Positions 1 through 64,000 of a DNA stretch of 64,000 nt are shown in pieces. The stretch spans positions 1,681,069-1,745,068 of the forward strand of contig NC_057759.1 in NCBI RefSeq assembly GCF_004010195.1, in the 5' to 3' direction. The DNA comes from Chiloscyllium plagiosum. Lineage: Eukaryota. The notes below the pieces were generated by a model that was not told the DNA's origin, ran no database searches, and saw only the letters and a program-made list of their open reading frames with translations. The translations under genes were made by a program, and so were the position numbers. Positions within the stretch are counted from its first letter, which is position 1. Every line of letters begins with the position of its first letter.

Positions 1-44
1 TGGAAAATCGTCTTTGGTGTACTGTTTCTATTGGGACCTCGAGA

Positions 45-107
45 TCTCTATTGGATAATCTGACTTTCGGATAATTGGTATTCAGTTAATTGAGTTTCCT
101 CTGTATA
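45..107. mobile_element. Terminal fragment of a Tigger/pogo-like DNA transposon or MITE
   Basis: Repeated ggataat units ending gagtttcctctg + TA, i.e. TA-CAG terminus on the minus strand. The partner end is not in the window. Confidence 0.45.
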
Positions 108-794
108 GGCTAGTTGCATTAGTCAGGCGTAAATATAGGGTAGGGGGAATTGGTCTGAGTGGTTTACTCTTCAGAGGACCGGTGTGGACCTGTTTGGCTG
201 GACGGCCTGTTTGCACACTATAGGGACTCAATTAAAAAAATAACAAGAGGTCCATTCAATTTGTCTGTCAGTAATTGCATCCTCGTTAATTCCACAGATA
301 CTCACACAAGGAGGCAAAGCCTAAAGATTAGGGACAGATTGTTCAGCCGAGATGATGGGAAGCTTTTTTTTATTGTTTTGTGGGGTGTCGATACTGCTGG
401 CTGGGGCAGCATTTATTACCCAGAGGGCAGTTCACGATCAACTGCGCCAATGTTCTTCGTGAGTCATGTGTAGGCAATGCAAGTAAGGACAATAAATGTC
501 GTTCCCTGGAGGATATTAGTGAAACAGATCTATTTTTTCCTAGTAATCAGCATTAGTTTCATGATCATCATTATACTCTTAATTCCAGGTTATCACTGAA
601 TTCAATTTCGACTCTCTGCCATGGCAGGATTTAAATCCAGCTCCCAGATCATTACTGGGTGTCAGGATTAACAGTCTACCGAAAATGCACATCACAATAT
701 GTGTGCCGAGTTATGGAACTGCCTTCCACAAACCATTTTTGATGCTGGTTGATTGATTTTATTTAAATCATAGAGAGATAAATTTTTGTTAAGC

Positions 795-1663
795 AGAGAT
801 CATAGAGTCATAGAGATGTACAGCACAGAAACAGACGCTTCGGTCCAACCCGTCCATGCCGACCAGATATCCCAACCCAACCTAGTCCCACCTGTCAGTA
901 CCTGGCCCAAAACCCTCCAAACCCTTCGCATTCATCTATCCATCCAAATGCCTCTTAAATGTTGCAATTGTACCGGCCTCCACCACATCCTCTGGAAGCT
1001 CATTCCATACACGTACCACACTCTGTGTGAAAAACTTGCCCCTTAGGTCTCTTTTATATCTTTCCCCTCTCACCCTAAAGCTATGCCCTCTAGATCTGGG
1101 CTCCCAGACCCCAGGGAAAAGACTTTCCCTATTTATCCTATCCATGCCCTTCATAATTTTGTAAACGTCTATAAAGTCACCCCTCAGTCTCCGATGCTCC
1201 ACGGAAAACAGTCCAAACCTGTTCAGCCTCTCTCTGTAGCTCAGATCCTCCAACCCTGGCAACATCCTTGTAAATCTTTTCTGAACCATTTCAGGTTTCA
1301 CAACATCTCTCCGAAAGAAAGGAGTCCAGAATTGCATGCAATATTCCAACAGTGGCCTGACCAATGTCCTGTACAGCCGCAACATGACCACCCAACTCCT
1401 GTACTCAATACTCTGGCTAATACCAAACGCCTTCTTCACTAACCTATCTACCTGCGACTCCACTTTCAAGGAGCTATGAATCTGCACTCCAAGGTTTCTT
1501 TGGTCAGCAACACTCCCTAGGACCTTACCATTATGTGTATAAGTCCTGCTAAGATTTGCTTTCCCAAAATACAGCACCTCACATTTACCTGAATTAAACT
1601 CCATCTGCCACTTCTCAGCCCATTGGACCATCTGGTCCAGATCCTGTTGTAATCTGAGGTAAC
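795..1663 (-). mobile_element. CR1-type LINE, 5'-truncated (ORF2 C-terminus plus 3' UTR)
   Basis: ORF 936-1685: LQQDLDQMVQWAEKWQMEFNSGKCEVLYFG...LYRTLVRPLLEYC. Repeat tail (ctctatgactctatga on minus) at ~795-815. Confidence 0.95.
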
Positions 1664-2624
1664 CTATTAAAGAGTTAGTGACCAAAGGTAGCTCTACGGA
1701 GTTGGGCAGCAGAATACTGGTAGGATTGGTTGAAGGGCCAGAATGTCCTACTCCTGTTCCTTTGATAATCTAACATCTACTGTTTGTTTTTATTTTAAAT
1801 ATTTGTTTAGGAATTTATCAGTCTATTATTTTTCTCAATATTTCTTGCGTATCTAAATGCTTTCACTTGTCTGAAAGATTTTTGTCATACGTGATAGTCC
1901 CCAATCCTCTGGTGTACATAAATCTTTGCAGCATTGGACCACGTTGGCATATACTTTTCTAATTGTGATGGAAACGTTTCCAAACATCTCTTGAACCAGA
2001 AATGAAAATCTTGTTGACATAACTCTCTCTCATACTCCAGCCTGACCTATCTTCTGAGTGCAGAATGAGGCCTTCGTGGGAAATCTTGTTGTATTTCAAC
2101 TTCTGGCAATGCTCCAAAGTGGCTTTGAGGATTCAGGGAACCGGGGTGGATTACCGCTGTATCAGTGGATGGAAAGTGGCATGTGGGTTGAATTCATTCA
2201 CCGGATGAGTTTCAGCAAGCAACATGACAGAAGCAGACTGCAACCGTGGAGGCTGGAGTACAAGGGTTGTTATGGTTTCAGATCCATGTACACGCAGGGC
2301 ACTTCCCTGACGACTGAGGCAGATTCATTTTTATTCATATGATCCATGTTCAAGACTGCATAAATAACTCCTTCGCATTTCTTGGTAATCACATCAAAAT
2401 ACTCGCCCTGCATTCAGCAAACTTGCAAAGTGGTGTTTGTAAAGTATACACTGTTATCTTGCACTTCTATTACTCTCGAAAGGTTTTTTTTCAACTTATC
2501 TATCTATAACAACCTATTGATTCCTGTCAATCCCTTTCACACCAAATCTATACACGTTTCTTTATTTTTGTCTTTTCGGTCTCTCAATTTGAATGAGAAT
2601 TCCAGAAGGTATTGTTAGTAAGAT

Positions 2625-3485
2625 TGCAGATGACGCCAAAGTTAGGGCTATTTGTGGAGACGGTTATCTAAGAGTACAATAGTATCTCGATTAGATGGGA
2701 CAATGGGCCAAGGAGTGGAAGATGGAATTTAATTTGGATAAATGTAAGGTATTGTATTTTTCTAAGATATTCCAGGGTCTGACTTACACAGTTACTGGTA
2801 GGGTCCTCGGAGTGTGCCCACTCAGAGGAACTTCGAGGTGCAGGTGACGTCGCTGGTACACAGGCTGGTGAAGGTGTTGTTTGGTACAATTTGCCTTCAT
2901 CTGCCAGAGTATAGGAATTAGGTCATTATGTTGTGTCTGCACAAGTTATTGATGAGGGCATTTTTATAATACTGTGTATAATGTTGGTTGCCCTGTGATA
3001 GGAAAGATGTTATTAAATTAGAAAGGGTGCAGAAAAAAAGAAATCCAAGAATGTTACCGGGATTGGAGAGTTGAGTTACAGGAAGAGGCGAGATAAGCTG
3101 GGTCGTTTTTGCCTGGAGCGTCGGAGACTGAGGGGTAACATTATAGAGATTTGTAAAATCATAAGGGGCGGAGTTGAGAGTAAAAGTATTTTCTCCAGAA
3201 CTGGGAAGTTCAAACCTAGAGGGCATAGTTTTAAGGTTAGATGGGAATGATGTAAAAGGGAGCGAAGGGTGGTTTGTATATGGAATGAATTTTCAGAGGA
3301 AGTGGTAGAGGTGGGTACAATGACAAAGTTTGAAAGACATTTAGACAGTTATATAAATAGGAATGCTTTAGAGTGATATGGGTCAAATACAGGCCAATAG
3401 AACTAGTTCAGTTTAGGAGTACTCGTTGACATGGACAAGTTGGGCAAAAGGGTCTGTTTCCATGCTGCACAACTCTATGACTCTC
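2625..3485 (+). mobile_element. CR1-type LINE 3' fragment, decayed
   Basis: gcagatgacgccaaag (FADD region) through to the actctatgactct tail. Confidence 0.9.
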
Positions 3486-3955
3486 GTTTTTCAATGTGCT
3501 TCCTATGTTTATCTCTACCTCCATATTTCATTGCTGTACCCGTCACTCTCATCACGACTTGCCCAATTATCCCTCGATTTTGTGTTTATTTTCTGCACCC
3601 CTCTCCATCTCACTCTCTCTGTTAATCGATCTATACTTGTCCTAAACTTCCTCAAACCCCAAGTATATTTTTGATTCCTAGACTCTCTCTCGAAAGGAGA
3701 ATCTAATCAGACTTTGCATAGCAAGAAAATAAAAGAGCTTGATTAATAATTGTGTGCTTACCGTGGGGTTGTAAGAGATCGAATTGGCGTTGTCACCTGT
3801 GAAAAAAGAAGCATAGAAGTTGAGTTTTTCTCTGCCTGTTTTAGCAGTGACACTCAGTAATTCATGTTGTCAACTGTTTGTGTGTGCTAATTCCTGATGT
3901 CCATTGAAATACAGGTAGAAAATATTTTTTTTAATTGTTACCCCAATCTTGCCTT

Positions 3956-3957
<2 letters not shown>

Positions 3958-4003
<46 letters not shown>
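3958..4003. repeat. (GA)n microsatellite
   Basis: Perfect dinucleotide run. Confidence 0.98.
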
Positions 4004-4007
<4 letters not shown>

Positions 4008-4294
4008 CTGGTGGTTCAACCAGATGGTCACCACACCTCAGAGGAGGGAACTGTTGAGATGAACAGTTCTCGGGCAGCGTTGAAATTGAATTTACATTAT
4101 TGGTGGCACCCACCAGTCATTAGAACGAATCTCCCTTGCATAGCCTTTAGTCTATTAAATGATGGCAAATAATATTTATTGGATCTATAATTTCTCAACC
4201 AGGATGATTCTTGGGATGGTGGTAGTGTCTTATAAATATTACGACTCGACTCATTGGAGTTTAGAAGAATGGAGGCAATCTCATTAGATGAGAT

Positions 4295-4595
4295 TACTTC
4301 CAATTTGGAACAGGCTCTTCGGCCTAACAAGTACACACGGACCATATGACGAGCAACCCACCCCCCTACATGCACCCTGACGAATGCACATAACGCTGCA
4401 GGCAATTTAACATGGCCAATTAACCTAACCTGCACACCTTTGCACTGTGTGAGGAAACCAGAGCACTCAGGGGAAACCCACACAGGCAAGGGGAGAATGT
4501 GCAAACTCCACACAGATAGTTGCCCAATGCTGGAATGGAACCTGGGACCCTGGCACTGTTAGGCAACAGTAATAACCACTGAGCCACCATGCCGC
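4295..4595 (-). mobile_element. HE1-like tRNA-derived SINE
   Basis: Minus strand begins ggcatggtggctcagtggtta (A box) and gggtcccaggttccattcc (B box), followed by the tgtgtggagtttgcacattctcc core. Confidence 0.9.
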
Positions 4596-4989
4596 TGGTA
4601 AAGCATCATATGCTGGGAGAATGCTTCCCCATCATTGAAACGACTCTGACCAGAAGGCACAATCTCAGAATCTAGGGTTGTCAATGGATGACTGAGATGT
4701 GCATGATTGTCTTTTCTCAGACGTTTTAGTGTCTTTGGAACTTCTTAACACAGAGAAATGTGTGGGTGGGCAGAGTCCGTGTGTATAGTTAAGGCTGAGA
4801 CAGATACATTCTTGATCAATCAGCTAATCAAGAGGAACATGGAAAGTGGGTGGGAGGGATGTCGGATCAGCCATGATTCTTTTGAACGGTGTAGCAAACT
4901 CGAGGAGGCGAACAGCCGACTACTGTTGCCCGTTCGTACGCTCCTATGATCCTACGGAACGTTCCCAATCCCACGGTTCCATATACGTT

Positions 4990-5232
4990 CTGAACATATT
5001 CTGTAAGTTGCTTCTTTGCCCTGTCGGTGCAAACCAGAGTCCAGCTGGAGACTGAAATGGAACCTAACTTGGATAGTTTTTCTTCATCCTTCGCACAGAG
5101 GAAAGCATACCATACACTACTCATTCCAGCGCACTGGGCCTTTTCTAGGAGAAGATTCCTTTCTCCAATGCCCTCACACGGTATTGGAAAATCAGGCTGC
5201 AGCAATGGATTACAGCTGTATCATTGACATTT
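4990..5232 (-). pseudogene. Candidate terminal cytoplasmic exon with ITIM-like VWYAFL (5098-5115)
   Basis: Acceptor aattaatcAG. Phase-2 read is NVNDTAVIHCCSLIFQ...IFS*. A shifted frame (ORF 4867-5205) contains SSVWYAFL, matching VxYxxL. Confidence 0.4.
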
Positions 5233-5754
5233 CTGATTAATTTTGAGGACAGAATAGAACAAGAGTGAATACAAACACAATGCTATCACCTCAAATGCTT
5301 GTTTCAACGTGATGTGTTCAACTTCACACGAAGTCAGTCTCCAACATAATGCACACAGTGGCCCAAATGAAATGGCTTGTGTTTTGTCTGCCAGTCCTTT
5401 AGCTAGCTTTTCTGAAGGAGTGTTTGTGGACTACAAACATTAATGCTGTCCATGTCTCTTCACAGATGCTGCCAGACCTACGGTGTTTCTCCTGCATTGT
5501 CAAGTGTTATTTTCTTTAGCTGTTTGAGCTCAGCAGTATCCATGACACCAGCATTCAGATTATTTCAATGTTTGTTTCTGATGTTGTGACGCTGTCTTAA
5601 CAGAGAGTGAACAATCATACAGTGAACAGGAATGAAGTTTAGAATTTCTCCACTAAAACCATTTACACATCTATCACCTTAATAATCACAAATAAAAATG
5701 TAACTTTTATAGCGATCATTACAACTAGCCATTAGCAATCAGTGATATACTTAC

Positions 5755-5790
5755 AGATGCAATCATTGTTTTTACTGTGTCTATTTTGAA
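5755..5790 (-). pseudogene. Candidate small cytoplasmic exon 2 (36 bp)
   Basis: ctcaacAG ... GTaagt splice sites. It contains stops in the phase inherited from the 28-bp exon but is open in the other two phases. Confidence 0.35.
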
Positions 5791-5980
5791 CTGTTGAGGA
5801 TGCAGTCCTGGAACATAAAGACATATATTGGCTCAAATGTGCTCCCGATGCACTGGGAGTTGATGGCACAAAATTCATCAAGGAATAAGTACGAGATCAA
5901 AAGGTGTATTAATGCATATCTATATGTTACATAAAGTCAAGTATCAGGAAAAAAAAACAAGAGTCACTTAAAATTCTCAC

Positions 5981-6008
5981 CTCTGAACATTTCGATGTTT
6001 ATTTCGAA
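5981..6008 (-). pseudogene. Small cytoplasmic exon 1 (28 bp) of the receptor
   Basis: ttcttgttttacatccctcAG | (V)RNKHRNVQR | GTgaga. Strong splice sites, and it reads in frame with the TM exon. Confidence 0.6.
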
Positions 6009-6942
6009 CTGAGGGATGTAAAACAAGAATGTAATGGTGAAATGCCACAAACCTGATTGTCAATGTCAATAATATAACACAAAGGCCTACAGGGTATTGG
6101 ATATCAGTATCAAATAGCAGCGAAAGTTCAACAAACAACACAGCTATGACACTAAATGTATACACAGAACAAACAGAAATCTAAAACTCAAAGGAGAGTT
6201 GGGAGTCCGGGTTCAGGATTCTCTTCAGGTGAACAGACAGGTTCAGTTGGCAGTTAGGAAGGCAAATGTATTGTTAGCATTCATTGCTAGAGGGTTGAAG
6301 TACAAGAGCACAGATGTCCCACTGAGGCTGTATAAGGCTCTGATTTGGAATATTAGGATCAGTTTTAGACCCTGCACGTGCGGAAGATGGAGGGTGTCCA
6401 GAGGAGGTTCACAAGAAAGATCCCATGAATGAAGGGCTTGCCATGTGGTTAAAGAGTAGACATGTAGACGATGTTTCCAGGAGTAGGAGAGACAAGGATC
6501 GGAGGGCACAGGCTTAGTGTGAGGAGATGACCCTGGAGGAATTTCTTCAAACAGAGGATAGTGAACCTGTGGGATTGATTGCCACAGAGGGCTCTGGAGA
6601 CCATGGCATTGACTTCCTGGAGAACAGAATTAGATCGGGTGTTGAGTGGGAAAGGTGATCCAGGATTACAAGTAGAAGGCACGAGAATGGGTTTGAGAAA
6701 CACATCAGTCATGATCGAACGATAGGACAAATTCGATGGACTGAATGCCCTAATTCTGCTCGTACGTCTTAAGGTCTTATAGTCTGTTCAAGGTGCTTGA
6801 CAGAGACATTGCTGAGAAGATGATTCCTCCTCATGTGAGAGTGCAGGGTCAGAGGGTACAGCATCAGAATACAGGGGCACCAGTTGAAGAATGAGATGAG
6901 GAGTGATTCCTTCTGTCAGAGGGTTGAGAGTTTTGGAACTCT

Positions 6943-6963
6943 GTGTGTGTGTGTGTGTGTGTG
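6943..6963. repeat. (TG)n microsatellite
   Basis: Short perfect run immediately before the 155-bp tandem duplication. Confidence 0.95.
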
Positions 6964-6968
6964 CCTTC

Positions 6969-7278
6969 GTGCATGCATTGGGGGTGTCCACAAACCTTGT
7001 GTATATTGAAGACTGAGATAGATTCTTTACCAGCTGGGAAATGACGGGTTACAAGCAGTAAAATGGATGTGAGGACTGAGGGGTTAGCCATGGCAGAAGT
7101 GGGTACTGCAGATGCTGGAGATTGTGCATGCATTGGGGGTGTCCACAAACCTTGTGTATATTGAAGACTGAGATAGATTCTTTACCAGTTGGGAAATGAC
7201 GGGTTACAAGCAGTAAGATGGATGTGAGGACTGAGGGGTTAGCCATGGCAGAAGTGGGTACTGCAGATGCTGGAGATT
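6969..7278. repeat. 155-bp tandem duplication (6969-7123, 7124-7278)
   Basis: Two mismatches seen between the units. Confidence 0.95.
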
Positions 7279-7372
7279 AGAGTCAAGATTAAGTGGTGCT
7301 GGAAAACACAGCAGGTCAGGCAGCATCCGAGGAGCAGGAAAATCGACGTTTCGGGCAAAAGCTCTTCATCAT
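7253..7372 (-). mobile_element. Penelope-derived short repeat with decayed hammerhead core
   Basis: Minus strand: aTGATGA-agagcttttgccc-GAAACGTC-gattttcctgctcctcggatgctgcctgacctgc. Confidence 0.7.
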
Positions 7373-9249
7373 GGGATCAGCGATGATTCTATTGGTGGAT
7401 CAGGCTCCAGGAGCCCAACAGTATACTTCTATTCCTATTTATTTTAGTGTTATGGACTTGAAATGTTAACTCTGTTTCTATCTCTCTCACTCCACAGATG
7501 CTGCCAGACCTGCTGAGTTTCTCCAGTGATTTCTCTTTCACCGAATTATTTTCCAAATACAGCATGGAATTCGTTAATTTGGAAATTTAAATAAAACCTC
7601 CTAAAACGAAACATTAAATAAAACTATGAATATGTCCACTTGAAACATACAAAGAGGAGAACAAAAGTGATGCAATCACGTTTTTCCTGTCACAATTTAG
7701 AACACCCACAGAGGAGATAGAGATGATTACCCGTGAATCTACACTGACACTTCAAAGAGCATTCCATCCACACCATATACCTGTAACCCCACACTTCCCA
7801 TGACTAATCCACCTATACCACACACCACCCCTGGACACTTTAGCATGGCCAATCCATCTAACCTACTCATCTGTACTGTCTTGTAATGACTAGATGATCA
7901 GCCAGTCAATGAGCAATCATCCCTTGCTTCTAAAACAGTGTCTCGCGGTGAATGTTGTGAAATTACTGTATGGAATAGATTGTTTAATGAAAATGCTATT
8001 AGCTACAGTTGATAAAGGCTGAAATCCATATAACTACCTCTAGTCCATATCCCCTTCAGAGCTTTGCTCAACAAATATTTTTCTGTCTCACATTTGAAAT
8101 TGGCAAATGATGCAGCAGCCACTACCTTTTTGAAATAAGCTGTGTGTCTATATGGAAGGAAAAGAACCGCAAGTGGACATCTCCTATGAATATATTAATG
8201 ACCCAGACGGCTGGACAAACCACATGGTTCGTTCTTTATCACCCATAATTTGTTTGTCTTTCTGTACACAGAATGGTTACTATGAGGCCTTCACTGAAAC
8301 ATAACGAGGGGTTTGTGTGTTGACAGTGTCACTGGGACACTACTCCAGAACTGACAGCAACATACCACGTGGCTCCATGTGCCATCTCTTGCGATGCAAG
8401 TCCAAAGTCTAGAGCTATAATTGGAAGCTCGTGATGAAATTCTCCTCAGTTGTGGTTGAAAGCTGATCTATATTTTATTTTAATTCATTAGTGGGATGTG
8501 GGCATCTCTGTCCCGGCCAGCATTTTTTATCTCTGTTCTTAGGGACAAAGTGAGGTTTCAGGAAAAGCACTTTTTTTGCGCTCCTCTCTGAACACATCAG
8601 CTGCTACTTTTCCTCACGTCTACCTTTCTCTTTCTAACATAAACACTTAATCATTAGTGTTTTAAAGACCCCAATTCAATGAGTGTGAACAGAAACAATT
8701 CCAGATATGCCAGTGCCATTTTCACTGAATCACCTAAAACGAAATTAAAAAAAAAAAACTGTCTTGCTCATCTGAGCACACAAAACTAAAATTATTTGAG
8801 TGTAATACAGCTGGGAAACAGATATTTCTGTTCAACTTGTCCATACAGACAAGATTTCCCTAACTAAGCTAGTCCTATTTATCTCCATTTGCTGCATACC
8901 CTCGCTAAACCTTTCTGATTCATGTACCTGTCCAAACGTCTCTTAAATGTTGTAATTGGACTCGCATCTACAAAACTTCTTCTGACAGCTCGTTTTATAT
9001 ATGCACCACCCTCTGTCTGAAAAAGTTGTTCCTCAAGTCTCTTTTAAGTCTTTCCCCTGTCATCTTAAATCTATGCAGTTCTGGTTTTGATCTTCGTTAC
9101 CCTGGGGAAAAGACCTTGTCTGTTAATCTTATCAATGCCTTGCATGATTTTGTAAATCTCTGTAAGATGACCCTTCAGCCTCTGACATCTGTGGAAATAA
9201 ATCGCAGTCTGTCCAGCCTTTCATTGAACCTCCAATCCCAGAAACACCC

Positions 9250-9570
9250 CAGCACGGTGGCTCAGTGGTTAGCACTGTTGCTTCACAGTGTTAGGAACCC
9301 GGATACGATTTCATCATCGAGTGTCTCTCTGTGTGGAATTTGCACATTCTTCCTGTGTCAGCGTCTATTCCCTCTGGGCGCTCTGGTTTCCTCCCACAAT
9401 GCAAAGATGTGCAGGGTAAGAGAATTAGGCATGCTAACTTGCGCAAATTGTTCAAGAATGTGCAGATTAGGTGCGTTAGTGTAGTATAATCAGGCAGGAG
9501 AATGAGTTTGGGTAGGATACTCTTCAGCGGGTTGGTATGGACTTGTTGGGCCAAAGGGCCTGTTTCCAGT
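9250..9570 (+). mobile_element. HE1-like tRNA-derived SINE
   Basis: gcacggtggctcagtggttagcactg head and tgtgtggaatttgcacattc core. Confidence 0.9.
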
Positions 9571-10210
9571 GCCAGGATTCAATGAAACTATGCCTCTGCA
9601 ATTTTTTTTCACCTATTCCAGTTAAACCACATCTTTCCTATAGCAGGACGACCAGAATTCTACGCAGTATTCCAAACGGATCCTCACCAATACCCTGTAC
9701 AGCCGCAACTTGACATCCCAACTCCTATTCTCAATACTCTGACCGATGAAGGTGAGTGTGCCAATTGCCTTCTTCACTAACATGTCTACCTGTGACGCTA
9801 CTTTCAAGGGACTGTGCACCTGTACCCCTGGATCCTTCAGGTCAACAATACTTCCCAGAGCCCCTTTGAAATCATATTTTCAAATAGTATCAATACATTA
9901 TTGAACTTGATCACATCTAGCTATCCCCTTTCCAATGGGCAAATTTTCATGGCGAAAGAAATCACAGCGACAGGAAAAGACCCATCAGTCTGTGCTGGTT
10001 TAGAACTATTCTAATGCCATTTCGTCAGCACTTGGCCTGTAGCCTTGGCATCACAAATGCACATCTAAACACGTTTCTCCGACCCTTAGAGGAGTGAGTT
10101 CTACATTCCTCAGTATAATCTAGATTAATCCTGGTAAATCGTCGCCACACCCTCTCTCACTGCTATCAGATCCTTCATAACCAGTTGCATTACATATTTC
10201 AATGAATTAC

Positions 10211-10306
10211 CTTTCTTGATAATCATGAGGCACAGCATCGCAAGTAAAATAAATATCACGGCAGCAAATCCCAGTCCGATGTACAGAGATAATCCTGGCT
10301 TGGCAT
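10211..10306 (-). pseudogene. Transmembrane exon of the same receptor (96 bp, phase 1-1, frame intact)
   Basis: cttttcattgcatAG | DAKPGLSLYIGLGFAAVIFILLAMLCLMIIKK | GTaatt. Uncharged hydrophobic helix followed by KK stop-transfer. Confidence 0.85.
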
Positions 10307-11559
10307 CTATGCAATGAAAAGCAATGGCGTGACATTAATGAACAGGAAATAAACATCAACATGTCCCACTGACAATAATATCCGTCCTGAAGCATTACAT
10401 ATTCTATTTTATCACACACATTCTGACTTCAACAGCAAATACAACAAATGGACACTTCAAGTCCTTTCACAGCTTAATGTTCCTGAAATTTAATTAGGAG
10501 TGTATATCTGGTCTATCTTAGAGTGCTCACCATGTGTGGCTGCAGAGTGAGATTTACCAGGGTGTTGTCTTGGAGGCTGGAGAGTTTCAGTGATGGAAAT
10601 AATTTGCACAGATAAGGATTCCGTTCGTTAGAACAGGAGAGTTTACGAGAATTGGACATGATTGAGTAGCATAAATTGATGAGGACCAAGGTTAGGGTAG
10701 ACAGGAAGAAGGGATTGATGTCTGGATAGGCGGGAAGTGCTATCTTGAAGATAAAGGGTAGAAAGCTGAGAGGAGATGTGAGAATTTTTGGGAACACTCA
10801 GAGAGCAGTGGAAATCTGGAACACTGTCTGTAAACATGGAAGAAGCATAAACCTTAATCATACTGAAGGAGCAGGTGGATGTGCATTTGCAATGCCAAAG
10901 CAGACTAAGCTATGGTTTGGCTAATGGATTCAGAGAATCCTTAGGTGTTTGTTTTTGACCAGCACAGATTCGATGGGTGGAAAGTCCTGTTTCTATGCTG
11001 CAGCTCTTTATGACCGAAGGACATGCAAATCCAGAACTCCCAGTCACATCGAGTATTACCCAAAATCATTCCCTGCTATGTCCACTGTTCGTTATTTTGA
11101 TTACTTCTGCTCTTCTGGCAGATATTCTTGAAGAAATTTCACCTGTCTGATTAATTCACGAATATGCATCTTTCCACCCAACTCAAATCAGCTGATGAAA
11201 GTTTGCAGAAGATTGGGAACCCGAGTGATCTAATAGTCTTGTTTGATAATGCTTAGAAACCTCTCTGTCAAATCCGCAGGGGTTATATCCTATTGAACAA
11301 TGGCAGCAGCATCTAGCATTGATTGTGAATCAAGATAATGTCAGCCAATTCAGAAGTAGATAGTCACTTACCAGGAGAAAGCATTTATAACCAACTCTCA
11401 GACCTTCGATCAAATTGCAATCAATTAAAATGAGGGCTTAAAATCTGAAGCATCATGAAACATTGAACAGTCTTACACCCTGAACATCATCCTGAGCTAC
11501 AAATCTTCTCAAAAATCGCTAACACATGTAATTACCTTTTCATGGGTGTTCCACCTCTC

Positions 11560-11865
11560 TTTTCTCTGTTACTGAAACAGATTGGCTGGACGGGGAAAGG
11601 ATGGCACGCCCATTAACCTCTGTTTGATATCAACTTATGTAGTTTCCTGTAGAAGAATGTTTATGGGCAATAATGGTAAAGGCGGAGGTATCTTCGAGAC
11701 CAGTCACATGACGATGCTATATAAAACCTTCCTGTAGGCTGTTGTAAATGTAGTATATTCCTCCTTTGGACCGAATCTCACCTTTGCAAGAAATCATGAC
11801 ATTGCCCCTGTTTGAATTCACAGCAGAATTTGCCAGCACTTTGATAATTGGTTTGGAGAGTTGAT
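11560..11865 (-). pseudogene. Ig C2-type domain exon of an LRC-type (LILR/KIR/CHIR/IGSF1-like) receptor pseudogene
   Basis: After acceptor gtgacAG, phase 1: DQLSKPIIKVLANSAVNSNRGNVMISCKGEIRSKGGIYYIYNSLQEGFI*HRHVTGLEDTSAFTIIAHKHSSTGNYIS*YQTEVNGRAILSPSSQSVSVTEK. It has the KPxI start, VxIxC, FxI, GNYx(C)xY and SxxSxxVxV pattern. There are two stops, the second Cys codon reads AGT, and the donor is decayed. Confidence 0.85.
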
Positions 11866-12109
11866 CTGTCACATCATTTTAAAATGAAGTATTTTACAAA
11901 ACATTTAGTTATACCTCCAAAAGCAAAACCCTTGAAAGGTGAAAGGTGCAGACGAAAGCAATTGAGAAGTTCAAAGAGAGATCTGAACAACAATAACTCC
12001 AGAACCAAAAATATTATATAACAACATGATCAGTTGTATAAAAAAAACATAATTAATGTCATCTTACATCATACTATGACAGACAACGCAATATAATGTT
12101 AGTCAGCAT

Positions 12110-12790
12110 TTCTTACTCGAAGCAAAATGCTCTGTGTGAAGCACCATAAATGCCTCCCACAATGTGACGGGGTAATATTGCAATACATAAAACTCCTAAA
12201 AAAATGCAACAATAGTATTTGAAAAGTTTTATAGCTGTTGAGAATTAGGAGTCACCTTAAACCTGTGTTACATCAGCCTACCATTCTTGGAATTTCTTGC
12301 GTAGAATCAGACTTTATCTAACTGTGTCACATCACTAACTCGGCTTTTGCAAATGTGAGCAAGTCTCTGTATGAAAACCGAGGAGAAATCATAAGAAACA
12401 CCAAGGACTTGACTCAAGTGACCCCCGTTATCAATGCAGTGGATCGATGTGAAAAGGGGGTGCTAACAGGAGTTTCCCTCCATCAGCCCCAGGGTAGAAC
12501 AAATAGTGTTGGTTCCGAAGATTACGAGAGATCTCTACCAAAGACCATAGAATCACACTGACGTGTGAGTGTGCTGGCTATGCACCTAGTTTTATCAGAA
12601 TGGCTCCGGATTGGGAAAATAATTTACATCTGCCCCGTGGGTAGCATATGTCCTTCCTTTGCCTAATTCATGATTGCACTGTATCAAAAATTCTTACAAA
12701 TGGCTGATTGCTTGTAATCAATTGTGATCATTAACCTCTACAAAATCCACTTGCGAAATGTTAAATGGACCGTAATGAGATTGACGTTGG
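12110..12790 (-). pseudogene. Heavily decayed upstream Ig exon(s) of the same receptor
   Basis: ~12500-12580 reads STLTRQCDSMVFGRDLS*SSEPT, parallel to GNYIS*YQTEVNGRAILSPSSQSV in 11560-11865. ~12110-12200 gives, with frameshifts, G-YVLQYY..VGG..QSILLRVR. Confidence 0.35.
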
Positions 12791-12799
12791 GACACATTG

Positions 12800-14815
12800 A
12801 TTTTGTGATTGCTGACAGTGATCTGCATCCCCATCCCATGTGGAAATGAAGAGAGTACTTGATGTAGAGTACAATGCTGCAAAGAGTCTTGAGATAGAAT
12901 ACTCTCAGGCCCTGTTAATCATAGACAGTAAGTTCAACCAGGCCACCTTCAAGAACATGCCCCGAAAATACCATCAGCCATCTTCTGTCACACTGGAGGC
13001 CCGAAAATTCTTGCTCATTGAGGGACAATCATCAAAGGCGCCGAATGCTCCATTCCATCCACATTTTGGTGAACCAGATCATAATGCTGCGCTCCTATTC
13101 CCTACTGACAAACACAAATTGAAGAGAGAGTATCCAGTAGAGAAAGTAATGTAGTTTTGGTCTGAGACAAGGAAAAGCTTCTAGTGGCCTGCTTACAGTC
13201 ACTGGACTGTCCATATTCAACAACTTAGCGGCCAAACTGAGCAAACTGCCACACTGTTTAGACTTTAGTAGTAAGCATGTAGCAGACTGTGTGTTAAAGA
13301 TGTAAATTCCAGTCTTCTCCAACGGGAAACCACAGATGAACTAGGAAGTCCACTCCCTACTGCGGGTATGAGGTTTTCAACTAGGGCAGCGTTGACCTGT
13401 CCAGGGAATCCAGATACAACCTCTATAAGGACATCAGGAATGCTAAGAGGCACCACCAAGCTAAGCACAAGATCCAGACCAACCACACAGACACCTGTCA
13501 TTTGTGGCAACGCTTACATAACGTAGAGCGAAATTGAACAGAATCACGGACAAAACTACACCCCAAATAGTGAGGTCAACGCATTCTACGCTCGCTTTGA
13601 ACAGTAGATCAGTGAATTAATGTCACCTCTCCCAACAGTCTCGGATTAACCTGTACCTACGCTCACCACCACAGACATCATATCAGCCTTCTTCAGAGTG
13701 AACCCATGGAAAAGTACTGGCCCGAATGGAGTCCCTGGACATACCCTCAGATCCTGAATTGACCAGCTGCGGGGCGAGTACTCAAATGCATCCTTAACCT
13801 CTCCTTATTATGATGTGACGTTCCCAGCCTATTCAAAAAGTACACCACCAATCTGCTGCCAAAGAAAAATCATGCAGTGTGCCTCAATGACTACCGCTTA
13901 GTGGCTGTGCCCTTCGTAATTATCCATTATCTTCAATCGTTTAGTCATGGCTCACACAAACTACAGCCTACCAATTACCTTGATTCTTTACAATTCACCT
14001 TCCAGCACAACAGCTCTACTGCAGACATCACCTCCTGGCTCTACTCTCATCCCTGGAACATCTGGATAACAAGGACACTTACATCACGTTCAAAATTACT
14101 GACTACAGCTCCAGCTCCAACGCCATAATTCCAAACAAACTGATCTGGATGCTCAATCAGTAAGAATAGACAACGATATCTCCTCAACTGTAATCCTCAA
14201 CACCAGTGATCGTCAAAGCTGCGTACTCAGCATCCTACCATTCTTCCCTATACAATTATGACTGTGTAATTACATTCCACCCCAAATCCAATTACAGATG
14301 TGCTAACAATACCACGCTTGTACGATGGATCTCAAACAATGAGGAGACAGAACACAGGAAAGAGATTGTGTGCTTAGCTGTATGATGCACAGACGACAAT
14401 CTCTCCATCAACATTAGTAAAACGAAGGAGCTGAATATTGACATCAGGAAGCAGAGTGTTGGGCACCTCCAGTGTGCTTCAAAGGTGCTTAGCAGGAGCT
14501 GGTGCACAGTGTCAAGCTGCTGGGAGTGATGGTCATCAACAGCCAGGTTCTTGTCCACCCACGTGGACGCGATGGTCAAGAAAACATAACAACATCTCAA
14601 CTTCCTCAGGATGCTAAATAAATTTGGTATGTCCACAAGCACTCTTGCCAGTTTTTACAGAGGTACCACAGAAAGCATCCTATTTGGATGCATCTCAGCG
14701 CAATATGGCAACTGCTCAAGGAATTACAGAGAGTCTTAAGCACAGCTCAATTCAGTTCACAAATCTTCCTTCCATCCGTTGACTCCATCTATACTTCCTG
14801 CTGCCTCCGGGAAAT
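12800..14815 (+). mobile_element. Rex1/Babar-type LINE, decayed (endonuclease plus RT)
   Basis: FNQATFKNMPRKYHQ, HPHFGEPDHNAALL and CLNDYRLVA motifs, plus a TISSTVILNT-like RT segment at ~14175-14205. Confidence 0.85.
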
Positions 14816-14829
14816 GGCATGGGAACACC

Positions 14830-15465
14830 TGTCTTTGTTAGCTGAGAGTTTAAGAGCAGGAAGTTTGTTCTGGGACTGTATGAAACATCGGCTAGTCCAC
14901 TCAACGAGACTAACGTATGCAGTTCTGGAATCAACATTCCAGAAGAGGTGTAATAGCACTCGGAGAGGGCGTGGAGGGAGAATTACTAGGATGTTGTCTC
15001 AGGGCTGGAGAGTTTCAGTGATGGAAAGAGATTGGACAGACTGGGTTGCTTTCCTTAGAGCAGAAGAGATTGAGAGGGGGGCATGGTTGAGATGTAAAAT
15101 CACGGCCAGAAATAGGATAGACAGGAAGAAACCTTTCGCCTTTGATGGAGGGAGTAATAACTGGGATGGGGAATGGGCGTGAGGGGAAGGAAGGTGCATA
15201 CATCCAAAGTAAAGGGCAGAAGGTTTAGAGAGGGATATGAGGAAAACCTTGCTTACACCGAGCTGGACGAGAATCAGGAACTTACTGCCCGTAAAGGTAG
15301 GAGAGGCAAAAACTATGATCACATTAAAAAAGTGTTTAGATATCCACTTGAGACGCCAAAGCTATGGGGCCACGTGCTAGGGAAATGGGATTTGAAAATA
15401 GTGAGGTGGCCGTTTTTGAGTAGAACAGATCTGATGGATTGAAGAGCCTTTTGCTGTACTGTAGA
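14830..15465 (+). mobile_element. Old CR1/L2-type LINE 3' fragment shared by both arms (mirror 62960-63650)
   Basis: gagagaattactaggatgttg-like core and 3' UTR. Mirrored in the right arm. Confidence 0.75.
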
Positions 15466-15845
15466 TCTCGAGGACTGTACGTTTCTAAGCTTTATAATTT
15501 TTAAAAAGATACTAATGGCCATAATACACTTTTGACATTTCAAACAACAGAACCTGACAATGTAACCATGGTCATGTTGAATATTGTAATTCTCACAACG
15601 TTAGTTATGGAAACTGCTGGGAAATATAATCAGCAAATCAGTGGAACTTCGTGACAGTTACAAAAAAAAAAAGAGAGAAATGAGAAGATTAACTTTTAAA
15701 ATAATGTCTATAAAGCTGTACACAAATTTCAGCATAAAGTTTGGTAAGCTGGTTATCATCAGTTTTACTGATAATCAAGTGTAAACGTATTAACGAAGTA
15801 ATTTTGATGTTAATGATTTATTGCATTCCAATTTCTTATACTCAC

Positions 15846-15880
15846 ATATCTCCTGCATTTTGACAGCACTTGGAAATGAA
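15846..15880 (-). pseudogene. Leader mini-exon (35 bp here, 36 bp in the paralog) of the LRC-type receptor, left copy
   Basis: ctgttttccattAG ... GTgagt. Mirror of 62583-62618 and 1 bp shorter. Confidence 0.55.
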
Positions 15881-16152
15881 CTAATGGAAAACAGTAAAAG
15901 AATAGCTTAATATTAATATTTTCCTCTTGACAAATCTGGAGACTGACATACATGTAAATTTCTGTGATGTGACATTTGGGTGGTGGAGGTCAGAGAAGGG
16001 AGTATAATTTTTTTTTCAAGATCGTGAAACGTGTTTAAAATTGGTGTAATGCTTGTTAAAGATACTTCAGGTTGAGTTTTAACGGTCATTCCTTCAGAGA
16101 GTTTTGTTAATATGTTACTTTGAATGTTGTGCACACATAATTTTAAAAAAAC

Positions 16153-16214
16153 TGATTATACATAATAGTAGCGTAGCAGTGCATGAGCTCTCTCATCACC
16201 ACTCTCCCACCAGT
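16153..16214 (-). pseudogene. Leader exon 1 of the LRC-type receptor, left copy
   Basis: Polypyrimidine acceptor, hydrophobic read CTATLLLCII ending in a phase-1 GT. Mirror of 62237-62301. Confidence 0.45.
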
Positions 16215-16469
16215 CTGCATTAATAAGGAATAGACAAAAAAGGAAATGACCTGGTCGAGCTGACAAAATAACAAATCCATCAATACATTAGCATGAGTAA
16301 CTGTGATTGAAGTAAAAATCTGTCGAATTATTTTGTGGCCAGTTAGGAAACAGCACGGGGGAAACCGTCATTGGTGTGAATTAATTTTAGAACACAAACT
16401 TATAATAAACATTTTTACCACATTGTAATCAAGAAAACGCTGATACAATGAATGTGGATAATGTCACAG

Positions 16470-17150
16470 AGGCACAGGCATACAGCACGGAAATAGACCC
16501 TGCTGTCCAACTCACCCATGCCAACCAGCCATCCCAATCTAACATCGCCCCATCTGCCATTTGGCCCATATCCCTCTAAATCATGCCTTTTAAATGTTGT
16601 TATTGGACCTGCGTGCACCACCTCCACTGACTGCTCGAACAATACACACACCATTTTGTGCATGAAAATAGTACTCATCAAGTGTCTTTTAAAATATTTC
16701 CTCTCTCACCTTAAACTTATGTCCTCTAGCTTTGGATTCCTCATCCTGAGGATAAACAACTTGGTTATTCACGCTACCCATGCCCGTCGTCATTTTATAA
16801 ACTCCTATAATATCACCCCTCTGCCTCCAGCACTGCAGGAAAAGAAAGCCCTAGCCCATTTAGCCCCTCCCTATAACTCAAACCGACCTGTTCTTCTGTT
16901 ACATGTTCTTTTTCATTCTAAAAGTTGGAAATCTTATCGGCACCCACTCAAGTTGAACACAATCTTTCCAAAGAAGTGTGACTAAGGTTATAGTCAGTAT
17001 TCTAAGAGTGGCCTCAACAAATTGCAGTACAGCAGCAACATGACATCCCAAATCCTGTACTCAATGTTGTGACCAATGAAGATAAGAATGCTAAAGGTCT
17101 TCTTCACCACTCTGTCCACCTGTGTCTCCACTTTCAAGGAACGATGAACC
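16470..17150 (-). mobile_element. Old CR1-type LINE 3' fragment shared by both arms (mirror 61300-61985)
   Basis: VEVVHAGPITTFKRH motif. Same position and mirrored orientation in both arms. Confidence 0.8.
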
Positions 17151-17293
17151 TACCACGTCACGTACTTCTCTAAAATACATAAAGGGGCTGCTATCCCCTT
17201 TATGTTAAACACACCATTGGTTATTCTATACGACACATGTGGGGCCGTCTATTTCTGTAAAACATCTGTTTAACCTTCAACCAAAATAATCCA

Positions 17294-18106
17294 GAAATTT
17301 GGGTATCTTTTCTGCACCTTGCTAGATGCACCATTCCATTTGTATATTTTACTCTCAAGGAATATGAATCTTCTATCATACCTGAAGTGTGTATTTATAA
17401 AGTTCCCCATCACATATTGGCAAAAATTACTCCCGATGAACTATCCCTTTGATATGCATATTTCTTTTGTTCAGCTGTCAGATGAATGACGTCACATTCA
17501 AACTTGAAATAAAGCCCCCAGTGAAACTTATGCAAATAATCGCACAAGCTGCCAAAGAAATTTCAGAGATGTTGTGACAAAGGCAGAGCAAGGTGGGGCC
17601 TGCCATTCTCTATAATACACATAGGGACTGCTAATCAGTAATAAATTAATAATGAGCAATTATACAGTTTATGTGGAGACTCAACAATCAAATCACCATT
17701 AATATGCAGCATGTGTACAATATGTTTTCCTAAGATAGTGCATTGAGGCACCAACCTAGGATTGGACCAGGTTGGATGCAATACTTCAGAGTTAATTAAT
17801 ATCTGCTCTTTAAATATGCCTATGGGAAGTAGTGACCATGACATCGTAGAATTCTGCGAAGTAGTGACTTTAATATTTACCGGGCTTTATTTCAAGTTTG
17901 AATGTGACGTCATTCATCTGAAAGCTGAACAAAAGAAATATGCATATCAAAGGGATAGTTCATCGGGAGTAATTTTTGCCAATATGTGATGGGGAACTTT
18001 ATAAATACACACTTCAGGTATGATAGAAGATTCATATTCCTTGAGTGTACAAATATACAAATGGAATGGTGCATCTAGCAAGGTGGAGAAAAGATACCCA
18101 AATTTC
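17294..18106. repeat. Near-perfect ~225-bp inverted repeat (17294-17517 / 17882-18106), 364-bp spacer
   Basis: Direct reverse-complement reading shows only a few mismatches or indels. Confidence 0.95.
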
Positions 18107-19649
18107 ATCAGTTGAAAGCAGGCAAATTGTAAGACTGTCAGAAACAATGGGAAGCCTGAAGATTGGGAGTAATTAAGGACCCAGCATAAAACTATCAAGA
18201 AATTGTTGAGGAAAGGAAATCAATACAAATCCAAGCAAGTGATGAATATAAAGATGGATGGAAAAGTATTTTTTTTAATGATACAGTGAAAGGAAAATAA
18301 ATTAAACAACTTAAATGTGGATCCATCACAGATGACGGTAGGAAAATTACACTAGCAAACAGGACAGTAGAGCTAACAGTCTTGCAGAGATCACTGGAAC
18401 ATACAAAACAGGCCTTTCGACTCTCCAGCCTACTCTGCAATTCAACAGGATCATGGCTGTTCGGGCATTCTTCACATTCACTTTCCCACCCTTTCCCTGA
18501 TGACAGTTGATTCCTCTATGAACCAAAACTATATCTACCTTAGCCTTAAACATACACAAGGACTCTGCCCCCCACACCACTCTTAACAGCAAGGAGTTCT
18601 AAAGACTCGCGATTCTCTGAAAGAAGAAACTCCTCCACATCTCAGTCTTCAATTGGTGCTACTTTATTCTAACACTATGCCGTTTTGTCGTAGACTCGCC
18701 CATGAGGGGAAATGTCCTCTCAGCATTGACCCCATCAAGCCGCTGAGGAATCCTACCTGTTTCAATTGGATCACCCCTCATTCTTCTAAACTCTAGTGAA
18801 TAGAGTGCCAAACTGTTTAACCCGCAAGGAAAATGATCCAGCAAATCATCCAGGTGAAAGTGATGCAGAGAAATATACAAAGTGCCAAAGAAATTTCAGA
18901 GAGGTTGTGACAAATAAAAAGTGATAGTTCATATAAAAATATTGAGAGTGAGGGATAGTAAATATCCTTAACTGATTGATGTTAATGATAGTGGTGACGA
19001 AACAGCAAAGAATAATTGACACATTGTTGGCTACCTTTTGTAAATCTGTACATGCTGCAACTGGTCATGCTGACTCAAACATATTTAACATAAAACCTTA
19101 CATAGCAAGGAAAAGGGGTAAATGGAGATCTTTGTTAACTTGATGATCAGAATAGAGAACATATTAGAATCTAATAGGGAGAATCTAGTAACGGAGTGGA
19201 GCAAAAATAGTAAAATTGGACAGAGCCAACATTATTGTGTTAACAGAACATAGAACATTACAGCGCAGTGCAGGCCCTTCAGTCCTCGATGTTGCACCGA
19301 CCTTTGGAATGAATCTGAAGCTCTACAGTCTAACCTCATCCATATGCCTACCCAATGACCATTTAAATGCCCGTTAATGGGAATCATGCTTGAGAAAACT
19401 GATGGAGCATTTTAAGCATATTCATTGCAACATTTGTAAATGAAAAACTGAGAAGTGAATAGCTTCTCAGAAGGCTTTTCATAAGATCCCACACAGGCTG
19501 CCAACAAAAATAAGTACAGAGCATGAATTGAATAGTAAGGTTTGAAAATTGATGAGTATAGAGAAAGCAGAAAGGAGGAAAGAATGAGTCATTCTCAGGA
19601 GGCAAGCTTTTCTCACAGGTCATCATAACCATGAGGCATCATGAGTCTC

Positions 19650-20310
19650 GAGATCCTTAAAGGTGTCAGCACAGGCAGCCAGAGTGGTGAAGAAGGCATT
19701 TGGCCTACAGCATGGGTGTAGAGTATAGGAGCAGGAAAATCTTGTTGCAATTTTACAGGCCATGGGTTAGAACACACATGGAACACTGTGTGCAGTTCTA
19801 GTTGCCACTATATCTGAGAGACGTGATAGCACTGGAGAGAGTGAAGAGGAAATACACTAGGTTGTTGCCTGGGATGGAAAGTTTCAGTTTTTTTGGGAGA
19901 CGTTGGATAGGCTGAGTTTGTCTTTCCTGGGGAAGAGGAGGTGGGGGGATCTGATTGAAGAATACAAGTTAATGAAGCATAAACTGAGAAGGATGTTGAA
20001 ATCCTTTACCCATGACAGACCTGTCTATGATCAGAATCCTTAAGCTTAAGGTGAGGAATAAGTGGCTTTTAAGTGTCAGGAAACTTTTTATTTGTTCCAG
20101 ACGGTGGTAAAAAAATGGACCTTCCTGGCTGAGATGTTGATGTAATCAGATACTATTACAACATGGAATCAGCATCTGGACAAGCAATCCAAATAGCAGG
20201 GGAGCGTGGGTTATGGATAAAGTGTAAGAAAATGGGATCCGTCTGTTTGTCAGAATGGACATGGAGGGTGAAAGGACCTGTTTCTATGCTGTATGACTCT
20301 ACGTCTCTGA
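19650..20310 (+). mobile_element. CR1-type LINE 3' fragment, left-arm specific
   Basis: gtggtgaagaaggcatttgg ... ctgtatgactcta tail. Confidence 0.8.
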
Positions 20311-21767
20311 TTCTGTGACAAGGATCAGGCCCATGGCTCAGCAACATTTCAATGATTTGGATGACGAGGCAAATGTTAATATTTCCAACATTGATGAAGG
20401 AATAGGGCTATTCAGGCTCTCGAGCCTGTTCCACATTCACTAGGACCATGGCAAATCCAACACCCCTAAAGTGATATTGCTGCAAATTCAGGAATATGAA
20501 TACCTCATTAAAGTCTTCAATTCTTTTATTGTCAGCTCGCATCCACTTTTCCTTCCACAAATATTCCAAAACCTGTCTGCCTCAATTTAAATATATTTAG
20601 GCATGCGAATACATTGCTTTCGCTGTTAAGAACTTTCCAGAAGTCCAATTTAGTTCAGTCTGCCCCACGGTAACATTCACTCCTATTCTGCCTCTCAATT
20701 TGAGTCAGGTTATCTTTGCTTTGACTACATATTAGATTGGATTTTCCTTTCAGTTATTTAATTAATTTCTTAGTTCAAAGTTGTACAATTTGTAGTCACT
20801 TCAACGTGATCCACCTCTTCATAAAAAATCAAATCAACACTAGTTTTTCCGAAGAAATTTCATATATCATCTAGAATTTCATCGGGTTTATAAAGACATC
20901 TCTCTCTCCTTCTGTATCTTATTGAATTGATTTCCTTTCCTGCTTGTCTTTCTGACTGGTTGGAAGGTAACAGTCTGTCTTGAGCAAGTTCCCTGCAGAA
21001 CTGAGATGACAACATAAGTTGTCATGTGGTTTCCCAAAGCTGTTTCTGTCATCCATGCTCGTGGGGCAAGTTATTGATAAACATAAAAAAAGACAACATT
21101 GTTGGGCAGTCAGCACAGAGACAGTGTGTGGAAGTGAGAGAGCCCCAAGATCCCTCAGCTAGCTTACAAACGGGGCCAACTGTAGCTCAGTTGTCTGAAA
21201 AGATGGCCTGTGATGCATGTTCGGAAGAATAGAGGCATGGACTATTTTATAAATGGGAAGAAAATTCAGAAATTAGAAGTGCAAAGAGACTTGCGAGTCC
21301 TAGTCCAGGTTTCTCTGAAAGTAAACTTGTAGATTGAGTTGGTCATTAGGAGGGTTAGGAAGGTTAGGAAAGTTAGGAAGGTATATACAATGTTGTCAGT
21401 CGCCTCAACAGCAAGAGAATATAAAAGCAGGGATGTACTTTGGAGGCTTTATAATGCTCCTGTCAGACCACCTTTAGAGTATTGCGATCAATTTGAGTCC
21501 CATACCTCAGGAAGGACGTATTGGCCCTAGAGAAGGTTCAGAGGATGTTCACGAGAATGATCTCAGGAATGCAAGGTTTAACATATTAGGAAGGTTTGAG
21601 GACTCTGAGACTCTACTCCATGGAGTTTAGAAGGATGCGGGGGGAATCTGTGAAACTTCCAAAATACTGAATAACCTGGATAGAAAGGACGTTGGGAAGA
21701 TGTTTCCATTGGCAGGAGAGAATAGGACCAGAGGGCGCAGCCTATGGGTAAAGTGAAGGCCTTTTCG

Positions 21768-22053
21768 ATTAGATTACTTTAGATTAGATTAGACTACTTA
21801 CAATGTGGAAACAGGCCCTTCAGCCCAACAAGTCCACACCAACCCTCCGAAGAGTAATCCACCCATTCCCCTACATTTACCTCTTCACCTAACACTATGG
21901 GCAATTTAGTATGGCTAATTCACCGAAACTGCACATTTTTGGACCGTGGGAGGAAACCGGAGGAAACCCACGCAGACACGGGGAGAATGTGCAAACTCCA
22001 CACAGACAGTTGCCTGAGGCTTGAATTGAACCCGGGTCTCTGGTGCTGTGAGG
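21768..22053 (-). mobile_element. HE1-like SINE with (gatta)n tail, left-arm specific
   Basis: ggaggaaacccacgcagacacggggagaatgtgcaaactccacacag core and gattagattac repeats at 21768-21800. Confidence 0.9.
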
Positions 22054-23446
22054 CGCATTCTACATCAAGTGCAGTCTCAACTTTCACATGGGATGCTGGG
22101 ATGTAGGCTGCTGTCAGCAATCACTAAATCGATGGTCTCCATTGTGAATCCAAGTACAGCGCATTTCAATGTTTTGTAAAGTGCTTGATATTGATTTTTC
22201 AGTGGCTCATGATCACAGGAATCGTTTACAGGAAGTCAGCCATTTGTTGAAGCGTGTTGCAAAATGACATTCTCCCAGCTCCTACATAGTGTTCAGTGTT
22301 TATTGAAGTTTTTATTTCAGTAATAATGGCCAGAGATGTGGAAAAAGGAAAATAGAACCGCAGTTGTCTAAAGGAGCTCCGAGGCAGTCGAAGATTCACT
22401 CTATTCGAGCACATGTTAATTGTAAAATGAACATATTTTGTTATATCTCAACCATTTCGATCATATTTTAGTAACGTTTTACCTGCATATCACTTATCTG
22501 ATTAACGTAGCTCCCTTTTACCTTTCAATTCAATGATCAGAACACTGGCTAAATTATTCATGTTGCAGGTTTGCTCAATACATTCAGTTCAGCAGCTTCA
22601 TCCTTGCCTTTCCCTCCAGCGTAAGATCAGGAGTGTTTGGCGATGATAGTATAATGTTCGGCACCATTTACCACTGCTTAGATACTGAGGCAAACCATGT
22701 ACAAATGCAAAAAGATCTCGACAAGATCCAGGCTTGGCCTGAAAGCAGCATGGCAAGCACCGGCCATCTCTCTCCGGGCATGTTTTCAAATCTTCTGACT
22801 TTCTCTGTCAGTTCATGTGAAAGGACAAGCCTTGTAGAATGGAGATGAGCAGGAATTTCTTTGTCCGGATGGGAGCGATTCTGTGGATTATGTTTTGCTG
22901 TAGTGAGTCGTGGGGGTCAAGGTATTGAGTGACTTTAAGACAGAGATAGATCGGTTCTTGATTGATGAGGGGATCAAGAGTTGCAGGGAGAAGACAGGAG
23001 AATAGAGTTGAGAAACAGTTCAGCCAAGAGCAAATGATGGAGCAGGCCAAATGGACTGAATGGCCTAATTCTGCTCCTTTATCTTGCAGCCTTCTGTCTG
23101 CTAGACCAGATAGGGACCATAGATTTTCATCGCTGAAGGACATTAATGAACCAGGCGGGACAAACAACAGGGCAAATAATTTGAAGAAAGTGAAAATAAT
23201 AACCTCCCTTATGGGACTGTAGAATAATTAAAGAATATTTCACATACAGCAACATGTCACAGTTGTCTCTCGCAGGAAATCAGTCTGCCCTATTCCAATG
23301 CCAATTGTTAATTCTTCCATATGTTTATTTTCTTTGGCAACTTGTCCATTTCACAGTTGAGAGCCACACGTGTATATATTTATGCAAAAGGAGAACGTCC
23401 ACTTCCAAACCTCTTGCAGAGTGAAAGAAAGCTTGCTCATTTCCAC

Positions 23447-23728
23447 CTTCTACATTCAGTTTGCAATCACGATTCTTGCAACTTCCCCAAACGGAAACTG
23501 TGCACCGGTCTCTATTTCTCTGTGCAAATAGCTTTGGCATTGAGTATCTCCCACCAACATCCTGTCAAAATAGATTTCTTCAAAAAAGGGAAATTCCATC
23601 ATCTCGTATCCACGCAACTGAAGGAAGGTTATTTCTCCTTTGAACTAACTTTATGCCATTTTCATATGAAGCCTCTCCAAAGTTGCAAAATAAAACAGGA
23701 TAAAGAGCGATGGATGGGTGCTGGAGTT
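23447..23728 (-). pseudogene. Butyrophilin/B7-like IgC exon, left copy (282 bp, phase 1-1)
   Basis: ctgtttcAG | ELQHPSIALYPVLFCNFGEASYENGIKLVQRRNNLPSVAWIRDDGISLF*RNLF*QDVGGRYSMPKLFAQRNRDRCTVSVWGSCKNRDCKLNVE | GTgga. YENGIKLV, WIxDDG, QDxxGxYS and the final Cys match the BTN/B7 C-domain pattern. Two stops. Confidence 0.6.
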
Positions 23729-25352
23729 CTGAAACAGCCACAAACAGAACGTTTAAGAAGAGTTCGAAACAAATGCGTATACTTAACTCCTCGTAAATAG
23801 TCTCTTAAAGCCAAACTTGACCTTTTCATTGTTGATCACCACTAACCCAATCTCATTCTGCAAGGACGATCAGTGCATCATTTCATTGCGTATACTCTCA
23901 TTTTATTTGTACATTTTAAATGTACTCATTTCGTCTTCATGGCATTTATAACAGATTCTTTTTTTAATGACCTGCTTAAAATTTCAAGCTAGAAATAATC
24001 AAAGAGTTTGCAAAGGCTTTTTTTTTATTTCTTTGCAAATTGTACAAAGTTCAACATTATATTAATGGCTCCACGTATTTGCAACTTTGAATGAAAGCCT
24101 GTAAAGAGTACGTGATTTGTAAAATACTGAAAAGCTCACCATCTGGGCATTTTTGGAAACAACAATTAAAAGCAGCAACTATAGCAGGTTTAAAACTGAA
24201 AGTGGCAAAACCCAGGTAATGTCAAATACACGAGAAAGAATAAAATAGACAAACAAGCAAAAGCAGGTATCCAGCTCTTAAACTTGACCATATCTATTTT
24301 TAGTTTTAAACACTGGAGCTAAAAGCTTGGCAAACTTGATTCTGGTTTTAAAATCATTCAATTTCCCTTGTGCTTAAATCTTCACAAATTACTGAAGGAT
24401 ATCTCTTAACCTGGAGGAGCAAGTAGAGTGTGTGATGAACACCCATCACAGAAAAAAATTTCTTCAGCCAGAGGCAGGTGAATCTGTGGAATACAATGCC
24501 GCAGAGGCCTGTGGAGGCCATGTCATTCAGTGTATTTAAGACAGGTATAGACAGGTTCTTGATTTAACGGATTAAAAGTTGCAAACAGAAGGCAAGAGAA
24601 ACATGTCAGCTACAGTCAAATAGCGGAGCAGACTCAGTGGGTTGAATGGCCTAATACTGCTCTGATGTTTTGTGGTCTAACACGCATGCGCATCATTGCT
24701 TGTGCTGTCATAGTTTATGTCGAGTTTAGGATTTAGAGAAGGATAGAATACATTGGATCACATTACTTACTGTGTAAGTAGATGTTTTCATAGTAATTAT
24801 TAACGTCACAGAGGCCTACAATATATTATGAGGCTCTTCAACCCATGGATTCTGCACCATCAAAAACAAACCAATTCCACTTTACCAGCACTTGGTCCAT
24901 AGCCTTGGCAACGCAAGTGCAAATCTAAATCCTTCTACAACGTGATGAGGATTTCAACCTTTCCCACCCTTATTGTCAATGAGTTCCAGATTCTCCATCA
25001 TCCTCTGGGGAAACTGATTGTCTTCACATACCCTCTGAACCTTCTGTCTGAGTTGTTGTGTTGTTCTGTTATCAAGTGATTAACATCCTCACAAGTGGGT
25101 CCAGCACACATTTATTTGTCAGGAGACATTTTGAAGCAAGTTACTGTCTCTCAATCCTGTGATTGTGATTTCATACATTATGGATCTTCGGCAAGTTACA
25201 GAAATCAACAGCAAAATCATAGTGTTGTCGAAATGTTGAGTCTTAAAGGAATTTGGGGCTATTTTTACAATCTTCCCACTGACCACGTTAACAATTAAAT
25301 AGAAAATCTTGAAACCTGATTTAACCAAAAGAACTGCACTGCATGATTTCAC

Positions 25353-25705
25353 CGTATTAACAAAACTAGGATATTTCTTGGAAAGAAATGACTTGTCGCA
25401 AAACCGATAAGCACTGTGAATCGATTCATATACTTATTTCCAGTGTATACTGCACATTCGGGTTCAATTCTTAATTCCCTGAGCAACGATCGTCAAACTT
25501 GTATTCTTCCCAACGGAGGGAACATAGTTATGCCACAATCCTCTTGAAAATTCTCCAAAACTCCAGACTTTTCAAGAGAAATTAATATTTTTCACAGAGT
25601 CTCCTGAATCTCTTTCCCCAGTCATTTCTGATAGTTTTAATTGGGTTTTGCTCCTTTTGGAAGATGATGTTTGTCTCTCCAGAATTTCAAAGGTTATGGT
25701 GAGAT
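25353..25705 (-). pseudogene. Second exon-like conserved block (possible extra V-type domain), left copy
   Basis: AG/GT-bounded 353 bp, conserved with 54337-54705. Fragments GKNTSLTI / LLRELRIEPECAVY. Confidence 0.3.
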
Positions 25706-25764
25706 CTAATTGAAGGTTACAAGCAATTAACAGGAAAAGGCAGAGCTAAACTAATTGAGTTGGA

Positions 25765-26065
25765 TGATGGCTCAGTGGTTAGCATTGTTGCCTCCCAGCA
25801 CCAGGAACCATGGTCTGATTCCAACTTTGTCTTACCGCCTGCTTGGAGCTTAGACGTTCTCCCTGTGTCTGTGGGTGCTCTGGCTTCCTCCCACAATTCA
25901 AAGAGATGCAGGTTTAGTGGTATGGCCGTGTTAAAATTGCCATGTTCTATCAAGGGATGTACAGGCTTTGTGGGTTCGTCATGGCGGGAGGTATTGAATG
26001 GCCTTTGGGCATCCATGCGCACTTGATCGACAGAATGGTCTCTATCTGCACTGTAGGGATTCTGA
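25765..26065 (+). mobile_element. HE1-like SINE, old, shared by both arms (mirror 53985-54275)
   Basis: tggctcagtggttagcattg head and ctgtagggattct tail. Confidence 0.8.
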
Positions 26066-26190
26066 TTAGAAAATTTAATTTCCTATTGGCCTTTTTTTAT
26101 GCGACGTGGATATTTCTGACAAGGCCATAAATTGTTGCCCATTCTGGATTGCTTTTGAAACTATTTCAACGGGTTAGGAAAAGTTTTTAC

Positions 26191-26661
26191 CTAAAAGAGA
26201 ACTTCATGCTTTTCACGTGTGTTCCCCCTTGTGTGACAGAGGCAATCGATTTGGAATTTCACTAACTAAACCTTCCAGTATTTAAATCTTTCGGTATCAA
26301 TATAAAACATACATTCGATGCAACATGTACTCCTTACTTCACCTCACTTCATTTGATTTTACTTCACCTGAATTCAATTCAGATTTAATTGTATCTCTAA
26401 CATTATAAGTTCAGCGTGAAACAAATGTTGCCCCGATTTAATTGAATTGAGCAACAGTGCTCTCAGTGTAGATCTTGCTGCTTTGTCTTCTCTAAAGATA
26501 ACTTCTCAAATATTGGTCTTGAGGGTTCACTCCCGAACAATCCTTTGTTCTGGTGACTTTTATCTCAAAGTGTGCCCGTTCTTCTAGAAACTTGTTGGCA
26601 CTTAATCCATGAATTGACCAATCTCTGATCACAATGTCCAATTCCAACCAATGATGCTTTA
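26191..26661 (-). pseudogene. Butyrophilin/B7-like IgV exon remnant, left copy (3' boundary uncertain)
   Basis: Fragments SIIGWNWTL*SEIGQF / KCQQVS / LNRGNICFTL. Interrupted by a simple-repeat expansion at ~26335-26385. Mirror of 53402-53827. Confidence 0.45.
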
Positions 26662-27956
26662 CTGTTAAACACATAGCAAATGATTACAAAGTGTCAAAAA
26701 CAGCCACATAATACTCCATTAGAGATAATAGTGATGACAGTTTGTCTAGAGCCAACCATAAAACATTCCTTATGTGGTCAATACAGGAAACCTCATGTAA
26801 CATATTACAGGATAGGTCACAACATACTCTGGATATAGTTGTAACCAAGATCAGAGTTTAAATGGAGCGGGACTCAAGTCACCGGAGTTTAGACGAATGA
26901 GAAGTGATCTCATTGAAACATACTCGGGATCAACAGGGTCAATGATGAGTGGATGATTGTCCCTCACGGGATAGTCTAGGACTAGATGGCACAGACTCAA
27001 AATAAAGGGGCACCAATAATGTACTGAGATGAGGAGAAATTTATTCTGTCAGAGGGTTAAGGGTCTTTGTCACAGACAGCTATGAAGCAGAGTCTTTAAG
27101 TATACTTAAGGCGACCATTGATAGTTTCTTTTCGTCAGGGAATCAAAGGTTATCGGGAAAGGGCAGGAAAGTGGACACAAGAAATATTGGATCAGTCAAG
27201 ATCTTATTAAATGATGGGGGATTCTCGATTGTGCGAAGGGTCTAATCCTGATCCTAATTCTTATGATTTTAGCGACCCAAACATTAACTCTGCTTTTAAA
27301 TCTCTACAGCCGCTGCCAGACCTGTTGAGTACATTCAGCCCTTATTTCTGTCCCAACCTGTTTAGCTATTGCTGATGAAAAAATCCCTTCATACCCGGGA
27401 CCACTTGAGTAAAACTTCTCTGAACTGCTTTCAAAGAAATTGTAAATTAGGGGAGCAAAATTGCTCACAGTGCTGCAGATGCGGTCTCCCCATCACTTTG
27501 CACAATTGCAGTAAGTCTTCCTTGCTCTTTTACTCCACTCCCCTTGAAATAAGAGCAAATACTCCATTTGCCTTCGTGATAAAGTCATTACAAAAGAGAT
27601 ACATGTTTTGGAGTAAGTGCTTGGCAATGCATTAAGTTCCAATCCACAGTCAGAACTAAACCGTACTATTGATAAATGGGAGAAGATGCAAAGTTCCAAA
27701 CTCACTGCTTGGCTTCTTTTCTTTATGGTTTGTCAAAACGTAATGCACATCAATTCATAAAATATTACTTGTGTTTGGCTGTCCTGTTTTCATGTATCTG
27801 GTCTTTAAGCACAACCATGTGCTGGGACCACAACGAAATGTATTTTAAAGACAACATTAGTCATCTGCTCTAAACAACATCAGGACACAAAACCATGCCC
27901 CAGGGACTTATTGGGAGGCCAATGGAATAACGCGCATTTATTCTTTTGAAACTCAC

Positions 27957-28030
27957 ATCTGCAAATGGAGGGACTGAAGTAATAGTGACAGTGACAACTG
28001 GGCAACATGGATGTCACAGTGAGTAATCTG
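27957..28030 (-). pseudogene. Candidate leader exon (74 bp) of the BTN/B7-like gene, left copy
   Basis: ttattttaacAG ... GTgagt. Hydrophobic read LSLSLLLQSLHLQ. Same length as paralog 51517-51590. Confidence 0.4.
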
Positions 28031-29059
28031 CTGTTAAAATAATATAAAATCATGCCAGTCTCGGAGGGGTTCCAAGCCTCTGGCGTTAATATCAGAGTTT
28101 GCCTGATGGACAGAATGAGAGAGAATTCTTTTGCCAAAAGCAGCTTTGAAAGATACGCAATGTTCTGAGTAATGTTAGTTGCGCCTCACTCTCCCGCGCC
28201 AGTCTCACTAGCAACAGTGTGACAGGACTCCACTTGCACAAGCAACACCGTTGAACTGAAATAGGAACTGACTGTGCACATTGTGTAACGGTTGGGCAAC
28301 GGAAGGCAAAAGGCAGACCAACCATAAGGAACGGTTTGTGGTATTTTTTAATCTGTCAACTTTCCACCTATGGTGGACAGGAGAGAATCGTGACTGTACG
28401 AGCCGCTCATCTTGAAGGCTTTTTTTTCCACTGATGAAGTTGATTTCCTCGATTTCTTGGAGCATTAATTAGCGCTTTTAAGGTTTTGCTTTATTGTTTG
28501 AACTTTCTAAAAATAGGAAAAAATATATTTTAAACAGGAGGAAGCAGAGAGAGCAGGAGTCATAGTTTCAGGAGAGATCACGTGGGAGGTCGCGGACTAG
28601 AGAACAACAAAAAAAAGTCAAAGTGGCCAAGTAGACAACTTTCACAGCTGAAAGACTGAGAACTTACAAGCTTCTGCAAATAGAATCTGGTTACAAAAAA
28701 CAGACACACAGTGAAAGTCCACAGTTGCCTTACAGAGACTTGAATATCGGAACTACTCACATCTGCGCGTATCAGCATTTCACAGCCTGATTAAATGCTT
28801 GTATTGAGGTTGATATATATATATGAAAGACTTGTCATTTTCTGAGTCTGTAGGTTAGTTGAAAAATTGGCCTTTGAATGATGTTCTCTATTGGATTAAC
28901 ATAGATCGGTTGCAATGGCGGGTAGAGGCAATGAGAAATTTATAGGAGCCTGGAATATGATGGATGGCAGATTCAAGAAGGTAGAAATATCACAGATGCA
29001 GTTGGGTAGTGAGGTTAACTCTGGGAAAGGTAGGAAAGGGAGGCAGGTAATGTAGGAGC

Positions 29060-29258
29060 CGAAAAGTGTGGCGTTGGAAGAGGACAGCAGGTCAGGCAAT
29101 ATCCGAACAGCAAGAGTTTCGAACATTCATGATGAACAGCTTTTGTTCAAAATGGCGACTGTCCTGTGCCTTGGATGCTGCCTGACCTGCTCTGCTTTTC
29201 CATCCCCACACTTTTCGACGCTGATCTCCAGCATCTGCAGTCTTCACTTTCTCCTCGA
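29060..29258 (+). mobile_element. Two-armed Penelope-derived short repeat (mirror 49230-49355 plus 50286-50365)
   Basis: Inverted cagcaggtcaggca / tgcctgacctgct arms around a decayed TGATGA...AAA core. The right copy retains CTGATGA-agggcttttattc-GAAAC on minus. Confidence 0.7.
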
Positions 29259-29261
29259 GTG

Positions 29262-30450
29262 TGCAGGAGTCTCCTGAGGCTATCGTCATTTCAAACAAGT
29301 ATGCAGTTTTGGTAAAAGTAGGAGGTCATTGATATTCAGGGGAATGTGGCACTGTGAGCAACGTTTCTGGTACTGAAACTGTCTCTGCTGTGCCAAGGGG
29401 TACTTCAGGTTCCAAGCGATTAATTGTGACAGGGGACTCGGTAGTCAGAGGCAAAGGCAGACGCTTCTGTGACTACCAGTAAGCCACCTGAATGATGTGT
29501 TGCCTCCCTGCTCTGAGGGTCAAGGCTGTCTCGGTGAGAGTGAACAATATTCGCAAAGGGCAGAAGCAGGTACTTTTACCGGATGGAGCCAATGATATAG
29601 AAAGAGAAAAAGACGATGTTCTGAAGTCAGAATATAGCAAACAAGAAAGGAGCATAAAAAGTATTTCCTCCACGTTAGTAATATCTGGATTACTCCTGGT
29701 GCCCCGTGTGACTGAGAGTAGAAATAGGAGAGAACAGTTTAATGTGTGGCTGAGGAGCTAGTGCAGGGAAGGTGAATACACATGTTTGGATAATTGGAAG
29801 CTCTTCCAGAAAAGATGTGACCTGTAGAACGAAAATGGTTGCACCTGAATTGGATGGGGAATAATGTGTTCGCAGGGAGGTTTGCTTGAGGCATTCATAG
29901 TCGGAGCTGGGTGGTATTTGGGGTTGGGGTGCAGGGCAATGTTGGTGCTGGGAACCAGAGAGCTATTGAGAAAAGAGATCTCCCTGAGTCAGTTGCATTT
30001 GAGAAAAGAAGTCAAACAATCAAAGCAGGTAGGAGCAATTCAAAGAATGAAGAAAGGTTAATTAATTAAACTGCATTACTGTCAATGCAGGAGGCATAAC
30101 AATTAAGATAAATGGACTCAGGACATGGTTGGGAGCATGGGAATGGGACACCGTGGTTATTACAAAAACGTGGCTCAGGGATGGACAGGACTGACAGCTC
30201 AATATTCCAGGCTATAGATGCTATGTGCAGGATAGAAAGTGGGAGGGGCAAGAGAGCAGCGGGAATGGCTTTTTGTCAGGGTAATCATTACGACTGTTCT
30301 TAGGGATGATATTTCGTAGAGAACATCCAGTGGAACTGAGATGTAAGAAAGGGATAATCGACATATTTGGACTGCATAATCGACCTTACAATAGCCGGCC
30401 AAAAACTGAGAAGCAAATTTGAAAGAGATCACAGTTATCTGTAAGAGTGG
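29262..30450 (+). mobile_element. 5' part of the same CR1 insertion in the left arm, truncated at the duplication boundary
   Basis: ORF 29492-29761 MMCCLPALRVKAVS...GANDI...VISGLLLVPR (CR1 ORF1 esterase-like). Mirror of 47995-49222. Confidence 0.85.
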
Positions 30451-30669
30451 TAGGGAGAATGTGGGTGTATGTTGGGGTCTGAATCTTCAGCTTCAGTAAA
30501 GTAACTGAGGGATATATCATGTACCCGTCTGTTGCTCAGTAACTGAATGTGGGATTTAGAATCAGAGAAAACTGCAGTACAGGAAAAGGCACTTTGGCGC
30601 ATTGACTTTGACGAATGTTCACTCAATACTTAACTAGCGAGTTTGTTCTTGCCAGCAGGCAGGATACGT

Positions 30670-30751
30670 AGAAGGGCTTATGCCCGAACCGTCAATTCTC
30701 CTGTTCCTTGGATGCTGCCTGACCTGCTGCGCTTTTCCAGCAACACATTTT
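30670..30751 (+). mobile_element. Same mini-element, 5'-truncated inside the ribozyme core
   Basis: agaagggcttatgcccgaaccgtc...caacacatttt. 14-bp TSD caggcaggatacgt (30656-30669) / caggcaggatatgt (30752-30765). Confidence 0.75.
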
Positions 30752-33700
30752 CAGGCAGGATATGTTCCCTAGTTATGGAATCAAGAACTAATGGTCAGTT
30801 TTAGGGTAAGGTAAAACATTTAGGACTGAGATGAGGAAACCATTTTAACTCATTTAACCATTCTTACTGCACTTGTGAAATTCTCTACCAGATAAGGATG
30901 TGGAGGCTGAGTCAGTAAACAGATACAATTCTTTAGATTTCAAATGCATCCTAGGATATGGGGATTTAGTGAAAACTGACATGGAGGATCATTCATGATC
31001 ATATTGAATAGTGGGCAAGTCAAATGGGCTGAGTGGTCTACTCCTACTCCTATTTTCTATTTAACGTACCGACAATAGTTTTTATTCTAAAGCTAATTAA
31101 AAGGGTTAATTAATTAATGGGTCTTTTAAATAGTGCCCATAACTTCATGGTATGGCCTGACAGGTGTGGGCTGTGGATTTCTGGGATTTACAAAGTTTCC
31201 AATTTCTTGTCTTTTGCTGAACATGTTCTTTTCTATGTAAATTTATCCGATTATTATGTGAATGTGTTTCACAATCTTTGACTGAGAGGTGGTCTTTTTG
31301 ATACATACTGGATTCAAATGGGACTGGACAAAATAGTGGAGACTGAGAAAGCTGGATTCTCCTTATGGAAGGTTTTAGGATTAAAAGACATGAACACAGA
31401 ATAAGAGGCTGCACATTTAAGGTAGAGATGAAACAGACAACTTTTTAAAGCAGTCAGTAAATGAAAGGTTTGGGGGAAAATGCAGGAACGAAGAGTAGAG
31501 GAGAATCAGATATATGACATCTAATGGGCTGAATGGCCTACTTCTGCTCCTATGGTCTTATTTCCATTTGGCTACACATGTATTTCCAACCCCTATCTTG
31601 CAATTGCTGTTATGAATGAGTAGTTGTTACTCTTAACCTCACAGTGTCCTGCTGCTATACCTTTCACTTCGTAACTATTTATCAGTATCTTGGAAATCTG
31701 GCCTAATCTGTCCTTTTTTGTTATTTTAATGACTTTGCTTTATTCAAAGTTTGTCTATCAATTTAAGTTCTGACTTGAAGGTTTTGAGCGCCACTTAAAC
31801 AGCAATGTGTTCTGTGAATGGGCTTTCCACTCTTTAACAAGTGTTATGCTACAAAGCTGTAGTGGAGGGTAAATTATAAGGAAGATGCAGAGATGCTTCA
31901 GTCTAAATTGGACAGGTTGAGTGAGTGTGAAAATGCATGACAGACAAAATATAACATGGGTGAATGAGACGTTATTCACTTTGGTATTAAAACAAATGAT
32001 GGCAGGTTATCTGAATAGCAACAGATTGGGATAGGCGGTGTTACAAGAAAGCTTGAATGTCATTATACACCAGTCACTGCAAGTAAACTTTCAGGTTCAG
32101 TAGCATGAATATATATTTTGCAAATTCCTCTGGCGAAAGGGATCAACGTGTTTCTGGAGGAATTGGGAAGACGTTACTATTTTGGATGATCAGCCATGAT
32201 AATATTGAAAGACTGAGAAGGCTCAAGGGGCTGAATGGACTATTGCTACTTCTATTTTTCTATGTTTCTCTGCTTCTAATTAATGTTACCTTCATAAACA
32301 TTCAAATTACTCAGTAACTCTCATAGGCTCCTTCAACACTATTTTTAAAACTCACAACCTCGACCACACCACAGGATAAGGATTGCATATATCTGTTACA
32401 TGATGTTCCATGAGTGAATGATTTTTTCTTCATAGAAATATATTGTTAGTGAATAGGGTGTTCACTTTTTTTATCTGTTACTTCTATTATTGTTGCTCAT
32501 TATTAGTACAGCTATATAACTGTTGACTATGTGTGTTAAAACCTTAGAAAGCAAAATAGAATTTCAACACAATCTCTTGGCTGAATAAACTTCTTTGTCA
32601 GAAAAAATCATGCTTAACTTTCCTGACTTTTGGTTGACAATCCCGAGGAAACAGTGAAGTCGAATGAAGGCAGAAAGTTAGTCATGAACACAGTGGATGG
32701 GAAATCGGCTTAATGGGTGAGAGTTTGGTCAGCTCCTACCTTATATCCTGTAGCATTTTGTCTTAATGAGAAAATTACCCATGATCCTGCTCTTCTCGTT
32801 TTCTTCCTGTTTTCTTATGTGATTTGTACAAGGCTGGTTCAGTCAGGAATTATTACCGATCCTAAATTATGCTTTGAACTGATACAACAGCCAAAGCAAA
32901 AATCACCAACTATGCCGTGTCAGTAACGAAGAGAAATGACGAGGGAGGAGCGGTGACGTGATCAATGTGGACTTCAGTAAGGCGGTCAAAATGTTTCTTC
33001 ATGGACGACTTGTTAGGAAGGCTAAATCAAATGAAATAAAGGGAGAACTAGCCATTTGGAAACACTGGCTGGGAGGAATGGTATGGGAATCACTTCAAAT
33101 ACAACTTATAGATTTGACAATTAAGGTTTAATTTCTCCGATTTTATAATTTTGGAAATTGATGCTTTCACACAAGTACAACATGTAATCGGGAAGGAAAA
33201 TGGAAGCTTAGCCCTTATTTAGCATAGACCATGGAACGCTCGATACTGTGCCGACCTGTGAAATTTATCTAACCCACACCATTTCTACGTTATCCAAATG
33301 TATATCTAAAGCCCATTTAAATGCCTTTAACAGCAGAGAGAGTACTATTTTTATAGGCAGGCCATTCCAAGCCCCTACTACACTGAGTAATGAAACTATT
33401 CTTGATATCTATCCTCAATCTATCACCCCTCAATTTAAAGCTAAGTTCCTCGTTTTAGCCTTCACCATCCGAAGTAAAAGACTCTCACTGCGCTACCTAA
33501 CACTCTGACTATCATTCCGTCTCGATTAAGTCACCTCCCAACCTTCTTCTCTCCAACGAAAACAGTCTCCGTTCCCTCAGCCTTTCCTTACAAGACTTTC
33601 CTTCCATACCAGGAAACATCCAGGTATATCTCCTCTAAACCCTTCACAAAGCGTCCACATCCTTCCTATAATGTGGTGACTAGAACTGTACCAGAACCAA

Positions 33701-33929
33701 ACCAGTAAATTTAAACTGGACGCTCACATATCCGGACAGGCTCCCCTGCTCCCTGTTGACCTCGTGACCTACCCGAATGCCTCCAGGAACTGAACAACGC
33801 CCAACCTGAAAGTAAGTACACTTAATTGGATACTCACGTATCCCGACCAACTCCACTGTTCTCTGGTGATCTCGTGAACTCTCTGACTGCCTCAATGAAC
33901 TGAATTTAGAGGGGGTTGGAGTACAGATG

Positions 33930-34451
33930 GAGGACAGATGCCGAACTGAATCCCTAAATACATGTAGAGCAGATGGACGACCTCTCCTTTGTGTGAACTC
34001 GCTGGTATTTCAGCAGTTTGGAGGAATTAGTGAATCCCTGCCCACAGTCAGAGCAGAATTGCCTCTCCCCAGTGTGAACCCGCTAGTGTCACAGCAGGTG
34101 GGATGTCTGAGTGAATCCGTTGCCACATTCAGAACAGGTAAACAGTTTTTCCACAGTTTGATTGCATCAGTGAGTTTCCAGCTCATTTGGGATCTGAATC
34201 CATTCCCACAGTATCCACGTTTCCACGATTTCTCTTTTTGAATCCGTTTATGTTTCGCGAGGTCACATGATCAGCTGAAAGCCTGTGCACAGACACAACT
34301 CATGCACTGGTTCTCATCACTGTCAATGGTGCTTTATCCTTCCATGATCAAAACCCAAAGAGATTCAGCTCACATTGAACAGGGCCAATTCGTGTATTCC
34401 TGATGTAATGTTTAGTTGCAGTTTCCGAAAGTGAATCTTCTTTCTAATATT
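33930..34451 (-). pseudogene. C2H2 zinc-finger pseudogene exon (about 4-5 decayed fingers)
   Basis: From ATG at 34345: [132 protein letters not shown] linker, multiple stops and a frameshift. Acceptor ccacAG at 34452-34453. Confidence 0.92.
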
Positions 34452-34829
34452 CTGTGGAATTGATTCAGAACAGAAATAAGGGAAGTGACAGTCTCCAGTA
34501 AAAAATGCAGTCATCTATCTGCGCCAATATCTCCTCATATGGTTTAGTGTGAAATATGTGAACATACAATCACATGAACGACAGCCCCCTCCTGCCTGCT
34601 CCCTTATTTAATCAGATCATAGTTGATCTGTTAATAAATCGAATTCTCAGCTACACCCAGTAACCTTACACAGACAGTCAAAGTCACATAAATCGCCAAT
34701 TAAAAGATCCCTGTCCTAAAACAGACAACCATCATTTTTAAAAGTGTTCCTCCATGTTGGATTTATCCAGAAGAAGAAATGACATGTCCACAGTCACCTT
34801 GTCAAAACCAATTCAGGATATTAGAACAA

Positions 34830-35830
34830 AAAGTATAAAGAACAAAGAGAGCGACAGCACAGGAACAGGCCTTTCAAGCCTGTGCTGATCACCATGCCCT
34901 TGTTAAACTAAAAGTCAAATGTTCTGCCTTTATTCTGGCGAATCTCACTATTCCCTCCCTAACCATGTAACCACCCAGATGCCGCTTAAATGTCAGCAAC
35001 ATGCTTGCTTCCACCAACTCTTTTGGCAGTGCATTCCAGGCTCTGACCATGCTCTGCGCGATAAGCCTCCCTCGCTCATCTCCCTTAAATGTTCCCCCTC
35101 TCATCTTGAACCTATGGCCCCTTGCAATAGATACTTCAACCCTGGGATAAAAGTCTCTGATTATCTCCCCTATCTCTGTCTTTCATTATTCTGTAGACGT
35201 CAATCAGGTGTCATCTCAACGTCGTCTTTCCAGAAAACAATCCTAGTTTTAAGATTTCCTCATAACCAATTCCCTCAAGACAAGGCAGCATCCTGGTAAA
35301 TTTTCACTGCATTCTCTCTAAAGTTTTCATGACCTTCTGGTATTTGGTGGCCAAAACTGCACACAATACTGCAAATGCGGCCTAACAAATGCTTTATATA
35401 GCTGCAACATGGTTTGCCAACTCTTTTATACCATGCCCCAGCCGATGAAGGCAACCATGCCATATTCCTGAAGAAGGGCTTATCCCCGAAACGTCGATTC
35501 TCCTGCTCCTTGGATGTTGCCTGACCTGCTGCGCTTTTCGAGCAACACATTTTTCAATCATGCCGTATGCCTTTTTCATCACCCTGGTCAATTTTGGGAA
35601 ATTGTGGACCTGCACATCTGTATGTTGATGTTCCTAGGGGTTTCTGCCATTTACAGTATTATTTACAACTAAATTTGAATCTCCAAACTGCATCATTTCG
35701 AATTTGTCTATAATAAATTCCATATACCATTTCTGTACACAATTGCCAATCTATCCATACCCTGTTGTATCATTTCAAAGTCGTTGGCACTATAAGCAAC
35801 TCCCCCAATCTTCGTGTCATCTGCAAACTT
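34830..35830 (-). mobile_element. CR1-type LINE 3' fragment carrying a nested hammerhead-core mini-element
   Basis: VRAWNALPKELVEASMLLTFKRHL (ORF 34889-35104), with the FADD region at ~35815-35830. Confidence 0.85.
35466..35554 (+). mobile_element. Penelope-derived mini-element with minimal hammerhead ribozyme core
   Basis: CTGAAGA-A-GGGcttatcCCC-GAAAC-GTC. 14-bp TSD caaccatgccatat (35452-35465) / caatcatgccgtat (35555-35568). Confidence 0.75.
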
Positions 35831-35999
35831 ACTAAGCAAATGTACTAATTGTTATGCACATTAGTCAAGTCACGCCTCAGTCTTCCACACTCATGTCCAC
35901 AAGCTCATCCTGTCCAAAAGAGTCTCATAAGACAACTTACTCATTCCAGATATTTGTCTGGTAAACGTCGACTGACTAAATCTAATAAATTTCCATCCT

Positions 36000-37610
36000 T
36001 CCTTAAAGGAGTTCACATTACAGAACTGGAAGTTCTGGAGGTCTAATACGCTATGAAGCTGGATAAATCTCTAGGACCTGATCCAATATATCCCGAAATG
36101 ACATGTGAAGTAAGTGAGGAAATTGTGGGACCCTTGCAGAAATATTTGCTCCATCTTTACTTTCATGTGAGGTATCTGATGACTGGAAGGTGTATATGCT
36201 GCGCCTTTGTTTTAAAAGGGTTCAAAGGAGAAACCAGGGAACTACAGACCAGTGAGTCTGACGTCGGGTGTGTAAGTTGCAGGAGCTGATTACAAATGAT
36301 ACGCATTACAAACATTTAGCGAAAAAAAATTGCTAGGGGCAGCTAGCATGGTTTTGTGCGGGAAAATTACGTCTCACAAATTTGATTAATTTTTTTTTAA
36401 GGAACTTACCCAAAAGATTGAGTAGGGCAAAACAGTAGATGTTGTTCACTTGCACTTTAGTAAAGCCTCTGACAAGCCTCCACATGGTCGACAAATTAGT
36501 AAAGTTAGGTCACATGGGATTCAAAGTGAGATTGCCAATTGAATAATAATTGGCTTAATCGCAGGAGAAAGTGTGTCGTGGTAGGAGGTTGCTTTTCGGA
36601 CTGGAGGCCTGTCAGCAGTGCTCCGAAGAAATCGATTCCAGTTCCTCTTTCGTTTGTCATTTCAATAAGCAATTTGGATGAAAATATTGAAAGTGTGGTG
36701 AGTAAGTTTGCACACGACAGCAAAATTGTTGGCATAGAAGCCAGTGAAGAAGGCTTTCTAAGCTAACAAAGGCATATTAATTTGAATAGCTCAATATAAC
36801 AGATGGAACTTAATTTGGGTAAATGTGAGAGATTGCATTTTGGTACAACAAACAGAGGCAGGACTTAGGTAATTCATGGTTGGGCCTTGGGTGGTTTTGT
36901 CGGGCAGAGGAATCTAGGCGTTCAGGTACATAATCCTTTAAAGTTTGTGTCACATATACAGAAGGTGGTAAAAGAGGCATTTAGTACCTTGTCTTCATTA
37001 CTCAGTCCTTAGAGTGCAGAAGTTGCAAAGTCATGTTGGGGTTTTACAGGACATCAGTGAGTCCTCTTCTTGAGTATTGCACCCAGTTCTGATCGGTCTG
37101 TTATAGAAAAGATATTTTTTCAGCTAGCGAGTGTTCAGAAGAGTTTTAACAGAATGTTGCTCTTTAGGGAAGGTTTGAGTTATAAAGAAAGGCTGAATAG
37201 GCTGGGATATTTTTCATTGGAGCGTAGAAGGTTGTGGGGTGTTCTAATAGAAGTTTACAAAATCCTGACGGATATAAATCGGGTTGCTGGTACTGTCCTT
37301 GCCTTTGAATGGGGTACCTCAAGACAAGGGTGCATATTTTTAAGGTGAGCAGAGAGAAACTTTAAAAAGTCATTGGGGCATTTTTTTTTTAACAAAGAGG
37401 GTGGTTCACGTGTGGAATGAACTTCCTGAGGTGGTGGATGTGGGCACAATTATAACATTTAAAAACACTAAGGCAAGTACATGGATAGGAAATCTTTGCA
37501 TGGATATGGACTAGAGGCTGACAGTTGGGGTTAGTTAAGTTTGGAATTATGCTCAGCATGCACTAGTTGGACTGTGTCTAGGTCTGTTACTGTGCTGTAT
37601 AACTCTATGG
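36000..37610 (+). mobile_element. CR1-type LINE RT and 3' end, decayed
   Basis: DKSLGPDPIYP, VSKFAHDSKIVG, LSYKERLNRLGYFSLERRRL, and tail actctatg. Confidence 0.9.
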
Positions 37611-38379
37611 AGACCAAATATGTACACTGTTTTGAAAATGTGCTCTCACCAATGTCTGTACAACTTAATTATGATTTCCTTTCTTTTCTGTTCAATTCCT
37701 CACGTGGGAGATGATTGGCCTTCTTCATTACTTCCTGTAACTACATACTATTCATCAAAATCCCTCTACACCTTCAAATTCTACAATTGACCTCCTAATT
37801 GTTTTTCCATTTTTTCGTGGAGAGAACAACTTCCGAATTTTCTAAACGACAACCCACCTGAAAATTTCATTGGAACAGTATTACGGACTGAATGCAGACA
37901 AATTAAGTCTTCTTAACAATAATATTTCTTTCCCAACATTGTACCATCTCAAAATGTAACAACCAGGAGTTAATTCCCTTCATCTAAATTATTGATGCAA
38001 ACTGTAAGAAATTGTGTGCTCAGTAGAACCCTGTGCGTCTCCAATTATGTCATCCTGACAATATAAAATAGACTTATTGATGAATACTCTCTGCTTTCTG
38101 CCAGCCACCCACGCTAGTTTGTTACCAAAAAATCGCTAGCCCCTATTTGAATGTGATACCTTGTGGAATGCCAAACTGAAATCCAAGTACAAAACATCAT
38201 CGGACTCCCTTTATTCACAGCTCGTCACTTCTCAAAGACTTCAGCTAAACTGGTTAAACACAATGAAGGAGCTGTTCCCCTTCATTGAATGTTAAAATAG
38301 AAAGGGTCATAATTTTAACATGAAAGGCAAGAGGTTTGGAGGAGATTTGGAAAAACATCTGTTTCTTTTACCCAGAGGC

Positions 38380-41300
38380 TCATGTGAATCTGAATTTACT
38401 GCCTAAAAGATTTTTAACAGATAGAAAGGGAACAAAGCATTGGATAATAGAACGTTCAAAGAGTAACTTACAGAAGAAATAAGGAGAGCAAGAAAGGCAC
38501 GAGAAAACACTGTCAAGTACAAAGAGGCAGAATACCAAGGTATTTTACAGAGATATCAAGGGGAAGAGAAGAACCAGGCAGAGCCAGAGCCATTAGGAAT
38601 CAAGGGGACAATCTGTCCGTGGAGCCATACGATATTGCCAGCGTGTTAAATCATACTTCATATCTGTCTTTACTCAGGAGAATGAGGATCATACAATCAT
38701 ACAGGGCAGCACAGGCCCTACAGCTCCTATAGTCTGTATAACGAGAATCTTTCTGCTACCTACACGAGAGTCAATTTCCCCACTAGGCCCATACCCTTGA
38801 GTTTTGTGACACATCAAGAGTTCCTCCATGTACATTTTAATAGTCCCGCCTGAACGACTTTCCCATAAAGTACAACACAGACCTTCTGGGTGAAAACGGT
38901 TTTCCTCATCTCCCCTCTTGATCTTCTGACTTTCTGTTTAAATTTATACTGACGTTTCATTGACGCTACAACTAATGGAAACAGCTGTTTTCTATCCCAC
39001 ATTTCTAGGCCCTCAATAACCTACATCCCTCCACCAGATTCCTTCTCAACCTCTCTGTTCCAAAGATACCCACTTGAGCTTATCCAGCATCTTTTCAATA
39101 CTGAAGCGATCCTACCTACACAACATCTTGGTGAAACCCCTCAACACACTTTGCAGTGCAATGCATCCTTCCTATAATGTGGTGACCAGAACTGCACACA
39201 GTACTCCAGCTGCGATCGAACCAAAGGTTCAGTCTCTGACATGGATAAGCATCACAACATCCCTTTGTTCCTTTGAGCTTCCTAGTGGCTTGCCATTCAT
39301 TGAGCACTTCCTTCTTCGAACAAACATCACCTCATATGTCTCATGCTTAAAGTACACCGGCCACTGATCTGACCATTTAAACAATCTGTTTACATATCCC
39401 TGTAACCTAACACCTTTACACTCATTATCAATTATCTAGCCAGCTTTGCATCATCTCCAAACGTACTTATCTCTCTCACAATCTCATATTCACCATTGCC
39501 AAATATCACAAATAATAAGGGGCACAACACTACACATTGTATTCTGCCTCCAGTCCCACAAAGAACCTTCTATCACCATCCTCTGTCTCCTATAATTGAA
39601 CCAGTTTGCATCGATCTTGCCAAGGTAACTTCTATCCCATAAGCTTCGAACATCTTTCAGTTTCCCATGAGGAACATTGTTAAAGGCCTTGCAGAAATCG
39701 ATACAAAAAACATGAACTGCTCTCCCCTCATCCAAACACTGGTTCAACAAGGAACTAGGTGCAGAATTCTGGAGGAGGGAATACGTTGTCCTTGAGTAGA
39801 TTGACATAGGGAATGGGGAGATAAAAGAGATTTTGGAAGGTTTACAAGTGGGCAAATCCCCCAGATCTTCATCAGTTGGATCCCACGCCGCTGTGGGAGA
39901 TGAGGGTGCAGACCTCTAACTGAATATCCTAAATACTTTTCTGGACATAGCGGAGGTGCCAGAGGACTAAGGACAGCTAATGTGCTTCTATTTCTCAAAA
40001 ATATGAACAGATATATATCAGGAATTGCAGACTAGTGTGTTTACCTCAGTGGTATTATTAAATCAGGGAAACAACTAACGGCAATTCTGAAGGCCAGCAT
40101 TAATCTCCACTCGAAGAGGCAAGGTTTGATCAAGGATAGTCAGCGAGGCTCTGTCAGAGGGAGGCTATGCTGAACAAATCTGGTGGATTTTTTTCAAGGA
40201 GATGACCAAGTGTTCGGAATGGATTTCAGCAAAGCTTCTGACAAGGTGCAAAATGGAAGACAAATAATATGAGGGAAAAATAATGGCTCTCAGGGTAACT
40301 TGGCAAGTTGGATCCAGAATTGGCTTAGTAGCAGCAAACAGAGGAATGTGGTTGAAGACTGTTTGTGTGATTGGAGGCTGCTGTTCAATGGTGTACGACA
40401 GGGATCAGTGCTGGGGTTCTTACATTGCTGATATAATTAATGAGTTAGAAGAGAATGTGTGTGTTTGTATGCGCGTGCATCTCGGTGTCTATGTCAGGCT
40501 ACAGCCTCAGATGTTGAGGACAAATTACTAACATGGCTGGGAAATTGTTTAACTCGCAGGTGACAAAAAATAAGGATAATGGGTAGGATTTCAAATTGAC
40601 CGGATGTGACCAATGGTGTCCAATTTGGAAGAGGATTAAAGGGCCGAACGACCTTATCCTGTTCCTATAAGACCATGAAGGGTATGGATGGGATGGACAT
40701 AAACCAGCTGTTCCCGTTACCTTAAGGCTCAACAGGAAACCATTTCAAGCAGAGAGACAAGACAGTTGGAGAAATTTGCATTATTTATTAACTTGGATAA
40801 TGACATAGGAAGTCATATATGAAAATTGCTGATGACACATGTCAGAAGGCACTGAAGAGAGTGTTGATAACTGTATCAAATCATCAAGGGATGGTGATAG
40901 ACAAAGTGGATGAGTTAACCTGTAGCAGATGGATCTCATTGTATGGAAGTCAATGTCATCTATTATGGACTGAAAAATGATCGATCAAGATCCTTTTGAG
41001 TCCACACTGGGAGTATTGAGAGCAGATCTAGGCACCATATCTGAGAAGGCATATGTTAGGTACTGGACAGAGTATGATGTAGCCTGACAAGAACGACATT
41101 TTTACTACAGTGTTTAAGATATGAAGAGAATTTGTACAAATTAGACACGTTCTCTCCAAACTTTAGATGGTTAAAAGGTTATGTAATCAAATTCATTTAT
41201 TAATGTTCACAGAAAAAGACAGTTTATCTTAATCTACCCTATTTCCATTAGTTGGGCTTTCCAGAACAAGGCCAGGCCAACAGGAGAGATATTAGGAAGG

Positions 41301-41870
41301 AGTTATATACACAAAGAGTGTTTGGAACTCTCTTCTACGAATGGCAGTGGATGCTGGATTAGCTGTTAACTTTCAATCACACATATACAAAATTTGTTAT
41401 GACAAGGCATTAAGTGGACCAGACAAAGGCAGGTACGTGGAAACTTTCAGATCAGTCTTGATCTCATTGAATGATGGAAGAGGATTAAAGGGCCGAACGA
41501 CCTCATCCTGTTCCTATAAGACCATGAAGGGTATGGATGGGGTGGACATAAACCAGCTGTTCCCGTTACATTAAGGCTCAACAGGAAACCATTTCAAGCA
41601 GAGAGACAAGACAGTTGGAGAAAATTCGATGATTTTTTTATTCACTCAGATGGGTTTACGTATCTCGAATGGACACATGGGTTGGTAACGACAGCAGGAT
41701 GCGTCACAACATTTAACAAGCACTTGTCTGAGCACTTGGAATGTCATAACATTCAAGATGATGTGTCAAGCACTGGTAAGTGAGATTAGTGTACGGCAAT
41801 TAGTTTTGTTGGTGCAGACTCGATGGATCAAATTGCATCTTCGAAATTGCATAATTCTATGACTACATAA
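38380..41870. mobile_element. Cluster of nested, decayed CR1/L2 LINE fragments in both orientations
   Basis: DEGRAVHVFCIDFCKAFNNVPHG (ORF 39490-39855) and gatttcagcaaagcttctgacaaggt (~40222), with 3' tails at ~38700 and ~41860. Confidence 0.75.
40626..41623. repeat. 149-bp direct repeats (40626-40774, 41475-41623) flanking ~700 bp of LINE sequence
   Basis: Three mismatches seen between the copies. Confidence 0.92.
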
Positions 41871-43929
41871 CACCTGACAGCGAGACGTACGGAGGGAAGA
41901 TGAATCTGGTACGTCAGCAGCACACAGTTAGAAGATAGCAAAATGTTAGAAACCTCACAGATTTTGAAAACAAACGCTGAAATCTGAAACAAAGGTTAGA
42001 CATTTTGTAGAGAACTGATCAGGAAGGAGAGGTGAAACAGAGCAAAGGATGGACGTGGATTCAGATCCATAGTAAATGAATTACACTAGCCTCAGATATG
42101 GAAACTCTCACAGATAACTGGCATTGCAAGAAAAGCTCAGACCTGTAGAAAAATGGACAAAACTACTCACCACTCCAACAATTTCGCCATCTACAATGTG
42201 AAACCTCCCACTGGTGCCTCCACCATAAAGACATCAGAAGCACTGGACTCAGAATATCCCACATTTGGGGAAATCTATTGGGGAGCGGGTAATTTCACCT
42301 TTCAAGTGTCAGTGTATGATGACAGCACAGCCACAAACACAGAGCATTCTGGGTCTGTAAAAACCATTGATCACTCCCACATTCTGAAGGATGGGAGATT
42401 CCCTAAGATGGTGGACATAGCTTTTATCAGAAGGGTTCGAGGTTCAGGAATTTCGGTTACTTGGTTAAATTTGGGTAACTAATTGTTCTAAAGGATATGG
42501 CGGGGTGACAGAAGTGTCCAAGGTATTACAAACAGATCTACAAACACGGAAAGAGAAACTTCAGCCCATTGAGGGTGTGCCAGTCAGAAACAACCACCTA
42601 ATTATTCTCCTCCCATTTTCCAACACTGGCCCAGAATCTTGTACGCTTTGGCCTTTGACCCAAATAACTTCACAGGCAGTGAGTTCTCGTTTCCTACCAC
42701 CTTCTGGTGAAAAAGCTTTCTCTCATTCTTTCTAAATGCTTGTGTCCCTTACCTTAATCTATGCACCCTGGTCATTCATTCCTCCACCGAGGGGAGAGGT
42801 TTCTTCCTGAACACAGTGTCTGTCCAAATCTAAAGAATGAGAGTAGGAGTGGGCCAGTAAACCCTTTCAGCCTGCTCTGCTAATCAATAAGATCATGGAT
42901 GATCACCCACCTCAAATAGCAAGTTCTTGCTTTTCCTCCCACTTGCTTTGATTTCTTCAGCCAAATGCAATATTTAACTCGTTTTGAAACCACACAATGT
43001 TTGCCCTTGTCTGTTTTCTGTAGTAGTAAATTGCACAGGTTGACCACTCCCTGTGGGAAGAAATTTCTCGTTACCTCAGAACTAAATGGTTTCCCCATTC
43101 TATTCAGCTGTGACCCCTGCTTAAAGTATAGCTGTGGTCCTTCAAGGGACCATCTTCTTACTCTGATTATCCTTTCACTGTGAAAGTACTTGTAAAGTAA
43201 CTTGCTACTTTCTTTCCGTTTGACTGTCATACTCCGTTCAAGCCCCTGTTTTGCTGTAATTTCCTTTTCAAGTTATCCCTTCCACATTGGGTACTCCTCT
43301 TGCGCTTCTGTTGTCTTGAAATCTTCAGTACTTTTGAAATGACTAATTTTCTTCTTATCAAATCCTGCAATACATGCTTCATATAATTTGCTGTGCTCAT
43401 CATTTGGCTTCATTGGAACTCTTCAGATTTCCTTCTTCCATCTATCCAAACATTTGACATTCAGTCTACTCTGTCCAAATCACATTTGGCCTTCCACCAG
43501 TTAAGAATTTTGATTTCATGCTCAACCTTACACATCGCAACCTTGAATATAACTGAGTTCTGATTGTGGTCTACAATTACTCCCCCATTGTTATTTCAAA
43601 GAATTGCTCAGCTTCATTACAAAACATTAGGTCCAATACTGCCCCTTATCTTGTAGGGCCTTGCTCATACTTACTTTGAAAAGCTGCCTTTCCGCTTCAT
43701 CTAAACCTTTCACGCTATGACTACTGCAGTTAATATTTGGGAAGATAATATACTGGTTTGTTGTTTTTGCTACTAAGTTGATCACCTGAAATTTAGCCAC
43801 ATTATACTTTTTCGACTATGCATCTGCCCATTCGTACCATGCTTAAATCACAAATTTGCTTCATGGAGAAGTTATCCCATTCTAAGGAACTGGTAGAAAA
43901 TACCTCCTAGTCATCAACAATATTGCCCC

Positions 43930-44290
43930 CTAAAAACATGGCGACACCGCATCCCCACTCCCAAAAAAAATTACCTCTGCGCCTACGCCCTACCACCCAT
44001 TGTTTCCAAACAAGATGGCGACAGTGAAGTACAGTTTAAACTTCGCCAATGGCGACAAACAATGACATAAGGAAATCACATTGTTGTTTGTGGCTTACTT
44101 CACATCTTTATGAAGCCTTTCCATCCATCCCCCGAATCTAACCCTCGTCCTCCCGGATTGTTAATGGTCTGGGAGCCGCATGACACAGCACGCCTCCTCA
44201 GCTGTGACTCGCGCCACGCATGCTACACTCACACACGGCACTGATCCCGCGTGCATCTTTCTGCTCTGTGACTATGGAACAGTTATTGTC
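43930..44290. promoter_or_regulatory. CpG-enriched promoter-like island with three ATGGCG (YY1-like) motifs
   Basis: aacatggcgac (~43935), aagatggcgac (~44012) and caatggcgac (~44047), plus an NRF1-like tgcgcctacgc (~43978). CpG is locally elevated, and there is a minus-strand donor-like AAA/GTAAGC at ~44092-44100. Confidence 0.5.
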
Positions 44291-45669
44291 GATTGGCATT
44301 CTGGGTAGCCAGACCGCCATTGACTGTTCTATCTGCAGTATGTTCGCTGGAAGAATCGGTTAGCTCAGTTAGCTGGCTGACGTCGACCTGTACTTGGCTT
44401 TTGGATGAGAGGCATAAGTCCATTATAACTTTTTTTTTCTTATGTAACAAACGCACAAACTTTCACAATGTTCCAATTATGGTCTAAGTAGCGTGGCCCT
44501 GCACAGTTGCTTATTTTTCGACTTCCTTGCATTTGAAATGAAGGCCAACATTCCTTTTTCATTCTCTGCTCCCCACTAAACTTGTATCTGATTTAAACTC
44601 AAATTCCAATGTTATTTTTTTCATTTCGGGGTTTCAACCAATATGTGAATAGAAGTGTGATATATTTGGAAACTTTTCGGTACAAAAGCAGGCCTGGATA
44701 TATGATGGCTTTGGTTTTTCGGTTGAGTTTAGACGGCACCAGTTTACCCCAGTTTGCTATCTCGCTCTAATTGTGCAAGGCCCCTTCAAAGTCGATTAGA
44801 AGCAGGACAACACCGAACTTCTCAGGTGTCTTGGTCAACAAGACTATTGCTTCATCACAATGTTCCAAATCTTAACCCGCACCAAGATCAATAGTTTCAT
44901 TACATTCAGGTTGGCCTTACTGATTATTAGTTTCAGAGGCAGATGATAAATATCTAATTGACTCTTATGGCTGATCTGAATTCATAAGTTGTCAAATGTC
45001 TGTGCAAGGTCGTTTCATTACATTTTCTTATTATCAATTTTCTCAGATGAGGATAGGTTTAAATGTTTTTTACTTCTTTCTTTAATAGAATAAGGAAACC
45101 TTTCTCAATGAGGAGCTGGTGATTGATATCCATGAGCTTATGTATCAATCTTTCCTCAATATGATGAATTTCTCATTAAATCTCATTAAATCCTTAATTA
45201 GCATTGTGGTTAGCTTTCACCACAGTTGTGAGGAAGCATCTTGTCGAACTCAAAGCATAACTTATTCTCTCTTTCCACGGGTACTGTCAGGCCTGCTGAT
45301 GTTCTTCAGCGTTTTTGGTGTGTTCTTTTAATATTCAGTTTACAGAATCAAGTACATTGCATTTATTTGAGCATTTTGAGATGGTAATTTTCTCTTCTCT
45401 TTAATCAATACCTTGCACTCAAGCCTGATATTGCTACTGTGCTCTGACATAATGGATATAAGTTAACTTTTAAAGATAATGTAGAGATGTCCCTCATTAA
45501 AAAACATCAGTTAGCGCAACATATTATTTAAACAACTAAATGGCCTTTCTGTTTCTATTATACCACATCCTACCTGGGAAAATTCTGGAGGTTTTCTCGT
45601 TCATTCATAGGATGAGGGTGATTCTGGGTGATACAGTTTTATTTGGCCATTCCTAAATGCCCTGGAGAT

Positions 45670-48600
45670 GATGGTGCTGTCCACGACAACCAGGTTTTCT
45701 CAACTGACTAATCCCATTTGCGTGCATTTGGCCCATATTCTTCTCAACTATTCCAATCCATGCACAGATCCAAATGCATTTGAAATGTTGAAATTGTACA
45801 CCCTCTATCACCTCCTCTTGTTTCTAATTTCTAAATATGCACCATCCGCTGTGTGAAAAAAAAATGGCCATTTGGTTCCTTTTAAAGCTTTACCTCTCAC
45901 CTTAGACTTCTACCTTCCAGTTTTAAGCATGGAGAAAAGGACATTGGCTATTCACCGTCTCCAGCCCTCGTGAAAAAATGTCCCTATCTTTACAGTCTCC
46001 ACTTATAATTCAAACTTTCTAGTTTTGGTAACGTCTTTGTAAATCTTTTTTTTGCACCTTGTTTTTTTTTCCATATCATGGTTACTGGAATTGTATGCAG
46101 TACGTCAAAAGTGCCCTTACTTGCAAAGCTATAATATGACATCGTAACTCCTACACTCAACACTGATGAAGGTAAATGTACCAAACGGCTTCTTCATTTT
46201 CCAGCTGACATGTGATTGGACTTTCAAGGAACTATGTACCTGTACCGCTAAGTGTGCATATATGACGACACTCGCAAGGGTTTTATCATTAGTTGTGTAA
46301 ATCCTGTCCTGGTTTGTGTTACCAAAACGCAACACCTTGTCTTGGTCTGAATTAAACCTATTTGTCATTCCTCGGTCTACTGGCTCATTTGATCAAGATC
46401 TTGTTGCAGTTTTAGATAACACCCTTCACTATCTACGGTACCAACAATATTGGTGCAAGGCGCAAATTTTCTAACCATACAATCTATATTCTCATTCAAA
46501 TCGTTTATATAAACGACAAACAACAGTGAGCCCAGAACCAATCCTTGCAGCGCACTGCTGATTCCTGTCTGAACAACGATCCTCAACCACTACCCTCTTC
46601 CTCCGACTGTCAAGCCAATTTCGTATAGAACTAACTAGCTCTCTTTGGATCTTACGTGATATAGCCTTCACAACCAATTCAGTGCAAAACGTTCTTGAAG
46701 GCTTTGCTAAAATGCACATAGGCAACGACTACCTTGTTGTCTCCATCTCTCTCTTGGTCTCCTCTTTCAAAAACTCAAACAAATATGTTAGGAACGATTT
46801 TTCATGCACAGTCATGCTGACTATCTATAATCCATCCTTGTCTTTACAAATGTATGCAAATCCTGTCTCTCAGAATTCCCTCCAACAAGTTACCCATCAC
46901 TGACATCATACTTAGTAGCCTACAGTTTCCTGGATGGTCCTTACCACCTATCTTAAATAATGGCAGCATGTCAGCCAACTGCCAGTTTTCCGTGACCTCA
47001 CTTGTGACAGTAGATAATGTAAATATATTTGCAAGGTTTCAAGCAATCGTTTCGCTTCCCACAAGTTCTGGGATACACCTGCTCAGTCCCGAGGATGTAT
47101 CCTCCTCTATGCCTTTTATGACTGCCCATACCACCATCTCTGTTAAATGGACACATTTCAAGATATCAATATTTCAATCCCAAAGCTGTCTAGATTCCAT
47201 ATCCTCCATCACAGTAACTATGGATGTAAAATACTCGTTCAGAATCTCATCCATCTCCTGCGGTTCCATGCGTAGGCAGCCTTGTTGATCTTCAGGGAAC
47301 CTATTCTCTCCCTTGTTACTTTTTTAAACCTTTCATGTATTTGCCGAATCACTTTGAATTTCCATTATCCGTACTTGCCAAAAATAGTTCATGCCCCCTT
47401 TAGCTTTTCTGATTTCCCTCTTGAGTATACTCCTGCTGCCCAAGGAATCACTCGATCCCCTCTGTCTATACCTGATATAATTGTTGTACTCCTTCTTCAG
47501 CAGAGCCTGAATTTATCAAGTCATCCAGCATCCCGAAATGTACTAGCCTTACCCTTCAGACTGAACACAACATACTGTCTCTGGACTGCTTTGTCTTATT
47601 TTTGATGGCCTCCCATTATCCAGTTGTCCCCTTACCTGTAAATATCCGCTCCCAACCAACTTTTGAAAGTTCTTAAATAATACCATCAAATCGGCTTTCC
47701 TTCAATTTAGAGTTTTAACTTTTGTTATCACGTCTATCCTTTTCCATAACTGTCTTAAAACTAATAGAATTCTGCTCATTGGCCTCATTGTACTCCCTCA
47801 CTGACACATCAGTCACTTACCCTACATGATTTCCTGAAAGAAAAACAAGTTTTGCTCCTTGCCTAGTAGGTAATCCACTAATGAATAATTTAAAAAATTG
47901 TGCACCCTTAACAAGTTCTTCTGCTTTCAAGTCCTGAACATTATGGCAGTCCCAGTATATGATTGGAAATTTAAAAGCCCCTTCCATTACAAAACGATTA
48001 CTCTTACACATAGCGGAGATCTCCTTTCAAATTTGCTTCTCAATTTCGGCAGGCTTTTGTGAGGTCGACAGTGCTGTCCCAATTTGCTGATCATCCTGTT
48101 CTTACTTCGCGGTTCCACAGAAGTAACTTCACAGGAAGTTCGCCACGAAATATCATTCCTAAGTGCAGTCATAATGGTTACCATGACAATAAAGCCACTC
48201 CCCCTCAGCTCTTGCCCCTCCCACTTTATACCCTTGACAAAGCATCTATGTCCTGGAACACTGAGCAGTCAGTCCTGTCCATTCCTGAGCCACGTTTTTG
48301 TAATTGCCACGGTGTCCCATTCCCATGCTCTCGACCATGTCCTGAGTTCATCCACCCTTCCTGTTAGCTCTCCTGCATTGAAATAAATGTAGTTTAATTA
48401 ATCAGCCCTTCCTCATTCTCTGTATTGCTCCTGCCTGCCTTGACTGTTTGACTTGTTTCTTTTCTCAACTGCATCAGACTCAGACAGAACTGTTTTCTCA
48501 ATATCTCTTTGGATCCCAGCACCAATACTGACATGCACCTCAGACCCCAAACCCCACTCCCCCTTCTGCCATGAGTGCCTCCAACAAATGTCCCTGTGAA

Positions 48601-49225
48601 TGCATTAATTCCCTTCCAATTGGGTGCAACCATCTTTATTCTACAGGTCACTTCTGCTCCAGAAGAGCTTCCAATGATCCAAACGTACAGCTTAATCTTC
48701 CTTGCACCAGCTCCTCAGCCACACATACAACTTCTCTATCCTCCGATTCTTACTCTCAGTAGCGTGAGGCACCAGGTGTAATAAGTAATGTTATTAACGT
48801 GGAAGGCCGACGTTTTAGGCTCCTTCCTAATTTCCTATGTGCTCTCTTCAGAAACTCTTCCTTTTCTCTTCCTATATCATTGGCGTCAACGTGTACAACT
48901 CCCTGCTTCTAGTCACTACTCCCTTCCCTTTGTGAATATTGTTCACTCTCATCGACCACACCTTGACCCTGACAGCAGGGAGGCAACACACCATTCTGGT
49001 GTCTCACTGGCAGCCACAGAAACGTTTGTCTCTGCCTCTGAGTAGAGTCCCCAGTCACAATTGATCGCTTGGGACCTGAATTACCCCTTGATACATTAAA
49101 GCAACTTTCTGTATGAGAATGTAGGCTTTCAGTGTCAGATTTCCCTGAGAGACCATCATCTCCTACATTTTCCGAAACAGCATACTTGTTTGAAAAGGGG
49201 ATAGCCTCAGGAGACTCCTGCGCTA
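45670..49225 (-). mobile_element. Long decayed CR1-type LINE (ORF1 region, endonuclease, RT, 3' end)
   Basis: RT motif QGLVLGSLLFVVYINDL (ORF 46377-46586), endonuclease-like GAFKFPIIYW (47817-48011), and an esterase-like ORF1 region at ~48500-49100. Confidence 0.9.
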
Positions 49226-49355
49226 CCGAGGAGAAAGTGAGGACTGCAGATGCTGGAGATTAGCGTCGATAAGTGTCGTGTTGGGAAAGCCGAGCAGGTT
49301 AGGCAGCATTTGAATTGCAGGACAGTCGGCGTTTCGAATAAAAGCCCTTCATCAG

Positions 49356-50285
49356 CACGTTTGCAGATGACACCAAAATTTGAGGTGTAGTGGACAGCGA
49401 AGAGGGTTACCTCAGATTACAACAAGATCTGGACGAAATGGGCCAATAGGCTGAGAAGTGGCAGATGGAGTTTAATTCAGATAAGTGCGAGGTGCTGCAT
49501 TTTGGGAAAGCAAATCTTAGCAGGACTTATACACTTAATGGTAAGGTCCTAGGGAGTGTTGCTGAACAAAGAGACCTTGGAGTGCAGGCTCATTGTTCCT
49601 TGAAAGTGGAGTCGAAGGTAGATAGGAGAGTGAAGAAAGGATTTGGTATGCTTTCCTTTATTGGTCGGAGTATTGAGTACAGGCTTTGGGAGGTCACGTT
49701 GCGGCTGTATACGACATTGGTAAGGCCACTGTTGGAATATTGCGTGCAATTCTGGTCTCCTTCCTATTGGAAAGATGTTGTGAAACTTGAAAGCGTTCAG
49801 AAAAGATTTGCAAGGATGTTGCCAGTGTTTCAGGATCTGAGCTACAGGGAGAGGCTGAACAGGCTGGAGCTGTTCTCCCTGGAGCGTCGGCGGCTGAGGG
49901 GTGACCTTATAGAGGTTTACAAAATTATGAGGGGCATGGATAGGATAAATAGAAAACGTCTTTTCCATGCGGTCTGGGAGTCCAGAACTAGAGGGCATAA
50001 GTTTAGAGTGAGAGGGGAAAGATACAAACGAGACCTAAGGGGCAACATTTTCACGCAGAGGATGAGACGTGTATGGAATAAGCTGCCAGAGGATGTGGTG
50101 GAGACTGGTACAATTGCAACTTTTAAGAAGCATTTGGATGTGTACATGAATAGAGAAGGTTTGGAGGGATTTTGGCCGGGTGCTGGCAGGTGGGACTACA
50201 TAGGATTGGGATATCTGGTCAGCATGGACGGGTTGGACCGAAGGGTCTGTTTCCATGCTGAACATCTCTATAATTCTATGACTCT
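49356..50285 (+). mobile_element. Young CR1-type LINE 3' fragment nested in a Penelope-derived repeat
   Basis: ORF 49465-50403 MEFNSDKCEVLHFGKAN...; tail ttctatgactct; flanked by ATCAG (49351-49355, 50286-50290). Absent at the paralogous site (~29125). Confidence 0.95.
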
Positions 50286-51516
50286 ATCAGGAATGTTCGA
50301 CTGTCCTACTCCTCGGATGCTGCCTGGCATGCTGTCCTCTTCCAGCTCCACACTTTTGATTCCTGCATTCCCTGCCTCCCTCTCCTATCTTTCCCAGAGG
50401 TAAGCCAACCTACATAACTGCATCTACCTTCCTGAATCTGCCCATTCATCACATCTTTGGCTCCTGTAAATTCCTTATTGCCTCTTTCTGCAGATTCAAT
50501 TGATCCTTGTTCATCAACCAGAGTACATAATTCAAAGGCCATGTTTGCACCTAACCTAGACACTCAGAAAATACCAAGTCTTACTTCTCGAGGATAACTA
50601 AAATACTTACGTTTTATGCTTTAAACATTTAATCAAGAGTCGGTTTTATATAAAACATCAAAAAGCCCTCAGGCTACTTACTTCAATAGATTTACAAAAA
50701 AGACAAACATTCCGATTTATAACTTTATTTTATAAACCTTAAAACAACCATTTAGCTCAGGCTGTGAAACTCTGTTACACCCAGCTGTGAGTAGTTCCAA
50801 TATTGAAGTGTATGGAAGGTCAGCTGATAAATTTCACTGTGTTTTTTTTTTGGAACCAGCTCCTATTTGCAGACAAGCTTGTGATTTCAGTCTGTCACTG
50901 TGAAAGTAGACAGCTTGGTCTTTCATTCTTTATCGTTGAACTCGAAATCCGTTCCTCGACCTCCCACGTGGTCTCTCCCGGTTCTATGACTCCTGCTCTT
51001 TCTGTTACTCCTGTTTAAAATATCGTTTTTTTTTCACTTTTATAATGTTCAAAACACAAAGCAACATCTTAAAAACACTAATAACTGCTCCAAACAAATG
51101 AGGAAATCAGCTTCAGCAGTGAAGAAAAAACCTACAAGAAGAGCAGCTCTTACAGCCACGATTCTTTCTTGGCCAACATAGGTGGAACGTTGACACATAA
51201 AAATACCATAAATAATTCCTTCGGCTTGGTCTGCCATTTACCTTCTGTTGTCCAATAGTTACACAATGTGAACAGTTAGTTCCCCTTTCAGTTCAACGGT
51301 ATTGCTTGTATAAGTGTTGTCCTGTCACATTGCAGCTAATGAGATGGGCTTTGGAGAGTGAGGTGCAACCATTATTACTCAGAACATTGAGTATTTATCT
51401 TAGCTATTTTTAACAAAAGAATTCTCTGTTATTCTGTACATCATGCAAACTCTGAAAATATCACCTGAGGCTTGGAACCCCTACGAGACTTGCATAACTT
51501 TATATTCTCTTGATAG

Positions 51517-51590
51517 CAAACGACTCATTGTAGCATTCACATTGACCGGATGTCACTGTCATTATTACTTCAGTTGCTCCATTTGCAGAT
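51517..51590 (+). pseudogene. Candidate leader exon (74 bp) of the BTN/B7-like gene, right copy
   Basis: ttctcttgatAG ... GTgctt. Reads MSLSLLLQLLHLQ. Confidence 0.4.
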
Positions 51591-52365
51591 GTGCTTTTCA
51601 AAAGAATAAATGCACATTATTCCATTGGACTCCAAATAATCCCAGGCATGGATTTGTGTCCTGATGTTGTTTAGAGCAGATGACTAACGTTGTCTTAGAA
51701 ATACATTTATTAGTGGTCACAGCATATGGATGTGTTTAGAGACCACATACAGGAAAATAGGACTGGCAAACACTAATAATCTATTCTGAATTGATGTGCA
51801 GTATGTGCTTACCACGCATAAAGAAAAGAAGTTGATGCAGTGAATTTGGGACCTTGAACTTTCGCCCATTAATCAACTGAAGGGTCTTAATTCTGACTAT
51901 GGATTGGAAACAACTTTATTACCAAACACTCACTCCATATCATGTTTTTCTCTTCTAATGCTTTCATCCGGAAGGCTCATGAAGTGGTTGCCCTTATTTC
52001 AAGGGGGTTGGAGTATAAGAGCAGGGAATACTTACTGCAACTGTACAAAGTGTTGGGCAATCCGCATCTGTAGCACTGTGAGCAATTTTGATCCCCTTAC
52101 TTATGGAAATACAGCATTTCTTTGAACGCAGTTCAGAGAATATTCACTCACTAATGTTCCCGAGTATGGACGGATTTTCTCATCAGCAATGGCGGGACAG
52201 GTTGTGACAGAAGTAAGCGTTGGAGATATTCAACTGGTCTGGCAGTGTCTGTAGAGAAATAAAACCTGAGTTATCATTTGAGCCTCCAATATCATAAGAA
52301 TTAGGATCAGGAGTAGGCCATTCGCCGCATTGATTGTACTCTATCATTCAATAGGATCTAGTCAC

Positions 52366-52863
52366 TACATTAACAAAAGGATGTGGATGCTTTGGAGAGA
52401 GTGCAGAGAAGATTTACGAGGATGTACCCTGGTATGGAGGTGCTAGATATGAAGAGATGTTGAGTAGTTCGAAAAAAGGAGATTGAAGGGACACCTGATT
52501 GAGGTCTACAAAGTCATGTAGGGTATAGACAGGGTAGATGGCAAAGCTTTTTTTCCCAGCACGAAGGACATTAATAACGAGAGGTCACGCTTTCGACGAG
52601 TTTAAGGGGGATACACACGGCAAGTAATTTACACAGATGGTAATAGGTGCCTGGAACGCGTTGTCAACAGAGGTAGCCGAGGTAGGCACGGTAGATTCAT
52701 TTAAGATGCATCTGGACAGATGCATGAGTAGGTGGGGAAATGAGGGATACATCTGCTTAGGAATTGGGCGACAGGTTTAGACAGTGGATTTGGATCAACT
52801 CACGTTTGGAGGGCCGATGGACCTGTTCCTGGGCTGTAAATTTTCTTTGTTCTTTGTCCTTTG
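52366..52863 (+). mobile_element. CR1-type LINE 3' fragment, right-arm specific
   Basis: gagagagtgcagagaagatttacgaggatg core and ttctttg-type tail, flanked by GTCAC. Absent at the mirror position (~27190-27200). Confidence 0.85.
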
Positions 52864-53401
52864 GTCACAGCTGATGCAATATTTCTTCCGACCCTTTTCC
52901 TGCCCTTTCCCCAGAACCTTAGATTCCCTGACTAAAATAAACTATCAATGTTAGCTTAAATATACTTAAAGACTCTGCTCCATAGCTCTCTGTGGCAAAG
53001 GTACTTAGCCCTCTGAAAGAAGAAATTGCTACTCATCTCAGTCCCTAATTCGTTCCCCATTATTTTGAGACTGTGTCATCTGTTCGAAGACTCTACCATA
53101 AGGGAGAAACATCCATTCAGCATTGACCTTGTAGAGCGGGAATGCGTTTCAATGAGCTCAACTCTCATTCTTCTAAATTCCCTTGAAATAAACCACGCTC
53201 GTATTAAACTCTGACCTTGTTTCAAACTATAGCAAACGACTGTTGTGACTTGCCCTGTAATCTGTTACATGAGATTTCCGGTGATGACCACATAAGGAAG
53301 GTTTTAAGATTGTCTCTCGATAGGCTGTCACAAATATTCCCTCAAATGGAGTATTTTGTGGCTGTTTTTGCCACTGCAGCCATTTGGGATTTAGGTAACA
53401 G

Positions 53402-53827
53402 TTAAACGTCATTGGCGAGAATCGGACATTGCGATCAGTGATTGGTCAATTCATTGGCTGAGTACCAAGAAGTCTCTGGAAGAATGAGGACTCTTTGAGA
53501 TAGAAGTTACCAGAAGAAAAGATTGTTCGGGAGTGACCCCTCAAGACCAATATTTGAGAAATACATGACCTGAAGTTATCTGCAGAGATCAAATGGCAAC
53601 ATCTACCAACAGCATAGTTGGTCACTTCACTCAAATTGGAGCAGTATTTGTTTCAAGCTAAATTTATGAAGTTAGAGGAAGCAAGAAGTACATGTTGCAA
53701 CGCGTGTATGTTTCATATTGATACCTAAAGAGCTATATAAAGAAAGATTTGTTTAATGATCTTTTGAATTGAAAGCCTCTGTCACACAAGGGAGGAACAG
53801 ATGGGGAAGGCTGAAGTTCTCTTTCAG
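53402..53827 (+). pseudogene. Butyrophilin/B7-like IgV exon remnant, right copy (3' boundary uncertain)
   Basis: Fragments LNVIGENRTLRSVIGQFI / EYQEVS / SICFKL / YEVRGSKKYM / YKE...ELKAS, resembling FxVIGxxxxxxAxVGxxxxLxCQL ... YxExxxELKV. Confidence 0.45.
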
Positions 53828-54336
53828 GTAAAAGCTCTTCATAGCCCATGGAAACCGTCTGAAAAGCAACTGAAATCAGTAACAATTCAGAATGGGCAAC
53901 AATTTCTGGCCATGCCAGTGATGTCCACACCCGATTAAAAAATAATGAGGCAAAGAGTACAGTAAAGTAATCGATTTTCCAACCAGAATCCCTACAGTGC
54001 ACATAGAAGCCATTTAGTCCACCAAGTCTGCACTGATGTCCCAAAGACCATTCCATATCTTCCGCCATGGCTAAATCACCAAACCTGCACATTCCTTGAC
54101 ACAATGGGGCAGTTTTAGCATGGTCATTCCACCTAACCAGCATGTCTTTCAACTGTAGATGAAACGGAAGACATCCACAGGAAACGGACACAGTCACAGG
54201 GAGAACGTGTTAGCTTAAAACAGTAACCCTAGGCCCTGGTGCTGGGATGCAACAATTCTATCCACTGAGCTACCATAAAATACCAGTTAGTTTAGCTCTG
54301 TCTTTTCCTGTTAATGTCATGAAGACTTCAATCAGA

Positions 54337-54705
54337 TCTCACCCAAATCTTGGAAATTCTAGAGAGAACGATATCACCTTCTAAAAGAAGCAAAAGCACA
54401 ATTAGATTGATAATTTCAGAAATTACGAGAATGTTTTTTTTTGCATTATGAAGACTCTGTGAATAGATATTGTTTTCTATAAAAAAAAACCTGGAGATTT
54501 GGAGAGTTTCCTTGATGTTTGATGAACCTATCGTTTCTCCCTTGGAAAGAATATAAGTTTGATGATCATTGCTCAAGGAATATAGAATTGAACATAAATG
54601 CACAGTATATACAGGAATGAAGTATATGGATCTGTTGTCAATGCTTATTATTTTTTGGACAAGTGATTTCCTTCCAACAAAGATCTTTGTTTTGTTAATA
54701 ATGTT
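54337..54705 (+). pseudogene. Second exon-like conserved block (possible extra V-type domain), right copy
   Basis: Fragments GKNISLMI / LLKEYRIEHKCTVYTGMKYMD, with several stops. Confidence 0.3.
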
Positions 54706-54851
54706 GAGTTCTTTTGCTTAAATCGGCGTTCAAGGGTTTCTATTTAAATGTTAACGGGGTCCCTAGGGAGGATCTCTTTCAGACTCTATATATTGATAAC
54801 ACTTTGATTTTGCTCTGGACTTCTGTAATTTGCCTAAGCTCCAATATGTAT

Positions 54852-55571
54852 TGTTACGACACGAGGTAAACCCCTCTGCTAATTTAAACCAGCAACACAG
54901 ATAAGTTTTATCCCATGCTGAAATCTGTTAAAGTTCGACAGGCAAAGAATTATCCCAGTAGACATTATTTAAATTAAACGTAGCATATTAATTCTTTATG
55001 TCTAACAGAGAATAATAACTAACAACTATTTACAACTCCTTTCTATTAAACCTATCTTTTACTTCCCCCGCTAGAATACTAGTCCGATATAAAATTCAGA
55101 TTTCGATTTCCCATTCAAAAAAATCACGTTTTAAAACCAGTCAGCTTTTCCGAGTTTCCTTGGTAAATCTTTATGTGTTGTTTCCTTCTTCAGGGATTCT
55201 GCTTCACATGTCTTTGGTAGATAAAGGTAGAGAACAGTTCTGCGGGCAGTCTGTACTTATTGGTGGCTCGCTCCTCTTTGCCAGTCTGGCTAACTGGTCA
55301 AAACGCCTGATATATATACCGCACAACTTCAGATAATGTCACTGGTTTTAATTTTGTCAAAATTCAAATTTGCTTGGCGTTTGGTATCTTGGGGCATAAT
55401 TTAAACTGATTGGCCGAAATTCAATTTGTTTTTGTCTCAGAGTTATCCAAATACAACAAGCTGTTCGAACAAATTTTGCATTTTAATTTTTCCAGTATTC
55501 CGTGTGCTTGCTCAGTCCTTGCTAGCCTTTCAACTCTCTTAATGGTACAGTACAGTTACAGCTTCATAACG
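54852..55571. mobile_element. Solo LTR (720 bp), Gypsy/ERV-type, 4-bp TSD GTAT
   Basis: Ends TGTTACGA ... TCATAACG (decayed TGTTA..TAACA). GTAT at 54848-54851 and 55572-55575. The left arm (~25165-25200) has the empty site with a single GTAT. TATA-like run at ~55310. Confidence 0.85.
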
Positions 55572-56782
55572 GTATGAAATCAGGATTGCAGGGTTGAGAG
55601 ACAGTAACTTGCTTCAAGCTGTCTCCTGTCAAACAAATGTGTGGTGTACTCTTAAGGGTGTTAATCACTCAGTCATTTAACCACACAACAACTCAGGCAG
55701 AAGTTTTAGTGTGGATGTGAATAAAATCTTTTTCACCCAGAGGGTGGTGAGAATCTGGAACGCACTGCCAGCAAGGGTGGGAAAGACTGAAACCCTCATC
55801 ATATTGAAGAAGGATTTAGATGTGCACTTGTGATGGCAAGGCTATGTGCCAAGTGCTGCAAGGTGGAATTGGAATAGTTTGCTTCTTTTTGAAATGTGCA
55901 GACTCAATGGCCTAAAGAGCCTGAAGTACGAATACCTCTGTGTCGTTCATAATTACTATAAGCATCTACCTACACAGTAAGTAATGGGATCCAATGTATT
56001 CTATCGTTCTTTAAATACTATTATCAACATAAACCATGGCGGATAATCATGTTCATGCATGTAAGACTACAAAACATCCCAGCAGTTTTAGACCATTCAG
56101 CCCATTGCGTCTGCTCTGCCATCTGATTGTAGCTGATATGTTTCTCCTGTCTTCTCTCCATAATACTTGAACCTTTTAATCATGAACCTATCTATCTCTG
56201 TCTTAAATACAATCAATGACTTGGCCTCCATTGCCCTCTGCAGGAATGAGTTCCACAGATTCACTACACTCTGGTTAAAGGAATTCCCCCTCATCTCAGT
56301 TGCAAAGAGCTGTCCCTTAACTGTGCCCTCGGGTCCAATTCTACCGAGAAGCAGATCACGTTCTTCTTATATGATGGGATTTCATCGCTCACTGTACTTG
56401 TTGCTCGGGTAAAGACATTGGCTCCATGCATTTGTGAAGGTTTAAATAAAATGGACATTAAGCGATTTTAAAACCAGTGTCCAGTTTGCTATGTTAATGG
56501 CTCCAGTATTGAAACCAAATAATAGATAAGATCAAGTTTGAGAGCTGGATACCTGCTTTTGCTTGTTTGTCTATTAATGTGTTATTTCCTCATGTTTTTG
56601 ACATTACCTGACATTACCTGATTTTTGTTTTAAACCTCCTACAGGTGCTGATTTTCATTTATGTGTGCAAAATGCCTAGATGGTTAGAAAGAAAGTATTA
56701 TAAAAAGCATGTACTTCTTACTGGTTTTCATTCAAAGCTGCAGACATGTGAAGCCATTAATTCATTGTTGAATGTTGCACAG

Positions 56783-56985
56783 AACCACCCCCTGACATCA
56801 CCACAAGAAATAACATCACCATAGGAAATTAAATCATCAACCAAAGAAACCCATACACATAAATAGAAAGCAGGAATTTTGAGCAGTGCTTCTCCTGAGG
56901 CCCATTGAAGATGTTACCTAGTAGGGTAGCGAAACGTCTGGAAATGAACCTTCAAGTTCACCGAGCAAACCTACATCCAAAAAGT
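56783..56985 (+). mobile_element. Penelope-like element terminal fragment with decayed hammerhead (56902-56941), right-arm specific
   Basis: cca-tTGAAGA-tgttacctagtagggtagc-GAAACGTC-tgg followed by gagcaaacctacatcca. Absent at mirror ~24030-24045. Confidence 0.65.
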
Positions 56986-57266
56986 CAATCAGCAGCTGCA
57001 ACTGTATTGACTATTCCCATGCTTGAAATTTAATGCAGGCCATTAAAAAAGAAATCTGTTCTAAATACCATGAATATAGAATAATTGCATCTAAAACATT
57101 CAGATATCAAGGGAGAGTATGCAATGGAATGATGGGAGACTGGGAGGGGACAAATGGTGATGCACAAACCAAATTCAATTTTGGCTTCAAGAGAAAATTT
57201 ACAAGCAATTAATTATACACATTTGTTTCGAGCTCTTCTTAAAAGTTCGGTTTGTGACTGTTTCAG

Positions 57267-57546
57267 ATCTTCAGCGTCGATCCATTGCTCTTTGTCTTGT
57301 TTTATTTTGCGACCTTGGGAAGGATTCATATGAAAATGGCACAACAGCTAGTTCAAAGGATAAATAAACTTCTTTCAGTTGGATAGATACGAGATGATGG
57401 AATTTCTCCTTTATAAAGAAATCCAGTTGACAGGATGTTGGTCAGTGCTACTCACTACCACAGCTGTTCTAAAACTTATATAGAGATTTGCACAATTTCC
57501 ATTTGGGGGCGTTCCTCGAATCGTGATTACAAACTGAATGTCGAAG
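57267..57546 (+). pseudogene. Butyrophilin/B7-like IgC exon, right copy
   Basis: Mirror of 23447-23728: DLQRRSIAL...SYENG...IRDDGIS...CTISIWGRSSNRDYKLNVE. It has frameshifts and stops, and the donor GT has become AT. Confidence 0.55.
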
Positions 57547-60066
57547 ATGGAAATGAGTTAGCTTTTTGTTCACTCTGCAATAAGTTAGGAATTGCAATGT
57601 TCTCCTCTTGCATGCCTTTAATGCACTTAATAATTTTACTTCCACAGTTCGCTGCAGCAAAAGCATTCCACAGAATCACTTCCATCTGGCCGAAGAAATT
57701 CCTGCTCATCTCCCCTCTATAAGATGTGTCCTTTCACACGGAAAGAGCTGGAGAAAGTCAATAGGTCTGGCAAAATCTGTGGAGAGTGATGATCTGTGCT
57801 TACAATGTTTAACGTGAATGTGACATGCCACTTGCTTCCCAAACCTGAATATTACCTACATCTCGTTGCATTTGAACATGGTCTGCTTCAGTGTCTGAGC
57901 AGTGGTGATTGGTGCTGAAAATTGTGCAATCATGGCAAATATCCCACTCCTGACCTTACACAGGAGGGTAGGGCAAGAATGAAGTCGCCGAGTTGAATGC
58001 ATTGAAAAACCTGCAACATGCATAATTTAGCCAGTGTTCCAATGATTGAAATGGAAGGTAACAGGGAGCTACTTAACTCAGATGAAATGTTATGATGGTG
58101 AAATGTTATTAAAATAAGATAGACATGGATGAGATGTAAAAAAAATACGTTCAGTTTATACTTAACGTGTGTGAGAACAGAATTAATCTTCGATTGTGTC
58201 GGAGCACCTTTTGACAACTGCAATTCTACATCCAATATCCCACGATTCTGGCCATTAACACTGAAACAAACCCAGGCGCCAATGATTATGAAGGAGCTGG
58301 GAGAATGTGGTTTTCCAACACACTTCACATTGTACATGACATTTTAACTGCAGTTGAACAAGGCTGCGCACCACCACCCTCACAAGGGCAATTGGGGATG
58401 GGTAATAATTAAAACAAAATCTAGATGTCTCAGGTAAATGGATAAACACAGTAACATGTGGAATACGCAATCAGCTTTTCTTCTTCCAAGTAAACACTTT
58501 GATCCTTAAAAGTATAGTAGCACATTTTACAGCATCTCAAATTTGACAACTCACGATAGTGTATCATTAATATTCTCCTTTGAATGGGATTCAGATAAAC
58601 CTTATGTATATTAAGCATTCCAATTTCATTTCCATTCTGTATTTGTGATCTTCGACCCTTAGGCATCAGAGCAGAGATCAACCCATTCGGCTCATGGAGT
58701 CTGAACGCCACTAAACCAGGGCTGATTAGGTTTTTCAACCCTATTTTCCCCTTTCTCCCTGAAACTTTTCATCCCTTTGTGAAATAACAACTTATCTACT
58801 TCTGTTTTAATTGTAACTTCTGCTCAGTCCTTCATAGTCTTCTTTGACAATGAATTCACATATTCACTATTCTGTTGTTAAAGAGATTTATCCTTATCTC
58901 CGTTCCAAAAGACCTTCACTTTACTGTGCCCTCGGGTCCTATTCTCTCCTGCCAATGAAAATATCTTCCCAATGTCCACTCTGTCCAGACTGTTCAGTAT
59001 TTTGAAAATTTCAGTAAGAAAACCTACTCATTCTCCTGAACTTCACCGTATATAGACACAGCGTCCTCAAATGTTGCTCATATGTTAAGCTTTTCATTGC
59101 TGGGATCTATCTCATGAACATCCTCTGGACCTGTTCCAAAGCCAAGACACGCTTCCTGAGATATGGAGCTCAACATTGCGCATAATACTCTGTAGGTAAC
59201 GTGACCATACCCTTAATAAGCCTCCGAAGTGCATCCCTGTTTTTATATTGTCGTCCTGTTGAGGCAGATTACAACATTGTGTTTACCTTCCTAACTACCA
59301 ACAAATTCTCCTTAAGTGAAACCTGGACTAGGACTTCCAAGTCCCTTTGCACTTCCAATTCCTGAATTTTCTCCCCATTTAGAAAGTAGTCCAGGCCTCC
59401 ATTCATTCGACCATGCATCACAAGGAAACTGTCCAGCCAACTGAGCTACATTTACTCCTGTGTGTAATCTAGCTGAGGGACCTTAGGGCTCTCTCATTTC
59501 CACACACTGCTGCCGTGCTGACTGCGCAATAATGTTTTTTTTACTTTTAGCAATAACTTGACTCACCCAAATATGGATGATAGAAATTGATTTGGGAAAC
59601 CCATGAACACTTATGTTGTCATCTCAGTTCCTGTTTCACCTTGCTCAAGACAGACTGTTATCTTCCAAACAGTTAGAAATTTAAGCAGGAAAGGAAGCAA
59701 ACACACCATGGTTCTGATACCCCGTGTGGAAAGCTCGCGTCCTAGAATGAGTCACTCATTCCACCACCCTGCTTTCTATATACTGAGCAATTTCCAAACC
59801 GCACGTTTTAATCCACCCAGTCCCATGAACTGTATTTGTCTTTGTTGATATCCTGTGTGGGATCTTACGTAAAGCCTTTGGAAAACCACGTCACTTCTCT
59901 GTTTCTCATTTCCAGATAGTGCAAGGAATATCGTCGAAATGCATCATCAGTGTTGTTAAGCATGTTTTTTTTTAATTTAATGCGCCCTTATTGGCTCTGT
60001 CTAATTTTGCCACTCCTCACTCCATGCCCAATTACCAGATTCTCTCTAATCGATTGTATCATGTTC

Positions 60067-60555
60067 AGAAGTGTTCAGAAAAGATTTACAAGGCTGTTAC
60101 CAGGGTTGGAGGATTTGACCAATAGGGAGAGGCTGATCAGGCTGGGCTGTTTTCCCTAGAGCGTCAGAGGCTGAGGGACGACCTTATAGAGGTGTACAAA
60201 TTTTGAGGGGCATGGGTAGGATAAATAGACAACTTCTTTTCTCTGGTTTAGTGTAGTTCACAACTGGAGGGCTTAAGTTCAGGGTGAAAGGGGAAAGATA
60301 TAAAAGAGACCTAAGGAATAACTTTTCCACGCAGTGTTGTGTGAGTATGGAATGAACTGCCAGAGGAAGTAGTGGAGACTAGTCGAATTGCAACATTTAA
60401 AAGATCTCTGAATGCTTATATGAATATGAAAGATTTAGAGGGAGATGAGCCAAATGCTGGCCAATGGGATTAGATTACGTTAGGGTATCTGGTCGACATG
60501 GACGAGTTGGACCAAATCGTCTTTTTCCATGCTGTAATCTCTAAGAGTCTTTGAC
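60067..60555 (+). mobile_element. CR1-type LINE 3' fragment, right-arm specific
   Basis: SVQKRFTRLLPGLEDL. Absent at the mirror position (~19155-19165). Confidence 0.85.
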
Positions 60556-62236
60556 TCCATTCTCTATATTGTCGTTGCCAGGCTAAGAATAGGCTCTATT
60601 GACACCTTTTCCTCATTATTTAAGAGGTCATATTGGATACCTTCAAGTCAGCATGACCATTTTCATAGTGTATAGAATTATGAAATACAGATGATAATGC
60701 AGCAATTATGTTTTGGCAGTCATCGGACCCGCTTACTTTGAACTCATGAAATCTAGATAGTATTCATGAATCTTGGTAGATCCATCGTTCCTGTTGGATG
60801 TTTGTACATTAAAGGATTGCGTATCTCTTGTGAAACCTAAAGTGTTTGTTTATAGATTTGTCCATCTCCTATTGACTATTTTTCCGAGTTTTCAAAGCTT
60901 ACTCTAGATGATCTACTCCCTGGATATCTATATTTTCATTGTTCAGTTTAAGATGAATGATGTTGCATTCAAACTTAAGATTTTGGGATGTTATTGTCAC
61001 TATTTCCCACAAGTCTATGATGTTGTGGTCACTATTTCGCATTGGGTCATTTAAAAATACAGTATCAATCAACCTTTCTCATTATAACATATTAAAACCA
61101 ACTTGATCTGTTCCTAGAATGGTGCCTCACCCCTAGCCCAGTAAAACATTCCAGGAATTCATCTTCCATCATATTAACACTGATTTCAGAATTGAGTGTC
61201 CTCGTAAAGATCAATTGCTCTTTTTACAGAATAGCAGTCCTTGCGAGCATTATAAAGAATAGCAGTCCCTGTGTGCATTACAGGGGGCTGCCAATAGGGT
61301 GCAGATGCACACTTCCTGTAAACTGGGATCACAGGGAGACAGGGTGCTGAAGAACGTGTTTGCTACACTTTCATTCATGATATGGAACACTCAGTATAGG
61401 ATTTGGGAAGTCATGTTGCGGCTTTACGGGAAATTGGTGAGGCACAATACACCATTCTATTTCTAGTCGCCCATATATTGATAAGATATTGTTACAGCTA
61501 TAGTGCGAGGGCGCAGAAAAGATTTACAAAGTATGGCTGGGATTGGAGAATTTGAGTTGTTGGTGAGGCTGAATAGTTGTGGGGATTTTTCTCCCGAAGC
61601 AACAGAGATTGAGAGTTTATAGCAGTTTATAGAATGATGAGGGGCACGGACAGGGCAAGTACTCCAAAGCATTGTTGCTATGGCGAGGGAGTCCAAAACT
61701 GGAGAGCATCGTTTGAAGGTGAGAAAGGACAGAACTAAAAAATGACTTGAGGGGATTTTTTTTTTTGACAGAGCGAGTGGTGCACTAGAGAATGACCCGC
61801 CAGAGGAAGTGGTAGAGATGCGTAGAGTTACAGCATATGAAGGAATGAGGAAGAGTATACGGACAAGATGTTCAGAAGGATGTGGGGTAAACGCTGACAC
61901 ACATGGCGAGGTCAGATTTGTTTGTCTGGTTGCTGTGGATGATGTTTACTGCAGGGTCTGTTTACATGTTGCATAACTTTGATTCCATCCACATTAAATT
62001 TCACCTTAATTCCTTGATGATAACATGCCCAAAATGTGTATTATAGGTTTCATGCTCTATAAATAATTAGCATCAATGACTGTTTCCCCTTTGCTGATTC
62101 CCAACCGGATCCAAAATAATTCGATATCTTTTTACTTCAATCACATTTCCCCGTGCTAATGTATTCATGATTTTGTTATTTTGTGAGCTAGCCCAGGTCC
62201 CTTTCTTTTTTTTTTGCCTATTCTTTCTTAATACAG

Positions 62237-62301
62237 ACTGTCCTGGGAGAGTGGTGATGTGATAGCTCTATACACTGCTACACTAACATTATTTATAATC
62301 A
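62237..62301 (+). pseudogene. Leader exon 1 of the LRC-type receptor, right copy
   Basis: tattctttcttaatacAG acceptor. 62259-62301 reads (V/M)IALYTATLTLFII, phase 1. The start codon and donor are decayed. Confidence 0.45.
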
Positions 62302-62582
62302 GCCCTCGACTTCAAACCTAAAGACTTCTGGTGTGTGCGTCCATAACATTCAACACATTACCAAAACTGTCTGAAGGAATGCCTGTTAGAACTCAAAAAC
62401 ATCTTTAATTAATATTACACCAATTTATGCAACATTCAACAATCTTGCAAAAACATTACACTCCCGTCTCATGGCCGCATAATCAAAATATGCCATTACA
62501 GAAACTTGCACCTCTGTCTGTCTCAAGATTTGCAAAGAGGAAAGTATTGATATTCAGCAATTCGTTTATTGTTTCCTCTTAG

Positions 62583-62618
62583 TTCATTTCCACATCCTGG
62601 TAGAAATGTGGGACATAT
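62583..62618 (+). pseudogene. 36-bp leader mini-exon, right copy
   Basis: gtttcctcttAG | xHFHILVEMWDI | GTtagt. Exactly 36 bp, phase 1-1. Confidence 0.6.
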
Positions 62619-63270
62619 GTTAGTGTGAGAATTCAAAACGCATTTAATGCATTGACATAAAACAAAACTTCGGTAATGCTTTTCGCCTTCATTATCAGAT
62701 TAATTGATTAGAACAGTTTAAACAAAACTACTACTGAAGTTTTTATACATGTTTAGACATCATTTTTAAAGTTAATCTTCTCATGTCTCTTTTTTGGCGT
62801 GCATTATGAAGTGCCACATAACCAGTGGTGTGAGAACTACAATGTTTAATGTAATCATAGCTGCATCATCGGGTTCTGTTGTTTGAAAGTACATAAAAGT
62901 GTTAAACATAAAGAAGACTTTTTAAAAAAAATCATTAACAGCACAGTCCTGGAGGTCTACAGCACAACCAAAACCTCGTTGACACATCCAGTCAAACAAA
63001 AACCTAACCAATCTATTCCCACGTTCCTTTCACTTGGCCACATAACCTTGGCATCACAAATGCAACTATAAACCATTCTTCAATGTAATAAGGGTTTCTG
63101 CCTTTCCAAACTTTACAGAGAGTCGGTTCCAGAACCCCCACCACACTCTGAGTGAAAATATTTTTTTCTGACACCCCCCTCTTCAATGCCCCTTATCTTC
63201 AATCTATGCTCTTCCTCATCATTAATCCCTCCAACAAGCGGGAAAAGCGTCTTCCTATCTACGCGATTTG

Positions 63271-63475
63271 CACCCCTCATCATTAATGTATCTCAATCAT
63301 CTCCCCTCTTTCTCAATACCCTCTATTATAAGGAAACAACCGCAATCTGCCCAATCTCTCGCCATCACTGAAACACCCCTCATCATTAATGTATCTCAAT
63401 CATCTCCCCTCTTTCTCAATACCCTCTATTATAAGGAAACAACCGCATCTGCCCAATCTCTCGCCATCACTGAAA
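63271..63475. repeat. ~103-bp tandem duplication (63271-63373, 63374-63475)
   Basis: Units differ by one 1-bp indel. Confidence 0.95.
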
Positions 63476-63846
63476 CTCTACAGCTCCCAAGGCAACATCC
63501 TGGTAAATCTCCCTCTGCATCCTCTACCAGTGATTTCACATCACTTCTAGCCACAATAATCTCATTATGTGGCATAACCGATGTTTTGTACAGCCACAGT
63601 ATCGCCTCGCTGCTTTTAAGGACTTGGCCAGACAAAGGGGAGAATCCCAACACAATTTGCTTAATTTCAAACAGTGAGATTGATTTTACGAATTCAATGC
63701 TCTGAGGTACTATCCTCTGAAACCTAGTCCATATCATCCTGTGATCCTGATACAGTAAAGTATACGTGAAGGCAGCTTATTGTAGCAGTTCAGGCATTTT
63801 GATTAAACATATCATGTAGATAAAATCATTTAATTACATTCCTTCG

Positions 63847-64000
63847 ATGATTTTCCAAAGCCTGTTGTCTCTCTGAGTCCAGAGTATGGGGTGTTCTTGG
63901 AAGGAGAGGTCACATCAGTGAAGTGCAGCTGTCAGTGTCCAGTCATAAGCATATACTCTTCTACAATTCCGAATGCATTAAAACAGATGTTTCTGAAGGA
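63847..64000 (+). pseudogene. First Ig C2-type domain exon of the right-copy receptor (runs off window)
   Basis: DFPKPVVSLSPEYGVFLEGEVTSVKCSCQCPVISI, then probable frameshift into LFYNSE. PKPxxSLxP..VFxxGExxxxxC is a typical FcRL/LRC C2 start. The acceptor reads ccttCG instead of AG. Confidence 0.75.

What the first reader, a model, noticed from the sequence alone, without database searches (positions are those of the whole stretch)
14820..63650. Old ~15.6-kb inverted duplication carrying a two-gene immune cassette around a ZNF spacer
Seen: collinear mirror homology of unique sequence, shared old SINE/LINE insertions and arm-specific young insertions. Each arm reads outward as a BTN/B7-like remnant followed by an LRC-type receptor. 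Inference: the unit of duplication was a linked BTN/B7-like plus Ig-receptor cassette, possibly a ligand-receptor or co-regulated pair, expanding by birth and death. Homology may extend beyond the Rex1 insertion on the left and beyond the window on the right.
Basis: partly seen in the sequence, partly recalled or inferred. Interest (0 to 1): 0.78.

Follow-up and report, generated by a model that had tools for sequence, protein, structure and literature searches.

The report
Inverted pair of dead shark receptors
The mirror-image duplication is real and old, but it holds two broken copies of one shark immune-receptor gene facing away from each other, an ordinary product of gene-cluster turnover, and the proposed second (butyrophilin/B7-like) partner gene could not be found.

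Summary
The inverted duplication is confirmed: arms 14,870-30,448 and 48,000-63,599, 14 collinear blocks, 78.4% identity, with shared old and arm-specific young insertions. Each arm is the 5' half plus about 8 kb of upstream flank of one gene, a carpet-shark two-Ig, ITIM-bearing receptor whose closest solved relatives are LRC proteins (PirB, OSCAR, NKp46, LILR, KIR). Both copies are broken. The left one has a frameshifted leader mini-exon, no first Ig exon and three stops in the second. The right one has a dead splice acceptor and a frameshift in the first Ig exon. Intact relatives occur as 1-4 genes per carpet-shark genome. The BTN/B7-like remnant was not found by any search (weak negatives), and stops in the best candidate are shared by both arms, so any such gene was probably dead before duplication. 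The 'ZNF spacer' holds about 240 bp of broken fingers in 17.5 kb. Verdict: block duplication and decay in an LRC-like cluster, as in chicken CHIR; not a ligand-receptor cassette. The side interest is an apparently little-described LRC-like family in sharks.

The parts
14870..30448 (.). Left arm of the inverted duplication (5' half and upstream flank of the left receptor copy)
48000..63599 (.). Right arm of the inverted duplication (5' half and upstream flank of the right receptor copy)
30449..47999 (.). Single-copy spacer, 17,551 bp, rich in LINE/SINE fragments; no mirror match
   Evidence: repeat nature read from the sequence
33930..34170 (-). C2H2 zinc-finger remnant, about three broken fingers with stops
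   Evidence: Pfam zf-C2H2 E 2.7e-5, 2 stretches
29250..30448 (+). Old LINE start (ORF1 end and endonuclease start) shared by both arms; cut off here on the left, continuing to 46,500 or beyond on the right, so the inner breakpoint lies inside it
   Evidence: LINE identity read from the translation, family recalled, no Pfam hit
22522..22561 (-). Left receptor, upstream exon 1 (40 nt, ATG to GT donor), matching the first exon of C. plagiosum LOC122544523 isoforms
   Evidence: score 36 vs maximum 19 in 40 shuffles; splice site
58018..58057 (+). Right copy of upstream exon 1 (ATG and GT kept)
   Evidence: by DNA alignment to the left copy; its protein match alone is not significant (15 vs null mean 14)
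20927..20956 (-). Left receptor, start of upstream exon 2; the rest of that exon, with the usual start codon and first leader half, is not recognisable in either arm
   Evidence: score 40 vs maximum 30 in 40 shuffles; leader search
15846..15880 (-). Left leader mini-exon, 35 nt (frameshifted)
62583..62618 (+). Right leader mini-exon, 36 nt, intact, AG/GT
   Evidence: 10 of 11 residues identical to the C. punctatum receptor
63847..64000 (+). Right Ig domain 1 exon, cut by the window end; acceptor reads CG instead of AG; frame shifts by one base near 63,960
12800..14850 (+). Rex1/Babar-like LINE, left only, at the outer breakpoint; left Ig domain 1 exon is missing between here and D2
   Evidence: Pfam ALKBH8_N E 3.4e-6 (its link to Rex1 is recalled); D1 absent
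11536..11865 (-). Left Ig domain 2 exon, three in-frame stops
   Evidence: 80% identical to XP_060712772.1, E 8e-41
10211..10306 (-). Left transmembrane exon, 96 nt, no charged residue in the hydrophobic stretch, AG/GT intact
5981..6008 (-). Left cytoplasmic exon 1
5755..5807 (-). Left cytoplasmic exon 2
   Evidence: 17 of 19 residues identical to XP_060712772.1
3762..3796 (-). Left cytoplasmic exon 3
2264..2407 (-). Left last coding exon with ITIM-type motif VIYAVL and a terminal tyrosine motif
   Evidence: ITIM consensus from PMC3601082
27870..28255 (-). Conserved acceptor-like AG and V-domain-like scraps in three different frames. Unverified.
   Evidence: acceptor; no hit; stops shared by both arms in all three frames
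54852..55571 (.). Right-only insertion with 4-bp target-site duplication and short inverted termini (solo-LTR-like; class inferred)
49355..50285 (+). Right-only young LINE 3' fragment with a long open frame
   Evidence: 86.6% to 795-1,664; ORF 49,450-50,403; junctions

Best explanation
This is an old inverted block duplication of a single gene in a small cluster of LRC-like receptors in a bamboo/carpet shark. The unit was the receptor gene with at least 8 kb of upstream flank (shown for 15.6 kb; probably 28 kb or more if the right copy continues like the left, inferred). The two copies ended up head to head, about 35 kb apart. Afterwards each arm collected its own LINE, SINE and LTR-like insertions, and both copies died in this genome (lesions shown in the sequence; loss of function inferred). 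The intact relatives are type I proteins with a split leader, two C2-type Ig domains, an uncharged membrane anchor and an ITIM tail. They most likely act as inhibitory leukocyte receptors that recruit SHP-1/2 (inferred from family knowledge). The duplication most likely predates the Hemiscyllium-Chiloscyllium split (inferred). The sequence upstream is passenger flank, not a partner gene. The rearrangement mechanism is not shown. Both breakpoints sit in old LINEs, which fits repeat-assisted rearrangement or later deletion.
For: Collinear mirror series, 78.4% identity. Receptor exons map in order and strand in both arms. Family identity: profile of 17 shark proteins hits PirB first (E 1.9e-19), then FCRL5 (7e-14), LILRB and KIR3DL1; the model (mean pLDDT 82.5) matches OSCAR Z 15.0, rmsd 4.7, 174 aligned, then NKp46, PirB, LILRB4, KIR. 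Lesions: 35-nt mini-exon, no D1, three stops in D2 (left); CG acceptor and frameshift (right). Turnover: 3, 2, 1, 4 and 3 loci in H. ocellatum, C. plagiosum, C. punctatum, Stegostoma and Rhincodon, each set on one contig; left D2 pairs with intact H. ocellatum LOC132837097 (95/95), and Stegostoma (100/100) and Rhincodon (85/80) copies form their own clades. Age: the right D1 lacks a two-residue insertion shared by LOC132837097, LOC132837371 and LOC122544523, the last two being a cross-genus pair (98/99). No codon periodicity upstream. The same pattern (blocks with intergenic DNA, extra upstream exons, 41 pseudogenes of 103 loci) is described for chicken CHIR in PMC1458963.
Against: No genome is held for the window, so neither the far end of the right copy nor the neighbours of the intact paralogs were seen. 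The right copy's two lesions lie in the last 160 bp of one assembly and were not checked against reads. Loss of D1 alone would not kill a copy, since some relatives' models lack or skip D1 (P0004, P0005, P0027). The 36-residue D1 tree does not place the right copy (no starred set). FCRL5 is the second-best profile hit, so LRC versus FcR-like is favoured, not proven. Negative searches for a partner gene are weak: the genuine D2 remnant also scored 0 in Pfam and PDB.
Confidence: 0.8

Rival explanations
1. A B7/BTN-like gene once lay upstream of the receptor but was already a relic when the block was duplicated; it was copied as a passenger.
For: By eye, scraps in three frames at 28,255-27,870 (and weaker ones at 23,730-23,450, 25,500-25,380 and 26,830-26,500) recall V-domain strands; the comparison is from memory, not from a call. 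An acceptor-like AG is kept in both arms. The 441-nt gap-free block shows that the arms share their frame state. The searches have low power on frameshifted relics (controls).
Against: 0 of 140 stop-free frames and 0 of 42 read-through frames hit a V-set, C1-set, C2-set or SPRY family; the only Ig-named hit was a ZP2 Ig-like domain at E 0.17. No homolog among 7,395 candidates or in 1.84 billion representatives. A frameshift-tolerant motif chain scored 14 of 26, the same as 12 shuffles (13-15).
Confidence: 0.13
2. One reading: a functional BTN/B7-like ligand and its LRC-type receptor were duplicated together as a co-regulated cassette, and both decayed later.
For: A precedent for the pairing exists: KIR3DL3 recognises the B7-family ligand HHLA2 (abstracts). 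The receptor half of the claim is right.
Against: No partner exon was identified. 0 of 23 outward stretches of 95 codons or more that are free of shared stops carry a Cys-Trp-Cys Ig pattern. Stops are shared in all three outward frames of the best candidate (5, 1 and 3). There is no synonymous excess between the arms. Part of the conserved upstream DNA is the receptor's own 5' exons.
Confidence: 0.04
3. One or both copies are alive and the lesions are assembly errors or rare alleles (most plausible for the right copy, which keeps an ATG exon and an intact mini-exon).
For: Right upstream exon 1 and the mini-exon keep their splice sites; a C. plagiosum isoform splices these two exons directly (P0007). 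Only one assembly was seen.
Against: Two independent lesions within 115 bp on the right, and five on the left; the usual start exon is missing in both arms.
Confidence: 0.05
4. The mirror is an artefact of interspersed repeats or of assembly.
For: About a quarter of each arm has a third match in the window (3,850 of 15,579 and 3,976 of 15,600 bases). No shark repeat library was available.
Against: Strict collinearity of 14 blocks, including receptor exons and introns. 78% identity is far from the near-100% of a collapsed or folded assembly. Eight runs of organism A in two studies hold 0.49-0.78 of the sampled words of 50,700-59,700 (one study may be the source).
Confidence: 0.01

Closest known systems
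Chicken CHIR cluster (LRC on microchromosome 31), PMC1458963 (passages and section 8 read)
   Same: Two-Ig receptors multiplied by block duplications that include intergenic DNA; extra upstream exons; many incomplete or decayed copies.
   Different: The shark family is small (1-4 intact loci per species found) against 103 loci; this block is inverted and about 22% diverged.
Mammalian inhibitory LRC receptors (PirB/LILRB, KIR) and two-domain LRC members (OSCAR, NKp46)
   Same: C2-type Ig domains are the best sequence and fold matches; split leader; uncharged TM with ITIM tail.
   Different: Only 15-24% identity; no one-to-one orthology shown; linkage to mammalian LRC framework genes not testable; ligand unknown.
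Carpet-shark proteins XP_060712772.1, XP_060713022.1, XP_060712964.1 (H. ocellatum), XP_043539753.1, XP_043539766.1 (C. plagiosum), XP_072422932.1 (C. punctatum) and Stegostoma/Rhincodon relatives
   Same: Direct family of both copies; left D2 80% identical to XP_060712772.1.
   Different: Those are intact predicted proteins, mostly labelled 'uncharacterized'; the two copies here are broken.
FcR-like (FCRL) receptors
   Same: C2 domains, split leader, ITIM forms; FCRL5 is the second profile hit.
   Different: Second leader exon is 21 bp in the FcR-like rule (PMC2413239) and 36 nt here; fold hits rank LRC proteins first.
HHLA2 (B7 family) with KIR3DL3 (LRC)
   Same: Precedent for a B7 ligand binding an LRC receptor (abstracts only).
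   Different: No B7 gene was identified here; from recall the human genes lie on different chromosomes.

Membership tests
Inverted segmental duplication | Collinear reverse-strand homology of non-repeat sequence over more than 1 kb | tested here: met
   14 blocks; 9,310 of 15,579 left bases mirror-matched with no other match in the window
Inverted segmental duplication | Shared pre-duplication insertions and arm-specific later insertions | tested here: met
   target-site duplication seen for 54,852-55,571
LRC-type Ig receptor (tested on intact relatives) | Type I protein with 1-4 C2-type Ig domains most similar to LRC members | tested here: met
   PirB E 1.9e-19 first, FCRL5 second; OSCAR Z 15.0, NKp46 13.7, PirB 13.0; feature neighbours A1BG, IGSF1-like, KIR3DX1, FCAR at 0.91, a lead only
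LRC-type Ig receptor | Signal peptide split over two exons, second exon not the 21-bp FcR type | tested here: met
   36-nt AG/GT mini-exon at 62,583-62,618; split leader in LRC per PMC3601082; 21-bp FcR rule per PMC2413239; 36 bp as the LRC norm is recalled
LRC-type Ig receptor | ITIM tail in inhibitory forms | tested here: met
   VTYAVL in P0003 and P0007, VIYAVL in the left copy
LRC-type Ig receptor | Activating forms with the NxxR transmembrane type | tested here: inconclusive
   A second TM with NxxH (Stegostoma), TxxH (Rhincodon) or AxxQ (Heterodontus) occurs in relatives; no arginine; not present in the window; PMC6557307 notes the motif also in frog FCRL/SLAM-like receptors
LRC-type Ig receptor | Location among LRC framework genes (conserved synteny) | not testable with these tools
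   no genome held; contig look-up closed
Functional gene (either copy) | Open frame from leader through Ig domains to TM with intact splice sites | tested here: not met
   left: frameshift, D1 absent, three stops; right: CG acceptor, frameshift
BTN/B7-family gene remnant | Recognisable IgV exon | tested here: inconclusive
   no hit; but controls show low power, and only two of four candidate areas were searched against the large protein sets
BTN/B7-family gene remnant | IgC exon, TM exon and (for BTN) B30.2 exon in order on one strand | tested here: inconclusive
   no C1-set, C2-set or SPRY hit in the same calls; no TM exon identified
BTN/B7-family gene remnant | Open V-type frame at the time of duplication | tested here: not met
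   0 of 23 outward stretches free of shared stops show the Ig pattern; shared stops in all three frames of the best candidate. The test follows one arm's indels at a time.
Linked ligand-receptor cassette | The two genes stay adjacent in other copies and species | not testable with these tools
   no genomic context for the intact paralogs

The most novel reading that the evidence does not exclude
Shark LRC-like receptors were ancestrally interleaved with B7/butyrophilin-type genes, and the scraps near 28,255-27,870 are the relic of such a partner. A living receptor-plus-B7 unit would then survive beside an intact paralog in some carpet shark. That would mean an HHLA2-KIR3DL3-like pairing began as physically linked genes at the base of jawed vertebrates.
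Probability: 0.06. Interest if true: 0.8.

Novelty: new member of a known kind. Interest (0 to 1): 0.3.

Why it matters
The duplication itself is ordinary cluster turnover. It marks part of a probable shark LRC-like locus. A 2014 survey reported no C2-only LRC homologs in shark genomes and placed their origin with bony fish (PMC4016189, passages), and a 2026 survey lists KIR/LILR as mammal-specific (PMC13262535, passages). Here a family with LRC-like folds, a 36-nt leader mini-exon, ITIM tails and a second NxxH-type membrane anchor is found in carpet, horn, basking, saw and smooth-hound sharks. If synteny confirms it, paired LRC-type receptors date to the jawed-vertebrate ancestor, and the intact paralogs become candidates for shark NK or myeloid inhibitory receptors. 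Automatic annotation already calls some members LILRB3-like or IGSF1-like, and subscription papers were not searchable, so this may be partly known.

Tried and rejected
Whole-genome search: none held. Strict Ig motif scan of all frames: no intact D-x-G-x-Y-x-C. BTN/B7 candidates, all without an Ig-family result: Pfam on 42 read-through frames and on 140 plus 148 stop-free frames (weak off-target Ig names at E 0.17 and 0.076 only); PDB sequence searches; word-indexed search with the 23.4-23.8 kb six-frame alignment; full HMM scan with the 26.5-26.9 kb alignment; ESM Atlas on the 137-residue inward frame at 23,384-23,794, best 0.77 to bacterial hypothetical clusters; crude V-motif chain at shuffle level. 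Three of 20 inward stretches passed the loose Ig pattern but overlap repeats. A profile of shark LRC domains found no extra Ig exon and no left D1. The usual first leader exon was not found in either arm (best 17.6 of 37 with a GT donor, none starting with ATG; one single-sequence score of 23 slightly exceeded its shuffle maximum of 22). Metagenome scan returned one locus, L001, that reads as an unrelated bacterial gene; rejected. No Rfam match. No read-level check was obtained, so expression and lesions are untested. The first structure model (pLDDT 51.7) was replaced by a deeper one. Literature searches that returned no paper describing this shark family or a linked LRC-B7 unit; two searches returned nothing at all. 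No supplements were read.

Full report
Setting. The window is cartilaginous-fish DNA at about 41% GC and rich in LINE and SINE fragments. The closest homologs of its one clear gene come from bamboo and epaulette sharks. No whole genome is held, so all DNA-level statements rest on these 64 kb.

Observation. A self-comparison gave 51 minus-strand matches of 60 bp or more; 14 form a single collinear mirror series. The arms are 14,870-30,448 and 48,000-63,599, 15,579 and 15,600 bp. Global alignment of 14 blocks gives 78.4% identity over 10,950 columns, K2P 0.256. About 11.2-11.3 kb of each arm is mirror-matched, and 9.3-9.4 kb of that has no other match in the window. Seven segments of 150 bp or more in each arm lack a mirror partner. 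One, 54,852-55,571, shows a clean 4-bp target duplication, and another, 49,355-50,285, is a LINE piece 86.6% identical to a sibling. The inner boundary falls inside an old LINE that is cut at 30,448 on the left and runs on to at least 46,500 on the right. The outer left boundary abuts a Rex1-like element (family link recalled). The spacer is 17,551 bp; its zinc-finger content is about three broken fingers near 33,930-34,170. Eight runs of one organism in two studies hold 0.49-0.78 of the sampled words of the right arm. The structural observation is sound.

The receptor. A degenerate Ig exon at 11,865-11,536 is 80% identical to H. ocellatum XP_060712772.1. Mapping the intact proteins back gives a full gene on the left minus strand: upstream exon 22,561-22,522, a piece at 20,956-20,927, leader mini-exon 15,880-15,846, D2, TM 10,306-10,211, three short tail exons and a last exon at 2,407-2,264 with VIYAVL. 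The right plus strand carries the mirror start: 58,018-58,057, 62,583-62,618 and D1 from 63,847. The two left upstream matches exceed 40 of 40 shuffles each; the right ones are supported by DNA alignment only. So each arm is the 5' half of the receptor plus about 8 kb of flank, and most coding exons lie outside the mirrored part.

Both copies are broken. Left: the mini-exon has 35 nt instead of 36, D1 is absent, and D2 has three stops. Right: the D1 acceptor reads CG and the frame shifts near 63,960. The usual start exon is not recognisable in either arm. Against this, some relatives skip D1 naturally, and the right lesions rest on one assembly; no read check was obtained.

Family. A profile search returned 19 proteins among 2,273 candidates. 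Named loci number 3 in H. ocellatum, 2 in C. plagiosum, 1 in C. punctatum, 4 in Stegostoma and 3 in Rhincodon, each set on one contig; single distant members come from saw, basking, horn and smooth-hound sharks. In a D2 tree of 17 rows the left copy pairs with LOC132837097 (95/95); Stegostoma (100/100) and Rhincodon (85/80) copies cluster by species; the deep forks are open, and two long branches meet. The right copy is not placed by its 36 in-frame residues, but it lacks a two-residue D1 insertion shared by three genes that include a cross-genus pair, which suggests that the duplication predates the Hemiscyllium-Chiloscyllium split (inference; assumes no exon exchange). Against solved structures the family profile ranks PirB (E 1.9e-19), FCRL5 (7e-14), LILRB2/B1 and KIR3DL1. 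A model with mean pLDDT 82.5 matches OSCAR (Z 15.0, rmsd 4.7, 174 aligned), then NKp46, PirB, LILRB4 and KIR. The split leader fits the LRC (PMC3601082, passages), and the 36-nt second exon differs from the 21-bp FcR rule (PMC2413239, passages). Some relatives carry a second membrane anchor with NxxH, close to but not the same as the NxxR type of activating LRC members (PMC6557307, passages). It works like an inhibitory LRC receptor; membership is likely but lacks the synteny test.

The BTN/B7-like remnant. I looked for it in the single-copy blocks between 22.2 and 28.9 kb and their mirrors. By eye, four areas hold scraps that recall V-domain strands; the best is 28,255-27,870, behind an acceptor-like AG kept in both arms. 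That resemblance is from memory. No test supported it. Pfam gave no V-set, C1-set, C2-set or SPRY hit in 140 stop-free frames or 42 read-through frames. PDB searches gave no Ig hit. The two large protein searches, on the 23.4-23.8 kb and 26.5-26.9 kb areas, found nothing. A frameshift-tolerant motif chain scored 14 of 26 in all four orientations against 13-15 in 12 shuffles. These negatives are weak, because the genuine receptor remnant also scored zero in Pfam and PDB as a single sequence. A second argument does not depend on sensitivity. The arms show no codon-position bias upstream of the receptor; 0 of 23 outward stretches of 95 codons or more without shared stops carry an Ig cysteine-tryptophan pattern; and the 441-nt gap-free core of the best candidate has stops shared by both arms in all three outward frames (5, 1, 3). 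Whatever lay there was most likely not an open V exon when the block was copied.

How it arose. Shown: inverted homology, LINE-located boundaries, later insertions, lesions. Inferred: one block carrying a receptor gene and its flank was copied in inverted orientation, or copied in tandem and then inverted; the copies diverged by about a quarter of their sites; each died separately in this lineage while sister paralogs stayed intact in related sharks. Chicken CHIR shows the same process, with duplication blocks that include intergenic DNA, extra upstream exons and 41 pseudogenes among 103 loci (PMC1458963, passages and section 8). Zinc-finger genes also surround MHC-Ia-like genes in sharks (PMC10751288, one passage), so a finger remnant near immune genes is unremarkable.

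Novelty. The rearrangement is a new member of a known kind. The more interesting point is the family: PMC4016189 (passages) reported no C2-only LRC homologs in sharks, and searches returned no paper describing this family. The library lacks most subscription journals and no supplements were read, so absence from print is not established. PMC13262535 and PMC10206138 were seen as passages only. Earlier scan notes held nothing near this place, nothing similar in sequence and only unrelated micro-exon genes in the same genome.

Verdict. Observation partly confirmed; interpretation partly supported; interest 0.3.

Noticed in passing
P0028, P0036, P0041 (Stegostoma LOC132207175), P0029 (Rhincodon LOC109923294), P0032 (Heterodontus): A second membrane-anchor segment with NxxH, TxxH or AxxQ resembles the NxxR anchor of activating LRC receptors; the Stegostoma gene has isoforms with one or both anchors. 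It hints at paired inhibitory and activating forms in sharks. Not found in the window.
   Followed up: partly
window 17,294-17,517 and 17,882-18,106: A 225-bp inverted repeat at 98% identity inside the left arm only, much younger than the main duplication; the right arm has one diverged copy near 60,772-60,976.
   Followed up: no
window 43,930-44,300: CpG-rich patch (observed/expected 0.81 at 44,001-44,500) with AAGATGGCG-type motifs, about 10 kb upstream of the zinc-finger remnant on its strand; possibly that gene's promoter (motif role recalled).
   Followed up: no
window 6,969-7,278; 63,271-63,476; 40,626-40,789 with 41,475-41,638: Short recent direct duplications: 155 bp at 98%, 103 bp at 99% and 164 bp at 95%.
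   Followed up: no
window 23,312-23,800 (+): A 162-codon open frame on the inward strand of the left arm, broken by frameshifts on the right; no Pfam, PDB or Atlas support. Probably chance.
   Followed up: yes
window 60,953-61,038 and 56,794-56,892: The N-terminal extension of C. punctatum isoform X1 (P0010) matches receptor intron DNA here and a right-only insertion, so that annotated extension looks intron- and repeat-derived.
   Followed up: partly
window 12,696-12,868 and 22,059-22,247: An inverted 190-bp match links the start of the Rex1-like element to a left-only segment near 22.1 kb, a second fragment of the same element.
   Followed up: no
both arms: Transitions (1,130) do not exceed transversions (1,231) between the arms, a low ratio for vertebrate DNA; partly alignment noise, unexplained.
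   Followed up: no
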